Part shown: piece by piece, positions 1-49,126 of the stretch | How positions within the stretch are numbered: position 1 is the stretch's first letter | How the letters are laid out: each line of letters starts with the position of its first letter | Origin: Candidatus Parcubacteria bacterium | GTDB taxonomy: Bacteria; Patescibacteriota; Patescibacteriia; UBA1558; GWA2-36-10 | NCBI GenBank assembly: GCA_018669975.1 | Contig: JABHSK010000009.1 | Coordinates: forward strand, 1-49,126 | Length of the DNA stretch: 49,126 bases | Direction: 5' to 3' | Position numbers and translations under genes: made by a program | The notes under the pieces: generated by a model | Database searches by the model: none | Seen by the model: the letters and a program-made list of their open reading frames with translations, nothing else | What the model was told of the DNA's origin: nothing

Positions 1-590
1 CTGTCGCTGACTCGGCTTGGGTTGGGCCTAATGCCAGAGTATTTGGTCGTGCCATAGTGCGTGACAATACCACGGTATGCGGTCATGCCATGGTATGCGG
101 TCATGCCATAGTGCGTGACAATGCCACGGTAGAAGGCACCTCTCGCGTCTATGATTATGCTGTCATCTGTGATGACGCTAAAATCAAAGGGGCAAGCAGG
201 GTTTACGAGCATGCAATTGCATGTGAGTATGCCTCTATGTGTGGGGGGGAGCTCTGCGGAAACTTCATCTCTTTTGAGGAGTGTGATATTGGATATCACA
301 CTCACGATGAATTCCGCATAGATTTTCACCGTCATCCCAATGGCGGTGGCCTGGTAGCTGAAACTGCCAGTGTTCACCCTGATGCTTATATTGAATCGGG
401 TGCTATAATTTTTGATCATACAAAAATTGATAGCAATGCCCGCATTCGTAAAGGCACAAAAATCTTTGGAAAGAAGGTGATATATATACGTCCTACACAT
501 AGAACTAGGAAACCCTCTCGTAAAAGCGCTCGAAAAGAAGCGCGAAAGGAGGCTATTAGAAAAAGACATGAAAGTCTATTTGGCTGGTAA
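1..590 (+). CDS. Hexapeptide-repeat (left-handed beta-helix) protein, 5'-truncated by window edge
   Basis: The frame is open from the window start (VADSAWVGPNARVFGRAIVRDN...). It has a six-residue periodicity (xAxVxG/D), a second HRHPNGGGLVAETASVHPDAYI module and a basic C-terminal tail. Confidence 0.75.
   Translation, partial: VADSAWVGPNARVFGRAIVRDNTTVCGHAMVCGHAIVRDNATVEGTSRVYDYAVICDDAKIKGASRVYEHAIACEYASMCGGELCGNFISFEECDIGYHTHDEFRIDFHRHPNGGGLVAETASVHPDAYIESGAIIFDHTKIDSNARIRKGTKIFGKKVIYIRPTHRTRKPSRKSARKEARKEAIRKRHESLFGW
50..131 (+). repeat. In-frame coding repeats: exact 18-bp tandem duplication plus a 28-bp near-perfect direct repeat
   Basis: GGTATGCGGTCATGCCAT at 74-91 and 92-109; TGCCATAGTGCGTGACAAT[A/G]CCACGGTA at 50-77 and 104-131. 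Confidence 0.9.
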
Positions 591-697
591 TAAGTTTTTA
601 GAGGATTTCTTCAAAAAATCCTCTACTTTTTCCAGCTCATCACATTCAGTGGTGGTATGGAATAGAGTAAAAAAGTTCTTTAATAAAGGAGAGTATA

Positions 698-1354
698 ATG
701 CAATTCGAAGAATTAAGAAAAAAAATCGGTTTTGGATTAGCCGCGATTGTTCATTGGTCCGAGTTGAGCCAAAATCAAGAATTTATTTCTGGCTTAAACT
801 TAACGGAATGGCAAGCAATCTGGAACCAAATTTGCGCTAACCCTGAAATCGACATTGATAAGCGGTCCTTTCTGCAAAAAATAGCCAGCGTGGCTAATAC
901 TTTAGACCTGTGGCTATTTCTATGCGTCAAAACCCCTCCTGATTGTATTGAAATCGAAAGGCAAGCCTGCCAGGAAATGTCCAAATTTTCCGCAACTTTT
1001 GAAGTATGGTCTGGAATATACGAAAAGTATAAAAATAGCCATAAACTTCGTAGTATATCTCCAATAGCTATTCAAAAAATGTCTGAATTAGCTAAGACTT
1101 TTGACCAAGGATTAAAGATCTATCAAGTAGCTGGAGCTCTGGCTGTTATGCCAGCGATGGGAGGTTATCTGACATTCACTGGAGTTGTAGCTGAAAACAC
1201 CGTCAGGATACAAAAACTAGGTACCACAATAATGGCTGAACAAGCCAAGACTGCTAGCCAATGGGACAAACTCTTCCGTTGTACTCTCTGTGATGAGGAG
1301 CTGAGAAATTTGGCCAAAAAAAATAGAGACCAACTTCGCTATCTTGGATCCTAA
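698..1354 (+). CDS. Hypothetical alpha-helical protein (218 aa)
   Basis: ORF with strong SD (AAGGAG, 686-691) and a downstream terminator; weak W-spaced helical repeats; no family recognised. Confidence 0.7.
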   Translation: MQFEELRKKIGFGLAAIVHWSELSQNQEFISGLNLTEWQAIWNQICANPEIDIDKRSFLQKIASVANTLDLWLFLCVKTPPDCIEIERQACQEMSKFSATFEVWSGIYEKYKNSHKLRSISPIAIQKMSELAKTFDQGLKIYQVAGALAVMPAMGGYLTFTGVVAENTVRIQKLGTTIMAEQAKTASQWDKLFRCTLCDEELRNLAKKNRDQLRYLGS

Positions 1355-1358
1355 ATAC

Positions 1359-1395
1359 AAAAGCGGGCTGACTTCAGTCACCCGCTTCTTTTTTT
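1359..1395. terminator. Intrinsic terminator between convergent genes, probably bidirectional
   Basis: AAGCGGGCTGAC-TTCA-GTCACCCGCTT hairpin flanked by A and T runs. Confidence 0.8.
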
Positions 1396-1406
1396 ATTAT
1401 AAAAAT

Positions 1407-2204
1407 TTATAATAATGTATTTTGCCAAGAATCCATCTTACCAGAGGTCTTGGCCTTTTTTATTCTATCAACATCAAACATCCTTAAAGCTTGCCTGAGA
1501 TGACAATAAGCCTTAACTTTATTTCCATTAATTCTTTGCACATCAATCTTGCGGCTGGTAGTGTCACCCTTTTCATCTATATATTCAACCTCCAGTTGCT
1601 CGCCATTAGTTAGGGCATCGTGAACTCTTTGTTCAATGGTACGGTTATTACTATTACCCCAACGAACTATAATTTTTTCTTTACGTCCAGCATTTTGATA
1701 CCAAATATGCCCGTGCTCTTTACCATATTCATAAACTTCTTTGGTAACCTTAACATCATCTAGACAATATCTAGTTAAATTCTCCCAATCATTATTTCTA
1801 TGATAGACAATAGCGTCTAAACCAGAACCAGATTTTCCATAACCTAAAGTGCTCTGGGCTACGCTTTCTAACTTGAGCCTATGACCTAGAGCATGTACAA
1901 TCTCTTCTAAAATATCTAAGTGACCTACGGTAGATAAATCAAATTCATCATAATATGGTTGCAAAACTGGAAAATCAAAGCTCTTGCTATTAAAACCAAT
2001 CACTTCTTCAGCATTTTTTAAAATATCTAAAAGCCCAGCAAACTCTTCTTCTCTAAAGGCCCTATATTGGTCACGATTATAAGAATAAATTCCAACCAAA
2101 GAAACACCTAATAGGTGCTTATTGTGATGACCACCTACTTCATCAAAAGTTTTTAGTGTCTCCAAGTCTAATACAATTTTATCTTTTTTTTCTTCTTTGT
2201 CCAT
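1407..2204 (-). CDS. RNase H-like (DEDD / YprB-type) exonuclease fused to a C-terminal WYL-like domain
   Basis: ExoI VLDLET, ExoII GFNSKSFD and ExoIII YCLDDV motifs. The C-terminal 80 aa match the WYL pattern (LEVEYID..TTSRKID..VKAYCHLRQALRMFDVDRI). Confidence 0.8.
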   Translation of the reverse strand: MDKEEKKDKIVLDLETLKTFDEVGGHHNKHLLGVSLVGIYSYNRDQYRAFREEEFAGLLDILKNAEEVIGFNSKSFDFPVLQPYYDEFDLSTVGHLDILEEIVHALGHRLKLESVAQSTLGYGKSGSGLDAIVYHRNNDWENLTRYCLDDVKVTKEVYEYGKEHGHIWYQNAGRKEKIIVRWGNSNNRTIEQRVHDALTNGEQLEVEYIDEKGDTTSRKIDVQRINGNKVKAYCHLRQALRMFDVDRIKKAKTSGKMDSWQNTLL

Positions 2205-2233
2205 GGATAGTATTATAACAAATTTATAAAAAA

Positions 2234-4249
2234 TTACCAGTTATCTACACTGGGCAAAAAGCCATCACCATCATCATTGTCTTGACAGTCAAGATCACTG
2301 ACATATGACACACCATCACTAGAGGCATAGCTAGTTGTTTTAGATAATTGATTATGATTAAGCAAATTACCATCTACTTCTCCAATAAATGGTGATGGAC
2401 TCATACTTTTGTAACCATCGAAACGATAAACTGCCAAAGGATAAGTTAAATATAAATAACGACAGGCCCTGGTAATGGCTACATAAAACAAACGACGCTC
2501 CTCCTCTATCTCTTCGGCAAAAGGATGTGGAAATGCACTATCTGTCATATTAATAACAAAAACAGCTGCCCACTCTAAACCTTTGGCTTGATGGACTGTA
2601 CTGAGAATCACAGATTCTCTATTTTCTTTCTTAGCCTGACTAGCACTATAACCTTCTTGTAAACTTATTTCACTTAGGAAATCTTCTAATATATCATAAT
2701 CAATCGCAAAGATAGCTAGCTGATCTAAGTCATCCTGACGTTGATGATAATCAGGAAATTTTTCCATTAGATAGCTACTGTATTGTTCAATTACTAAATG
2801 TATCAACTGACTAACATCCTTATCTCTCTGTTTAACCAATTTATCAATCAAAGAGCTAATACGGCTCCAGCTCTGTCCAGCTTTTGCAGCTAAATTTAAT
2901 TTTAATTCCATTAATTCCGAAATGTCATCAAGGCTAGCCAGCTGTTGATATATCAACTTGGCTGTGACTGGACCAACACCTTCATAGAGTTGTAAAATTC
3001 TCATCCAAGACACCTCATCACGATGATTACCCAATACTTTGAGCCATGACAAAACATCTTTAACATGAGCTCTTTCGAAAAATCTCAAGCCGCCCCTCAT
3101 TTCATAATCAATACCACGTCTATTGAGTTCCATTTCTAAAGTCTGCGCATAATGAGACGCTCTAAATAACACAGCTATACTACTTGGTCTAACCTCTCTA
3201 CCCAATAACTGTTGTATCTTGTCGGCTATAAACCATGCTTCTTCCTTATTGCTGCGTAAAGCAACCAATTCTGGGCGCACATGACTGTCATTGATAGCTG
3301 ATAATTCTTTAGAAAATTGATTTTGATTAACAGCAATAACCTGGTTGGCTAAATCTAAAATTTCTGGAGTAGAGCGATAGTTGGTTTCCAGTTTATGAGT
3401 TTTACAATTTTTAAAATTTTTAGGAAAATCTAAAATGTTTTTAATATTTGCTGCCCGAAAAGAATAAATACTCTGCGCATCATCACCAACCACCAAAATA
3501 TTCTGGTGCAGTTTGGCTAAATTAAAAATAATCTCTGCCTGAATAATATTAGTATCCTGATATTCATCTACTAAAATATAGTCCCATTTTTTAGCTAGGG
3601 TTTCTCCAGCCCTAGCATCTTGAGTTAGCTTTTTCCAATACAAAAGTAAATCATCAAAGTCCAGAAGTTTAGCCACTTGTTTGCGACGTTGGTATTCCTT
3701 GGTTATTTTTTCAAAAATATCTAAAAACGGAACCCATTCCGGAAACTTGGTTTCTAAACTAGCCTCAATGCTAATTTTAGAATTATTAGCAAAACTAATT
3801 GTTTCTCTAAAAATAGCCGGTGATGGTTTACGTTTTTCAGATAACCCCTTTAGAAACTCCTTGCTAATCAATTTAAGTAAGGTATCCGTATCAGCAGTGT
3901 CCATAATAGTGAAATCTGACTCTAGACCAATATGTTTTCCATATATTCTCAACAGTCTATTGGCCACTGAATGGAAAGTACCACCCCATAGAGAAAACTT
4001 CTCCTTGGGCGCAACTCCTAAAATAGCTTTAGCCCTGACCATCATTTCGTTGGCCGCTTTATTAGTAAAAGTCAACAATAATATTTTCTCCGGTTTAACA
4101 CCTTGCGATATCAACCAAGCTACCCGATAAACCAGGGTTCTGGTTTTACCTGAGCCAGCACCAGCCAAAACTAAATGAGGCCCGTCACCGGCAGTGACGA
4201 CCTCGTATTGCTGTTGATTAAGTTCATTTTTGAAATTGGGTTGAATCAT
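2234..4249 (-). CDS. pcrA: ATP-dependent DNA helicase, UvrD/PcrA family (SF1)
   Basis: AGAGSGKT, DEYQD, VGDDAQSIYSFR, NYRS, TVHQAKGLEW and EERRLFYVAITRA motifs. Start moved to ATG 4249 (MIQPNF) because the longer start lies in the upstream terminator. Confidence 0.9.
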   Translation of the reverse strand: MIQPNFKNELNQQQYEVVTAGDGPHLVLAGAGSGKTRTLVYRVAWLISQGVKPEKILLLTFTNKAANEMMVRAKAILGVAPKEKFSLWGGTFHSVANRLLRIYGKHIGLESDFTIMDTADTDTLLKLISKEFLKGLSEKRKPSPAIFRETISFANNSKISIEASLETKFPEWVPFLDIFEKITKEYQRRKQVAKLLDFDDLLLYWKKLTQDARAGETLAKKWDYILVDEYQDTNIIQAEIIFNLAKLHQNILVVGDDAQSIYSFRAANIKNILDFPKNFKNCKTHKLETNYRSTPEILDLANQVIAVNQNQFSKELSAINDSHVRPELVALRSNKEEAWFIADKIQQLLGREVRPSSIAVLFRASHYAQTLEMELNRRGIDYEMRGGLRFFERAHVKDVLSWLKVLGNHRDEVSWMRILQLYEGVGPVTAKLIYQQLASLDDISELMELKLNLAAKAGQSWSRISSLIDKLVKQRDKDVSQLIHLVIEQYSSYLMEKFPDYHQRQDDLDQLAIFAIDYDILEDFLSEISLQEGYSASQAKKENRESVILSTVHQAKGLEWAAVFVINMTDSAFPHPFAEEIEEERRLFYVAITRACRYLYLTYPLAVYRFDGYKSMSPSPFIGEVDGNLLNHNQLSKTTSYASSDGVSYVSDLDCQDNDDGDGFLPSVDNW

Positions 4250-4290
4250 AGGTAGACATATTATAATACAAACTTGGAAATAGGTAAAAT

Positions 4291-4318
4291 AAAAATCCCG
4301 CATCCTAAGATACGGGAT
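4291..4318 (-). terminator. Intrinsic terminator of the 4331-5287 gene
   Basis: Minus strand ATCCCGTATC-TTAG-GATGCGGGAT-TTTT. Confidence 0.8.
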
Positions 4319-4330
4319 CAATGTCTAGCT

Positions 4331-5287
4331 CTAAGCCAGCACATCATTGATGATAACGTCGCGGATTTCCTCCCAAGTCAGAATACTGCCCGATGCTCGA
4401 GCTGAGCCTCCGATTAGGTCAGAACCTCCCCAACGATCTGTTTCGGGCATTTCCTCGCCACGCTTAGCTTCCTCGGCCTTGTTGAGAGCCGCCAAAATAT
4501 CGGTAACCGGGAAGGGAATATACTGCGAGCGGCGTCCAACCACATAAACAATCCGACCGTCATCACGACGAGCCACAATACTAACAAAGGCATTCATGCC
4601 CTTGCTATAAAGATGGTAGCGAGCATCGTTGCCGCCAATCTCATCGACGATCTTGAAGATCGAATGATCGAATAAAGTCTCATGACGAGTATCCAAGTCG
4701 ACCTCGCCAGCCTCACCCATCATGGCCTTGGTTAGGCGAACCATGACCGCATCCAAATTATCAAGCATTACCTGCTCGTCAGCATTGGCCAACTGGCCAG
4801 ACTTACGCAGATTGGTGTAGGGCTCGAAAATCCAACAATACTGACGGACGTACTCTTCCTTGAGGTTAATCGGGAAAGCACCACCGGTGATGTCCCACTT
4901 GTCCGATAAATCTAAAACACGACTGATAGCCGGTACACTCTGTGTACCCTCGAAAAGCTTATAGTTCATGAGTAGCCAAACGGCCAAGACAGTATCCTGA
5001 TCGGTATCGTTAATATAGATGTGAGCATGAGCCCTACCATCTTCTCGGAACGATTCCATCAGACCACCCTTGATGGCCATAAAGACCTGCTTAGCAGTAC
5101 TCATAGTGGCTTCTCGAACCACATTACCATGATGATCAAAATTGATGTGCAGACTATGCTCATCAAAACAAGGACCACCGTTAACCACACCATCCAGAGC
5201 AATGGAATTATTCGGCGTATTTGCCAAAAATTCCTCCCAGGTCATGGTTTGACGGGGTAATACGTGAATCTCAAATGTAGGCTTCAT
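4331..5287 (-). CDS. DHH-like phosphoesterase-fold protein (318 aa)
   Basis: IALDG, NFDHH and INDTDQD motifs plus C-terminal WGG..IGGS; strong SD (AAAGGAG); visibly GC-richer than the flanks. Confidence 0.65.
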   Translation of the reverse strand: MKPTFEIHVLPRQTMTWEEFLANTPNNSIALDGVVNGGPCFDEHSLHINFDHHGNVVREATMSTAKQVFMAIKGGLMESFREDGRAHAHIYINDTDQDTVLAVWLLMNYKLFEGTQSVPAISRVLDLSDKWDITGGAFPINLKEEYVRQYCWIFEPYTNLRKSGQLANADEQVMLDNLDAVMVRLTKAMMGEAGEVDLDTRHETLFDHSIFKIVDEIGGNDARYHLYSKGMNAFVSIVARRDDGRIVYVVGRRSQYIPFPVTDILAALNKAEEAKRGEEMPETDRWGGSDLIGGSARASGSILTWEEIRDVIINDVLA

Positions 5288-5341
5288 AGCACTTTTCTCC
5301 TTTGTTGATTGAGGTGCCGAAACTACTGATTTAAAAAATAT

Positions 5342-5386
5342 AATGTACTCAATGTGCCATTATAGTCCTAAATGATTTTTTGTCAA
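5342..5386 (-). promoter_or_regulatory. Sigma70-type promoter plus boxA-like motif
   Basis: TTGACA (5386-5381), 16 nt, TATAAT (5364-5359), then AGTACATT (5349-5342). Confidence 0.7.
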
Positions 5387-5421
5387 TATACTACTTGCAA
5401 GCCTGTTTTTCTTGCTCAAAT

Positions 5422-5453
5422 AAAAAACCAGACTCTCTCGATAAAGAGTCTGG
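5422..5453 (-). terminator. Intrinsic terminator of the orphan pilin gene
   Basis: CCAGACTCT/AGAGTCTGG stem followed by a T6 run on the minus strand. Confidence 0.8.
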
Positions 5454-5460
5454 CTAAAGC

Positions 5461-5892
5461 CTAAGAAGAACGTTTCGGTATTTTATTCAAAGTGATAGTT
5501 TTAACAGCGTCAACACCACGAGCAGTAATGACATAGTCAACGGCCACGCCATTTCGGCAGATCACTTCGATTCCCACTTGCCCCTCTACAGCGGCTGTAG
5601 CACCAAATAATGGCTCAGTGCGCTCTCCGGTAAACGGATTTTTCAGAAGCTCTTTTCCAGGCAAGAAAGGAAGGAGGTCCTCCTTCTTATCTGAATAAAC
5701 ACCATCATTTTTATCCGCATAAGCTTCGGCTGCCTGCTGCACTGTGCGTGCAACACCCTTAGTCTTGGCTTCCTTGGCTCGATCTTGCATACTAATAAAA
5801 TTTGGAATTGCAATCGCTGCTAGCATCCCGATAATCACAACTACAATCATTAATTCTATTAATGTGAATCCGCCTCTTGGCTTACCTGACAT
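5461..5892 (-). CDS. Type IV pilin / pseudopilin (143 aa)
   Basis: Class III signal G|FTLIELMIVVVIIGMLAAIAIPNF. The likely start is ATG 5892 with SD GGAGG at 5904-5900. Confidence 0.9.
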   Translation of the reverse strand: MSGKPRGGFTLIELMIVVVIIGMLAAIAIPNFISMQDRAKEAKTKGVARTVQQAAEAYADKNDGVYSDKKEDLLPFLPGKELLKNPFTGERTEPLFGATAAVEGQVGIEVICRNGVAVDYVITARGVDAVKTITLNKIPKRSS

Positions 5893-5971
5893 GCGCTTTC
5901 CTCCAAAGAATGTTATAAGGGGTGTATCCCCTTGTGACAGATTACTTAATAACCTCTCTTTCAGGCTTGAG

Positions 5972-6026
5972 TTTATAAGAACAGAAACTGAAAAAATACT
6001 ATATAATATCCAATGCACCCTGTCAA
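5972..6026 (-). promoter_or_regulatory. Sigma70-type promoter plus boxA-like motif
   Basis: TTGACA (6026-6021), 17 nt, TATAGT (6003-5998), then TGTTCTTATAAA (5983-5972). Confidence 0.7.
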
Positions 6027-6111
6027 TATAATACACTATCAAGTGTTGCAATTTTATTAGCTTTGTGTTTTAATTTGTCTTGTTATCATTAATTTAAACC
6101 CTGAAGAACAT

Positions 6112-7173
6112 ATGTCATTTTCTCTAGGTATAGTTGGCTTACCAAATGTCGGCAAATCAACACTATTTCAAGCATTGACCAAAAACAAGGTAGAAGCATC
6201 CAACTACCCGTTTTGTACTATTGATCCAAATGTTGGTGTAGTAGCTGTACCGGATGACCGTTTGGATAAACTAACTAAAATGTCCCAATCTGCTAAGACT
6301 ATCCCCACCACGATAGAGTTTGTTGATATTGCTGGATTAGTTAAGGGTGCCTCTGAAGGAGAAGGTTTAGGAAATAAGTTTTTATCACATATCCGAGAAG
6401 TTGACGCTATCGTTCAAGTAATACGATATTTTAATAACGGAGACGTCACCCATGTCCATGGTAAGGTAGATCCTGAATATGATAAACAAATTATCAATTT
6501 AGAATTAATCATGGCCGACCTAGACACTGTCAGCAAACATCTAGATAAAGTAGTCAGTAAAATGAAAGGGCCCTATGATAAAATACTAGATAAGGAAAAG
6601 GTGATTTTAGATAAAGTACGTACCACCTTGGAAGATAATAAAATGGTAAACCAGCTAGAGTTTGATGAAGAAGAGAAGAAAATACTTAAACAGCTCAACC
6701 TACTAACCATTAAACCAATTATTTACCTTTACAACATTGACGAATCTGATGTTAACGAGGATCTTGATCTACCAGAAAATACCATTGCTATCTGTGCCCA
6801 AGTGGAGGCTGAATTAGCCGAATTAGAAGAAACAGAGGTTAAAGAATTTTTGAAAGAGCTGGGCATAGAAAAAGGTGGCTTGGACAGTCTAATTAAAACT
6901 AGCTACAAACTATTAAATCTAATCACCTTTATAACTACTGGTCCAGAAGAAACCAAGGCTTGGACAGTCACTCGTGGCGCTAAGGCCCCACAAGCAGCAG
7001 GTGTTATTCACACTGATTTTGAAAAGGGCTTTATACGAGCCGAGGCAATCAATTGGCAGGAGCTCCTAGATTCTGAATCTTGGAATAATGCTAAAGATAA
7101 AGGATTGATGCGCATGGAAGGAAAAGAGTATATCGTCCAAGACGGAGACACTGTCCATTTTCACTTTAATTAA
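6112..7173 (+). CDS. ychF: Redox-regulated ATPase YchF (Obg family)
   Basis: [42 protein letters not shown] and TGS-domain [13 protein letters not shown]. Confidence 0.97.
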
Positions 7174-7205
7174 AATAACGCCTAAATCGGCGTTGTTTTG
7201 TTTTT
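7172..7205 (+). terminator. ychF terminator
   Basis: AAAATAACGCC-TAAATC-GGCGTTGTTTT hairpin followed by T-rich sequence. Confidence 0.7.
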
Positions 7206-7255
7206 ATAATGAAAAAATGATAGAATTATAACATTGTTTTTGACTTAAAATTATT

Positions 7256-8017
7256 ATGAATTCTAAAAAAGTTATTGCTGTTTTGCCCGCCTACAATGCT
7301 GCCAAAACACTCAAGCTAACACTAGACGATATACCTGCGGGTAGCGTAGATGAAATCATTCTAGTAGACGACGCTAGTAGTGACAATACTGTAGAATTAG
7401 CTAAACAATATGGCTTACATGTTTTTGTTCATGAAAAAAATAAGGGCTATGGTGGTAATCAAAAAACCTGCTATAAAAAAGCTTTAGAAATGGGTGCTGA
7501 TATAGCCATTATGATTCACCCAGATCATCAATATAATCCAAAATTAGTACCACAAATGCTAGCACCACTACTAAATGAAGAATGTGACGCTGTTTTTGGC
7601 TCTCGCATGATACACAAACGAGACGCTTTAGAAGGTGGTATGCCAAAATATAAATTTGTAGCTAACATAATACTAACCAAAATAGAAAATTTTATCTTGG
7701 GACTAACACTAGCTGAATACCATTCTGGCTTTAGAGCATACTCTAAAAAAGCATTGTCAATGCTACCACTACAAGAAAACTCGGATGATTTCGTTTTTGA
7801 CACAGAAATCATTGCTCAACTAGCAATCAATAAATTTAAAATCAAAGAAATACCCATTAATACAAAATATTTCAAAGATGCTTCAAATATAAGCCTAAAA
7901 CGTAGTACGGAATATGGTCTGGGAATTTTAAAAACAATGGTTAAATATAAACTCCACCAATGGGGCATAAAAAAGATAAAGCAATTATCTTCGGTAAATA
8001 ACCCTGCTAATGAGTAA
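7256..8017 (+). CDS. GT2 glycosyltransferase, polyprenol-phosphate sugar synthase (DPM1-like)
   Basis: VLPAYNAA, VDDASSD, NKGYGGNQK, HPDHQY, GSR and SGFRAY motifs. Confidence 0.9.
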   Translation: MNSKKVIAVLPAYNAAKTLKLTLDDIPAGSVDEIILVDDASSDNTVELAKQYGLHVFVHEKNKGYGGNQKTCYKKALEMGADIAIMIHPDHQYNPKLVPQMLAPLLNEECDAVFGSRMIHKRDALEGGMPKYKFVANIILTKIENFILGLTLAEYHSGFRAYSKKALSMLPLQENSDDFVFDTEIIAQLAINKFKIKEIPINTKYFKDASNISLKRSTEYGLGILKTMVKYKLHQWGIKKIKQLSSVNNPANE

Positions 8018-9542
8018 TAATTTCTACAAATACTTAGAAAAAAAATATAAAGTCATACTACTCATAATAGTCGTCCTAGGCGCCGGACTACGTCTTATAG
8101 ACACCCATAAAAAGCTTATTTGGCAAGATGAAGCTGAAACAGTAATAAATTCTATCCAAGTAATTGAAGATGGTTATCCGCATGGTTATTTTAAAGGAAA
8201 GAAAATATTTGAAAGTAAGTTAAGAATAGAAATAGATGATCCCGTTTACGCTTACACAGAAAGTAATTTTTATGGTTCAAAATATGAAAATAACAAGGGT
8301 TGGCTAGGCTATTATTATCTAGCACCTTTTGTAAAAATATTTGGCGTGTCAGAGCTTTCTGTAAGATTACCATTTTTACTTTTTTATATATTGACTACAA
8401 TATTAATATTCAGGCTCAGCCAAATATTTTTTGATAATAAAATTATATCTTTGCTGGCCTGCTTTTTATTTGCCATAGATCCAGTATCAATTCTCTATGG
8501 TAAGCAAGCTAGGTATTACTCCATTATAATGTTAATGGCTCCTGCTTTATTATATTTTAATTATCTATATACAAAAAACAAACGAATAATATATCTGTGG
8601 CTATTAACTACATCGCTAATTCTTACATTCCATACACATATATTATTATGTTCTTTTATTATTTTGTTTCTTATTTATTATAATTTTTTAAAAACAAAAA
8701 CAATTAAACTAGACAAATATATTGTCTATAATCTCGGTTATTTCTTATTGTGTACCGTACCCTGGTTGATTCTAGTTAAATTTTGGACAAATTTCGAAAC
8801 CCATGGGATTGCTAGTAGCGACTTAAACTTTATACCTATTCTTTGGATTATTGGCGTATTATTATATTTAGCCTTGTATAGAGTATACAAATTTATTACT
8901 AAAGATAAAAAATACCTACACATAAATGAAATTATACCTAGCTACTTGCTCCACTTTTTCTGTGGCTACCTAATAATTTTTCCCATACTAATACCAGCTG
9001 AATCATTTTCTGACCGAATATTTATTTCTCTACTCCCATTGTTTACAATAATCATTTCTAGATTAATATATAAAATATTTATAAAAAAACGAACAAAGCT
9101 GACGATTACTCTTATATTTTTATTAAGTATTTATTTAGTATTAATGTTTGGCTTACGAGCACAAATGTTTTACGGAAAAAACTCCTGGATTAATAGTGTT
9201 ATACGCTATGCTCAAGAAACAAATCTAAAAAATGATGACCTTTTGATAACAAATTGGCATGACCTTACACTATCTTTATATACTGATTATAATATTTATC
9301 CCCTGTATACTTTAAACCCTGATTTTGTAAATAATTACCCTAATAGAGTTTTAGCGATAATGTCACTGAAAGCAATGATTCCAAACGGAACAACCAATAA
9401 ACCACGTATTCACGAAAACTTAATTTTAGAAGAAGCTAGATTCTACAACTTTTCAGATAGATTAAAAAACTGTAAAAAAGTTTACATTGATCAATACACA
9501 TTAATTTTTGATTGCCCAAAATTAGAAAATTATGAAAAATAA
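8010..9542 (+). CDS. GT-C membrane glycosyltransferase (ArnT/PMT-like)
   Basis: First TM followed by WQDEA, then SELSVRLP, QARYYS and many TM helices. Confidence 0.8.
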   Translation: MSNNFYKYLEKKYKVILLIIVVLGAGLRLIDTHKKLIWQDEAETVINSIQVIEDGYPHGYFKGKKIFESKLRIEIDDPVYAYTESNFYGSKYENNKGWLGYYYLAPFVKIFGVSELSVRLPFLLFYILTTILIFRLSQIFFDNKIISLLACFLFAIDPVSILYGKQARYYSIIMLMAPALLYFNYLYTKNKRIIYLWLLTTSLILTFHTHILLCSFIILFLIYYNFLKTKTIKLDKYIVYNLGYFLLCTVPWLILVKFWTNFETHGIASSDLNFIPILWIIGVLLYLALYRVYKFITKDKKYLHINEIIPSYLLHFFCGYLIIFPILIPAESFSDRIFISLLPLFTIIISRLIYKIFIKKRTKLTITLIFLLSIYLVLMFGLRAQMFYGKNSWINSVIRYAQETNLKNDDLLITNWHDLTLSLYTDYNIYPLYTLNPDFVNNYPNRVLAIMSLKAMIPNGTTNKPRIHENLILEEARFYNFSDRLKNCKKVYIDQYTLIFDCPKLENYEK

Positions 9543-11034
9543 TAAAAAATATCTACTACTACTTGGCTTAATTATAGTACTTGGCTTTTGTTTACGTTAT
9601 ATAAATATCGGAAAACATATTCTATGGGTAGACGAGGCTGAAACTGTCATTAACACTATCCAAGTAATTGAAGATGGCTATCCGCATGGTTATTTTAAAG
9701 GACAACCTATCCATGAAAATATATCCTATATTAAAATAGAAGATCCTGTATATAGATATGCGTCTACTAATTATTATGGATCTAAATATGAAAACAATAA
9801 GGGTTGGTTAACTTATTTTTATTTAGCTCCTTTTATAAAAACGTTTGGCTTTTCTGAATTATCATCCAGGTTACCATTTTTGTTGTTTTACATTTTAACC
9901 ACTATTGTAATTTTCTTCTTTACAAACAGATTATTAAAAAATAAAAAAATAGCCTTAGTGGCCTCTCTTATTTTTGCCATTGATATCTTAGCCATTTACT
10001 ATGGTAAGCAAGCCCGTTATTACTCTATCTTTATGTTTTTAGGGGTATCAAGTATGTATTTAAACTATTTATATATACATAGCAAAAAAAATATACACCT
10101 TTGGTTATTAACTACCTCATTAATTCTCACTTTCCATACACACATAACACTATTTGCCTTTTTGGTATTATTTTATTTCTATTATGACTTTATCAGAACC
10201 AAAAAAATAAAATTTAATAAAGCTATATTATATAATGCACTGTATCTACTAGTACTAACCGTGCCCTGGTTAATTCTAGTAAAATTTTGGGTTAATTTCA
10301 CTACCCATGACGTCAAAGATAACCGAGAGATAATAAAAGTGTTATGGCTGCTGATAGTATTTCTAATTCCACTTAGCGTAAAACTTACTCGAGTGATGCT
10401 GGGTTATAAGGGTAAATTAAAAATAACCAACACCGTTAATGATTATTTAGCTACTTTTTCCATAGCTTATATTATATTCGTACCAATAATCATTCCTGCC
10501 GAATCAATTACATCGAGAGTATTTGCTCCGCTGATACCTATATTTGCCATAATTATTACCCAACTATTTTACCAGGCAAGTAAAAAATTATGGAAAATAC
10601 ACAGCTTCTTTATTATAACTACCATCACACTATACATAATGTTATTTATGGCTAATGGTTTAGGAGCTGATTATGGAAATGCTAATTATATAAATACTAT
10701 TTTAAAATACACCGAGGAAAAAAACTTAGGTTCAGATGACATTATTGTCAGCAATTGGAATGCACTATCGTTAAAATTATATAGTGACCACCAAGTCTAC
10801 CCAGTAAGACCTTTACGCCCTGACTTTTTCAATAATTATCCAAATAGAATACTAGCCGTATTTGTCTATAAACAAATATATTTCCCTGGATCAGGATTCA
10901 CAAGAGAAGATGCTAGAGAGTTAGACTTTTGGCTTAAGGCATTTAATGAAATCAGCGATAGACTAAAGACTTGTAAGCAAGTTGATCTAGGCATCGCTGA
11001 TACGATTGTACTTGACTGTCCTGCACTTAAATAA
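9532..11034 (+). CDS. GT-C membrane glycosyltransferase, paralog of the upstream gene
   Basis: WVDEA, SELSSRLP and QARYYS; shares long blocks with 8010-9542 (IQVIEDGYPHGYFKG, YGSKYENNKGWL, TVPWLILVKFW). Confidence 0.8.
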   Translation: MKNNKKYLLLLGLIIVLGFCLRYINIGKHILWVDEAETVINTIQVIEDGYPHGYFKGQPIHENISYIKIEDPVYRYASTNYYGSKYENNKGWLTYFYLAPFIKTFGFSELSSRLPFLLFYILTTIVIFFFTNRLLKNKKIALVASLIFAIDILAIYYGKQARYYSIFMFLGVSSMYLNYLYIHSKKNIHLWLLTTSLILTFHTHITLFAFLVLFYFYYDFIRTKKIKFNKAILYNALYLLVLTVPWLILVKFWVNFTTHDVKDNREIIKVLWLLIVFLIPLSVKLTRVMLGYKGKLKITNTVNDYLATFSIAYIIFVPIIIPAESITSRVFAPLIPIFAIIITQLFYQASKKLWKIHSFFIITTITLYIMLFMANGLGADYGNANYINTILKYTEEKNLGSDDIIVSNWNALSLKLYSDHQVYPVRPLRPDFFNNYPNRILAVFVYKQIYFPGSGFTREDARELDFWLKAFNEISDRLKTCKQVDLGIADTIVLDCPALK

Positions 11035-11045
11035 AACTTACACTT

Positions 11046-11077
11046 AAAAAAACCACCCCTGAGTAGGGATGGTTTTT
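11046..11077. terminator. Bidirectional terminator
   Basis: AAAAAACCACCCCT-GAGT-AGGGATGGTTTTT between convergent genes. Confidence 0.7.
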
Positions 11078-11088
11078 AAAAATACTCG

Positions 11089-13407
11089 TTAATAGCAATT
11101 GTTTTCTAAAAATTCTATAAACTTCTCACTATCATGATTAAAAATATTACGCCACATGTAGTATTCAATTATTGGCTTATCATTACTGACTGTTGGATAA
11201 TCTGATAAAGCACTAGCTATACATTCATTGTTTAAACGTAAATTATACATATCTTCAGCAGTAATATCCTCCTCTGTCCACTCATTTATATCTTCTGCGA
11301 TACCTTCTTTAGAATGACCTGCTTTAAACTTTTCTAGATTTGGCTCGATATTCTCAAAAGAACCTACTAAGTATACCCCCACCCTATCTGGACTATCCCA
11401 AATAGATACGTGAGGAAAGGCCTCTAAAAATGTTTTGATAATAATTAGAGCATCCTGTTTTGACATAGCAGAATAAACCCACTGCACAAACATGCCATCA
11501 GAATTTAAAATTTTCTTACTCTTCTCATAAAATTCCTCTGAATAAAGCACTGTAGTACCTACACTATTTACTGGTGGTGGTGGGTCAACAGTTATAATGT
11601 CATACTTCTTATCAATTAAAGATACATAATTATAACCATCATTTATATAAATATTACCACGAGGATTATCTAAAATCTCTTGAGCATCTTCATGAAAAAC
11701 ATGAAGAGCATCAGGAACAGATGGAATAAGCTCAACAGCATCCACATCTAAACCATGCTTCAAAGATGAACGATAGGTGGTTCCCATACCAAAAGCAATA
11801 TTGAGCAACCTCTTTGATGAATCATTTAAAAACATAGGTAAATGAGCCATAAGTTTTGTATCTGTGGTTAAGAATGTCATGCCAATACCATTGACTTTTA
11901 GATGCGCATTATCATCATTGTCCCTATACGCCACTACCTCTGCTTCTAAGTCGTGCCCGATGAAATACTTATCTTCTGATAAAACCGTTTTAACGGTTTT
12001 TACTATTAGAGTATCGAATAAATTACCACCTACATAATAAAAAGATATAAAAGCTAATACTATAATTGCTCCACCATAAACAAATATTTTTTGTGCTTTT
12101 TCTTTAAGCCATTTTTTATCCAATAACACAAAAGTGATGCCGAGAATACAATTAAAGGTGGCAAATAAAAACACCAGTTTGCTGCCGCCAACCATGGCCA
12201 AAAATATTAAACCAGTCAACATAATACCCAAGACTGAACCAATTGTATTAACTGCATAAAGCATTCCTGCCTTAGTGCCTACTTTATCCTTTGAGTCACC
12301 CATAAAAGATATTTCATACATAATTGGAAAAATAATACCCATTAATAATGTTGTGACAAATAAAGCGAAAAAAGCAAAGGCTGGTAAAGAAAATAAGGCG
12401 TGTTGCGTAGTATTCACACTGATGTTGTTTATGCTAAACAAAACTGCAATAGAGGCTATCCCAATAACAAATTCTGCTAAGCCAACTACCAAAAATGGTT
12501 TTTTAATCTTTACTCTTTTAACAGCATAACTACCGAGCGCAATCCCTAAAAGAAATACAATAAGAATAGATGCGAATGAATAAGTAAAATTACCAATAAT
12601 AGGCGCGAATAGTCTCATCCAAATAATTTCATAAGAAAGTGATAAAAATCCAGACAAGAAAAATAAAATAAGTACTATTTTTTTATAACCCTTAACTGGC
12701 TCAACGTCATAATGTTTATCTAGATCTATTACTTGATTACCATCTACCGCTGAAGGCTTTTTCTTTTTAGCAGCTATAATAGCCCATAAGCCAATAATAA
12801 TATTTAAGGCCATAGCCACTATAAAAGTGGCCTTAATGCCTATTAATTCTAATAGAAAAAAACCAGATAAAATAGTGCCTAGAACAGCACCTAAGGTGTT
12901 TATACCGTACAATTTACTAGTGACCCCCTTAATTGAGTCTTCTTTAGCGAAGAAGCTTAATATTACAGGGAACGTTCCACCCATAAACAGTGCCGGAATA
13001 AAAACAACAAAACTAGCCAATAAAAATTTTACAGCTAGCAGTGATCCACTGGGATCATGATAAAAAATGCTATAAAAATCATAAATATACCTAGATAAGA
13101 AAAAATACCCTAGTCCTGATGATAGGGCTATACATATTTCTAACACTCCATAAAAACCTAGCTTACTCTTAATTTTGTCAGAGTATTTTCCTAAAATGTA
13201 ACTACCTATTCCCAGTCCCAGCATAAAACTAGCTACCACTGCCGTGGCAGAATAGACAGAATTTCCAAATAAATAAAGTAGAATTTTTGACCAAAGTACT
13301 TGGTACATCAAACTACTAGCACCAGAAATTAATAGAAAAAATACGACCAATTTATACATATCCATTGGTCTGGTAGGCGTGCCTTTATCGACTTGTGTTT
13401 CTTCCAT
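11089..13407 (-). CDS. Fused MFS-like membrane domain / spermidine synthase-like SAM-binding protein
   Basis: About 13 TM helices with repeated LYGINTLG/LYAVNTIG motifs; C-terminal Rossmann fold (AFGMGTT, DAVEL, NDG, YDIITVDPPPP, EEFY). Confidence 0.85.
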   Translation of the reverse strand: MEETQVDKGTPTRPMDMYKLVVFFLLISGASSLMYQVLWSKILLYLFGNSVYSATAVVASFMLGLGIGSYILGKYSDKIKSKLGFYGVLEICIALSSGLGYFFLSRYIYDFYSIFYHDPSGSLLAVKFLLASFVVFIPALFMGGTFPVILSFFAKEDSIKGVTSKLYGINTLGAVLGTILSGFFLLELIGIKATFIVAMALNIIIGLWAIIAAKKKKPSAVDGNQVIDLDKHYDVEPVKGYKKIVLILFFLSGFLSLSYEIIWMRLFAPIIGNFTYSFASILIVFLLGIALGSYAVKRVKIKKPFLVVGLAEFVIGIASIAVLFSINNISVNTTQHALFSLPAFAFFALFVTTLLMGIIFPIMYEISFMGDSKDKVGTKAGMLYAVNTIGSVLGIMLTGLIFLAMVGGSKLVFLFATFNCILGITFVLLDKKWLKEKAQKIFVYGGAIIVLAFISFYYVGGNLFDTLIVKTVKTVLSEDKYFIGHDLEAEVVAYRDNDDNAHLKVNGIGMTFLTTDTKLMAHLPMFLNDSSKRLLNIAFGMGTTYRSSLKHGLDVDAVELIPSVPDALHVFHEDAQEILDNPRGNIYINDGYNYVSLIDKKYDIITVDPPPPVNSVGTTVLYSEEFYEKSKKILNSDGMFVQWVYSAMSKQDALIIIKTFLEAFPHVSIWDSPDRVGVYLVGSFENIEPNLEKFKAGHSKEGIAEDINEWTEEDITAEDMYNLRLNNECIASALSDYPTVSNDKPIIEYYMWRNIFNHDSEKFIEFLENNCY

Positions 13408-13488
13408 TTTTTTCTCTAATTATTTAATTAACGCTTAATATTATAACATACTAACTAATCAATAGAAAACAGCAAAAAGCACTAGCTA

Positions 13489-13546
13489 TTGACATAAATC
13501 AACAAAAATAGTATGGTTGTATGTAAATTACTTTGTACCCTCAAAA
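13489..13546 (+). promoter_or_regulatory. Sigma70-type promoter of the NYN gene with a degenerate boxA-like motif
   Basis: TTGACA (13489-13494), 17 nt, TATGGT (13512-13517); TGTACCCTCAAAA at 13534-13546. Confidence 0.6.
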
Positions 13547-13661
13547 CACACTAGAAAGGAAGGTGTAACTATAATATTGTGCGCAAGTAACCAGCGTACC
13601 TGGATCCTCCCCTGTAAATACTACAGAGCCCTAAAAACCGCAACCTTAGGGGGTTTATATC

Positions 13662-14396
13662 ATGTTAGGGCAAAAGAAAAAAGGCAAAGATACATATGTG
13701 CTAGTAGATGGTGAAAATATTATTTTCTCTATTCAAAACAAATACGGCCTCAGGCTAAATTTCCATAGAGTGGTCCAGATGCTCACAGAGCTTTACGGAG
13801 ATGTCAAAGTCTTCGTATTCGGCCACTTCAGTGATGACGGCAATGGGCTTTTCCTAGCCGTCAAACAACACATACAATCCTGTCCTCATACACACGTCGT
13901 TGACACCAGAGTCAGTAATAAACCACACCGAGAACAATCGGATCTAGCCATGCTAGAGGAACTGACTATGGGCATTAATGGCCTTTTCCAAAATCTTGAT
14001 GCATACGAGAGAGCTGTTTTCATGACTGGTGATGGCTCGATGCTACGGGCCGCACTTCATTGTCGGGATGTATTTGATCTGGACACTATTGTCATGGCTG
14101 AAGAAGGCACCATCAACGCCTCATTCATGGACGCAGGAATCAATGTGGTCCATGTCGATCCCATCGTCAACAACCTATTGGTTGTTAACAAACTAGACGA
14201 TGACATTTTTGCTGCTGCTGGTGCAGGCTCAGTCGATGACATGCTAGAAGCCGTCCAGGTTAATCACCTCATGCATACCCCGGCACAAGCCAACGAAAGA
14301 GAGCGTGATCGTATCAGAAGCATCAATCAAGTTCGACGAGAACTTATCCGACACCGAATCAATCTTATGCTCCAAGCTAAGGGGCAAAAAGAATAG
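13662..14396 (+). CDS. NYN domain (LabA/DUF88, PIN-fold) protein
   Basis: VLVDGENI, QSDLAML and FMTGDGS motifs; SD-like AGGGGGT at 13648-13654. Confidence 0.75.
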   Translation: MLGQKKKGKDTYVLVDGENIIFSIQNKYGLRLNFHRVVQMLTELYGDVKVFVFGHFSDDGNGLFLAVKQHIQSCPHTHVVDTRVSNKPHREQSDLAMLEELTMGINGLFQNLDAYERAVFMTGDGSMLRAALHCRDVFDLDTIVMAEEGTINASFMDAGINVVHVDPIVNNLLVVNKLDDDIFAAAGAGSVDDMLEAVQVNHLMHTPAQANERERDRIRSINQVRRELIRHRINLMLQAKGQKE

Positions 14397-14407
14397 ACCT
14401 TTCTAAT

Positions 14408-14441
14408 ATCCCCATCGAGACGGAACTCGATGGGATTTTTT
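14408..14441 (+). terminator. Terminator of the NYN gene
   Basis: CCCATCGAG-ACGGAA-CTCGATGGG followed by ATTTTTT. Confidence 0.85.
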
Positions 14442-14623
14442 ATTTATGCTATAATAAAAATATCCATGGTCCTTTATTCTATCTTCAAAATAAATATTAA
14501 ATAAACTAAAGCGTGTTATATCCTAGAGATAATAATACATCAAGTCAGAAAAAATATTAGTTGTTTGATAGCTTATTGAGAAGTAAACTAAACAATTGAA
14601 TATGGAAAACGTGGAAGTTTTAT

Positions 14624-14662
14624 GAACTCCATCTACATTGGGGCAGATGGAGTTCTTTTTTT
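14624..14662 (+). terminator. Plus-strand intrinsic terminator with no annotated gene directly upstream
   Basis: 11-bp stem GAACTCCATCT/AGATGGAGTTC followed by T7. Confidence 0.75.
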
Positions 14663-14677
14663 ATTTAAATTTTATTG

Positions 14678-15715
14678 TTAGAGACGATCTTTGGTAATAA
14701 ACATAGCATCACCAAAAGAAAAAAATCTATATTTAAGATGAATTGCCTTCTGATAGGCTTTTAAAATAAATTTTCTACTCGCTAAAGCAGACACCATAAA
14801 TAATAATGAGCTTTTAGGTAAATGAAAATTAGTAATCAACTCATCTACAAATCTATACTTATAGCTAGGGTAAATATAAATGTCTACCCACTTAGATCCT
14901 GAATTTAATTTACCATCCTTATCAGCAAAAGCTTCTAGGGTACGGGCACTAGTGGTGCCCACCGCAATAATGTTCTTGCCCTGCTTTTTAATTTTATTCA
15001 ATTCGACCACTGTCTGTTCATCAATACTAGCCCATTCGTGATGAATTTGATGCTTAGTAATATCCTCTGTTTCTACTGGTGCAAAAGTACCCAACGATAC
15101 ATGTAAGGTTACTTTGAAAATTTTAACTCCTTTTTCCTTAAGCTGTTTAAGCGTCTGTTCGGTAAAATGAAGGCCAGCTGTAGGCGCTGCCGCTGAACCA
15201 CGTTCCTTGGCATAAATAGTCTGATAGTCCTGTTTTATCTGCTTATTGTCTCCTACCTTAATGTAAGGCGGTATAGGAGTATGACCAATTTGATCAATTA
15301 TTGTGTTCAGTTTTTGTCCTGATTTATTAAATTTGATTTGCTTTGTTTTGCCGTCTATATTCTTAATAATCTGCGCCTCCAGCTTTTTGTCAAAATAAAT
15401 AATATCATCAATATTTAAATTACGACCACCAATCATAGCCTGCCACTGATCATCTTCTATATTTTCGGTCAACAAAACCTCTACCTTGCCGCCTGTTTTC
15501 TTCTGCCCATAGAGCCTAGCTGGAAAAACCTTGGTCTGATTAACCACTAAAACATCATTATCAGTCAAGTACTCCGGCAAATCATAGAAGTGCTTATGTT
15601 CTATTGTTTGTTTTTGTCTATCTAAAATCATCAACCTAGAGCTGTCTCTAGGTTTAACTTGTTGTTGAGCAATTAGCTCTGGTGATAACTTGTAATCAAA
15701 TAAATCAAGCTTCAT
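14678..15715 (-). CDS. queA: S-adenosylmethionine:tRNA ribosyltransferase-isomerase QueA
   Basis: FDYKLSPELIAQ, PIPPYI, YQTIYA, AAPTAGLHF, VGTTSARTLE, TNFHLPKSSL and YRFFSFGDAM; start moved to ATG 15715. Confidence 0.96.
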   Translation of the reverse strand: MKLDLFDYKLSPELIAQQQVKPRDSSRLMILDRQKQTIEHKHFYDLPEYLTDNDVLVVNQTKVFPARLYGQKKTGGKVEVLLTENIEDDQWQAMIGGRNLNIDDIIYFDKKLEAQIIKNIDGKTKQIKFNKSGQKLNTIIDQIGHTPIPPYIKVGDNKQIKQDYQTIYAKERGSAAAPTAGLHFTEQTLKQLKEKGVKIFKVTLHVSLGTFAPVETEDITKHQIHHEWASIDEQTVVELNKIKKQGKNIIAVGTTSARTLEAFADKDGKLNSGSKWVDIYIYPSYKYRFVDELITNFHLPKSSLLFMVSALASRKFILKAYQKAIHLKYRFFSFGDAMFITKDRL

Positions 15716-16253
15716 CTCTGTCTCTTTTAGAATAAACACAACCACAATAGTCTTGTCGATAAAAACCTTCAACCTTGGACATGTTACAAGATATTTTATA
15801 ACCCTCTTGTTTTTTCCAATCACGATCAACAAACTCTATATCATGCTTTTTAGATAAAGCTTGTCCAATCTCACTTATTTTCTTATAGTCTTTATGTGGG
15901 CTAATAGATAGGGTGGTAGCCCAGGCAGCAAAACCATTGTCCTTGGCTCGTCTAACTACCTCGCCTAAGCGTAGATTAAAACAAACATCACAACGACGAC
16001 CCTTTTCAGGCTCATGCTCCAATCCCTTAATTTGTTCAAACCAATCCTTAGTATTGTAGTCTCCTTCTATGAATTCTACATCAATCTTTTCCAAATATTT
16101 TTTGACCTCCACTTTGCGAGCTAAGTACTCCTTGCGAGGATGAATATTTGGATTGTAAAAATAAACAGTAACCTGATACTGCTTTAAAAGCTCCTCGATG
16201 ACATAAATAGCACATGGTCCACAGCAAGTGTGTAGAAGTAATTTTGGTGTCAT
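15705..16253 (-). CDS. queH: Epoxyqueuosine reductase QueH (DUF208)
   Basis: LLLHTCCGPC, FYNPNIHP, RCDVCF, TTLSISPHK and YRQDYCGC motifs. Confidence 0.93.
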   Translation of the reverse strand: MTPKLLLHTCCGPCAIYVIEELLKQYQVTVYFYNPNIHPRKEYLARKVEVKKYLEKIDVEFIEGDYNTKDWFEQIKGLEHEPEKGRRCDVCFNLRLGEVVRRAKDNGFAAWATTLSISPHKDYKKISEIGQALSKKHDIEFVDRDWKKQEGYKISCNMSKVEGFYRQDYCGCVYSKRDRDEA

Positions 16254-17542
16254 AATTCTGTTATTACTTTAAGTGGAGCTGAATATAGCTCCTGATAGGT
16301 GGTAAACCTATTTAAGGGTATAATTTGTTTAGCATAGGACATCATCAGTAAACCATTAAATACCATTCCTGTAAATATCACTACTATCACTATTATAAGA
16401 ATGATTTTTTTAAGTTTAATTCTATAAAATAAATAGGTCCAACCCCAAGCAAAGATAAACAAACTACTAACCATACGTCTAGCTCCAAAAGAGCCTCCAC
16501 CGTACCAATCGTATAGAGCGGAATTCATATATATCTGCAACATTAACGCCAACATCATTAAAGATGCGAGTAATTTATATTTTCTAAAAGACCAAATTAA
16601 ACCTAATAAACCCAAAATCAACAAAGGGTGTATTACTAACATGCCGTGGTAGCTAGAAAATAAAAATTGCCAAATATTAGGGTCACTTAAGCTAAAAAAT
16701 GTCTCTCCCTGCGGCACAGTAATCCAACTTCCAAAAATATATCTCCACATAAATAATTGTGGCAAGATAGCAATAATAAAAGATAAAATGAGTACCAAGA
16801 TTTTGTTTATATTTTTCCTGCCCCTATTAAACAGTCTACTTAAAATAATACCTAGTGGGATTACTGCCAACAAAATATCCTGCCAGCGCAATAAAAACAA
16901 CAAACCAACAGTAATACCTAAACGAACAAAGTCTTGCCATCGCCATTGTTTGGCTTGATATATTTTTACACTAAAATAAAAAACTAAAGCACCGGAAAAG
17001 ACTGTTAGCCCATGGGCCATACTAGGCTCGTAGATTAAATAAAATGGCACTGGTGACAATGCTATAGCTACTAGAGTGCCCCACCAAGCATATTTTTTAT
17101 CTAATAACTTAACTAGCGCCTTAAATATAAAAACCACCCCTAATAAAAAATAAAACCAGGTGCCCACGGCAATAGCTATTTGGTATGGTAGATTGTACCC
17201 AGCAAGATCAAAGTCATCCACAAAAACAAATAAACTATCTATCAGCTGCGCTAAGATAATAAAAGGGCTCCACAAAATAGCTGAGCCAACAGCAAAAGGA
17301 TTACCAACATTACCACTGGCTACTTGCCAACCCTCAACAGTGTGATGATCATAGAGCTTATCATATAGGGTAAACTCGTTATTAAGATCAAAATTACCAT
17401 CAAAAAATAAAGATCGCGCATAAGCATAATACCCAAAACCATCTCCACCTATTTGCCAAGATGGTTTAAGAGCTATTACTGCTAATAATAAAATTATTAA
17501 TATTAATAGCGCTAAGTTACCTGCGGTATGTTTCTTTCCCAT
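16250..17542 (-). CDS. GT-C-like polytopic membrane glycosyltransferase
   Basis: GDGFGYYAYARSLFFDG periplasmic loop, WYGGGSFGARR motif and multiple TM helices. Confidence 0.7.
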   Translation of the reverse strand: MGKKHTAGNLALLILIILLLAVIALKPSWQIGGDGFGYYAYARSLFFDGNFDLNNEFTLYDKLYDHHTVEGWQVASGNVGNPFAVGSAILWSPFIILAQLIDSLFVFVDDFDLAGYNLPYQIAIAVGTWFYFLLGVVFIFKALVKLLDKKYAWWGTLVAIALSPVPFYLIYEPSMAHGLTVFSGALVFYFSVKIYQAKQWRWQDFVRLGITVGLLFLLRWQDILLAVIPLGIILSRLFNRGRKNINKILVLILSFIIAILPQLFMWRYIFGSWITVPQGETFFSLSDPNIWQFLFSSYHGMLVIHPLLILGLLGLIWSFRKYKLLASLMMLALMLQIYMNSALYDWYGGGSFGARRMVSSLFIFAWGWTYLFYRIKLKKIILIIVIVVIFTGMVFNGLLMMSYAKQIIPLNRFTTYQELYSAPLKVITEL

Positions 17543-17580
17543 ATAAAAATTCTATAAGAAGCTGTCTAGCTTGTCAAAAT

Positions 17581-17609
17581 AAAAAGAGTCGTTGCTGTTG
17601 CAACGACCC
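17581..17609 (-). terminator. Terminator of the 17618-18169 gene
   Basis: Minus strand GGGTCGTTGC-AACA-GCAACGACTC-TTTTT. Confidence 0.8.
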
Positions 17610-17617
17610 ATAATATT

Positions 17618-18169
17618 CTATCCTTCCTGCGGTGCAGGCGGTTGTGACACATCCGTGTCAACGCTCCGCATACCAGCAGTAGTGGCATCCTTGATGCCAG
17701 TAGCAGCGTCCTTCATATCGGACAAGCTTACACGAGCCTCTTCGTCAATATCATCTCCCAAGGCTACTGCCTCATCCAATACCTTAAGGAGCGCGCCAAG
17801 ATTGTCCAATAAATCCATCTGCAGAGCCCTCATCATTTCATCGGGAACACGCTGATAGCGATCAGTAACATACTCTTCCCAATTTTCCAAGGTAGGCTGC
17901 TCGAGCATATTAGGACGACTGTCCTTTACTTCTTGCATCAGTCCGATGTCAAAAGCCAGGTCACGGGCATCATAGAAATCCAGGGGTATCCTCTGGCCAT
18001 CTTCGGTAAACATTACCAAAAAGTTGGTGGTTTCCAACATCTGCCAGCTGGTACCTTGATCTAGAATGTCCATGATTGTTGCCCAAAACTGCTTGAAAGC
18101 TGCCGGAAAATTACTGTGAGCTCCTTTTTCCTCGAGTCCAACTGTGACTGAAAAAACTGTCTTCGGCAT
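17618..18169 (-). CDS. Hypothetical acidic protein (183 aa)
   Basis: ORF with SD AAGGAG, its own promoter and terminator; GC-richer than the flanks; no family recognised. Confidence 0.75.
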   Translation of the reverse strand: MPKTVFSVTVGLEEKGAHSNFPAAFKQFWATIMDILDQGTSWQMLETTNFLVMFTEDGQRIPLDFYDARDLAFDIGLMQEVKDSRPNMLEQPTLENWEEYVTDRYQRVPDEMMRALQMDLLDNLGALLKVLDEAVALGDDIDEEARVSLSDMKDAATGIKDATTAGMRSVDTDVSQPPAPQEG

Positions 18170-18226
18170 TAGAATTACTCCTTGCTTGGGTTTTGTAATG
18201 ATGAACTAATATACTACGAATCATAT

Positions 18227-18278
18227 AAAATGTACTTAGACTTCCAGTGAAGTTAACAAAAAAAAATAATAGTGTCAA
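18227..18278 (-). promoter_or_regulatory. Sigma70-type promoter plus boxA-like motif
   Basis: TTGACA (18278-18273), 17 nt, TAACTT (18255-18250), then AGTACATTTT (18236-18227). Confidence 0.65.
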
Positions 18279-18282
18279 ATAG

Positions 18283-18311
18283 AAAACGCGCCCCGTTTAT
18301 AGCGGGGCGCG
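18283..18311 (-). terminator. ruvB terminator
   Basis: CGCGCCCCG/CGGGGCGCG stem followed by TTTT on the minus strand. Confidence 0.8.
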
Positions 18312-18321
18312 CTAAAATATA

Positions 18322-19338
18322 TTAAAACAATTTACTATCTTTTGGCTTTTCAACCTCTAAATAGTCATAAGTCTTCTCAGTAGCCACCCTACCCTTAGAG
18401 GTTCTAGACAAAAACCCTAACTGCATCAAGTATGGTTCGAATATCTCTTCAATGGTGCCGGCCTCTTCCTGGACCGCTGCTGCTAAAGTGCCTAAACCAA
18501 CTGGCCCACCAGAAAAATTATCTACTATAGCCTTGAGTAACCTTCTATCTAAATCATCTAAACCGTGTTTATCAATGGCCATCAATTCTAAAGCCTGATT
18601 AGTTAGGTCTAATGACACATCTCCGTTACTCTTAACTTGAGCATAATCTCTAACCCTCTTAAGAATACGATTAGCTATCCTTGGGGTAGCTCTACTACGA
18701 CTAGCTATCTCATCACTGGATTGTTGATCCATGCTAATACTTAAAATATCCGCTGAACGTCTTACTATACTAGACAATTCTTGATCATTATAAAAATTCA
18801 GTCTAAAGGTAACGCCAAATCTATCCCTAAGTGGTGAAGAAATTAAATTATATCTAGTGGTAGCACCGATGATAGTAAACTTTGGTAAATCCAAACGCAA
18901 GATCTGAGCTGAAGGACCTTTGCCTAAAATAATGTCTAAAGCAAAATCTTCCATGGCCGGATAAAGAACCTCTTCAATAGTTTTATTCAATCTGTGTATC
19001 TCATCAATAAATAGAATGTCACCATCTTGTAGATTAGTGATGATGGCTGCTAGATCTCCTGCCTTAGAAATAGCTGGCCCAGATGTAACCTTTATACCCA
19101 CACCCATTTCTTTAGCTATAATATGAGCTAAAGTAGTTTTACCTAAACCCGGGGGTCCAAAAAGCAACACATGATCCAGCGCTTCCTTCCTTTCCTGGGC
19201 AGCCCTAAGAACAATATCTAAATTAGCCTTGACCTGTTCTTGTCCAACATAGTCCCCTAATTTTTGTGGACGTAAAGTCAAATCCCAAGTTTTGTCAGTA
19301 TTTTGCTCTTGAGCTGATGTTATTCTCTCTTCTTCCAT
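18322..19338 (-). CDS. ruvB: Holliday junction branch migration helicase RuvB
   Basis: [43 protein letters not shown] and EPYLMQLG. Confidence 0.97.
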
Positions 19339-19383
19339 AGTATTTAAAAGATTATCATCAAATTTAGATATTTACAAGGAATC

Positions 19384-19410
19384 AAAAAATCCCGCCGTAG
19401 CGGGATTCTT
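19384..19410 (-). terminator. gyrA terminator
   Basis: AATCCCGC-TACG-GCGGGATT followed by TTTT on the minus strand. Confidence 0.8.
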
Positions 19411-21933
19411 TTATATAAATGTTACTGAGGATACAGTATCGCCCTCATCTTTAAATCTCATCAAACGTACACCTTGAGTAGCGCGCCCCAACACATTAAC
19501 TGCCTTAATAGGTAAACGGATAACCTGCCCATTCTTAGAAATAATAATAATATCCTCATCTTCCCCTTTACTGCTAACAATCTTAGCTGAAGCTACATTG
19601 CCAGTTTTAGCAGTCACCTGGGCTGTCTTAATGCCAGAACCACCACGGCCCTGTACTTTATAGGCGGCCAACTTAGTACGCTTACCAAAACCATTGTCTG
19701 TAACTATTAAGAATTGCTCCTCTTTGGATGCCTTGCCATCAGGAATCAAATCCACTCCCACCAACTGATCATCCTTCTTTAGCTTCATAGCTCTAACGCC
19801 AGAAGCAGACCTGCCCATAGCTCTAACGTTTTTTTCTTTAAACCTTATAGACTGCCCTTTAACAGTAGCCAACATAATATCATCTTTACCGGAAGAAGGT
19901 CTGACCCAGTTTAAAATATCATCTTTCTTTAATTTTATTGCTATCAAGCCTGAGCGGCGAACATTCTTAAATTGTTCAACTTCTACCCTCTTAATAACAC
20001 CCCCTTTGGTGACCATAACAAAATATTTAAAGGCGTTAAAATCCTCACTCTGCAGAATAGAAGAAATCTTTTCTTCTGGAGATAATTGTAAAAAGTTAAC
20101 TATATTTTGTCCTTTGGCAGTTCTGGATTGTTGAGGCACCTCATAGGCTTTAAGTTGAAAAACTCTACCCTTGGTAGTAAAAAACATCAACTCTGCATGC
20201 GTATTGGTAGAGAAAAATAACTGCACCTGATCCTGTTCCTTGGTAGTTAACCCCATCACTCCTTTACCACCACGGCCCTGGGTCTTAAATAATTCGGCAG
20301 ACACTCTTTTGATATAACCATCGTGAGTCATGGCAATTATTGTCTGCTCGTTCGGTATCAAGTCTTTGGCCGTCATCTGACCAATAGCTGTCTTGACGAC
20401 CCTAGTCTTTCTGTCATCGGCAAATTTATCCCTCAATGCAGCTAGCTCTTCTTTAATAATATTTAAAACCTTGAGCTTACTCTTAAGGATGGTTGTTAAT
20501 TGTTTAATTAATTTTAATTTTTCTTTGAGCTCATCCTCTAGTCTCTTTCTTTCCATGTTAGCTAGGCTCTGCAACTTCATTTCCAAAATGGCCACTGCCT
20601 GTCTTTCAGTCAATTTAAATTTCTTCATTAAATTAGCCTTGGCCACTTCTTTGTCTTTGGATGCCCTAATAGTCTTAATAACAGCATCAATTTTATCTAG
20701 AGCCTTTTTTAAGCCTTCTAAAATATGCGCTCTGTCTTTAGCTTTGTCTAACTCAAACTGAGTACGTTTAACAACCACATTCTGTCTGTGTTTGATATAT
20801 TCTTCTAAGATAGATTTAAGATTAAGCACCCTTGGCTGAATACCATCCACTAGAGCTAACATGTTTACATGGAATTTCTCCTGTAACTGAGTATGTTTGT
20901 AAAGATTGTTTAAAATCTTATTAGGATAAGCATCTTTTTTCAGATCAACTACTACACGCACACCATCCTTGTCTGACTCATCACGCAAATCTTTAATGCC
21001 TTCTAATTTCTTATCCTTAACCAAATTAGCAATCTTTTCTAGTAAATTAGCTTTATTAACCTGATAAGGCACAGAAGAAACAATTATTTGATATTGCCCA
21101 TCTTTGGGTTCAATAATTTCTGCTTCACCCCTCATTACTATACCACCACGACCAGTAGCATATGCTGTCTTGATGTCCTCTATGTTATAAATTACACCAC
21201 CAGTTGGAAAATCTGGACCCTTAACTACAGCCATTAAATCTTCAATTGTAGTATTTGAATTCTCTACCAACATATTAATGGCATCAATCAATTCTCCCAA
21301 ATTATGTGGGGGAATATTAGTAGCCATACCAACAGCAATACCAGTAGTACCATTCAATAATAAATTTGGTAGCTTAGCTGGTAACACTTTTGGTTCTTTA
21401 TGTGAACCATCATAGTTAGGAACAAAATCAACTGTATTTTTTTCGATATCAAAAATAAGCTCCTCAGCTAGCGCCTGAAGCTTAGCCTCAGTATAACGCA
21501 TGGCCGCTGCACTATCACCGTCCATAGAACCAAAGTTACCTTGCCCATTGACCAAAGGATAGCGCATAGAAAAATCCTGTGCCATCCTAACCATAGAATC
21601 ATAAACAGCTGTATCACCGTGCGGATGATATTTACCCAAAACCTCACCAACTACAGTAGCTGATTTACGGAACTTAGCCGTATGTTTAAGACCAATAGTC
21701 CACATGGCATACAAAATACGTCTATGTACTGGCTTTAGACCATCCCTAACATCAGGCAAAGCACGAGAGATGATAACACTCATGGCATAATCTATATATG
21801 AACTCTCCATCTCTTCAACAATGGCCAAGGGCTCTACTTTTCCCCGATTATTAACTGACTCCACATTTGACTCAACAGACTTCTGATTAGTAGTCTTTTT
21901 TGGTCTAAAAGATTTTTTCTTCTTTAACGGCAT
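19411..21933 (-). CDS. gyrA: DNA gyrase subunit A
   Basis: [29 protein letters not shown] (catalytic Tyr), GyrA-box QGRGGKG and C-terminal pinwheel repeats. Confidence 0.97.
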
Positions 21934-21952
21934 AATATTTAAAAAGTTTTAA

Positions 21953-22471
21953 TTAATCTGCACAAATTTGTAGGATATCACCACCATCTTCAGCATAGAA
22001 TAGGCAACCCAACAAATCTTCATTGGGATGACAAAATGTGTTTCTAGCAAAATGACTTAATATCTCCCCATCTTTAGCATTATCCCAATCCTCATCGGAA
22101 ACTTCTACTAAACAAGAGGCTCCTTCTCCACAATCAAGAAAATCATTACACATATGATCGGTAGAGGTAGCTTGTCCAGATATATGAAGTTTAAAAGCGT
22201 CTACCACCGCATCTTGCCTGGCCTGACGCTTGAATTCGTCCTCTAATATACCTAGACGTATTAAACCTAAGTCCACACCATCCTTAATTTGTCCCATGAC
22301 TCCAGTAGCTTCTTGACTAAGTCCCTGCCAAAAAAAATTTTGATCAGCGGATCTATTATCTTTCTGCACTGGTAAAAAATTTAACCACTGCCAAAAAATA
22401 AAACCTAAAAAAATAACAACCAAGACAGCTAACAATAAAATTTTACCTTTGTCGTTGGTAGTAAAAATCAT
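21953..22471 (-). CDS. Membrane-anchored hypothetical protein with Cys-rich C-terminus
   Basis: N-terminal TM helix, six Cys in the C-terminal 65 aa and a 4-nt overlap with the upstream gene. Confidence 0.65.
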   Translation of the reverse strand: MIFTTNDKGKILLLAVLVVIFLGFIFWQWLNFLPVQKDNRSADQNFFWQGLSQEATGVMGQIKDGVDLGLIRLGILEDEFKRQARQDAVVDAFKLHISGQATSTDHMCNDFLDCGEGASCLVEVSDEDWDNAKDGEILSHFARNTFCHPNEDLLGCLFYAEDGGDILQICAD

Positions 22472-23073
22472 TTCTTTGACTTCAATACTATTAATCTAAC
22501 CTCTTCTTCGAAGAGATCTTTCTTTTTAAGATTAAATTTATCAACTTCTTCTGCTTTAACTCCGAATTCTTTTACAAAATCTGTCACGTTATCTAGTTTT
22601 AGTTTACCACCACCATCTTTATGACAACTAGGAATTACTATCATCGGATCTATCTGACTAATCAATTTAACGGCTTCTTTACTGGTAGTAAAATCTCCAC
22701 CACCAACTGGTAAAATCAAAACATCTGCCCCACCTATTAATTCTAAATCCCCATTACTAATTTCCTGATGTCCAAATTCTCCTAGGAAGGCTATCTTAAT
22801 GTCATCAAAAATAACCAAATAAACTATACTATCGGAAATCTTATGACCATAAACAAAAACGTCACTGACCTCAAATTCTCCAGCTGAATCAATCACGAAA
22901 GCATCATTATTAAATTTGCTCTTGGTGACCTGCTTAGGATCTGAAAATAAAATAACCTCTGCCTTGCATTTACTAAATTTGGTCACATTATCCAAATTAT
23001 AAGGATTGAAAATCAGAGAACGGTGGCTATTTTGTAGTTTAAAATAGTTAAATCCGTACCACGAAATATTCAT
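22468..23073 (-). CDS. Metallo-beta-lactamase-fold protein (Lactamase_B_3-like), degenerate metal site
   Basis: ISWYG..FKL, IDSAGEFEV, ADVLILPVGG and IDPMIVIP; the HxHxDH motif is absent. Confidence 0.8.
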   Translation of the reverse strand: MNISWYGFNYFKLQNSHRSLIFNPYNLDNVTKFSKCKAEVILFSDPKQVTKSKFNNDAFVIDSAGEFEVSDVFVYGHKISDSIVYLVIFDDIKIAFLGEFGHQEISNGDLELIGGADVLILPVGGGDFTTSKEAVKLISQIDPMIVIPSCHKDGGGKLKLDNVTDFVKEFGVKAEEVDKFNLKKKDLFEEEVRLIVLKSKK

Positions 23074-23137
23074 ATTTTTGCTATTTTTACTTATCTTTTA
23101 AACATGCTAATTTTATCATAAAATCAACCTCTAGTAA

Positions 23138-23167
23138 AGCCTAAAATAGCCTAAAAACAGCCTAAAA
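23138..23167. repeat. Three phased AGCCTAAAA direct repeats in a divergent promoter region
   Basis: Copies at 23138, 23148 and 23159. Confidence 0.7.
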
Positions 23168-23208
23168 AGGGGGCTTTTTTAACCATCAAAATGCTCTAGC
23201 CCTAGGGC

Positions 23209-23237
23209 TTGATTTTTTTTTAGATTTATGGTAATGT
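23209..23237 (+). promoter_or_regulatory. Probable rpsA promoter
   Basis: TTGATT, 17 nt, TAATGT with an extended TG. Confidence 0.5.
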
Positions 23238-23339
23238 AAGGCGGCAATTAATCAATATCCAAGAGTATTTTGGATGCTTGTCTGGCTGGACAATATCAGA
23301 TTACGTCTAGTCAAGCGGGATAAAATTTAATAATTAATA

Positions 23340-24545
23340 ATGTCAGACGTAAAAACAAGTACCACACCACAAAACGTAATGGATGCTTTGCTACAAAAAG
23401 AAGATGCAATGCAGATTCCAAAGCTAGGTGATTTGGTAGAAGGTACTGTAATCAGTATCTCAAAAAATGAAATTTATGTAGATATCTCAGGCCTAACTAC
23501 TGGTATAATCCGTGGTCGAGAAATCTATGATGAGTCAGATGAATCATCAAATCTAAAAGTAGGTAATAAAGCTGCGGCTACGGTTGTCGGTTTAGACAAC
23601 GAAAATGGCTACATGGAACTTTCTTTCCGTGAAGCTGGTCATAAAAAAGCTTGGGACAACCTAGAAAAATTACATGGCGAAGGAGTCATTGTAGATAGTA
23701 AAGTTATTGACGCCAACAAGGGTGGGCTAATGGTTAAAATTGGTAACGTAATCGGATTTTTACCAGTATCACAGCTAACTATTGAACATTACCCAAGAAT
23801 TGAGGGTGGAGATAAAAATAAGATTTTGGCTCATTTGAAAAGTTTTGTAAATGAACTACTTAGAACTAAAATAATAGATGTCAACGAGAGAGAAGAAAAG
23901 TTGATCGTCTCTGAAAAAGCCGCTTGGGATGACAAGCAGAGAAAAGTTGTCTCTAAGTATAAAATCGGCGAAAAAATCAAAGGTAAAGTAACCGGAGTAG
24001 TAGACTTTGGTGCTTTTGTAGAATTCGGTGATAATCTAGAAGGCTTAGTACATATTTCTGAATTAGCTTGGCAGAGAATCGACAATCCACGTGATGTTAT
24101 CAAGGTTAATGATGTAGTTGATGCTGAAATCATTGATATTGAAGACACTAAAATTTCTCTATCTATAAAGAAACTAAAAACTGACCCTTGGGCAGAAGTT
24201 GCTAAGAAATACAAAGTTGGACAAACTGTTGAAGGTAAAGTATTAAAGGTTAATCCTTTTGGTGCTTTTGTAGAATTAGACAACGATATCCATGGTTTGG
24301 TTCATATCTCTGAATTAAGTGATAAAAAGGTTAGTGATCTAGATAGTTTAATCAACGTTGGCAAAGACTATGAATTCATTATTCTTAGTATAGAGCCAAA
24401 AAATCATCGTTTGGGCCTATCTCTAAAAGCTGCTGGTAAACCTATCAAAGAAGAAGTTAAGGAAGATAAAGACGAAGCTAAAAAGGAAGATGCTCCAGCT
24501 GAGACTAAGGAAAAAGTTGATACTAAAAAAGAAGATACAAAATAA
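23340..24545 (+). CDS. rpsA: 30S ribosomal protein S1 (four S1 domains)
   Basis: Repeated S1 motifs (NKGGL..GFLPVSQ; two copies of FGAFVE..GLVHISEL) and a charged tail. Confidence 0.92.
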   Translation: MSDVKTSTTPQNVMDALLQKEDAMQIPKLGDLVEGTVISISKNEIYVDISGLTTGIIRGREIYDESDESSNLKVGNKAAATVVGLDNENGYMELSFREAGHKKAWDNLEKLHGEGVIVDSKVIDANKGGLMVKIGNVIGFLPVSQLTIEHYPRIEGGDKNKILAHLKSFVNELLRTKIIDVNEREEKLIVSEKAAWDDKQRKVVSKYKIGEKIKGKVTGVVDFGAFVEFGDNLEGLVHISELAWQRIDNPRDVIKVNDVVDAEIIDIEDTKISLSIKKLKTDPWAEVAKKYKVGQTVEGKVLKVNPFGAFVELDNDIHGLVHISELSDKKVSDLDSLINVGKDYEFIILSIEPKNHRLGLSLKAAGKPIKEEVKEDKDEAKKEDAPAETKEKVDTKKEDTK

Positions 24546-24606
24546 CCTAAAGGGTTTATAAATTGTATACTTTGTATTACAATAAAATTGTAACTAAATA
24601 AAAACT

Positions 24607-26415
24607 ATGAAAGAAATCATCAAAAAATTTGCTATATTCTTTTTATTTCTTGCTATTATCGCATTCATTTTTAGCTTCTTCGGAACCGACTCAGAAGAAA
24701 GCAATGAAATAAGTATAGCCACTCTAATACAAGAGATTAATAGTGATGAAGTTGCTAAAATTGAAGTACAAGGCAATGTATTAGATATAACCCTGAAAAA
24801 CGAAGAACACCAGACTAGTAAAAAAGAAACTGGTGAACCTCTTAGTGATCTATTAAAAAACTATGATGTGTCAGCTGAAAAAATTGCAGCTATGGACATA
24901 AATGTTGGTGAGGAAGCAAATTCTGGCATGCTATGGACTACCATACTGCCTTTTCTGATACCTGGGTTATTTATCATAGCCTTAATCTGGTTTATGATGC
25001 GCCAAGTACAAGGTGTAAACAATAGGGCTATGACTTTTGGACAATCTGGAGCTAAGGTAGCTGATAGACAAAAACAGAAGTTTACATTTAACGATGTAGC
25101 TGGTGCTAAAGAAGCCAAAGAAGATTTATTTGAGATAGTAGAATTTTTAAAACATCCACAAAAATTTATTGCTATTGGTGCTAAAATACCAAAGGGCGTC
25201 TTATTATTAGGTGCGCCAGGTACTGGTAAAACTTTATTGGCTCGTGCTGTCTCCGGCGAAGCTAAGGGGCCTTTCTTCCATATTTCAGGTTCTGAATTTG
25301 TGGAAATGTTTGTAGGTGTGGGTGCTTCACGTGTTAGAGACTTATTTAAGAAAGCAAAGAAGTCTGCACCCTGCATTATCTTTATCGATGAAATAGACGC
25401 TGTCGGTAGACAACGTGGTGCCGGACTAGGCGGGTCTCATGATGAAAGGGAACAAACACTCAATCAAATTCTAGTTGAGATGGATGGCTTTGACAATCAA
25501 ACCAATATCATCGTTTTAGCAGCCACTAATCGTCCTGATGTACTAGATCCTGCACTACTTAGACCTGGTCGTTTTGATAGACAGGTAGTAATCGACTTGC
25601 CAGATATGAAAGATAGAGCAGCTATCTTGGGTATTCACGCCAAAGACAAGCCATTGGCCAAAAATGTTGACTTAAAGGTGGTAGCTCAGAGAACACCAGG
25701 ATTTTCTGGAGCTGATCTAGCCAACCTACTTAATGAGGCTGCTATTATGACTGCTAGAGATAACAAAAAAATAATTGAAGAAGAGACTGTTTTAAATGCT
25801 ATCGAAAGAGTATTATTGGGTCGTGAAAGAAAAAGTCATATCCTATCAGAAAAAGAAAAGAAAATTACTGCCTATCATGAAGCCGGACACGCTTTAGTTG
25901 CTCATATGTTACCTAACGCTGATCCAGTACACAAAGTTTCTATCATAGCTCGTGGTCGAGCAGCTGGTTACACTATTAGCCTTCCCAGGGAAGATAAAAA
26001 GATGCAAAGTTATTCTGACTTTATAGATAGCATGGCTGTATTACTAGGCGGCTATGCAGCTGAAAAAATATTTTTTGGTGAAGTAACAACAGGTGCCAGT
26101 AATGACTTGAAAAAAATAACCAACCTAGCTCGTCAAATAGTGACTCAATTTGGTATGGACGAGAAACTAGGTCCAAGAACTTTTGGACAAAAAGAAGAGA
26201 TGGTGTTCCTGGGTAAAGAAATACACGAGCGTCGTGATTATAGTGAAAAAACAGCCGAGGCTATTGACCAAGAAATATCTAATTACGTTGGACAAGCTTT
26301 AAAGACTGCCACCAAAACTATCTCTGAAGAAAAAGACAAAATGGAAAAAATTGTACAGATGCTAATAGATAAAGAAACTATAGAAAAAGAGGCTTTTGAA
26401 AAATTAATGTCTTAA
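24607..26415 (+). CDS. ftsH: ATP-dependent zinc metalloprotease FtsH
   Basis: Two TM helices, [28 protein letters not shown] and the HEAGH zinc motif. Confidence 0.97.
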
Positions 26416-26421
26416 AATATC

Positions 26422-26454
26422 AAACTCCCCGGTTCCAATCGGGGTTTTTGTTTT
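26422..26454 (+). terminator. ftsH terminator
   Basis: CCCCGGTT-CC-AATCGGGG followed by TTTTTGTTTT. Confidence 0.75.
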
Positions 26455-26464
26455 ATCAAAAAAT

Positions 26465-26493
26465 AAAAATACCCACCCCTATTTAGGGTGGGC
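26465..26493 (-). terminator. Terminator of the 26501-26824 gene
   Basis: Minus strand GCCCACCCT-AAAT-AGGGGTGGGT-ATTTTT. Confidence 0.7.
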
Positions 26494-26500
26494 TTTAATA

Positions 26501-26824
26501 TTATTCTGCATCATGCCAAATAATGTCATCTTCACTGTCTACCCAGTAGGTCTTCTTGCTGACGGAGACCTTGGGACTGTGATTGTCATTTTCCAGTCGA
26601 GGCTGCTCGACCTTGTCATCAGCAATCAGCTGACGCAAGACTTCTTCGGCCTTGTCAGGAAACTCAATCCAGCTCTCAGTCCTATAATCAGTAATAACCT
26701 TTGTCCAGTCTGCTTCGTCAGCACAACGAGTGCCAGCAATAATCTTTTTCACATCTCCGATGAGCACGTCACCCCTGGCAATGTCAGCGACACAGAGACT
26801 AACGCTGAGTCCGATCTTAGGCAT
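26501..26824 (-). CDS. Hypothetical protein (107 aa)
   Basis: SD AAGGAGAGG, own promoter and terminator; KIGLSVSLCVADI...KVEQPR pattern. Confidence 0.75.
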   Translation of the reverse strand: MPKIGLSVSLCVADIARGDVLIGDVKKIIAGTRCADEADWTKVITDYRTESWIEFPDKAEEVLRQLIADDKVEQPRLENDNHSPKVSVSKKTYWVDSEDDIIWHDAE

Positions 26825-26930
26825 TACTTACCTCTCCTTCTGTTTTGGGATGGTAACATCCCTTGGTGAAATTAATAAACGGTTAACGATCATTAAAACT
26901 ATGAATATTAAACAGATTTTTACAAATTTA

Positions 26931-26981
26931 TATAGTGAACACAGAATAAAAGAGATTAACATGCAGGTTATATTTTGTCAA
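26931..26981 (-). promoter_or_regulatory. Sigma70-type promoter plus boxA-like motif
   Basis: TTGACA (26981-26976), 17 nt, TAATCT (26958-26953), then TGTTCACTATA (26941-26931). Confidence 0.65.
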
Positions 26982-27072
26982 TTAAAGCACGCTGCTTTTA
27001 TTTTTTACGAAAATATTGTATAATATAGACGATTATAAAAATAAAAAGATAAACATAAATTAAAATAAAAAT

Positions 27073-28041
27073 ATGGTTTACAAAAAAGTTTATTCTAATT
27101 CTTGGAAACTAATAAAAAGTAACCTCCACTTGATTATTTTTGGGCTATTCGTTTCTATACTCGGTTTTATGCAGGAAATAAAAATCCTGATAAACATAGA
27201 TAAGGTAGAGACTGATTTTATCAGTACCAATATAGTACAATGGCTCTCAATACTAGCAAAATTTGCAACTGAAAATTTATCCTGGGCAGCCTTTGCAAGT
27301 TACATGATCTTCTTTTTATTCGCTGCTATTGCACTGGTAGTTTCTATCTCATCACAGGGTGCTTTGATACACTCTGTTAGTGGTAATAAGAAAACCGGCA
27401 AGACATCCTCATTCAAAAAATGCTTACAGGCTGGTGTAGAAAAATTCTGGCCGCTGTTAGGTATGAATGTTCTTAACTCTTTAATTAGCGTTTTCTTTAT
27501 TATAATAGTAATTGAACCAATTGTTTACTTCCTAAGCGCTAGCTATGTTGGGGAATTGCTTTATCTACTGATATCCATAGTAACTTTCTTCCTACTACTA
27601 CCTCTGGCAGTCGTACTATCTTTTGTAACTAGATATGGCGCTGCTTATATAGTTCTTAAAAATCAAAAATTAACCACTGCCTTTGTAAATGCTTGGATAC
27701 TCTTTAAGATCAACTGGTTAGTAACTATAGAAAATGCCATTCTATTGATCCTATTCTCTATGGTTTATAGTCTATTATTATCAGGGGCTATTGCTGTAGC
27801 CTTGGTACCACTATTAGTGCTCAGCATCTTACTATCCTTTATCAATCCAATTGCCTTCTCTATTATCTTTTCTGTAGGTATTATTGCCGCTATTATTATA
27901 CTAATACTGGGCATATCATTGTATGGGGCTTATTATAATCTGGTTTGGGCAAACTTCTTCGTAGAATTAACCGCACCTGGAAAAAGCCATCCTAAAATAC
28001 ATAAAATAGCCAAGAAACATCTACCTAAATTAGCCAAATAA
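27073..28041 (+). CDS. Polytopic membrane protein of unknown function
   Basis: About 6-7 hydrophobic helices; QGALI and KFWPLLG blocks. Confidence 0.75.
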   Translation: MVYKKVYSNSWKLIKSNLHLIIFGLFVSILGFMQEIKILINIDKVETDFISTNIVQWLSILAKFATENLSWAAFASYMIFFLFAAIALVVSISSQGALIHSVSGNKKTGKTSSFKKCLQAGVEKFWPLLGMNVLNSLISVFFIIIVIEPIVYFLSASYVGELLYLLISIVTFFLLLPLAVVLSFVTRYGAAYIVLKNQKLTTAFVNAWILFKINWLVTIENAILLILFSMVYSLLLSGAIAVALVPLLVLSILLSFINPIAFSIIFSVGIIAAIIILILGISLYGAYYNLVWANFFVELTAPGKSHPKIHKIAKKHLPKLAK

Positions 28042-28160
28042 TTCTTTATAACACAGACCTAACCCTGGACCGTTTGCCTTTGGCTTTGGATCAGGGTTTT
28101 AAATTGACTTTAAATTTTATCAAAAGTATAATATTGATAGGCTTTTAAAAAGGATAAAAT

Positions 28161-29891
28161 ATGATTAGCGCACAAAATATACACATCGCTAAAGATGAAA
28201 CTAGCCAGAAACTAAGCTCCAAGCTTTCTACTATTGAACTCAAAGAAATAGAAAAAGAGGTAGAAAAAAAGGCGGAAGAACTAAGTCTGTCTTATATTAG
28301 CTTAGAAAAATTTCCAGTTTCCCAAGAGGCTATTAAAATAATAGCTCGCGAAAAATCAGAAGCATTGCAGGTTCTTTGTTTTTTGTATACTGGGGAAGAA
28401 ATGCGCTTAGCCTCACTTAATCCCAGTAATCCTCAGGTGACAAATCTAGCCAATGAGCTAGCAAAAAAATATCATACCCATGTTAAAACTTATCTTGTCT
28501 CACAAAACAGTTTTGATTTAGCTTTTGCTATTTACAAAAAAATACCTACCATAATACAAATAGAGGGCGTTAGTATAAGTGAAGATGATCTTAATAAATT
28601 TGATGAAAAATTAGCTAATTTTAAAGAACTAGAAAAGCTAATACAAGCAACTGGTTTAACAGAGACTATTAATTTGGTTATAGCAGCTGGTCTCAAGTTT
28701 GGTGCTTCCGATATACATATAGAGGCTGAGGAGCAGGATGTAAAAATTCGTCTGCGCATAGATGGTGTACTACACGATGTCGCTAAATTACCCACAACTT
28801 CTTGGGATAAAATAAACTCCCGCATTAAACTGCTGGCTGGCTTAAAATTAAATGTGGATGATAAACCTCAGGATGGACGTTTTACTATCACACTTAGTGA
28901 CGATAAGGTTGATGTCAGAACATCAACTATCCCCTCTGCCTTTGGACAGAGCATTGTTATGCGTTTACTCAAGGCCTCTAGCATTGGTCTAGAATTTGAA
29001 AATTTAGGCATCATGGGTAAATCCTTTAATGATCTCTCTGCTGAAATAGGCAAACCAAACGGCATGATTGTAACCACTGGTCCGACTGGCTCTGGTAAAA
29101 CCACCACCTTGTATGCCATTTTAAATAAGCTGAACCAACCTGAAAATAAAATAGTTACTCTAGAGGATCCGATTGAATATAAACTAAATGGTGTAGTGCA
29201 AAGTCAAATTGATAATACTGACACTGAAGAAGAGGTTGATGAAAAAACTGGCTCTGTTAAAAAAAAGGCTGGGTATACATTTGCTAAAGGGCTAAGGTCT
29301 ATACTTAGACAAGATCCGGATGTTGTCATGGTTGGTGAAATACGTGACCTAGAAACAGCTGACACAGCTATCAATGCAGCCCTAACTGGTCACCTAATGC
29401 TATCAACACTACACACTAATTCAGCTGCTGGTGCACTACCAAGATTTATGGCCATGGGCGTTAAACCTTTTTTGTTGGCGCCAGCTTTAAATGCTATCAT
29501 TGGTCAAAGATTACTTCGTCGTATTTGTGAACATTGTAAAATAGAAGATAAGGACATAGACAACGCTACTATGACTCTGATACTAAACTCACTTAATGAC
29601 ATTAGTCCTAAATCTGGACATAAACCTGATCTAAAAAATATAAAATTTTATAAGGCTGAGGGTTGTGAAGAATGCCACAACCTGGGTTATAAGGGTCGTA
29701 TTGGTATCTATGAAATATTTATTATGAATCCAGAAATAGAAAAAGTTATTCTTTCTGGACAAATATCTGAATATGAAATAGAAAAAATAGCTGTAGCTAA
29801 TGGAATGATTACCATGCTACAAGACGGACTCCTTAAGGCAATGGAAGGAATAACCTCTGTAGAAGAGGTACTCAAAGAGATAAAGGATTAA
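28161..29891 (+). CDS. GspE/PulE/PilB-family secretion ATPase
   Basis: ASDIHIE, PQDGRF, GPTGSGKTTT, EDPIEY, LRQDPD, TGHLMLSTLHTN and tetra-Cys zinc motif. Confidence 0.93.
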   Translation: MISAQNIHIAKDETSQKLSSKLSTIELKEIEKEVEKKAEELSLSYISLEKFPVSQEAIKIIAREKSEALQVLCFLYTGEEMRLASLNPSNPQVTNLANELAKKYHTHVKTYLVSQNSFDLAFAIYKKIPTIIQIEGVSISEDDLNKFDEKLANFKELEKLIQATGLTETINLVIAAGLKFGASDIHIEAEEQDVKIRLRIDGVLHDVAKLPTTSWDKINSRIKLLAGLKLNVDDKPQDGRFTITLSDDKVDVRTSTIPSAFGQSIVMRLLKASSIGLEFENLGIMGKSFNDLSAEIGKPNGMIVTTGPTGSGKTTTLYAILNKLNQPENKIVTLEDPIEYKLNGVVQSQIDNTDTEEEVDEKTGSVKKKAGYTFAKGLRSILRQDPDVVMVGEIRDLETADTAINAALTGHLMLSTLHTNSAAGALPRFMAMGVKPFLLAPALNAIIGQRLLRRICEHCKIEDKDIDNATMTLILNSLNDISPKSGHKPDLKNIKFYKAEGCEECHNLGYKGRIGIYEIFIMNPEIEKVILSGQISEYEIEKIAVANGMITMLQDGLLKAMEGITSVEEVLKEIKD

Positions 29892-29923
29892 AAAAATTCC
29901 CCGATAATCGGGGAATTTTTTTT
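29890..29923. terminator. Bidirectional terminator
   Basis: AAAAAAATTCCCCGAT-A-ATCGGGGAATTTTTTT inverted repeat between convergent genes. Confidence 0.85.
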
Positions 29924-32900
29924 ATTTTAACTTATTTCTGGCTTGTTCTAATCTACGCTTAGTCTCAGCTACCACTTCTGGCGGAGCACTACTAGTAAAT
30001 TTTTCATTAGCTAATTTAATTTCTAAAGATTTTATATATTTTTCTATATCATTTTTCTCTTTATCCGACATTTCTCTACTAAGATCTATTAAAACCTTAC
30101 TACTATTTACATAAATAGGCTCAACGTCTACCGCCTCATCTATTAGATTGACTCTGGCCATCTTAGCCGCTAATTGTAGATAATCATCACTTAATATTGC
30201 GCTAACTAAGTTACAGTCTGGGAAGTCTGTTGGTGGAATCTTATTGGCTGCTTTCAAATTCCTCAGATTAACTACCAACTCTTTTAATTCCGCAAAATTA
30301 ATAATAGTATCTTTATCTACCTTGCCAACCTTGGGCCAATCGGCAACCATCAATAAATTTTCCTTATCAAAGTATTTCCAAATGTTTTCTGTCACAAAAG
30401 GAGTGAAGGGGTGACAAATAATAAGTAACCTCTCTAAAATATACAAAAGTATTTCGTCTTTATCTTTTTCTATTTTAGCAATCTCTAAATACCAATCAGC
30501 TAAATCATCCCAAGTAAAATGATAAAGTTTTTCGCCTGCTGAAGAAAACTTAAAATTATCTAAGTCCTTACTAACTTCATCAATCATCTCATTAAATTCT
30601 GATAAAATCCACTTGTCAGCTAATGTTTTAACCTTTGGTTGTTTTTTTATTGTTTTAACTTCAGACACAGACGTTAAAATAAAACGAGAAATATTCCAAA
30701 GCTTATTAACAAAGTTTCGATAGCCAGCAATCTTTTCCTCATAGACTCTAAGGTCTGCCCCTAGTGCTGAACCAATAATTAGAGAGAGCCTCAGAGCATC
30801 AGTACCAAATTTATCTATCATATCTATAGGATCAATGCCATTACCCAGAGATTTGGACATTTTACGGCCATCCTTATCACGAATCATCCCGTGCAAATAA
30901 ACAGTTTCAAATGGCTTATCTTCTAATAGGTACTCTGTCATTAATATCATCCTAGCCACCCAGAAAAATATAATATCATAGCCTGTTTCCATGACAGTGG
31001 TAGGATGAAACTTTTTAAAATCTTTAGTTTTTTCCGGCCAACCTAAAGTGGAAAATGTCCACAGAGATGAAGAAAACCAAGTATCTAAAGTATCTGGATC
31101 TTGAACCCAACCTGATCCTGTAGGCTTTTCTAAACCTACATGTATTTCGTTTTGTTTTTGATCTAAATTATATTGATGGGCTCCTAGTGGGGCATGTACA
31201 TTTAAAGAATCTTCACTAAAATCTCCCCCATTAAGAATAATTTCGAAAGTTTTCCAAGTACCGCTGTGTGCTACTATGGCAATCCTCTTATTCTTATACT
31301 TATTGGCGACTTCATCAAAAAAGAGTTGCACCCTATCTCTTACTTGTTGATAGGTCTCTCCATTAGGGAAGCCCTTTACTCTGTGCTTATCAATTAACGA
31401 GCCACTTTTATCCGTTAAATCACCAAAATCAACCTCCCTTAGTCTATTATCTTCTATAACTTTTTTACCTGGGAATAATATACTCGCCGTGTCTTTGGCT
31501 CTAGATAAATCAGAAGAAAATATAACATCGAAATCGTCAGGGTTTATTTCTTTGGCTATTTCCTGAGCTTGTACTACCCCTTTAGCGGTCAACTTATAAT
31601 CCTTATGTCCAGCACCAATTTTTAAAGCATTAGCCTCTGATTGCGTATGTCTAAAAAATGTAATTTTAATACCTGTTTTATTCTTTTTGTACCAAACCGG
31701 AATTCTGTGTCCCCACCATATTTGTCGAGAAATACACCAGTCATGTAAATTATCCATCCAGTTATGGTAAGTTTTAACAAAGCGTTCTGGCACTATCTCT
31801 ATCTCTTTATTTTTGACTGTCTCACTAGCCAACTGTTTAAGAGTCTTGCCGCGACCAGGAATTTCTTTATCAACAGCTACAAACCACTGTTCAGAGGTAA
31901 GTGGTTCAATGGCAGTTTCACAACGATAACAAATAGATAGGTTATTTTTTATTTCTTCTATTTTGTCTATTTGCCCAGCTTGCTCTAAATCCTTTACAAA
32001 TGCTTTACGAGCATCCAAAACTGCTATACCTTTATATTTTCCACCTGACTCCATTACCTGACCCTGCTCATCGATCAATTTAATTGTTTGCAAATTATGC
32101 CTTTGAGCAAAATTATAGTCAGCAGCACTATGTGCGGGTGTTACACCTACTACACCTGAACCAAAATCCTTATCTACCTCCTTGTCTGCAAAAACTTTAA
32201 CCTTAATTTTGTGTCCGGCCAAATCAATATCTAATTCTTGACCAACATACTTCTGATAACGCTCATCCTCTGGATGCACAGCTACACCAGTATCTGCCAA
32301 TTTCGTTTCTGGACGAGTCGTAGCCACTATAAATGGTCCATACTTAATATAGTATAGTTTTGCATCCTGCTCTTGATATTCAACCTCATCATCAGCCAGG
32401 GTTGAAGCGCAGCGTGTACACCAATTAACTATCCTATGACCTCTATATACTAATTCATCTTCATACATACGTACAAAGGCTTCATTGACCGCCTGAGACA
32501 AGCCTTCATCAAAAGTATACCTTTCTCTAGACCAATCACAACTTGAGCCCATACGACGAGTTTGATTCTTTATATTACCCTGTGATTGAGTCACATACTC
32601 CCTAACTCTTTGCAAAAACTTTTCTCTGCCTAATGTTTCCCGGTCTGTGCCCTCTTCAGCTAATATCTTCTCAACTTTTGTTTGAGTAGCAATAGCGGCA
32701 TGGTCTGTGCCTGGCAACCACAGTGTTTTGTATCCCTGTAAACGCTTATAACGAATCATTAAGTCCTCATAGGATAAGGCAGCTGCATGACCAAGATGAA
32801 GAATGCCAGTAGCATTTGGTGGTGGCATAGAAATGGTAAATGGCTTACCCTTACCTTTAAGATTGTCAGGATTAAATAAACCTGATTCTTCCCAAAGTCT

Positions 32901-32960
32901 ATAAATATCCTTTTCATGCTGCTTCGGCTCGTAGGCCTTGGCCATTTCTGTTATTGTCAT
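29922..32960 (-). CDS. valS: Valine--tRNA ligase with an inserted histidine-phosphatase domain
   Basis: PPPNATGILHLGH, DHAAIATQ, TTRPET, DWCISRQIWWGHRIP, DTWFSS and KMSKS; start moved to ATG 32960 downstream of the T-box. Confidence 0.95.
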   Translation of the reverse strand: MTITEMAKAYEPKQHEKDIYRLWEESGLFNPDNLKGKGKPFTISMPPPNATGILHLGHAAALSYEDLMIRYKRLQGYKTLWLPGTDHAAIATQTKVEKILAEEGTDRETLGREKFLQRVREYVTQSQGNIKNQTRRMGSSCDWSRERYTFDEGLSQAVNEAFVRMYEDELVYRGHRIVNWCTRCASTLADDEVEYQEQDAKLYYIKYGPFIVATTRPETKLADTGVAVHPEDERYQKYVGQELDIDLAGHKIKVKVFADKEVDKDFGSGVVGVTPAHSAADYNFAQRHNLQTIKLIDEQGQVMESGGKYKGIAVLDARKAFVKDLEQAGQIDKIEEIKNNLSICYRCETAIEPLTSEQWFVAVDKEIPGRGKTLKQLASETVKNKEIEIVPERFVKTYHNWMDNLHDWCISRQIWWGHRIPVWYKKNKTGIKITFFRHTQSEANALKIGAGHKDYKLTAKGVVQAQEIAKEINPDDFDVIFSSDLSRAKDTASILFPGKKVIEDNRLREVDFGDLTDKSGSLIDKHRVKGFPNGETYQQVRDRVQLFFDEVANKYKNKRIAIVAHSGTWKTFEIILNGGDFSEDSLNVHAPLGAHQYNLDQKQNEIHVGLEKPTGSGWVQDPDTLDTWFSSSLWTFSTLGWPEKTKDFKKFHPTTVMETGYDIIFFWVARMILMTEYLLEDKPFETVYLHGMIRDKDGRKMSKSLGNGIDPIDMIDKFGTDALRLSLIIGSALGADLRVYEEKIAGYRNFVNKLWNISRFILTSVSEVKTIKKQPKVKTLADKWILSEFNEMIDEVSKDLDNFKFSSAGEKLYHFTWDDLADWYLEIAKIEKDKDEILLYILERLLIICHPFTPFVTENIWKYFDKENLLMVADWPKVGKVDKDTIINFAELKELVVNLRNLKAANKIPPTDFPDCNLVSAILSDDYLQLAAKMARVNLIDEAVDVEPIYVNSSKVLIDLSREMSDKEKNDIEKYIKSLEIKLANEKFTSSAPPEVVAETKRRLEQARNKLK

Positions 32961-32971
32961 AAACTTTATAT

Positions 32972-33175
32972 AAAAAATAAAAACGCAAGTACTTGCGTTT
33001 AAGGGTCCCATAAACATGAGACGGTACCACCTTAATTCCTGCGAAACACCCCGAGCAATCGAAGGGTCCTACAGACACTTAATTCCTGCACAATAACGGG
33101 CGCACCCCGGTAGGTTCTAGTCTCTTAAAATAAGATTTCTTCCTACAACTACCCAGGCGACATTAATCCTGGATT
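32972..33175 (-). promoter_or_regulatory. T-box riboswitch leader of valS (Val GUC specifier)
   Basis: Antiterminator AAGG-UGGUACC-GUCUCAU/AUGGGAC-CCUU; F-box CCGUUA; Stem II GUAGG/CCUAC with AGAA/GAA internal loop; short Stem I AUCCAGG-AUUAAUGUCG-CCUGGGU; downstream hairpin AAACGCAAG/CUUGCGUUU plus U-rich tail. Confidence 0.88.
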
Positions 33176-33204
33176 AAAACGTTTTTTATTCAATTGATAA
33201 TATT

Positions 33205-33233
33205 ACAATAATATAAATTACTATTTTAGTCAA
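33205..33233 (-). promoter_or_regulatory. Probable valS promoter
   Basis: TTGACT (33233-33228), 17 nt, TATTGT (33210-33205). Confidence 0.6.
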
Positions 33234-33648
33234 TGATAATTTTCCTTTTATCACCTTCTAAATTTTCTATTTTTATTTTAATAGTACTATCAGGTAAATT
33301 AATAATTTTATCAGCCCATTCAATTACTACCACGGAATTATCAAAAGCCAAATAATCACTTAGACCAATATCAGCTAAATCCTCCTGCCCTTCCAATCGA
33401 TAGCAGTCAACATGAACTATCCTTCTTATCTTACCAACTTCTACGTCATAAACTTTCATTAAAACAAAAGTCGGACTAGTAATATTTTCTTCTACCCCCA
33501 TAGCTTTAGCCAGCGCCTTAACAAACACTGTCTTGCCAGCGCCCAAATTACCAGATAGAGCCAAGACTTCGCCCCCCTGTAAACTTTTGGCTACCTCCTG
33601 GGCTATGCGACCTGTTTCTTCTACATTGTTACTTATATATTCTTTCAT
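33226..33648 (-). CDS. tsaE: tRNA threonylcarbamoyladenosine biosynthesis ATPase TsaE
   Basis: LSGNLGAGKT, ITSPTF, HVDCYRL and IEWA motifs. Confidence 0.95.
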   Translation of the reverse strand: MKEYISNNVEETGRIAQEVAKSLQGGEVLALSGNLGAGKTVFVKALAKAMGVEENITSPTFVLMKVYDVEVGKIRRIVHVDCYRLEGQEDLADIGLSDYLAFDNSVVVIEWADKIINLPDSTIKIKIENLEGDKRKIIID

Positions 33649-33656
33649 ATCTTATA

Positions 33657-34709
33657 TTATATTTTATTTTTGGTTAATTGCCAATTAGACTTTGGTTGTA
33701 GCTCGAAAATATCCCTACCCTTTAATAACCCTTTAGTGGATTTTGATAATCTATAATAAGCTGCAGCAGCTACCATAGCAGCATTATCACCACTGTGCTT
33801 TATGTCTGGTGAAAAAAATGGTAGTTGCATACTCTTAGCCGTAGCTGTTAAAGCTTGACGTAGAGCAGTGTTGGCGGCTACGCCACCTGCCACCATAATT
33901 GAACTTACCTTATATTCTTGAGCAGCTTTGGTAGTTTTAGAAATCAAAATATCTACTACTGCCTGCTGAAATGAAGCGCACATATCCGCTACGTCCTGTT
34001 TATTTATATCTTTTTTCTTCTCCAGGGTATATAACACCGCTGTCTTGAGTCCGGATAAACTAAAATTATAATTTGGTTTATCCAACATCGGTCGTGGTAA
34101 CTTATAAGCCTGATTATTTCCTTGCTCAGCTAATTTACCAACTATTGGTCCACCTGGATAACCAAGTGATAACAACTTGGCTACTTTATCAAATGCTTCT
34201 CCTACTGCATCATCGATGGTTTGACCAATTAATTGATACTCTCCATGATCTTTCATTAAAACTAATTCTGTATGACCACCAGATACAATTAATACTAGAG
34301 CTGGAAAATACTGCTGACTATTTTTTACCAACTCTGAATTACTTAGCCAATTGGAGTACACATGTCCTTCCATATGATTAACTGGTAATAGTGGTAAGTC
34401 ACTAGCATAAGCTAGAGCTTTAGCAGTCGCTATACCCAAAAGAAGCGCAGACACTAAACCTGGCCCAGAAGTGACCGTTATATAATCAATGCCCTTTAAT
34501 TTATTTTTACCTAAGGTATTGTCAATTAGAGGAATAATTGTTTCTAGATGTTTACGGGCAGCTACCTCAGGTACTACTCCACCATATTTTTTATGAATAT
34601 CAATTTGAGAATAAATCTGATTTTTTTCCAACTGCAAAGAACCCTTATCGCCCTTTAGTAAGGCGATAGCTGTTTCGTCACAAGATGATTCTATGGCTAA
34701 TACTTTCAT
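33657..34709 (-). CDS. tsaD: tRNA N6-adenosine threonylcarbamoyltransferase TsaD
   Basis: IESSCDET, GGVVPEVAARKH, NHMEGH, VSGGHT, DDAVGEAFDK, GGVAAN and DNAAM motifs. Confidence 0.96.
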   Translation of the reverse strand: MKVLAIESSCDETAIALLKGDKGSLQLEKNQIYSQIDIHKKYGGVVPEVAARKHLETIIPLIDNTLGKNKLKGIDYITVTSGPGLVSALLLGIATAKALAYASDLPLLPVNHMEGHVYSNWLSNSELVKNSQQYFPALVLIVSGGHTELVLMKDHGEYQLIGQTIDDAVGEAFDKVAKLLSLGYPGGPIVGKLAEQGNNQAYKLPRPMLDKPNYNFSLSGLKTAVLYTLEKKKDINKQDVADMCASFQQAVVDILISKTTKAAQEYKVSSIMVAGGVAANTALRQALTATAKSMQLPFFSPDIKHSGDNAAMVAAAAYYRLSKSTKGLLKGRDIFELQPKSNWQLTKNKI

Positions 34710-34785
34710 ATGTATAATTATAACAGATTTGCTAATTTAAATTAAAAAGAAGCTTTTGTCAATTCCCTAAGAACACCCTTAAACC

Positions 34786-34832
34786 TTGACAAATAAGCGT
34801 TTTTATGTAAAAATAGTCAGTTCGTACTTTAA
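34786..34832 (+). promoter_or_regulatory. Promoter plus boxA-like motif of the cupin gene
   Basis: TTGACA (34786-34791), weak -10 TAAAAAT (34808-34814), GTACTTTAA (34824-34832). Confidence 0.55.
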
Positions 34833-34878
34833 GTTTACCTAATATTAAGCTATACACACTCAAACTTGGAGGTAAGTC

Positions 34879-35379
34879 ATGCTTATACTGCCCGATGCTC
34901 AAAAGGTAGCTATTATCGATCCCAGAAAAAAAATGGGAGAAGAAGGTCAATATACCACTCACACTGGTAGCCAAGAAGCTCTCGAAACCGTCATCGGAGA
35001 TGCTCGCGAAGCAGGAATGGAACTTCGCTACTATTACACCGATATGTCCGATGGTAACGGAGAAAATGTGCCAATCAAGGTGATTGTCACCGAAATCCCC
35101 CCTTATCACGTACAGCCATTCCACACCCACTCCAATGTCCATGAAGTTTCCACAGTCCTATTTGGTGAAGTGGTCGCTGTCGACAGCGATACTTTAGTGG
35201 AAGCAAATCACCAGGAAATTGAAGAAGTGGGTACTGTAGTCAAACGAGGTGGCTCGATAATCGCCGATCGTGGTGTGCGACACACTGTCGCTAACTTCTC
35301 TGACAGTGTAGCTGTCTTTATCACCCAAAACGTTCTACCTCTGCCTAAGGGCGAGGATTTCGAACCTGATTGGAAATAG
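34879..35379 (+). CDS. Cupin-domain protein
   Basis: PFHTHSNVHEVSTVLFGEV and GVRHTVAN cupin metal motifs; SD GGAGGT. Confidence 0.8.
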   Translation: MLILPDAQKVAIIDPRKKMGEEGQYTTHTGSQEALETVIGDAREAGMELRYYYTDMSDGNGENVPIKVIVTEIPPYHVQPFHTHSNVHEVSTVLFGEVVAVDSDTLVEANHQEIEEVGTVVKRGGSIIADRGVRHTVANFSDSVAVFITQNVLPLPKGEDFEPDWK

Positions 35380-35389
35380 CTAAATATCC

Positions 35390-35414
35390 ACGGGTCCCAA
35401 GGGGCCCGTTTTTT
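35390..35414 (+). terminator. Cupin gene terminator
   Basis: ACGGGTCCC-AA-GGGGCCCGT-TTTTT. Confidence 0.8.
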
Positions 35415-35679
35415 ATTGCTTTATAGTTTCTTCGTATTCTGGAAAATACTCCTGTATTACTCGGAGATTGAATTCTTTGAGAATTGATTCCTGGGGCTCA
35501 TTGTCTAATAAAAACATAAATGAATTTAAAACCAATTGTCCTGGCGTAAGCTTTTCTTCGGTAAGCTCAATCCAGTGCTCTCTTTCTAAAGTCACTTGAT
35601 ATTCATCTTGACCAATGGTTACCACAAACAACCAGTCTCCGTCCTTAGCTTTTTGTTCTTTTATCTTGATATTGTCCAT
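35413..35679 (-). CDS. Small hypothetical protein (88 aa)
   Basis: Compact ORF with a family-like C-terminus (SFMFLLDNEPQESILKEFNLRVIQEYFPEYE); function unknown. Confidence 0.75.
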   Translation of the reverse strand: MDNIKIKEQKAKDGDWLFVVTIGQDEYQVTLEREHWIELTEEKLTPGQLVLNSFMFLLDNEPQESILKEFNLRVIQEYFPEYEETIKQ

Positions 35680-35724
35680 AATAAAATTATATAGTAAGGT
35701 TTAGTTAGTTAGATATATTGTAAT

Positions 35725-36366
35725 ATGCCTAGAAAAAAAATACAAAGATTCAAAGAATTAGAAAAATTGAGTAACGTAGCTCAGTTGTCACAAACTGATG
35801 CTAAACAAAAATTACAAAATTTTTTAAACAACTCTAAACCAACCTTAGAGCTAGCTTGCGGTAAAGGTGAATACACCATTGCCTTAGCTGAAAGATTCCC
35901 TGATATGAAATTTATTGGCATTGATGTACAAGGTGAAAGAATTTGGTATGGTGCTAAACAAGCTTTGGATAAAAAACTAGACAACGTCTTTTTTTTAAGA
36001 GTTCAAATAGAAGACTTACAAAAATACTTTACTGATAATTCAATAGCAGAAATTTGGATTACTTTTCCAGATCCCTTTCCACGCAAGAAGCAAATCAAAA
36101 AAAGATTAACCTCGCCACGATTTCTACAAATTTATAAACACCTATTACAGGCAAAAGGATTAGTAAACTTAAAAACAGATGATGAATCACTATTTGATTA
36201 TTCTGTAGAAATGGCAGAGGCTATCGGGGCTAATATCATTACACACATAAAAGACATTTATAACCAAAGAGTGAGCCTGCACTTACTTGATATTCAAACA
36301 TACTATGAAAAAATACACCTGGAAAAGGGTGCGACTATAAATTACTTAAAATTTAACTTTAATTAG
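35725..36366 (+). CDS. trmB: tRNA (guanine-N7)-methyltransferase TrmB
   Basis: LELACGKGE, FIGID, ITFPDPFP, KRLT, LKTDD and TYYEK motifs. Confidence 0.93.
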   Translation: MPRKKIQRFKELEKLSNVAQLSQTDAKQKLQNFLNNSKPTLELACGKGEYTIALAERFPDMKFIGIDVQGERIWYGAKQALDKKLDNVFFLRVQIEDLQKYFTDNSIAEIWITFPDPFPRKKQIKKRLTSPRFLQIYKHLLQAKGLVNLKTDDESLFDYSVEMAEAIGANIITHIKDIYNQRVSLHLLDIQTYYEKIHLEKGATINYLKFNFN

Positions 36367-36373
36367 TTTATAT

Positions 36374-36402
36374 TGACATTTTTTATAAAATATGGTATAA
36401 TG
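36374..36402 (+). promoter_or_regulatory. Sigma70 promoter of the surface protein gene
   Basis: TTGACA, 17 nt, TATAAT with an extended TG; coordinates approximate. Confidence 0.65.
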
Positions 36403-36430
36403 CTCTATTCCCTAAAATTAAACTAGTGAT

Positions 36431-37843
36431 ATGAAAAATTTCTTAAAAATATTCTTAATATTAGTACTATTTACTGGTATTTTAGCTCCTAAAGCTGACG
36501 CCTCAGGTAATTTGCTTATCAATAATATTAGTATTGATAACTTTATTAATGGCTCAGCTGAAATAAGATGGCGCACTAGCGAAACTAGCCGTGGCTTAGT
36601 TTATTTTGGTGAGGATAGAGAAAATCTGAACTACTTTGTTTCCTCAGGTAGCTATCAAAAATATCATCGCGCCTATTTCAATGGTCTAGAAGAAGATAAA
36701 ATTTATTATTATAAAATTATAGCTTTTACTCGTGACGGTGATGGTTCTGAAACTTTTGTTCAAAGTTTTAACACAAATGATATGATAGATACCGTTAAGC
36801 CTGATTTTACAAATGCAGAAATACTGCACACTACCGGTGATACCGTCAGCCTGTCCTGGTCAACCAATGAAGAGACGGTGGCCCAAATATACTATGGTGA
36901 TGATTTAGATGAAATGAATAGTGTAGCCAACTATGGAGCATTCCATAAAGACCATGAATTAATTATCTACCATTTAGCTCAAGGCCAAAGATTCTATCTA
37001 AAAATAATTGCTAAAGATAGAGGTAATAATACTAAAAGTTCAGATATATTTATCTTTAATACTCACGGACCAAATATAAGTAATGCTGTATTAGAGCTCT
37101 ACGATCTCGAACCTCTAAATTTTAATGAAGACCTAATCCAAGCCAAACAAGTAACTGTAAAATTTAAAAGTAATTTAGTATCTAGAAGTCAAATTTGGTA
37201 TGGTACTGCACCTGGTGCATACACAAAACTTGAACAAATCAACCAAGCTCTCCGTGATACTGAACATAAAATAACTCTAAAGGGTCTTGAACCCAATACA
37301 AGCTATTATTATATAATCGACCTATATGATGGGCTCTATGGTCGAGCTAAACGTACACAAGAATATAGTTTTACTACTCAACCAGAACAAAAACCATACG
37401 TGTTAGGAACAAAAATTGTTTCAGATGACATAGACAGTGATGGTGATGGCCTATCAGATAACTATGAAATAAATATAGGTACCAATCCGCTAGAACGTGA
37501 CAGTGATGGTGATGGTTATTCAGACGGCACTGAAGTACGACATGGGTATGACCCAAATGGTCCTGGAAAAATAATTAAATTAATTTATAATAAACCTAGA
37601 ATAGCTAACACCGTAGAGCAAGTGAAGGCTATCGAGCTTAAAAACTTACTAGAGAGTGAATTGGGGCAACTAAAATTAGGTCGCGAAGACTGGTTCACAG
37701 TAGTTAATGCTTACATCTACGGTGAGTATCCAGCACACGCCATTGCTCAAAGCATCCGCTTTGGTGGCAAGACAGTGCATCCAACTATTGGTTGGAATGC
37801 TTGGAAAAATACTAATGATTACCAAAGTTATATAAATCGATAA
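36431..37843 (+). CDS. Secreted surface protein: three FN3-like domains, Ca-binding DSDGDG repeats and a C-terminal domain
   Basis: Signal peptide (AxA site); three W/F-x-T/S...YG...H...L...Y-Y repeats; DSDGDGLSD and DSDGDGYSD motifs. Confidence 0.8.
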   Translation: MKNFLKIFLILVLFTGILAPKADASGNLLINNISIDNFINGSAEIRWRTSETSRGLVYFGEDRENLNYFVSSGSYQKYHRAYFNGLEEDKIYYYKIIAFTRDGDGSETFVQSFNTNDMIDTVKPDFTNAEILHTTGDTVSLSWSTNEETVAQIYYGDDLDEMNSVANYGAFHKDHELIIYHLAQGQRFYLKIIAKDRGNNTKSSDIFIFNTHGPNISNAVLELYDLEPLNFNEDLIQAKQVTVKFKSNLVSRSQIWYGTAPGAYTKLEQINQALRDTEHKITLKGLEPNTSYYYIIDLYDGLYGRAKRTQEYSFTTQPEQKPYVLGTKIVSDDIDSDGDGLSDNYEINIGTNPLERDSDGDGYSDGTEVRHGYDPNGPGKIIKLIYNKPRIANTVEQVKAIELKNLLESELGQLKLGREDWFTVVNAYIYGEYPAHAIAQSIRFGGKTVHPTIGWNAWKNTNDYQSYINR

Positions 37844-37848
37844 AAAAT

Positions 37849-37877
37849 AAAAAATCCTGTTCTTAGCAGGATTTTTT
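37849..37877 (+). terminator. Terminator of the surface protein gene
   Basis: AAAAAATCCTGTT-CTT-AGCAGGATTTTTT. Confidence 0.8.
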
Positions 37878-37897
37878 AATTATGGATAGCCATAAGT

Positions 37898-37926
37898 TTG
37901 ACACTCCCACCTGTCAGGAGTATAAT
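37898..37926 (+). promoter_or_regulatory. Consensus sigma70 promoter
   Basis: TTGACA (37898-37903), 17 nt, TATAAT (37921-37926). Confidence 0.8.
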
Positions 37927-38017
37927 ACTTGGCAGAATGCTGAAAAAAATAATACAACATAAAAAACGCTATCGAAAATACCGCTGCTTAAATTTTTTCC
38001 AAAAATATATTGAACAT

Positions 38018-38048
38018 AAAACGTTCCGTTAATCCGGGACGTTTTTTT
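38018..38048 (+). terminator. Leader terminator (attenuator candidate) upstream of the AsnRS-like gene
   Basis: AAAACGTTCCG-TTAATC-CGGGACGTTTTTTT lying between the promoter and the start codon. Confidence 0.7.
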
Positions 38049-38070
38049 ATAAGCTAATAATTAACAAAAA

Positions 38071-39081
38071 ATGCTTATGAACAAAACACAAACTGCTCGC
38101 CTAGAGGGCTTTGTCCTCAAAGAGGCAGAAAAATTTTTTGCAGACAAAGGATTCGTGCCACTGTTTCCACCAAAAGTGGTCCGTGCTTCTGGCGCCTGTG
38201 AAAACATCAACACTCTATTCGAAGTTAGTGTTGATAATAATCACAAATGGTTTAATAGAAATGCCTACCTATCACAAACCGGTCAACTATATTTAGAGGC
38301 CATGGTACCGTCCCTACAAAAAGTATATTGCGTTGGTCCATCATTTAGAGCCGAGGAAAAAATTGATAATAGGCACCTAACAGAATTTACCATGCTGGAA
38401 ATAGAATTTGCTGGAAATTTTGAGGAACTATTAGAATACGAAGAAAGCCTAATACACCATCTAGCACAAAAAGTGTCACAACACCCAAAGGCCCAGGAAG
38501 ACTTTGGTTTAAACGGTAAAGACTTGGAAAGACTGACTAAGTGTCCAACAAAATTCCAACGCTTTACCTATGATCAGGCTATTAAAAAACTAGAAGCGCT
38601 GGGAGAAGATATTAACTGGGGCGATGACATTTCTAGCCAAAGAGAAAAACTATTACTAGCAACGGTTGATAATCAACCGTTATTTATTACCCATTATCCT
38701 GACCCAATGTATGAAGAGCATAATGACATTGAAGTAGAAAAATTCTTCAACATGCTACCTTCTAAAGATAATCCCGGCCGGGTACTGAGTTCTGACCTGA
38801 TATTACCTTTTGGTGGAGAAGCAGTCGGAGCAGCTGCTCGAGTGCATATTTTAGAAGAATTAATAAGACGCTTAAAAAATTCCAAAATGTTCAAACGCCT
38901 AGAAGCTAAAGGTGGAGATCTAGATGACTTTGGGTGGTATATTGAACAAATAAAAAAGAATGGAGCAGTGCCCCATGCTGGCTGTGGTTTTGGTATGTCT
39001 AGAATACTTCAATATATCAGCGGCAAAACTAATATCACCGAAGCTGTTACCTTTCCCTCCAATAAAGGTAATATAATCTAG
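38071..39081 (+). CDS. AsnRS/AspRS-like class IIb catalytic-domain-only protein (possible archaeal-type asparagine synthetase)
   Basis: YLSQTGQLYLE, motif 2 FRAE..RHLTEF and motif 3 HAGCGFGMSR; no N-terminal OB anticodon-binding domain. Confidence 0.8.
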   Translation: MLMNKTQTARLEGFVLKEAEKFFADKGFVPLFPPKVVRASGACENINTLFEVSVDNNHKWFNRNAYLSQTGQLYLEAMVPSLQKVYCVGPSFRAEEKIDNRHLTEFTMLEIEFAGNFEELLEYEESLIHHLAQKVSQHPKAQEDFGLNGKDLERLTKCPTKFQRFTYDQAIKKLEALGEDINWGDDISSQREKLLLATVDNQPLFITHYPDPMYEEHNDIEVEKFFNMLPSKDNPGRVLSSDLILPFGGEAVGAAARVHILEELIRRLKNSKMFKRLEAKGGDLDDFGWYIEQIKKNGAVPHAGCGFGMSRILQYISGKTNITEAVTFPSNKGNII

Positions 39082-39488
39082 GGAACCAACTCATCCCAAG
39101 CACAATTTGAAATTTCCTGCGTGCAGGTATATCTAACCTTGCGCGTGGCCTCCGTAGTACTGGCAGTAGATTGTATATTAGAATTACAAACTCCGCCACC
39201 AGCACAACCACCGCTCTCCACAAACTGACTAGATACATTTATATTATCAACGCTTATGTCGCTGAATATTAAATTATTGGGTTGCTTCCTAAGCTGCATT
39301 AATGATTCCTCTACTCCTGATTCAGCTGCATAAAAAGTACGTATGGAATCTTTAAAAGACAACATACTAGACTTATTATTCAGCGATATAACCATAACCG
39401 ATAAAGAAATAGATAAAATAACCGCTGCTGTTACTATGGCAGCAATTAGGGCGGTGGCTCCGGATTGTGATTTTATAATTTCTTTCAT
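39078..39488 (-). CDS. PilX-like minor pilin
   Basis: SG|ATALIAAIV (no Glu5) and FYAAESGVEESL motif. Confidence 0.75.
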   Translation of the reverse strand: MKEIIKSQSGATALIAAIVTAAVILSISLSVMVISLNNKSSMLSFKDSIRTFYAAESGVEESLMQLRKQPNNLIFSDISVDNINVSSQFVESGGCAGGGVCNSNIQSTASTTEATRKVRYTCTQEISNCAWDELVP

Positions 39489-39492
39489 AAGA

Positions 39493-40038
39493 CTAGCGAA
39501 TACTCATAAACGTATCAAAAGATTGCTGTGAGTACCCATGTAAGTTTAAAATATTTCCTGATGTTAGTACAAAATTTATTTCTGTGCCAGCAATAAAACT
39601 ACCACTACTATCTAATGTTGGAGATAGGACAAAATTACTTGCTACAACTGTATTAGTGTTTAAAATAATAGGAGTAGCTGTTGATTGGTCTGGAAATCCA
39701 GCTCCAACATCTTCTGTTTCTCTATACACTAAATTACCTAACTCTAGATGCAAACTAAATCTAGTTGTTGTTGCTTTATAAAAATGCAATTGATCAGGAT
39801 CTGGGCTAACATTAATTATCGTATCAACATTATGTATATTATTGTTAATAAAATTCATGACAAAACGAGCATTATTTTGAACTTCATTGGAGGCTTTTAT
39901 TTTTTTACGCACGTTCAAAACATTCATTACCAAACTACTAATAACCATCAAAATCATACTAGTAACAAAAATATATACTAGAGTTTCTATTAAGGTAAAA
40001 CCTTTGCCGTTATTTGTAATTGATATTTTTTTTATCAT
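39493..40038 (-). CDS. Prepilin, PilW-like minor pilin
   Basis: KG|FTLIETLVYI class III signal and EVQNNARF. Confidence 0.85.
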   Translation of the reverse strand: MIKKISITNNGKGFTLIETLVYIFVTSMILMVISSLVMNVLNVRKKIKASNEVQNNARFVMNFINNNIHNVDTIINVSPDPDQLHFYKATTTRFSLHLELGNLVYRETEDVGAGFPDQSTATPIILNTNTVVASNFVLSPTLDSSGSFIAGTEINFVLTSGNILNLHGYSQQSFDTFMSIR

Positions 40039-41933
40039 GGAAAAGTTGAATAACTAATGGTAACTTCTTCTAAAATTGGCACCTCTAAATCCGCCTGACT
40101 ATCCAGATATAATTTATACCTCATGTATCTCTGATTCAAATGATGCGTGTAGTTTATCAGCTCCCCAGATTCATCAGTGTAATAAGAGGTAGCTGTCCCA
40201 TCTGGACCAACAAAATTCCATGGTCCCAAAGAATTGTTACTAGTCGCTAATTGAAAGCGTATACTGGTATCTAATGGCTCCGTACCGGTAAATGCAATCC
40301 AGTTGTAAGCCACCTGATCACTACCCGTATCAAAAGTAGATGACTCTAATTCACCTATATCAGCATATTCACAATTTACTACTTCAGTAGAAATAATAAA
40401 AAATTCCTCTTGATTACCTGATGTGGCAGCATATATCAAAGAACAGTTTGCAGACATGCCCAACACATAACCTGTTAAATTAAAACCCGAAACCTGAATC
40501 ATAACTAATGGATCACTAACATCTAAGACAACCAATTCTTCGTTTAAAAAATTAGTCCCTAATAAAATATAAGGTCCAACTATAGAAAAGGAGTGCACCA
40601 TTTCCCCTATCTCATGCTCTCCTAATAATATTGGGTTTATTGGATTGGAAACATCAAAAATATAAAACTCTGGATACGAGCCACTATTTTCAGTCGACAA
40701 ATACGCTCTAGAGCCCCTAACAGCTACATCTGTACCTTTTAAAGACCCGTCTAAATTATACTGACCAACTAATTGCATAACAGTTGGAGTAGCCACACTA
40801 ACAATTTGCATCTCTTTATCAGCATCTTTGGTTGCTAAATATACATAATTGGCAGATAAAAATATCTTAGACGTATTATCATCTACTTCTATAAAGCTCA
40901 AATATTGTGCTGTAGTGGGATTACTAATATCAAATGAGTGCATTGTATCTCCCTGTACAATATAAGCATAATTACTATCAACGGCCACATCAGTAGCGTC
41001 TACGTTACTATCTAAATCATACTTAAAAATAACAGCGGGATACTCCTTGTCGCTAACATCTATAATTTGAAATTCTGCATTATTAACATGTGTAGATAAA
41101 TAAACATAATTTCCACGAGCTATTACTGAAGTTACTGAACCACCTATATTAAGCGATGATTCTTTAGATGTATTTTCTGGATCGGCGACATTTAAAACAT
41201 AAAATTCATCGCCTGATGGATTATTTTTTGTTACTAAATACGCATAGCCATCCAACTCAAAAACATCATTATCCTCAAAATTACCAGGTGTATCAAATGT
41301 ATCTGTAGTGGTTGCGTAACTCCAATCAATAAACCCTGAAACTAAACTTACTATTCCTGGTGTTCGAATATCAATACCTGTGTCCTTAGAAAAAAACATA
41401 TCTTCATCTGACCAGGTACTTTGCCCTGCGCCACCAAACCAGTCTGTTTGTGTCCATCGGTCAGCCTGCCAACGATGCCTATATGTTTCTAAGGTTTCTT
41501 GCTTACTAACACCTGTAGCACTAATCCAGTCAACGCTTACAGTAATCTTCTTTGTATCTGCGTCTAAATTAACACCTCCTATATCTCCATAGACATTACC
41601 ATTAGAAATATTAGTTCTATAAACTTCATCTATGGTCACTGTCCTTGTATATCTACCATCTATCACTTCGCTACCTGCAGACAACGTCCAGATGTCACTC
41701 ACTAAAACAGGGTGATGACCTCCGACCGTTAAATCACTCCAGTCAACTATCTTAGTAGCCTCCACTGCCTCGGTGGCATAAAATAACACTTGCAAGTCCT
41801 CTTCATTGATACGTCGCAATTTATTATTAGAACTAGTGATATGTAAAATTAAAATTGTGCTAATAGAAATAAAAGCAATGGCAACTAAAAGCTCTACTAT
41901 AGAAAATCCTTGATTGTTAATCCTCTTTATCAT
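40035..41933 (-). CDS. Large prepilin with LVIVD-repeat beta-propeller
   Basis: QG|FSIVELLVAI; about six repeats of GxYAYL...F.I.DVSxP. Confidence 0.85.
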   Translation of the reverse strand: MIKRINNQGFSIVELLVAIAFISISTILILHITSSNNKLRRINEEDLQVLFYATEAVEATKIVDWSDLTVGGHHPVLVSDIWTLSAGSEVIDGRYTRTVTIDEVYRTNISNGNVYGDIGGVNLDADTKKITVSVDWISATGVSKQETLETYRHRWQADRWTQTDWFGGAGQSTWSDEDMFFSKDTGIDIRTPGIVSLVSGFIDWSYATTTDTFDTPGNFEDNDVFELDGYAYLVTKNNPSGDEFYVLNVADPENTSKESSLNIGGSVTSVIARGNYVYLSTHVNNAEFQIIDVSDKEYPAVIFKYDLDSNVDATDVAVDSNYAYIVQGDTMHSFDISNPTTAQYLSFIEVDDNTSKIFLSANYVYLATKDADKEMQIVSVATPTVMQLVGQYNLDGSLKGTDVAVRGSRAYLSTENSGSYPEFYIFDVSNPINPILLGEHEIGEMVHSFSIVGPYILLGTNFLNEELVVLDVSDPLVMIQVSGFNLTGYVLGMSANCSLIYAATSGNQEEFFIISTEVVNCEYADIGELESSTFDTGSDQVAYNWIAFTGTEPLDTSIRFQLATSNNSLGPWNFVGPDGTATSYYTDESGELINYTHHLNQRYMRYKLYLDSQADLEVPILEEVTISYSTFP

Positions 41934-42406
41934 GGTATATCAATTTGACCTGATGAATTAATGGTAACAGTACTAGTATTACTAGGTTGCACTAAAGTAA
42001 TAATGGAAACTGTACCGGTATTAACTGTTTGTCCGGTGAGTTTAGCAAAAACCACATCGGGACCATAACCTCCTACTCCATCTGCAAAACTAGAGCCAGG
42101 ACTAAATATCTGTGTGCCTTGTAATATACTTTCTTTATTATTGGGATCACTAACATTATAAAAATCTCCAGAAAACAGTACATATCGATCGGTCTCCATA
42201 TGGATTCCCCAGGATGCATTATCAGCTGATGCAGTAGCTAATTGTTGCGCTCTAAATAAAGAACTACGTAGCTCATCAGCTGAATTAGAAATTTGCACTT
42301 GCTTCTGCCAATTTTTATAAGCAGTTGTACTTAAAACATATATTAACACTGCAATAAATAGTGCTACTAGCACCTCAACCAAAGTAAAACCTAATTTATT
42401 TTTCAT
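41930..42406 (-). CDS. Prepilin, FimT/GspH-like
   Basis: LG|FTLVEVLVAL, ELRSSLFRAQQLA and C-terminal TINSSGQI. Confidence 0.85.
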   Translation of the reverse strand: MKNKLGFTLVEVLVALFIAVLIYVLSTTAYKNWQKQVQISNSADELRSSLFRAQQLATASADNASWGIHMETDRYVLFSGDFYNVSDPNNKESILQGTQIFSPGSSFADGVGGYGPDVVFAKLTGQTVNTGTVSIITLVQPSNTSTVTINSSGQIDIP

Positions 42407-42409
42407 ATT

Positions 42410-43794
42410 TTAGGCAAATGAATTTGTAAGTTCATACAGAGGACTGATAACAGACACCGCAATAAAACCAACTGCTAATCCAACGAGTATCAATAACACT
42501 GGCTCTATAATCATAGATAAGTTAGCTAGAACAGTACTAACTCTCTCCTCATAATAATCAGATACTTTCTTTAAAATATTTTCTAACTCACCAGTACTTT
42601 CTCCCACCTGACAAAGTTGAATTGTAATAGAGGGAAATAGATGCGCCCTAGCACTCATAGCTTCATGCAATGAAACTCCTTTTTCCAATTCAGTGGCCAT
42701 TTCCAAAATAACTTTACGATAACGATGGTTATCAACTGTCTTGGCAACTATCTGTAGTGATTCAACAATAGCTAAACCGGCTGATAACAATGCGTGTAAA
42801 TTTCCTGCAAAACGAGTCAACGACAATTCTTTAATGACATTGCCAGCTATAGGCGCCTTCAGTATAACTGTGTGTAACCATAGTTTAGGTTTTTTTAATT
42901 TGAAAATATACCTAATAAATACTGCAATGCCAATCAAGCCAGCTAACATAAACCAACCATACGCTCTAATGCTTTCATTTAAAAACTGTACGGCTATCAA
43001 AATAAACGGTAATTTTACACTAGAGCCCTCAAAAATTGATACCATCTGTGGGAAAACAAATAGGGCTAAAAATAAACTAACAACCACAATGGCTAGTAAG
43101 ACAATTGACGGATACATCAAAGCACCAAACACTTTACTGCGTAGTCTTTTTTGAGCTTTAAGTATTTCTGCTAAATGCCCTAGAGTATCTGCTAACATCC
43201 CTGTGTTTTCACCAACTTCGACTGTAGCAATAATCATTTCTGAAAAAACCTTAGGATGTTTCTTCATGCCCACAGACAGCAACTGCCCATTTTCAACTAA
43301 ATTGTAAAAGTGTTCTAAAATATTAGCTAATTTTTTATTCTTAGTTTCCTTGGCTAACGTCTTTATAGATGGCGCTAAAGCTAACCCGGCTTTCATCATG
43401 GTGGACATATTGTCCATAAAAACCATCTTATCGGTTAAACTAATGCCACCGAGCACGATACTCTTCTTTGCTTTTATATCTTTAACTTCACGTCCAGCTT
43501 TACTTGTTTTAACTTTAGTAGCTTTTAGCTTCTTCTCTAACTCTTCTACCCTCTTAGCTCCCTCTTTATTCTTTTCATCCTTTTTCTTTTCATCCTTTTT
43601 CTTGTCTGGCTTTTTCTTAGTATCTTTCTTTTTTTCACCTTTTTTTTAGGGCCTTTCTTCCCTGTATATAATTTAAAAGACGCATACTCTTTTTTGAGAG
43701 CCTGCTTTTGCTTGTCTTGGGCCATACTAACAACTGCCTTGGCCTCTATTTCAGTATCGTCTATAACTTGATGTTTGCTGTCTAGATACTTCAT
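42410..43794 (-). CDS. pilC: Type IV pilus platform protein PilC (GspF family), split by a -1 frameshift at an A8 run (43647-43640)
   Basis: GspF motifs (VGENTGML, LMYPSIV, VGESTGEL, IEPVL) lie in 42410-43456. That frame stays open upstream to the A8 run and joins the ORF starting at 43794 by a -1 shift. Confidence 0.85.
43571..43600 (-). repeat. 15-bp tandem duplication in the Lys-rich linker of pilC
   Basis: CTTTTCATCCTTTTT twice; encodes KKDEK repeats in the shifted frame. Confidence 0.85.
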
Positions 43795-43815
43795 TTTTGT
43801 TTTTGTTTTTAAAAA

Positions 43816-45546
43816 TTATTCCTTCCTAATACGTAAAACTTCTTCTATGGTAGTTAGACCTAGCAACGCTTTTTGCATGCCATCCTCAAAAATAGTAACC
43901 ATGCCCTGGGCTTTGGCTGCCTTATTTATTTCACCAGAGGAGGCGTTGCGTATAATACTAGCCTGCACATCGTCTTTATTTTCTAAAATCTCCATAACAG
44001 CCACCCTCTTTTTATAACCAGAATCACCACACCTAGAGCAACCTTTTCCCTTATAAAAACTGAGCTTATCAAAAGACTTTATTTTTTTCTCTGCAAAACC
44101 TAGCACTTTAAAACGCTGCAACATTTCCTCAAGGTCAAACTCCTTACTTAGACTAGTCAATGCTTCTTTGGATAAATGAAAACTTTCTATACAAGCTATA
44201 CAAATTCTACGCACCAAACGCTGAGCAACAACCACATTTAAAGTGGAGGCTGCTAAAAATGGCTCTACTCCCATATCCAACAAACGCGGCGGTGCACCAG
44301 ATGCATTGTTGGTATGCAAGGTAGATAGTACAAGGTGTCCAGTCAAGCCAGCTCGAACTGAAATTTGAGCAGTCTCTTTGTCACGAATCTCACCAATCAT
44401 GATTATATCAGGATCCTGACGCAGTAATGAACGTAAACCAGTCGCAAAAGTATAGCCTGCTTTTTCATTAACCTGAGTTTGATTAATACGATGAACACCA
44501 TATTCTATTGGATCCTCAATGGTGCAAATATTAACTAATTCTGTATTCAACATATTGAGAACTGTATATAAGGTGGTGGTTTTACCAGAACCGGTTGGAC
44601 CAACGACCAAAATCATACCAAAAGGCTTTTTGATCTGCCTTTCCATAATTTTAACATTTTTTTCTGAAAAACCTATATCTTCTAAAGTAAAATTTTGAGC
44701 TTCATCAGTCATTAATCTCATCACTACTTTTTCTCCATAAAAAGCAGGAATAATAGACACACGCACTGATTCCTCTTCGTCTTCTATTTTAAAAGAAAAT
44801 CGCCCATCTTGAGGAACCCTGTGTTCATCAATTCTTAAATTGGCTAAAATCTTTATTCGAGCTAAAAGAGCATCGTGCATAGAAGCTGGCAATTCAGCTT
44901 TATCGTGTAAATCACCATCAACACGGAAACGGATCACCACTGCATCAGGCAAAGCTTCAATATGTATATCTGAAGCCTGTTCAAAAATTGCATATTCTAA
45001 AATAGCATCAATAATCTTAATAACTGGTATCTCAATCTTGCTAACTTTACCATCCTTAGAAACAACTTCAGTGTTAAGCATGTCTGAAAGTTCCTTCTTT
45101 ATATTTTTTTCATAAAGACGAGTTGCAAATAGATAGTTCTTATAACTAGTCATAAAAACCTCCATTTTTTTCTTGGTCGCCTTTTTGACTAATGCTATTT
45201 TCTTTTTATCTAGAGGGTCAACAAAAGCAACTTTTAATGTCTTACCTTCCAAGCTAAAGGGAATTGCGTGGGCTTCGTTGGCTAAACCCTCTTCTATGGT
45301 GGTCAAAATCTTAGGATCAATTTTCCTCTTGCGTAAATTTACATAGGGAACATCCAACTTGTTGCTGATCAATTCATACAAATACCTCTCATTAAGAAAG
45401 CCCCTCTCAATCAAAACCTCCTCAACCCCACGGCGGCGGCGGCGAGCATTGTTTGTTGCGGCATCCCAGTCTGCTTTTTTGATAACCTTTAGGTCTATCA
45501 ATGTATTTTTTAAATCCTCCTGTGAAATTGGTAGCGATGAAGCCAT
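43816..45546 (-). CDS. pilB: Type IV pilus assembly ATPase PilB (GspE family)
   Basis: ASDIHIE, PQDGRF, GPTGSGKTTT, LRQDPD, TGHLVLSTLHTN and CxxC pairs; sits directly upstream of pilC and the pilins. Confidence 0.9.
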   Translation of the reverse strand: MASSLPISQEDLKNTLIDLKVIKKADWDAATNNARRRRRGVEEVLIERGFLNERYLYELISNKLDVPYVNLRKRKIDPKILTTIEEGLANEAHAIPFSLEGKTLKVAFVDPLDKKKIALVKKATKKKMEVFMTSYKNYLFATRLYEKNIKKELSDMLNTEVVSKDGKVSKIEIPVIKIIDAILEYAIFEQASDIHIEALPDAVVIRFRVDGDLHDKAELPASMHDALLARIKILANLRIDEHRVPQDGRFSFKIEDEEESVRVSIIPAFYGEKVVMRLMTDEAQNFTLEDIGFSEKNVKIMERQIKKPFGMILVVGPTGSGKTTTLYTVLNMLNTELVNICTIEDPIEYGVHRINQTQVNEKAGYTFATGLRSLLRQDPDIIMIGEIRDKETAQISVRAGLTGHLVLSTLHTNNASGAPPRLLDMGVEPFLAASTLNVVVAQRLVRRICIACIESFHLSKEALTSLSKEFDLEEMLQRFKVLGFAEKKIKSFDKLSFYKGKGCSRCGDSGYKKRVAVMEILENKDDVQASIIRNASSGEINKAAKAQGMVTIFEDGMQKALLGLTTIEEVLRIRKE

Positions 45547-45611
45547 TTATATAGATTTACAATTATTTATAATACATAAATTATACCAAAAATAGGGTAA
45601 TAACACAAAAT

Positions 45612-45638
45612 AAAAAACTCACCTTTAGTGAGTTTTTT
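45612..45638 (-). terminator. Terminator downstream of the second MFS/spermidine synthase-like gene
   Basis: AAAAAACTCAC-CTTTA-GTGAGTTTTTT. Confidence 0.75.
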
Positions 45639-45657
45639 AAAATTGATTTTTTTCTTA

Positions 45658-47202
45658 TTACTCAGCAGTTTTTGTATTTTTTATAGCTTTGGCAGTTAAA
45701 TAATCAACTGGCGCATAATTATCAGTAAATAAAATGTGTTCTGTCAAATCTAAACTACCAATATCTACCAGATGCTCGGCTATACCGCTAATCGTTATAT
45801 TCTCATGCTCCCTGATAGCTAAATCACTAAAATCAACTTTCCGATCGCTATTATAACCTATAAAAACAACATTCTGATAGCCATCAAACTTTTGTTTACT
45901 AGTAGCAATATAATAACTGTTAGGAAATACCTCCTGGAATGTCTTTATTTCTGAAAGCAATATAGATGGTGCTGTGTCACCAAACCTACCTAAAAAATTA
46001 CCCATGAATATGCCCTCGTCGGTTAATTTTGATTTGGATAACTCAAAGAACTCCTTTGTAGATAAATGAGCTGGAATAGAGTATCTAGAATAATAAGCAT
46101 CTCCAAATATCAAATCATATTTTTTTTCAGTATTAGCTAAAAAACGACGACCATCCTCTGCATAATTATTTAACCTGTCATCATCGGGCAAACGAAAATA
46201 TTCTTTACTCAACTCAAATAATGATGGCTCTATCTCTACTACATCAACTGTAATATCTTCAATCTCCTCTAACAAAACCTTGGGAATAGAGTAGGCTGCC
46301 CCTCCAATAATCAATGCCTCTTTTAAATCTGGCTTAAAAAACTGATAGGCTGGATAATATTTTGAATATTCAAATACCAGTTCATCTGAATCCAAAAACA
46401 TAGCGCTTGATGGACTACGATCCTGCTGCATAATTCTAACTCCTCGACCATAGGCATCTTCCGTGTCATAAATCATAATTTTTTGATAGATTCCATCTTT
46501 AATATATAAAACGTTTTCTTCCTGCTCTTCAGAAGCAACAATACTACTAGTAGTCACCACTACTAAGCCTATTAACAAAATTATTTGCGCAATAATCTTT
46601 TTCTTAAAACCCAATTTCAAAATAGGCAATAAGCCCAAAAGAACCAACAATGAGCCGGTATATATTAAAATCTCATTTACTCCTAAATTTGGTATCAGAA
46701 CAAAGCCTGTCATTAAACTACCTAAAATACTACCTAGAGTTGACCAAAAAAATATCCTTCCTGAGATAGTTCCCACTCCCTGCTCAGGTAACCGCAATTG
46801 CTGTAGCTTAATGGTAAACGGTGACAACATGCCTAGTAAAAAACTAGGGACAAAAAACATCATAAGAGATGAAACTATTGGGCCAGAAACCATAGACAAT
46901 GAATGACCCATAGATGGTAATAGAATAATCGTAAATAATTGTAAAAGTAAAACCAATAGTCCGCTGATTAAAATAATACTAAAAAATATTTTTTCTGAGG
47001 GATGCTTATCTGCTAAACGACCACCAAGGTAATAGCCCACGCTTAGGGCTGCTAATATTACACTCAGTACACCAGAAACAGTAAAAATTGTATTGCCATA
47101 ATAGGGGGAAAGTATACGTACAGCCAAAATTTCTACTACTAATACAGCTGCTCCAGTTAAAAAAACTACAAATAGCAAACCATTCTTTTTCCAAAAACTC
47201 AT
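45658..47202 (-). CDS. Fused membrane / spermidine synthase-like SAM-binding protein
   Basis: About 7 TM helices (VEILAVRILSPYYG, WSTLGSILG), then LIIGGAAYS, DVVEIEP, EDGRRFL, YDLIFGDAY, HLSTKEFF and TDNYAP. Confidence 0.85.
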   Translation of the reverse strand: MSFWKKNGLLFVVFLTGAAVLVVEILAVRILSPYYGNTIFTVSGVLSVILAALSVGYYLGGRLADKHPSEKIFFSIILISGLLVLLLQLFTIILLPSMGHSLSMVSGPIVSSLMMFFVPSFLLGMLSPFTIKLQQLRLPEQGVGTISGRIFFWSTLGSILGSLMTGFVLIPNLGVNEILIYTGSLLVLLGLLPILKLGFKKKIIAQIILLIGLVVVTTSSIVASEEQEENVLYIKDGIYQKIMIYDTEDAYGRGVRIMQQDRSPSSAMFLDSDELVFEYSKYYPAYQFFKPDLKEALIIGGAAYSIPKVLLEEIEDITVDVVEIEPSLFELSKEYFRLPDDDRLNNYAEDGRRFLANTEKKYDLIFGDAYYSRYSIPAHLSTKEFFELSKSKLTDEGIFMGNFLGRFGDTAPSILLSEIKTFQEVFPNSYYIATSKQKFDGYQNVVFIGYNSDRKVDFSDLAIREHENITISGIAEHLVDIGSLDLTEHILFTDNYAPVDYLTAKAIKNTKTAE

Positions 47203-47334
47203 AGTTAAAAATTTAATTAATTATGAAGACAGTATAACACTTCTTGTTCAAAAAAAACAGATTTTGCTAAAGCATATATATTTTTCCTTATTATTGTTAT
47301 AATGACTATATAATTAAGAATTAATCAATAAAAC

Positions 47335-47958
47335 ATGGGGTTTTTAGATAATTTAAAATGGCGTTTTGCTACCAAAGAGTTCGATGTTGATAGGCCGGTA
47401 TCAAAAGAGGGTTTAGACAAAATCCTAACCGCCATTCGAATGGCTCCTACTTCCTACGGTCTACAATCTTTTCATGTCTATGTAGTGGAAAATTTAGATC
47501 TTAAGAAAAAAATAAAAACTAGGTCTTTTTTACAAAAACAAATAGACACCTGCTCTCATCTGTTAATTTTTTGTGCTCGTACCGACAAAAAAAACATAAG
47601 TCAAAGAATTGATGATTATATAGATTTAGCCACAGGTGGCGATAAAGTAAAAAAATTAAAAATGCAGCCAGCAAAACTAATGATGAAGGGTTCCATTAAA
47701 ATGAAATCGGATGAAGATGTCGCTTGCTGGAGTAGCAAGCAATGCTACATTGCCCTAGGCTTTGGTCTAGCAGCTGCAGCAGAATTAAATATTGATTCTT
47801 GTCCCATGGAAGGATTTGATAAAAAAGCTGTAGATAAAATCTTACAATTGCCAGCTAATTTGAATTCTACGGTATTTTTGGCTGTTGGTAATCGCAAAGA
47901 AGATCCAAGTAGAGCAAAAATTAGGTTCTCCAATGAAGATATGTTTACCCACAACTAA
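47335..47958 (+). CDS. Nitroreductase family NAD(P)H-dependent oxidoreductase
   Basis: LKWRFATKEFD, APTSYGLQ, IDSCPMEGF and LAVG motifs. Confidence 0.92.
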   Translation: MGFLDNLKWRFATKEFDVDRPVSKEGLDKILTAIRMAPTSYGLQSFHVYVVENLDLKKKIKTRSFLQKQIDTCSHLLIFCARTDKKNISQRIDDYIDLATGGDKVKKLKMQPAKLMMKGSIKMKSDEDVACWSSKQCYIALGFGLAAAAELNIDSCPMEGFDKKAVDKILQLPANLNSTVFLAVGNRKEDPSRAKIRFSNEDMFTHN

Positions 47959-48018
47959 ACCTTGCTCTATTATCATTGTTTGCTATACTTTATTAAATTA
48001 ATTAATCTAATAAAAACT

Positions 48019-49126
48019 ATGAAAAAAGCAATTTTTACGTTTATTGCTGTAATCTTAGCCCTACCAAATATAGGTCTAGCTACAAATCCTCCTGCTGATT
48101 GTAGCGATAATCTAATCACGCCGGTAGTCAGTGCTACAGAAAACAGCGATGACATCACTTTATCTTGGGAAGAAATTACCCATGAAGATCTAAATGGTTA
48201 TAAAGTGGTTATTTCTCAAAATGATTCCACACCAGTTTATCCAGCTAATGGTTATCTGAGATGGATCACTAACACCAGTATTGTCTCACAGGAAATAGAC
48301 AACTCCTCTTCTTATAGAAATGGAGATTTTGGCTCTTACTTGGATGAAGGCGAGGATTATTATTTCTCCATCACTGCAGTCTATGGTTGTGGTGAAAAAG
48401 TAGCTGGTAATGTCTTGCATTTAACCTACCCGGGAAGCAGCGACACAGACGACGACGAAGATGATGATGACACATCAAATGTGGCTACTCCTACTCCAGT
48501 GGTAAGTATTAGCTCCTCATCAGACGGCGTATTAGTCTCTTGGGAAAAAATTGATGACGCTAGATTCAATGGTTATAAAGTAGTAGCCTCAAAAAGTGAT
48601 TCTAAACCAGCTTATCCTGGCGATGGTTATTTAAAATATATAACCAATGAAGATACTACTAGCCATCTAATAAACAATTCCTCTGCTTATAGAAGTGGGG
48701 ACTTTGGATCATACTTCAAGGTTGATGAAGATTACTATTTCTCTATCACAGCCCTATATACCACTGGCAAAGTTGCTGGTAATGCCATTTTAGAGACCTA
48801 TGAAGGTCCAGAACATAACACACCAGTCAAACCAGACATTATTGTAGACCCAATAGTAGACATGGAGAAAAAAGCTCAATTATTATTAGGCAATAGCCTG
48901 GGAGATATTTTGGATGAATTAAAAGAATTACGTAGTATTGTTAAAGAACAACAAAATGAAATTAAGTATCTACGTTCTTTGGTAGCTGACGTAGCCAGTG
49001 TGGCCCAAAGTGTCAAAGATACCATCAATCAATTTATCACCTATGGTGTAGATACCAATACTAAGAATCTTGGTGAAGGTGAAAGAGCGGCAGTAATTCA
49101 TTCTTATAAATCTGCTTTTGGTAAAT
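48019..49126 (+). CDS. Secreted surface protein with two FN3-like repeats, 3'-truncated (missing from the ORF track)
   Basis: ATG 48019 gives the signal peptide MKKAIFTFIAVILALPNIGLA, and the frame is open to the window end. The repeat SWE.I....NGYKVV.S..DS.P.YP..GYL..IT...GDFGSY...EDYYFSITA.Y...KVAGN occurs twice; the visible end includes FITYGVD...LGEGERAAVIHSYK. Confidence 0.85.
   Translation, partial: MKKAIFTFIAVILALPNIGLATNPPADCSDNLITPVVSATENSDDITLSWEEITHEDLNGYKVVISQNDSTPVYPANGYLRWITNTSIVSQEIDNSSSYRNGDFGSYLDEGEDYYFSITAVYGCGEKVAGNVLHLTYPGSSDTDDDEDDDDTSNVATPTPVVSISSSSDGVLVSWEKIDDARFNGYKVVASKSDSKPAYPGDGYLKYITNEDTTSHLINNSSAYRSGDFGSYFKVDEDYYFSITALYTTGKVAGNAILETYEGPEHNTPVKPDIIVDPIVDMEKKAQLLLGNSLGDILDELKELRSIVKEQQNEIKYLRSLVADVASVAQSVKDTINQFITYGVDTNTKNLGEGERAAVIHSYKSAFGK

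Follow-up and report, generated by a model that had tools for sequence, protein, structure and literature searches.

Accessory gene cassettes with their own expression signals in the genome of a Parcubacteria-type bacterium

The 1.07-Mb genome of an uncultured Parcubacteria-type member of the Patescibacteria (96 % complete) holds two sets of expression signals, which co-vary genome-wide, are conserved across the order and, in one of the two sets, belong to accessory genes in variable slots. Seven genes in the window (the stretch of 49,126 nt from contig JABHSK010000009.1 analysed here) are, with a probability of about three in four, the local share of a class of accessory cassettes found genome-wide, G+C-richer and for the most part single genes, that have a distinct expression grammar and lie between core genes. 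A literature search found no description of such cassettes with an expression grammar of their own. Throughout, gene models and start codons are those of the analysis's own simple caller, and all promoters and transcription starts are predictions from sequence.

The seven cassettes of the window

The seven genes, which a first-pass annotation had singled out as being built alike, are all present, with starts at 698 (+), 5287 (-), 5892 (-), 13662 (+), 18169 (-), 26824 (-) and 34879 (+), and the neighbours of all seven are core genes. Six of them have the perfect TTGACA and 16-17-nt spacer ascribed to them, together with a TAnnnT-like -10, and no TTGACA promoter was found at gene 698, whose promoter had been called weak. 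The GTWC core proposed for the leaders lies 3' of the -10 at all six promoters, at distances of 5-17 nt, and the copy of gene 698 abuts the Shine-Dalgarno (SD) sequence. Strong SDs (AAGGAG, GGAGG, AGGGGG and AAGGAGAGG/GGAGGT) can be read directly, GAGGTAAGTnATG is indeed common to genes 26824 and 34879, and both of the GGG/CCC hairpins described earlier are there. The genes are also GC-richer as stated, with a GC3 of 0.36-0.51 as against 0.19-0.33 for most other genes of the window and 0.34-0.37 for a few. The claim that each of the seven has its own terminator stands for six of the seven by detector, the exception being 698-1354, where the gap holds a single hairpin, which the detector assigned to the convergent gene.

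The first cassette encodes a 218-aa protein with no family match (698-1354, + strand; GC3 0.36), and its boxA-like leader word GTTCTTTAATA (675-685; 8.7 bits) lies directly 5' of the SD AAGGAG (686-691), which is 6 nt 5' of the ATG at 698. On the reverse strand, the promoter of cassette 4331-5287 (5359-5386; TTGACA 5381-5386, 16-nt spacer, TATAAT 5359-5364) precedes the word GTACATTATAT (5338-5348), 10 nt 3' of the -10, the SD AAGGAG (5297-5302), 9 nt 5' of the ATG at 5287, the gene (GC3 0.51) for a 318-aa protein that has a DHH-type motif, and an intrinsic terminator at approximately 4285-4320. The pilin cassette, also on the reverse strand, has its promoter at 5998-6026 (TTGACA 6021-6026, 17-nt spacer, TATAGT 5998-6003), the word GTTCTTATAAA (5972-5982; 8.9 bits) 15 nt 3' of the -10, a GGGG/CCCC hairpin (about 5918-5932) 5' of the SD GGAGG (5900-5904), a gene for a 143-aa type IV pilin-like protein with an N_methyl domain (5461-5892; GC3 0.38) and an intrinsic terminator found by the detector (5417-5456). 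On the forward strand, the promoter at 13489-13517 (TTGACA 13489-13494, 17-nt spacer, TATGGT 13512-13517) is followed, 17 nt 3' of its -10, by the best copy of the word in the window (GTACCCTCAAA, 13535-13545; 12.8 bits), then by the SD-like AGGGGG (13648-13653), 8 nt 5' of the ATG at 13662, and the gene for a 244-aa protein that matches the NYN domain weakly (13662-14396; GC3 0.45), after which comes a terminator.

The next two cassettes are again on the reverse strand. The promoter of 17618-18169 (18250-18278; TTGACA 18273-18278, 17-nt spacer, TGtTAACTT with the -10 at 18250-18255) is followed by GTACATTTTAT (18225-18235), 14 nt 3' of the -10, the SD AAGGAG (18178-18183), 8 nt 5' of the ATG at 18169, and a gene (GC3 0.49) whose 183-aa product matches no family and which leads into a terminator; this promoter adjoins the terminator of gene 18322-19338. 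Cassette 26501-26824 (GC3 0.51) encodes a 107-aa protein that matches no family and has its promoter at 26953-26981 (TTGACA 26976-26981, 17-nt spacer, TGtTAATCT with the -10 at 26953-26958), the word GTTCACTATAT (26930-26940) 12 nt 3' of the -10, and the SD AAGGAGAGG read directly inside GAGGTAAGTaATG (26831-26839). Its terminator shares sequence, read on the other strand, with the hairpin that follows the convergent gene 24607-26415. In the last cassette, on the forward strand, the promoter at 34786-34814 (TTGACA 34786-34791, 16-17-nt spacer, TAAAAA/AAAAAT 34808-34814) precedes the words GTTC and GTACTTTAAG (34820-34833), 5-9 nt 3' of the -10, the SD GGAGGT (34868-34873), read directly inside GAGGTAAGTcATG, and the gene for a 166-aa protein whose match to cupins is weak (34879-35379; GC3 0.43), with a terminator extending to about 35414.

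Two expression grammars in one genome

The SD-led class comprises 137 genes, i.e. about 13 % of genes (about one in eight) and 9 % of the DNA, with the SD itself used as a criterion for the GC3 band of 0.33-0.40, and it is enriched genome-wide for the TTGACA -35, for terminators and for stand-alone status. Free of the circularity in that definition is the test of SD use against GC3 only, in which start codons were picked blind to the SD: an SD preceded 74/110 genes with a GC3 of at least 0.40 vs 30/640 genes with a GC3 below 0.30 (p = 7e-50), the latter being the background rate. SD-like sequences in a control window (-30 to -39) stayed at 2-9 % across all GC3 bins, and the genome-wide spacing of SD to start codon peaks at 5-8 nt. 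Upstream of GC-rich genes, TTGACA occurs 2.5 times per kb in sense vs 0.94 in antisense, the corresponding values for core genes being 0.94 vs 0.88. Terminators were found for 84/137 SD-led genes (61 %) vs 203/755 others (27 %), with 10/276 in an intragenic control. An unseeded EM motif search of 111 cassette upstreams recovered tATTGACAAAA, the leader word and terminator T-runs, and EM on core upstreams gave an extended -10, TTTnTGnTATAAT, ~26 nt 5' of the ATG; a -10-like hexamer ending 5-9 nt 5' of the ATG is present at 81/319 core genes (32 in the control window) and at 0/111 cassettes. The proposal that the genome runs two expression grammars is borne out: SD, -35, leader length, leader motif, terminators and GC3 co-vary genome-wide.

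Cassettes would be transcribed from a -35-dependent, sigma-70-type promoter (tATTGACAaaa, 16-18 nt, TAnnnT) into a leader of roughly 45-150 nt that would carry the leader word, an A/C-rich stretch and a canonical SD 5-8 nt 5' of the start, and transcription would end at an intrinsic terminator. Core genes would instead use the extended -10 promoter TTTnTGnTATAAT, a leader of ~20 nt or none, and an A-rich start context without an SD.

Among 30 order-level relatives and this genome (n=31), the promoter-plus-word pattern occurs 119 times, 14 times here and 105 times in the relatives, and a backwards control gives 0 in all 31; at least one occurrence is found in 25/30 relatives and in 26/31 genomes of the order overall. 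In the sister genome G005, the strict 11-mer form of the word lies upstream of 5/21 cassette-type genes and 0/267 core genes. It is extremely improbable that the shared features reflect chance, base composition or a chimeric metagenome bin. GTWC is short and was chosen after looking, and GC-richer DNA offers more G-containing words, but chance is rejected by shuffles, antisense strands, position controls and held-out tests, and a chimeric bin is at odds with cassettes that are flanked by core genes of the same contigs and found at the same slots in related genomes.

The leader word and its likeness to boxA

De novo search refined the GTWC of the first-pass annotation to G-W-W-C-N-T-T-N-A-M-A, and genome-wide motif discovery ties this word to the SD/GC-rich class. 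Its EM log-likelihood is 125 vs 38 +/- 7 in 20 shuffles, and in a five-fold held-out test it was found in 31/111 cassettes in sense vs 3 in antisense, and was nearly lacking upstream of core genes (2/319). The strict 11-mer has 31 sense vs 2 antisense copies in 15.8 kb of cassette upstream sequence and 3 in 41.7 kb of core upstream sequence, the genome background being 0.071 per kb-strand. A matrix score of at least 10 bits is reached by 44/111 cassettes with the self-trained matrix and by 31/111 when held out; against the genome-wide 16-nt matrix, only one of the seven window copies (13535-13545) does so, two others scoring 8.7-8.9 bits and four consisting of a GTWCNTT-type core with a weak 3' half. 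GTWC at offsets 6-18 past the -10 marks 23/65 TTGACA promoters of the SD/GC-rich class vs 2/32 other TTGACA promoters (Fisher p = 0.0025), and the G of the word is 9-21 nt 3' of the -10 in 20/28 copies measured. Cassette leaders have no notable structure (mean z = -0.23); within them the word is neither more nor less paired than the remaining sequence.

The description of the word as boxA-like holds at the sequence level. In the available text of Baniulyte et al. (10.1101/091223), the boxA consensus is GYTCTTTAANA, with C4 critical, and the word's conserved G1, C4, T6, T7, A9 and A11 coincide with positions of that consensus. NusB, S10 and NusG are encoded, with NusB fused to a NUDIX domain; Rho was looked for and not found in this 96 % complete genome. 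The lineage's rRNA-leader element GCTGATTGAAAA, kept as such or as a close variant at 8/9 rRNA-leader loci of the family, carries a G in place of the critical C at position 4 of boxA. Because of that G and because Rho was not found, a classical anti-Rho boxA function of the word is unlikely. Every cassette ends in a terminator, which an antitermination complex would not obviously respect, a point against a NusB/S10 site.

The boxA targets outside rRNA that are named in the same available text are E. coli suhB and a Citrobacter ParE-like toxin gene. Like the suhB-type boxA described there, the word is a linear, 11-nt, sense-strand element in the 5' leader, at a variable distance upstream of the SD. 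For gamma-proteobacteria the same text counts 0-7 perfect copies in a genome and foresees few targets in any one species, whereas dozens of copies here mark a whole gene class, and the suhB mechanism it describes includes Rho, which was not found in this genome. Further differences are the G at position 4 of the rRNA-leader element, the NusB-NUDIX fusion and the fact that binding of the word is a prediction.

The word might alternatively be a DNA operator just past the start site, bound by a global transcription factor such as a repressor of accessory genes, and no RNA signal at all. A position of about +3 to +25 from the predicted start is typical of repressor sites, restriction to one gene class is regulon-like, and the word differs from the lineage's rRNA-leader element. 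This reading is nevertheless unlikely, as the word is neither palindromic nor a regular direct repeat, has a strong strand bias, lies at distances from the -10 that differ by 12 nt or more, and has fixed positions that correspond one for one to a known RNA signal, as far as the available text on boxA gives it. We infer that the leader word is a putative protein-binding site on nascent RNA; its likeliest partner may be NusB-S10, which would make the word a boxA, couple the leader to RNA polymerase during transcription and adjust how these leadered mRNAs are elongated or translated, a tentative suggestion given somewhat less than an even chance.

Accessory nature, age and meaning of the cassettes

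Homologues in the sister genome exist for 17/126 cassette genes (13 %) vs 535/728 core genes (73 %), and with their variable slots the seven genes belong to an accessory, patchily distributed class. Only 19/137 SD-led genes belong to paralogue families, and a Pfam scan of twenty cassette proteins returned mixed functions. A synteny comparison for empty sites found the slot next to 4331-5287 empty in four relatives; in further relatives it holds other cassettes with matching grammar. The TTGACA, the word and an SD are all present at the 4331-5287 homologues of G011 and G019. Identity at 4-fold sites between the G000 and G011 copies is 0.43, as against 0.39-0.46 for three core neighbours, and GC3 is about 0.5 in three genomes. 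Thus 'acquired', as suggested for the class, cannot mean recent, since the one cassette that was dated has diverged like its neighbours and is GC-rich in three genomes.

The age of this cassette also bears on the view that recent horizontal gene transfer (HGT) left these signals behind as decaying remnants, each gene having come with the promoter, SD and composition of an SD-using, GC-richer donor, and that the host does nothing to maintain them. The cassettes are atypical in composition, patchy and located in variable slots, and the 4331-5287 family, widespread but patchy in the Patescibacteria, is 55-87 % identical in many Patescibacteria-labelled records and present in only 2/30 order-level relatives. 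The available text of a study of Patescibacteria HGT (PMC12455944) attributes up to 13 % of genome length to HGT, with exchange mostly between Patescibacteria and not recent; the word 'promoter' has 0 occurrences in that text, which gives no separate expression signals for transferred genes. However, the same grammar, down to the spacing of -10 and word, is found again across the order (control 0) and upstream of unrelated genes, perfect TTGACA in 44/88 GC-rich genes is more than a donor mix should leave, and the dated cassette matches its neighbours in age without having lost its high GC3, making the remnant view quite improbable.

A phage source, with the cassettes as moron-like units whose strong early-type promoter, boxA and SD are phage grammar, is also quite unlikely. 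Phage morons are autonomous promoter-gene-terminator units, and boxA is used in phage nut sites, which counts for this reading; many proteins labelled Uroviricota turn up in the clusters that a language model gives as look-alikes of 4331-5287, a lead only. Like a moron, a cassette is one gene equipped with a private promoter and terminator, distinct in composition and with cargo unrelated to that of the others, placed between conserved genes. Unlike morons, the cassettes sit in a cellular chromosome among housekeeping genes, not in a prophage, and have in common a leader word and a mode of translation that the host's own genes do without. A viral-contig scan with the 4331-5287 protein, within reach of close relatives only, found no relative, the genes flanking all seven cassettes are core and not phage genes, and named homologues of 4331-5287 come from Patescibacteria MAGs. 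Integron cassettes, which are normally promoterless and have attC sites, are likewise unrelated single genes that gather at preferred sites, but the units here have their own promoter and terminator, and motif search of cassette upstreams gave no attC-like repeat.

Bacteroidota offer a parallel, with SD-poor translation, a retained anti-SD and few SD-led genes. Here, too, core starts are A-rich and SD-less, the 16S anti-SD tail CACCTCCTTTCT is kept (in 8/8 family relatives with full-length 16S) and the SD is found in a minority of genes. Unlike in Bacteroidota, that minority is large, accessory and GC-richer, its SD goes together with another promoter architecture and with a leader word, and many core genes look leaderless. 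Because the tail is kept in all eight relatives, the earlier idea of tuning to a host's SD-reading machinery is unnecessary. For the genome-wide class of accessory cassettes to which the seven genes probably belong, mRNAs would start translation by pairing of the SD with the retained 16S tail, and translation of core mRNAs would begin with no SD or on leaderless transcripts. Cassettes may be exchanged among Patescibacteria, yet would be able to persist for long with composition and signals intact. With an SD-led, leadered minority of genes and an SD-less majority, one cell seems to read its genes in two ways.

Two sets of expression signals in one genome

The assembly of this Parcubacteria-type Patescibacterium, so placed by the 65-67% identity of the window's GyrA to metagenome-assembled genomes (MAGs) labelled Buchananbacteria, Magasanikbacteria and Falkowbacteria, comprises 1,067,342 bp in 10 contigs at ~36.5% G+C, with the window lying at positions 1-49126 of contig C4, and is well fitted by the standard genetic code. 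Its 1,026 genes were called with a periodic Markov caller written for this analysis, so the start codons are predictions, and starts were chosen blind to the Shine-Dalgarno (SD) sequence wherever SD was the variable under test. Two minor tRNA observations are a tRNA-Ile with anticodon TAT (C7:40063-40139) and a tRNA-like gene found by ARAGORN next to tRNA-Asn (G000:C1:48696-48770; G000 being this genome), for which the program reports an undetermined two-letter anticodon.

The proposal of the first-pass annotation that this genome runs two expression grammars, each a combination of promoter type, leader, SD or lack of one, and terminator, holds genome-wide, as SD, TTGACA, leader length and terminators all separate G+C-rich from core genes. 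An SD of at least 5 nt at -3 to -12 precedes 4.3-4.9% of genes in the two lowest GC3 bins (<0.30), 27% at GC3 0.35-0.40 and 63-73% at GC3 ≥0.40 (74/110 at ≥0.40 vs 30/640 at <0.30, p = 7e-50), with a peak spacing to the start of 5-8 nt. The control window at -30 to -39, used because a reversed SD is uninformative (GGAGG reads the same backwards), holds SD-like sequence in 2-9% of genes in all GC3 bins. Typical of the SD-led class, 137 genes in all and here termed class A or cassettes, is a stretch of at least 5 nt that can pair with the 3' tail of 16S rRNA and lies 4-10 nt ahead of the start codon. The 16S gene of this assembly runs off a contig end and lacks its 3' end; however, the anti-SD check proposed earlier could be made in relatives, as the tail CACCTCCTTTCT is present in 8/8 with full-length 16S, and in all eight of these family members 16S ends in GGATCACCTCCTTTCT. 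Thus, the lineage has retained an anti-SD that its core genes leave unused.

The two classes also differ in how transcription begins and ends. Upstream of G+C-rich genes, TTGACA occurs at 2.5/kb on the sense strand vs 0.94 on the antisense strand, as opposed to 0.94 and 0.88/kb upstream of core genes, and the full sigma-70 pattern (TTGACA, 16-18 nt, TAnnnT), which marks predicted promoters, is enriched on the sense strand upstream of cassettes. Terminators lie behind 84/137 class-A genes and 203/755 core genes, compared to 10/276 intragenic control windows, and promoter, core of the leader word discussed below, SD and terminator occur together in 37 of the 111 class-A genes with an upstream gap of at least 60 nt. 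For the core genes, expectation-maximization (EM) on 319 upstream regions recovered the T-run belonging to the terminator ahead, together with an extended -10, TTTnTGnTATAAT, whose end lies ~26 nt upstream of the ATG. In 81/319 core genes (32 at the control position), and in 0/111 cassettes, the end of a -10-like hexamer is 5-9 nt from the ATG. Predicted leaders from core TTGACA promoters are mostly <50 nt, including five of 6-7 nt, whereas those of cassettes span 29-271 nt, mostly 45-80 nt. A -10 so close to the ATG, along with such short leaders, indicates that core genes are leaderless or short-leadered and SD-free. Averaged over 1,022 starts, the upstream profile is rich in A/T and has no G peak, T occupying -1 in 58% and A reaching 0.52-0.59 over -6 to -3, which gives core start codons a Kozak-like context without an SD.

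Under the genome-wide classification, the class-A genes of the window are exactly the seven originally singled out (698-1354, 4331-5287, 5461-5892, 13662-14396, 17618-18169, 26501-26824 and 34879-35379), and no other window gene qualifies. Their SD sequences, spacers, -10 elements and two GGG/CCC hairpins are all present as described, TTGACA precedes six of the seven as had been claimed, and the GTWC core noted after the -10 lies 5-17 nt downstream of it in the six promoter-bearing genes. The statement that each ends in its own terminator stands for six, behind which a hairpin plus T-run was detected, none being assigned to the seventh. They are indeed G+C-richer (GC3 0.36-0.51) than most other window genes (0.19-0.33, with a few at 0.34-0.37). 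One encodes a type IV pilin, two have weak matches (NYN and cupin), and four have no match. Elsewhere in the genome, class-A genes also form runs of 5-10 neighbours, unlike the singletons of the window; examples are C8:171288-181013, C8:91553-98032, C7:142396-158801 and C4:131571-143214. Within the window, two convergent pairs share a hairpin that is terminator-like on both strands, i.e., 9532-11034 and 11089-13407 at 11035-11088, and 28161-29891 and 29922-33017 at 29892-29921. Additionally, the terminator (4285-4320) of cassette 4331-5287 overlaps the longest-ORF start of its core neighbour 2234-4303, which encodes a 689-aa protein. Proteins of relatives align to that product only from about residue 4 to 19 onward, and its true start is probably further downstream.

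The leader word and its likeness to boxA

When EM was run on the 111 class-A upstream regions with frequent 6-mers as the only seeds, three motifs emerged, namely tATTGACAAAA, terminator T-runs and TtnG-W-W-C-n-T-T-n-A-A/C-A-a. Hence, the genome-wide motif discovery that had been suggested recovered the leader word without GTWC seeding, at a log-likelihood of 125 vs 38 +/- 7 (maximum 53.5) in 20 shuffles. In five-fold held-out scoring at ≥10 bits, the word appears in 31/111 class-A regions on the sense strand, in 3 on the antisense strand and in 2/319 core upstream regions; this last count, along with the SD frequency of low-GC3 genes, agrees with the earlier observation that the housekeeping genes inspected have neither SD nor motif. 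At the same threshold, the window holds a single copy (13535-13545); in the others, the core is followed by a poorly matching 3' half. The strict pattern G[ACT][AT]C.TT.A[AC]A occurs 31 times on the sense strand and twice on the antisense strand in 15.8 kb of class-A upstream sequence, and 3 times in 41.7 kb of core upstream sequence, the genome average being 0.071 per kb-strand. Equal frequency at core promoters or in shuffled sequence had been named as the outcome that would count against the motif, and class A shows an excess over both. The main rival to a role in RNA is that the word is a DNA operator, against which stands the strong strand-specificity of the strict pattern.

A place in the transcript is also suggested by position, as in 20 of the 28 cases measured the G of the word falls 9-21 nt downstream of the -10 and its spacing to the ATG varies more, which ties the word to the 5' end of the transcript. 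Words of the GAAC, GTTC and GTAC types were considered as separate elements; however, they lie at similar distances from the -10 and were treated as one motif. A conserved leader hairpin was likewise dropped, since the folding of 23 predicted leaders gave no unusual degree of structure (mean z = -0.23) and the word is unpaired to much the same degree as the remaining leader (probability 0.60 vs 0.59).

The first-pass annotation had described the element as boxA-like. Variants of boxA include GTTCTTTGAAAA in Bacillus and GAACCTTGAAAA in cyanobacteria, both of which fit the leader word. The word matrix is strongest at G1 (0.88), C4 (0.77), T6 (0.96), T7 (0.93), A9 (0.66) and A11 (0.85), and looser at positions 2, 3, 5 and 8. 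As given by Baniulyte et al. (10.1101/091223), the boxA consensus is GYTCTTTAANA, with C4 critical; the six strong positions of the word agree with this consensus, and position 10, variable in the word, is where the consensus has N. Like boxA, the word sits on the sense strand of a predicted transcribed leader, in unstructured RNA. The same source reports 0-7 perfect boxA copies per gamma-proteobacterial genome, as well as repression by the Nus complex of the translation of suhB and a ParE-like toxin gene, including with boxA and SD 100 nt apart.

When nusB, nusE and rho were looked for, as had been advised, NusB and S10 (NusE) proved to be encoded, as is NusG. NusB is fused to a C-terminal NUDIX domain in a 287-aa protein encoded outside the window (G000:C4:147762-148625, + strand; NusB at 7-133, NUDIX at 176-277, with RELSEE as the REUXEE box). 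The full-length fusion occurs in 26/30 order-level relatives, family f7 having NusB alone. Dependence of the word on the fusion is not supported, as f7 genomes without it still have 4 and 2 matches to promoter plus word. Rho was not found in this 96% complete genome, there being no Rho_RNA_bind match and only 40 and 26 bits against a cut-off of 509 for TIGR00767; in this respect, the system differs from classical boxA antitermination, whose target is Rho. A further difference lies in the lineage's own rRNA operons. There, an element of GCTGATTGAAAA or a close variant, present in this genome and 7/8 relatives ~55 nt after the first TTGACA promoter, scores 6.6-7.6 bits on the word matrix and has G or T, rather than C, at position 4, so that the cassette word does not match it. 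The boxA-like claim therefore stands as regards the published consensus and the presence of NusB, S10 and NusG, and not as regards the rRNA-leader element and Rho. Given that mismatch, the failure to find Rho, and cassettes that end in terminators, a NusB-S10 site is the leading candidate mechanism for the word, put at less than even odds.

The rRNA leader itself is highly conserved (G000:C4:163560-163890 and the relatives' loci L159-L166), consisting of two or three TTGACA promoters, GTAGCTGATTGAAAA and half of a processing stem. Downstream of 16S, the relatives have the second stem half, a terminator and, at several loci, tRNA-like sequence rather than 23S, and therefore the rRNA genes look unlinked. 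The only 23S match in the assembly is 86 nt long (G000:C1:181304-181389, + strand; 23S positions 2128-2213, 54.9 bits) and lies upstream of a small gene (C1:181547-181804); it may be a leader that mimics rRNA in a ribosomal-protein operon.

This genome has 14 matches to the promoter-plus-word pattern and the 30 relatives have 105, with at least one in 25/30, and the backwards control of the pattern gives 0 in all 31 genomes. In G005, a same-family genome of 844 kb analysed whole, SD precedes 1.7-3.3% of genes with GC3 <0.30, which is the control-window level; 20/775 genes have GC3 ≥0.40, and the strict word lies upstream of 5/21 cassette-type genes (one overlapping TTGACA) and 0/267 core genes. 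Two GTTCTTTGAAA promoter matches in the relative G028 were considered as rRNA leaders and rejected, as Rfam detects no rRNA there and the one of the two loci whose sequence was inspected lies ahead of a protein gene with an SD. Overall, the two-grammar pattern is genuine, has strong statistical support and extends across the lineage.

Accessory content, variable slots and age of the cassettes

Class-A genes have the atypical composition and patchy distribution of horizontally acquired genes. Only 19/137 belong to any paralogue family, and 17/126 have a homologue in G005, as opposed to 535/728 core genes. Among twenty class-A proteins searched against Pfam, matches include radical SAM, thymidine kinase, phosphoribosyltransferase, NAD kinase, NUDIX, Hsp70-like, GNAT, HD, isochorismatase, rhomboid, VIT1, HTH and AAA-kinase, and six have none. 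The cassette at 4331-5287, encoding a 318-aa protein, illustrates the pattern, as it has a homologue in 2/30 relatives and its neighbour 2234-4303 in 30/30. Its family has 357 members at E ≤ 1e-5; among the matches listed, at least 120 have 55-100% identity and the named ones are mostly from Parcubacteria, Wolfebacteria and Moranbacteria MAGs. The suggested synteny comparison did reveal empty sites, in that the slot between the 689-aa and 353-aa genes is empty in four relatives (G011, G012, G003 and G004) and holds other content elsewhere, i.e., a pilin in G009, a 227-aa gene preceded by TTGACA, word and SD in G008, and other DNA in G006 and G016. A pilin also adjoins the 689-aa gene in G007, and both pilins have the same grammar. 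In G011, the homologue of 4331-5287, with homologous -35 region, word and SD, lies ~3 kb away, in the slot that holds cassette 698-1354 in this genome.

That the cassettes form an acquired gene class is borne out insofar as they are accessory and patchy and occupy a variable slot; recency is another matter. Ancestry more recent than that of the flanking core genes was not seen for 4331-5287, the one gene compared at 4-fold sites between this genome and G011 (identity 0.43, vs 0.39-0.46 for three core neighbours), and the GC3 of its copies is 0.51 here, 0.48 in G011 and 0.54 in G019. Neighbour-like divergence and GC3 near 0.5 in three genomes mark it as a long-standing resident, its composition and signals preserved. 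Thus, the class is accessory and not necessarily recent.

An upstream gap of at least 60 nt and a terminator are both present for 66/137 cassettes vs 100/755 core genes. An autonomous promoter and terminator around a single gene recall phage morons; however, the units here lie between conserved core genes, syntenic in the loci of nine relatives, rather than in a prophage or phage genome, and a search of viral contigs for close relatives of the 4331-5287 product, the one cassette so examined, came back empty. Integron cassettes are normally promoterless, with attC and a nearby integrase; the present units have their own promoters, and the only repeats that EM found to be shared among class-A upstream regions are the promoter, the word and T-runs. 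According to PMC12455944, up to 13% of the length of Patescibacteria genomes stems from horizontal transfer, most of it between members of the phylum.

A possible separate channel for exchangeable genes

Within the literature searched on SD in Patescibacteria/CPR, leaderless translation in CPR and the NusB-Nudix fusion, neither the two grammars nor separate expression signals for such genes are described; PMC9297842 reports that part of the Parcubacteria lacks the anti-SD motif. New here are the genome-wide numbers for both grammars, the definition of the core grammar as an extended -10 with a short or no leader and no SD, the sharper definition of GTWC as a boxA-like word of 11 nt that is linked to the transcript 5' end and conserved across the order, and the evidence that the class is accessory yet not necessarily recent.

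One reading, to which a probability of roughly 0.15 is given for all steps jointly, is that the order maintains an addressable expression channel set apart for accessory genes that can be exchanged. The boxA word at the 5' end of cassette mRNAs would recruit NusB-NUDIX and S10 to the nascent transcript, NusB-NUDIX would gate translation of precisely these mRNAs or process their 5' ends, serving this channel would be the main reason why the 16S anti-SD tail is retained, and the G+C-richness of cassettes would belong to the same code and be actively preserved. Should the word prove to be a Nus-factor site, its targets would be the largest boxA set known, in a Rho-less organism with a NusB-NUDIX fusion, and a non-ribosomal role of Nus factors would become directly testable.

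In practical terms, gene callers trained on a single ribosome-binding model will place starts wrongly in one class or the other, and in CPR genomes each class should have its own promoter and SD models. For engineering, the results suggest which expression signals are needed to express genes in, or from, these uncultured bacteria. That genes can stay compositionally 'foreign' for long challenges the amelioration assumption made in dating transfers, and the combination of TTGACA, leader word, SD and higher GC3 provides a sequence tag for the flexible gene pool of these ultra-small bacteria.
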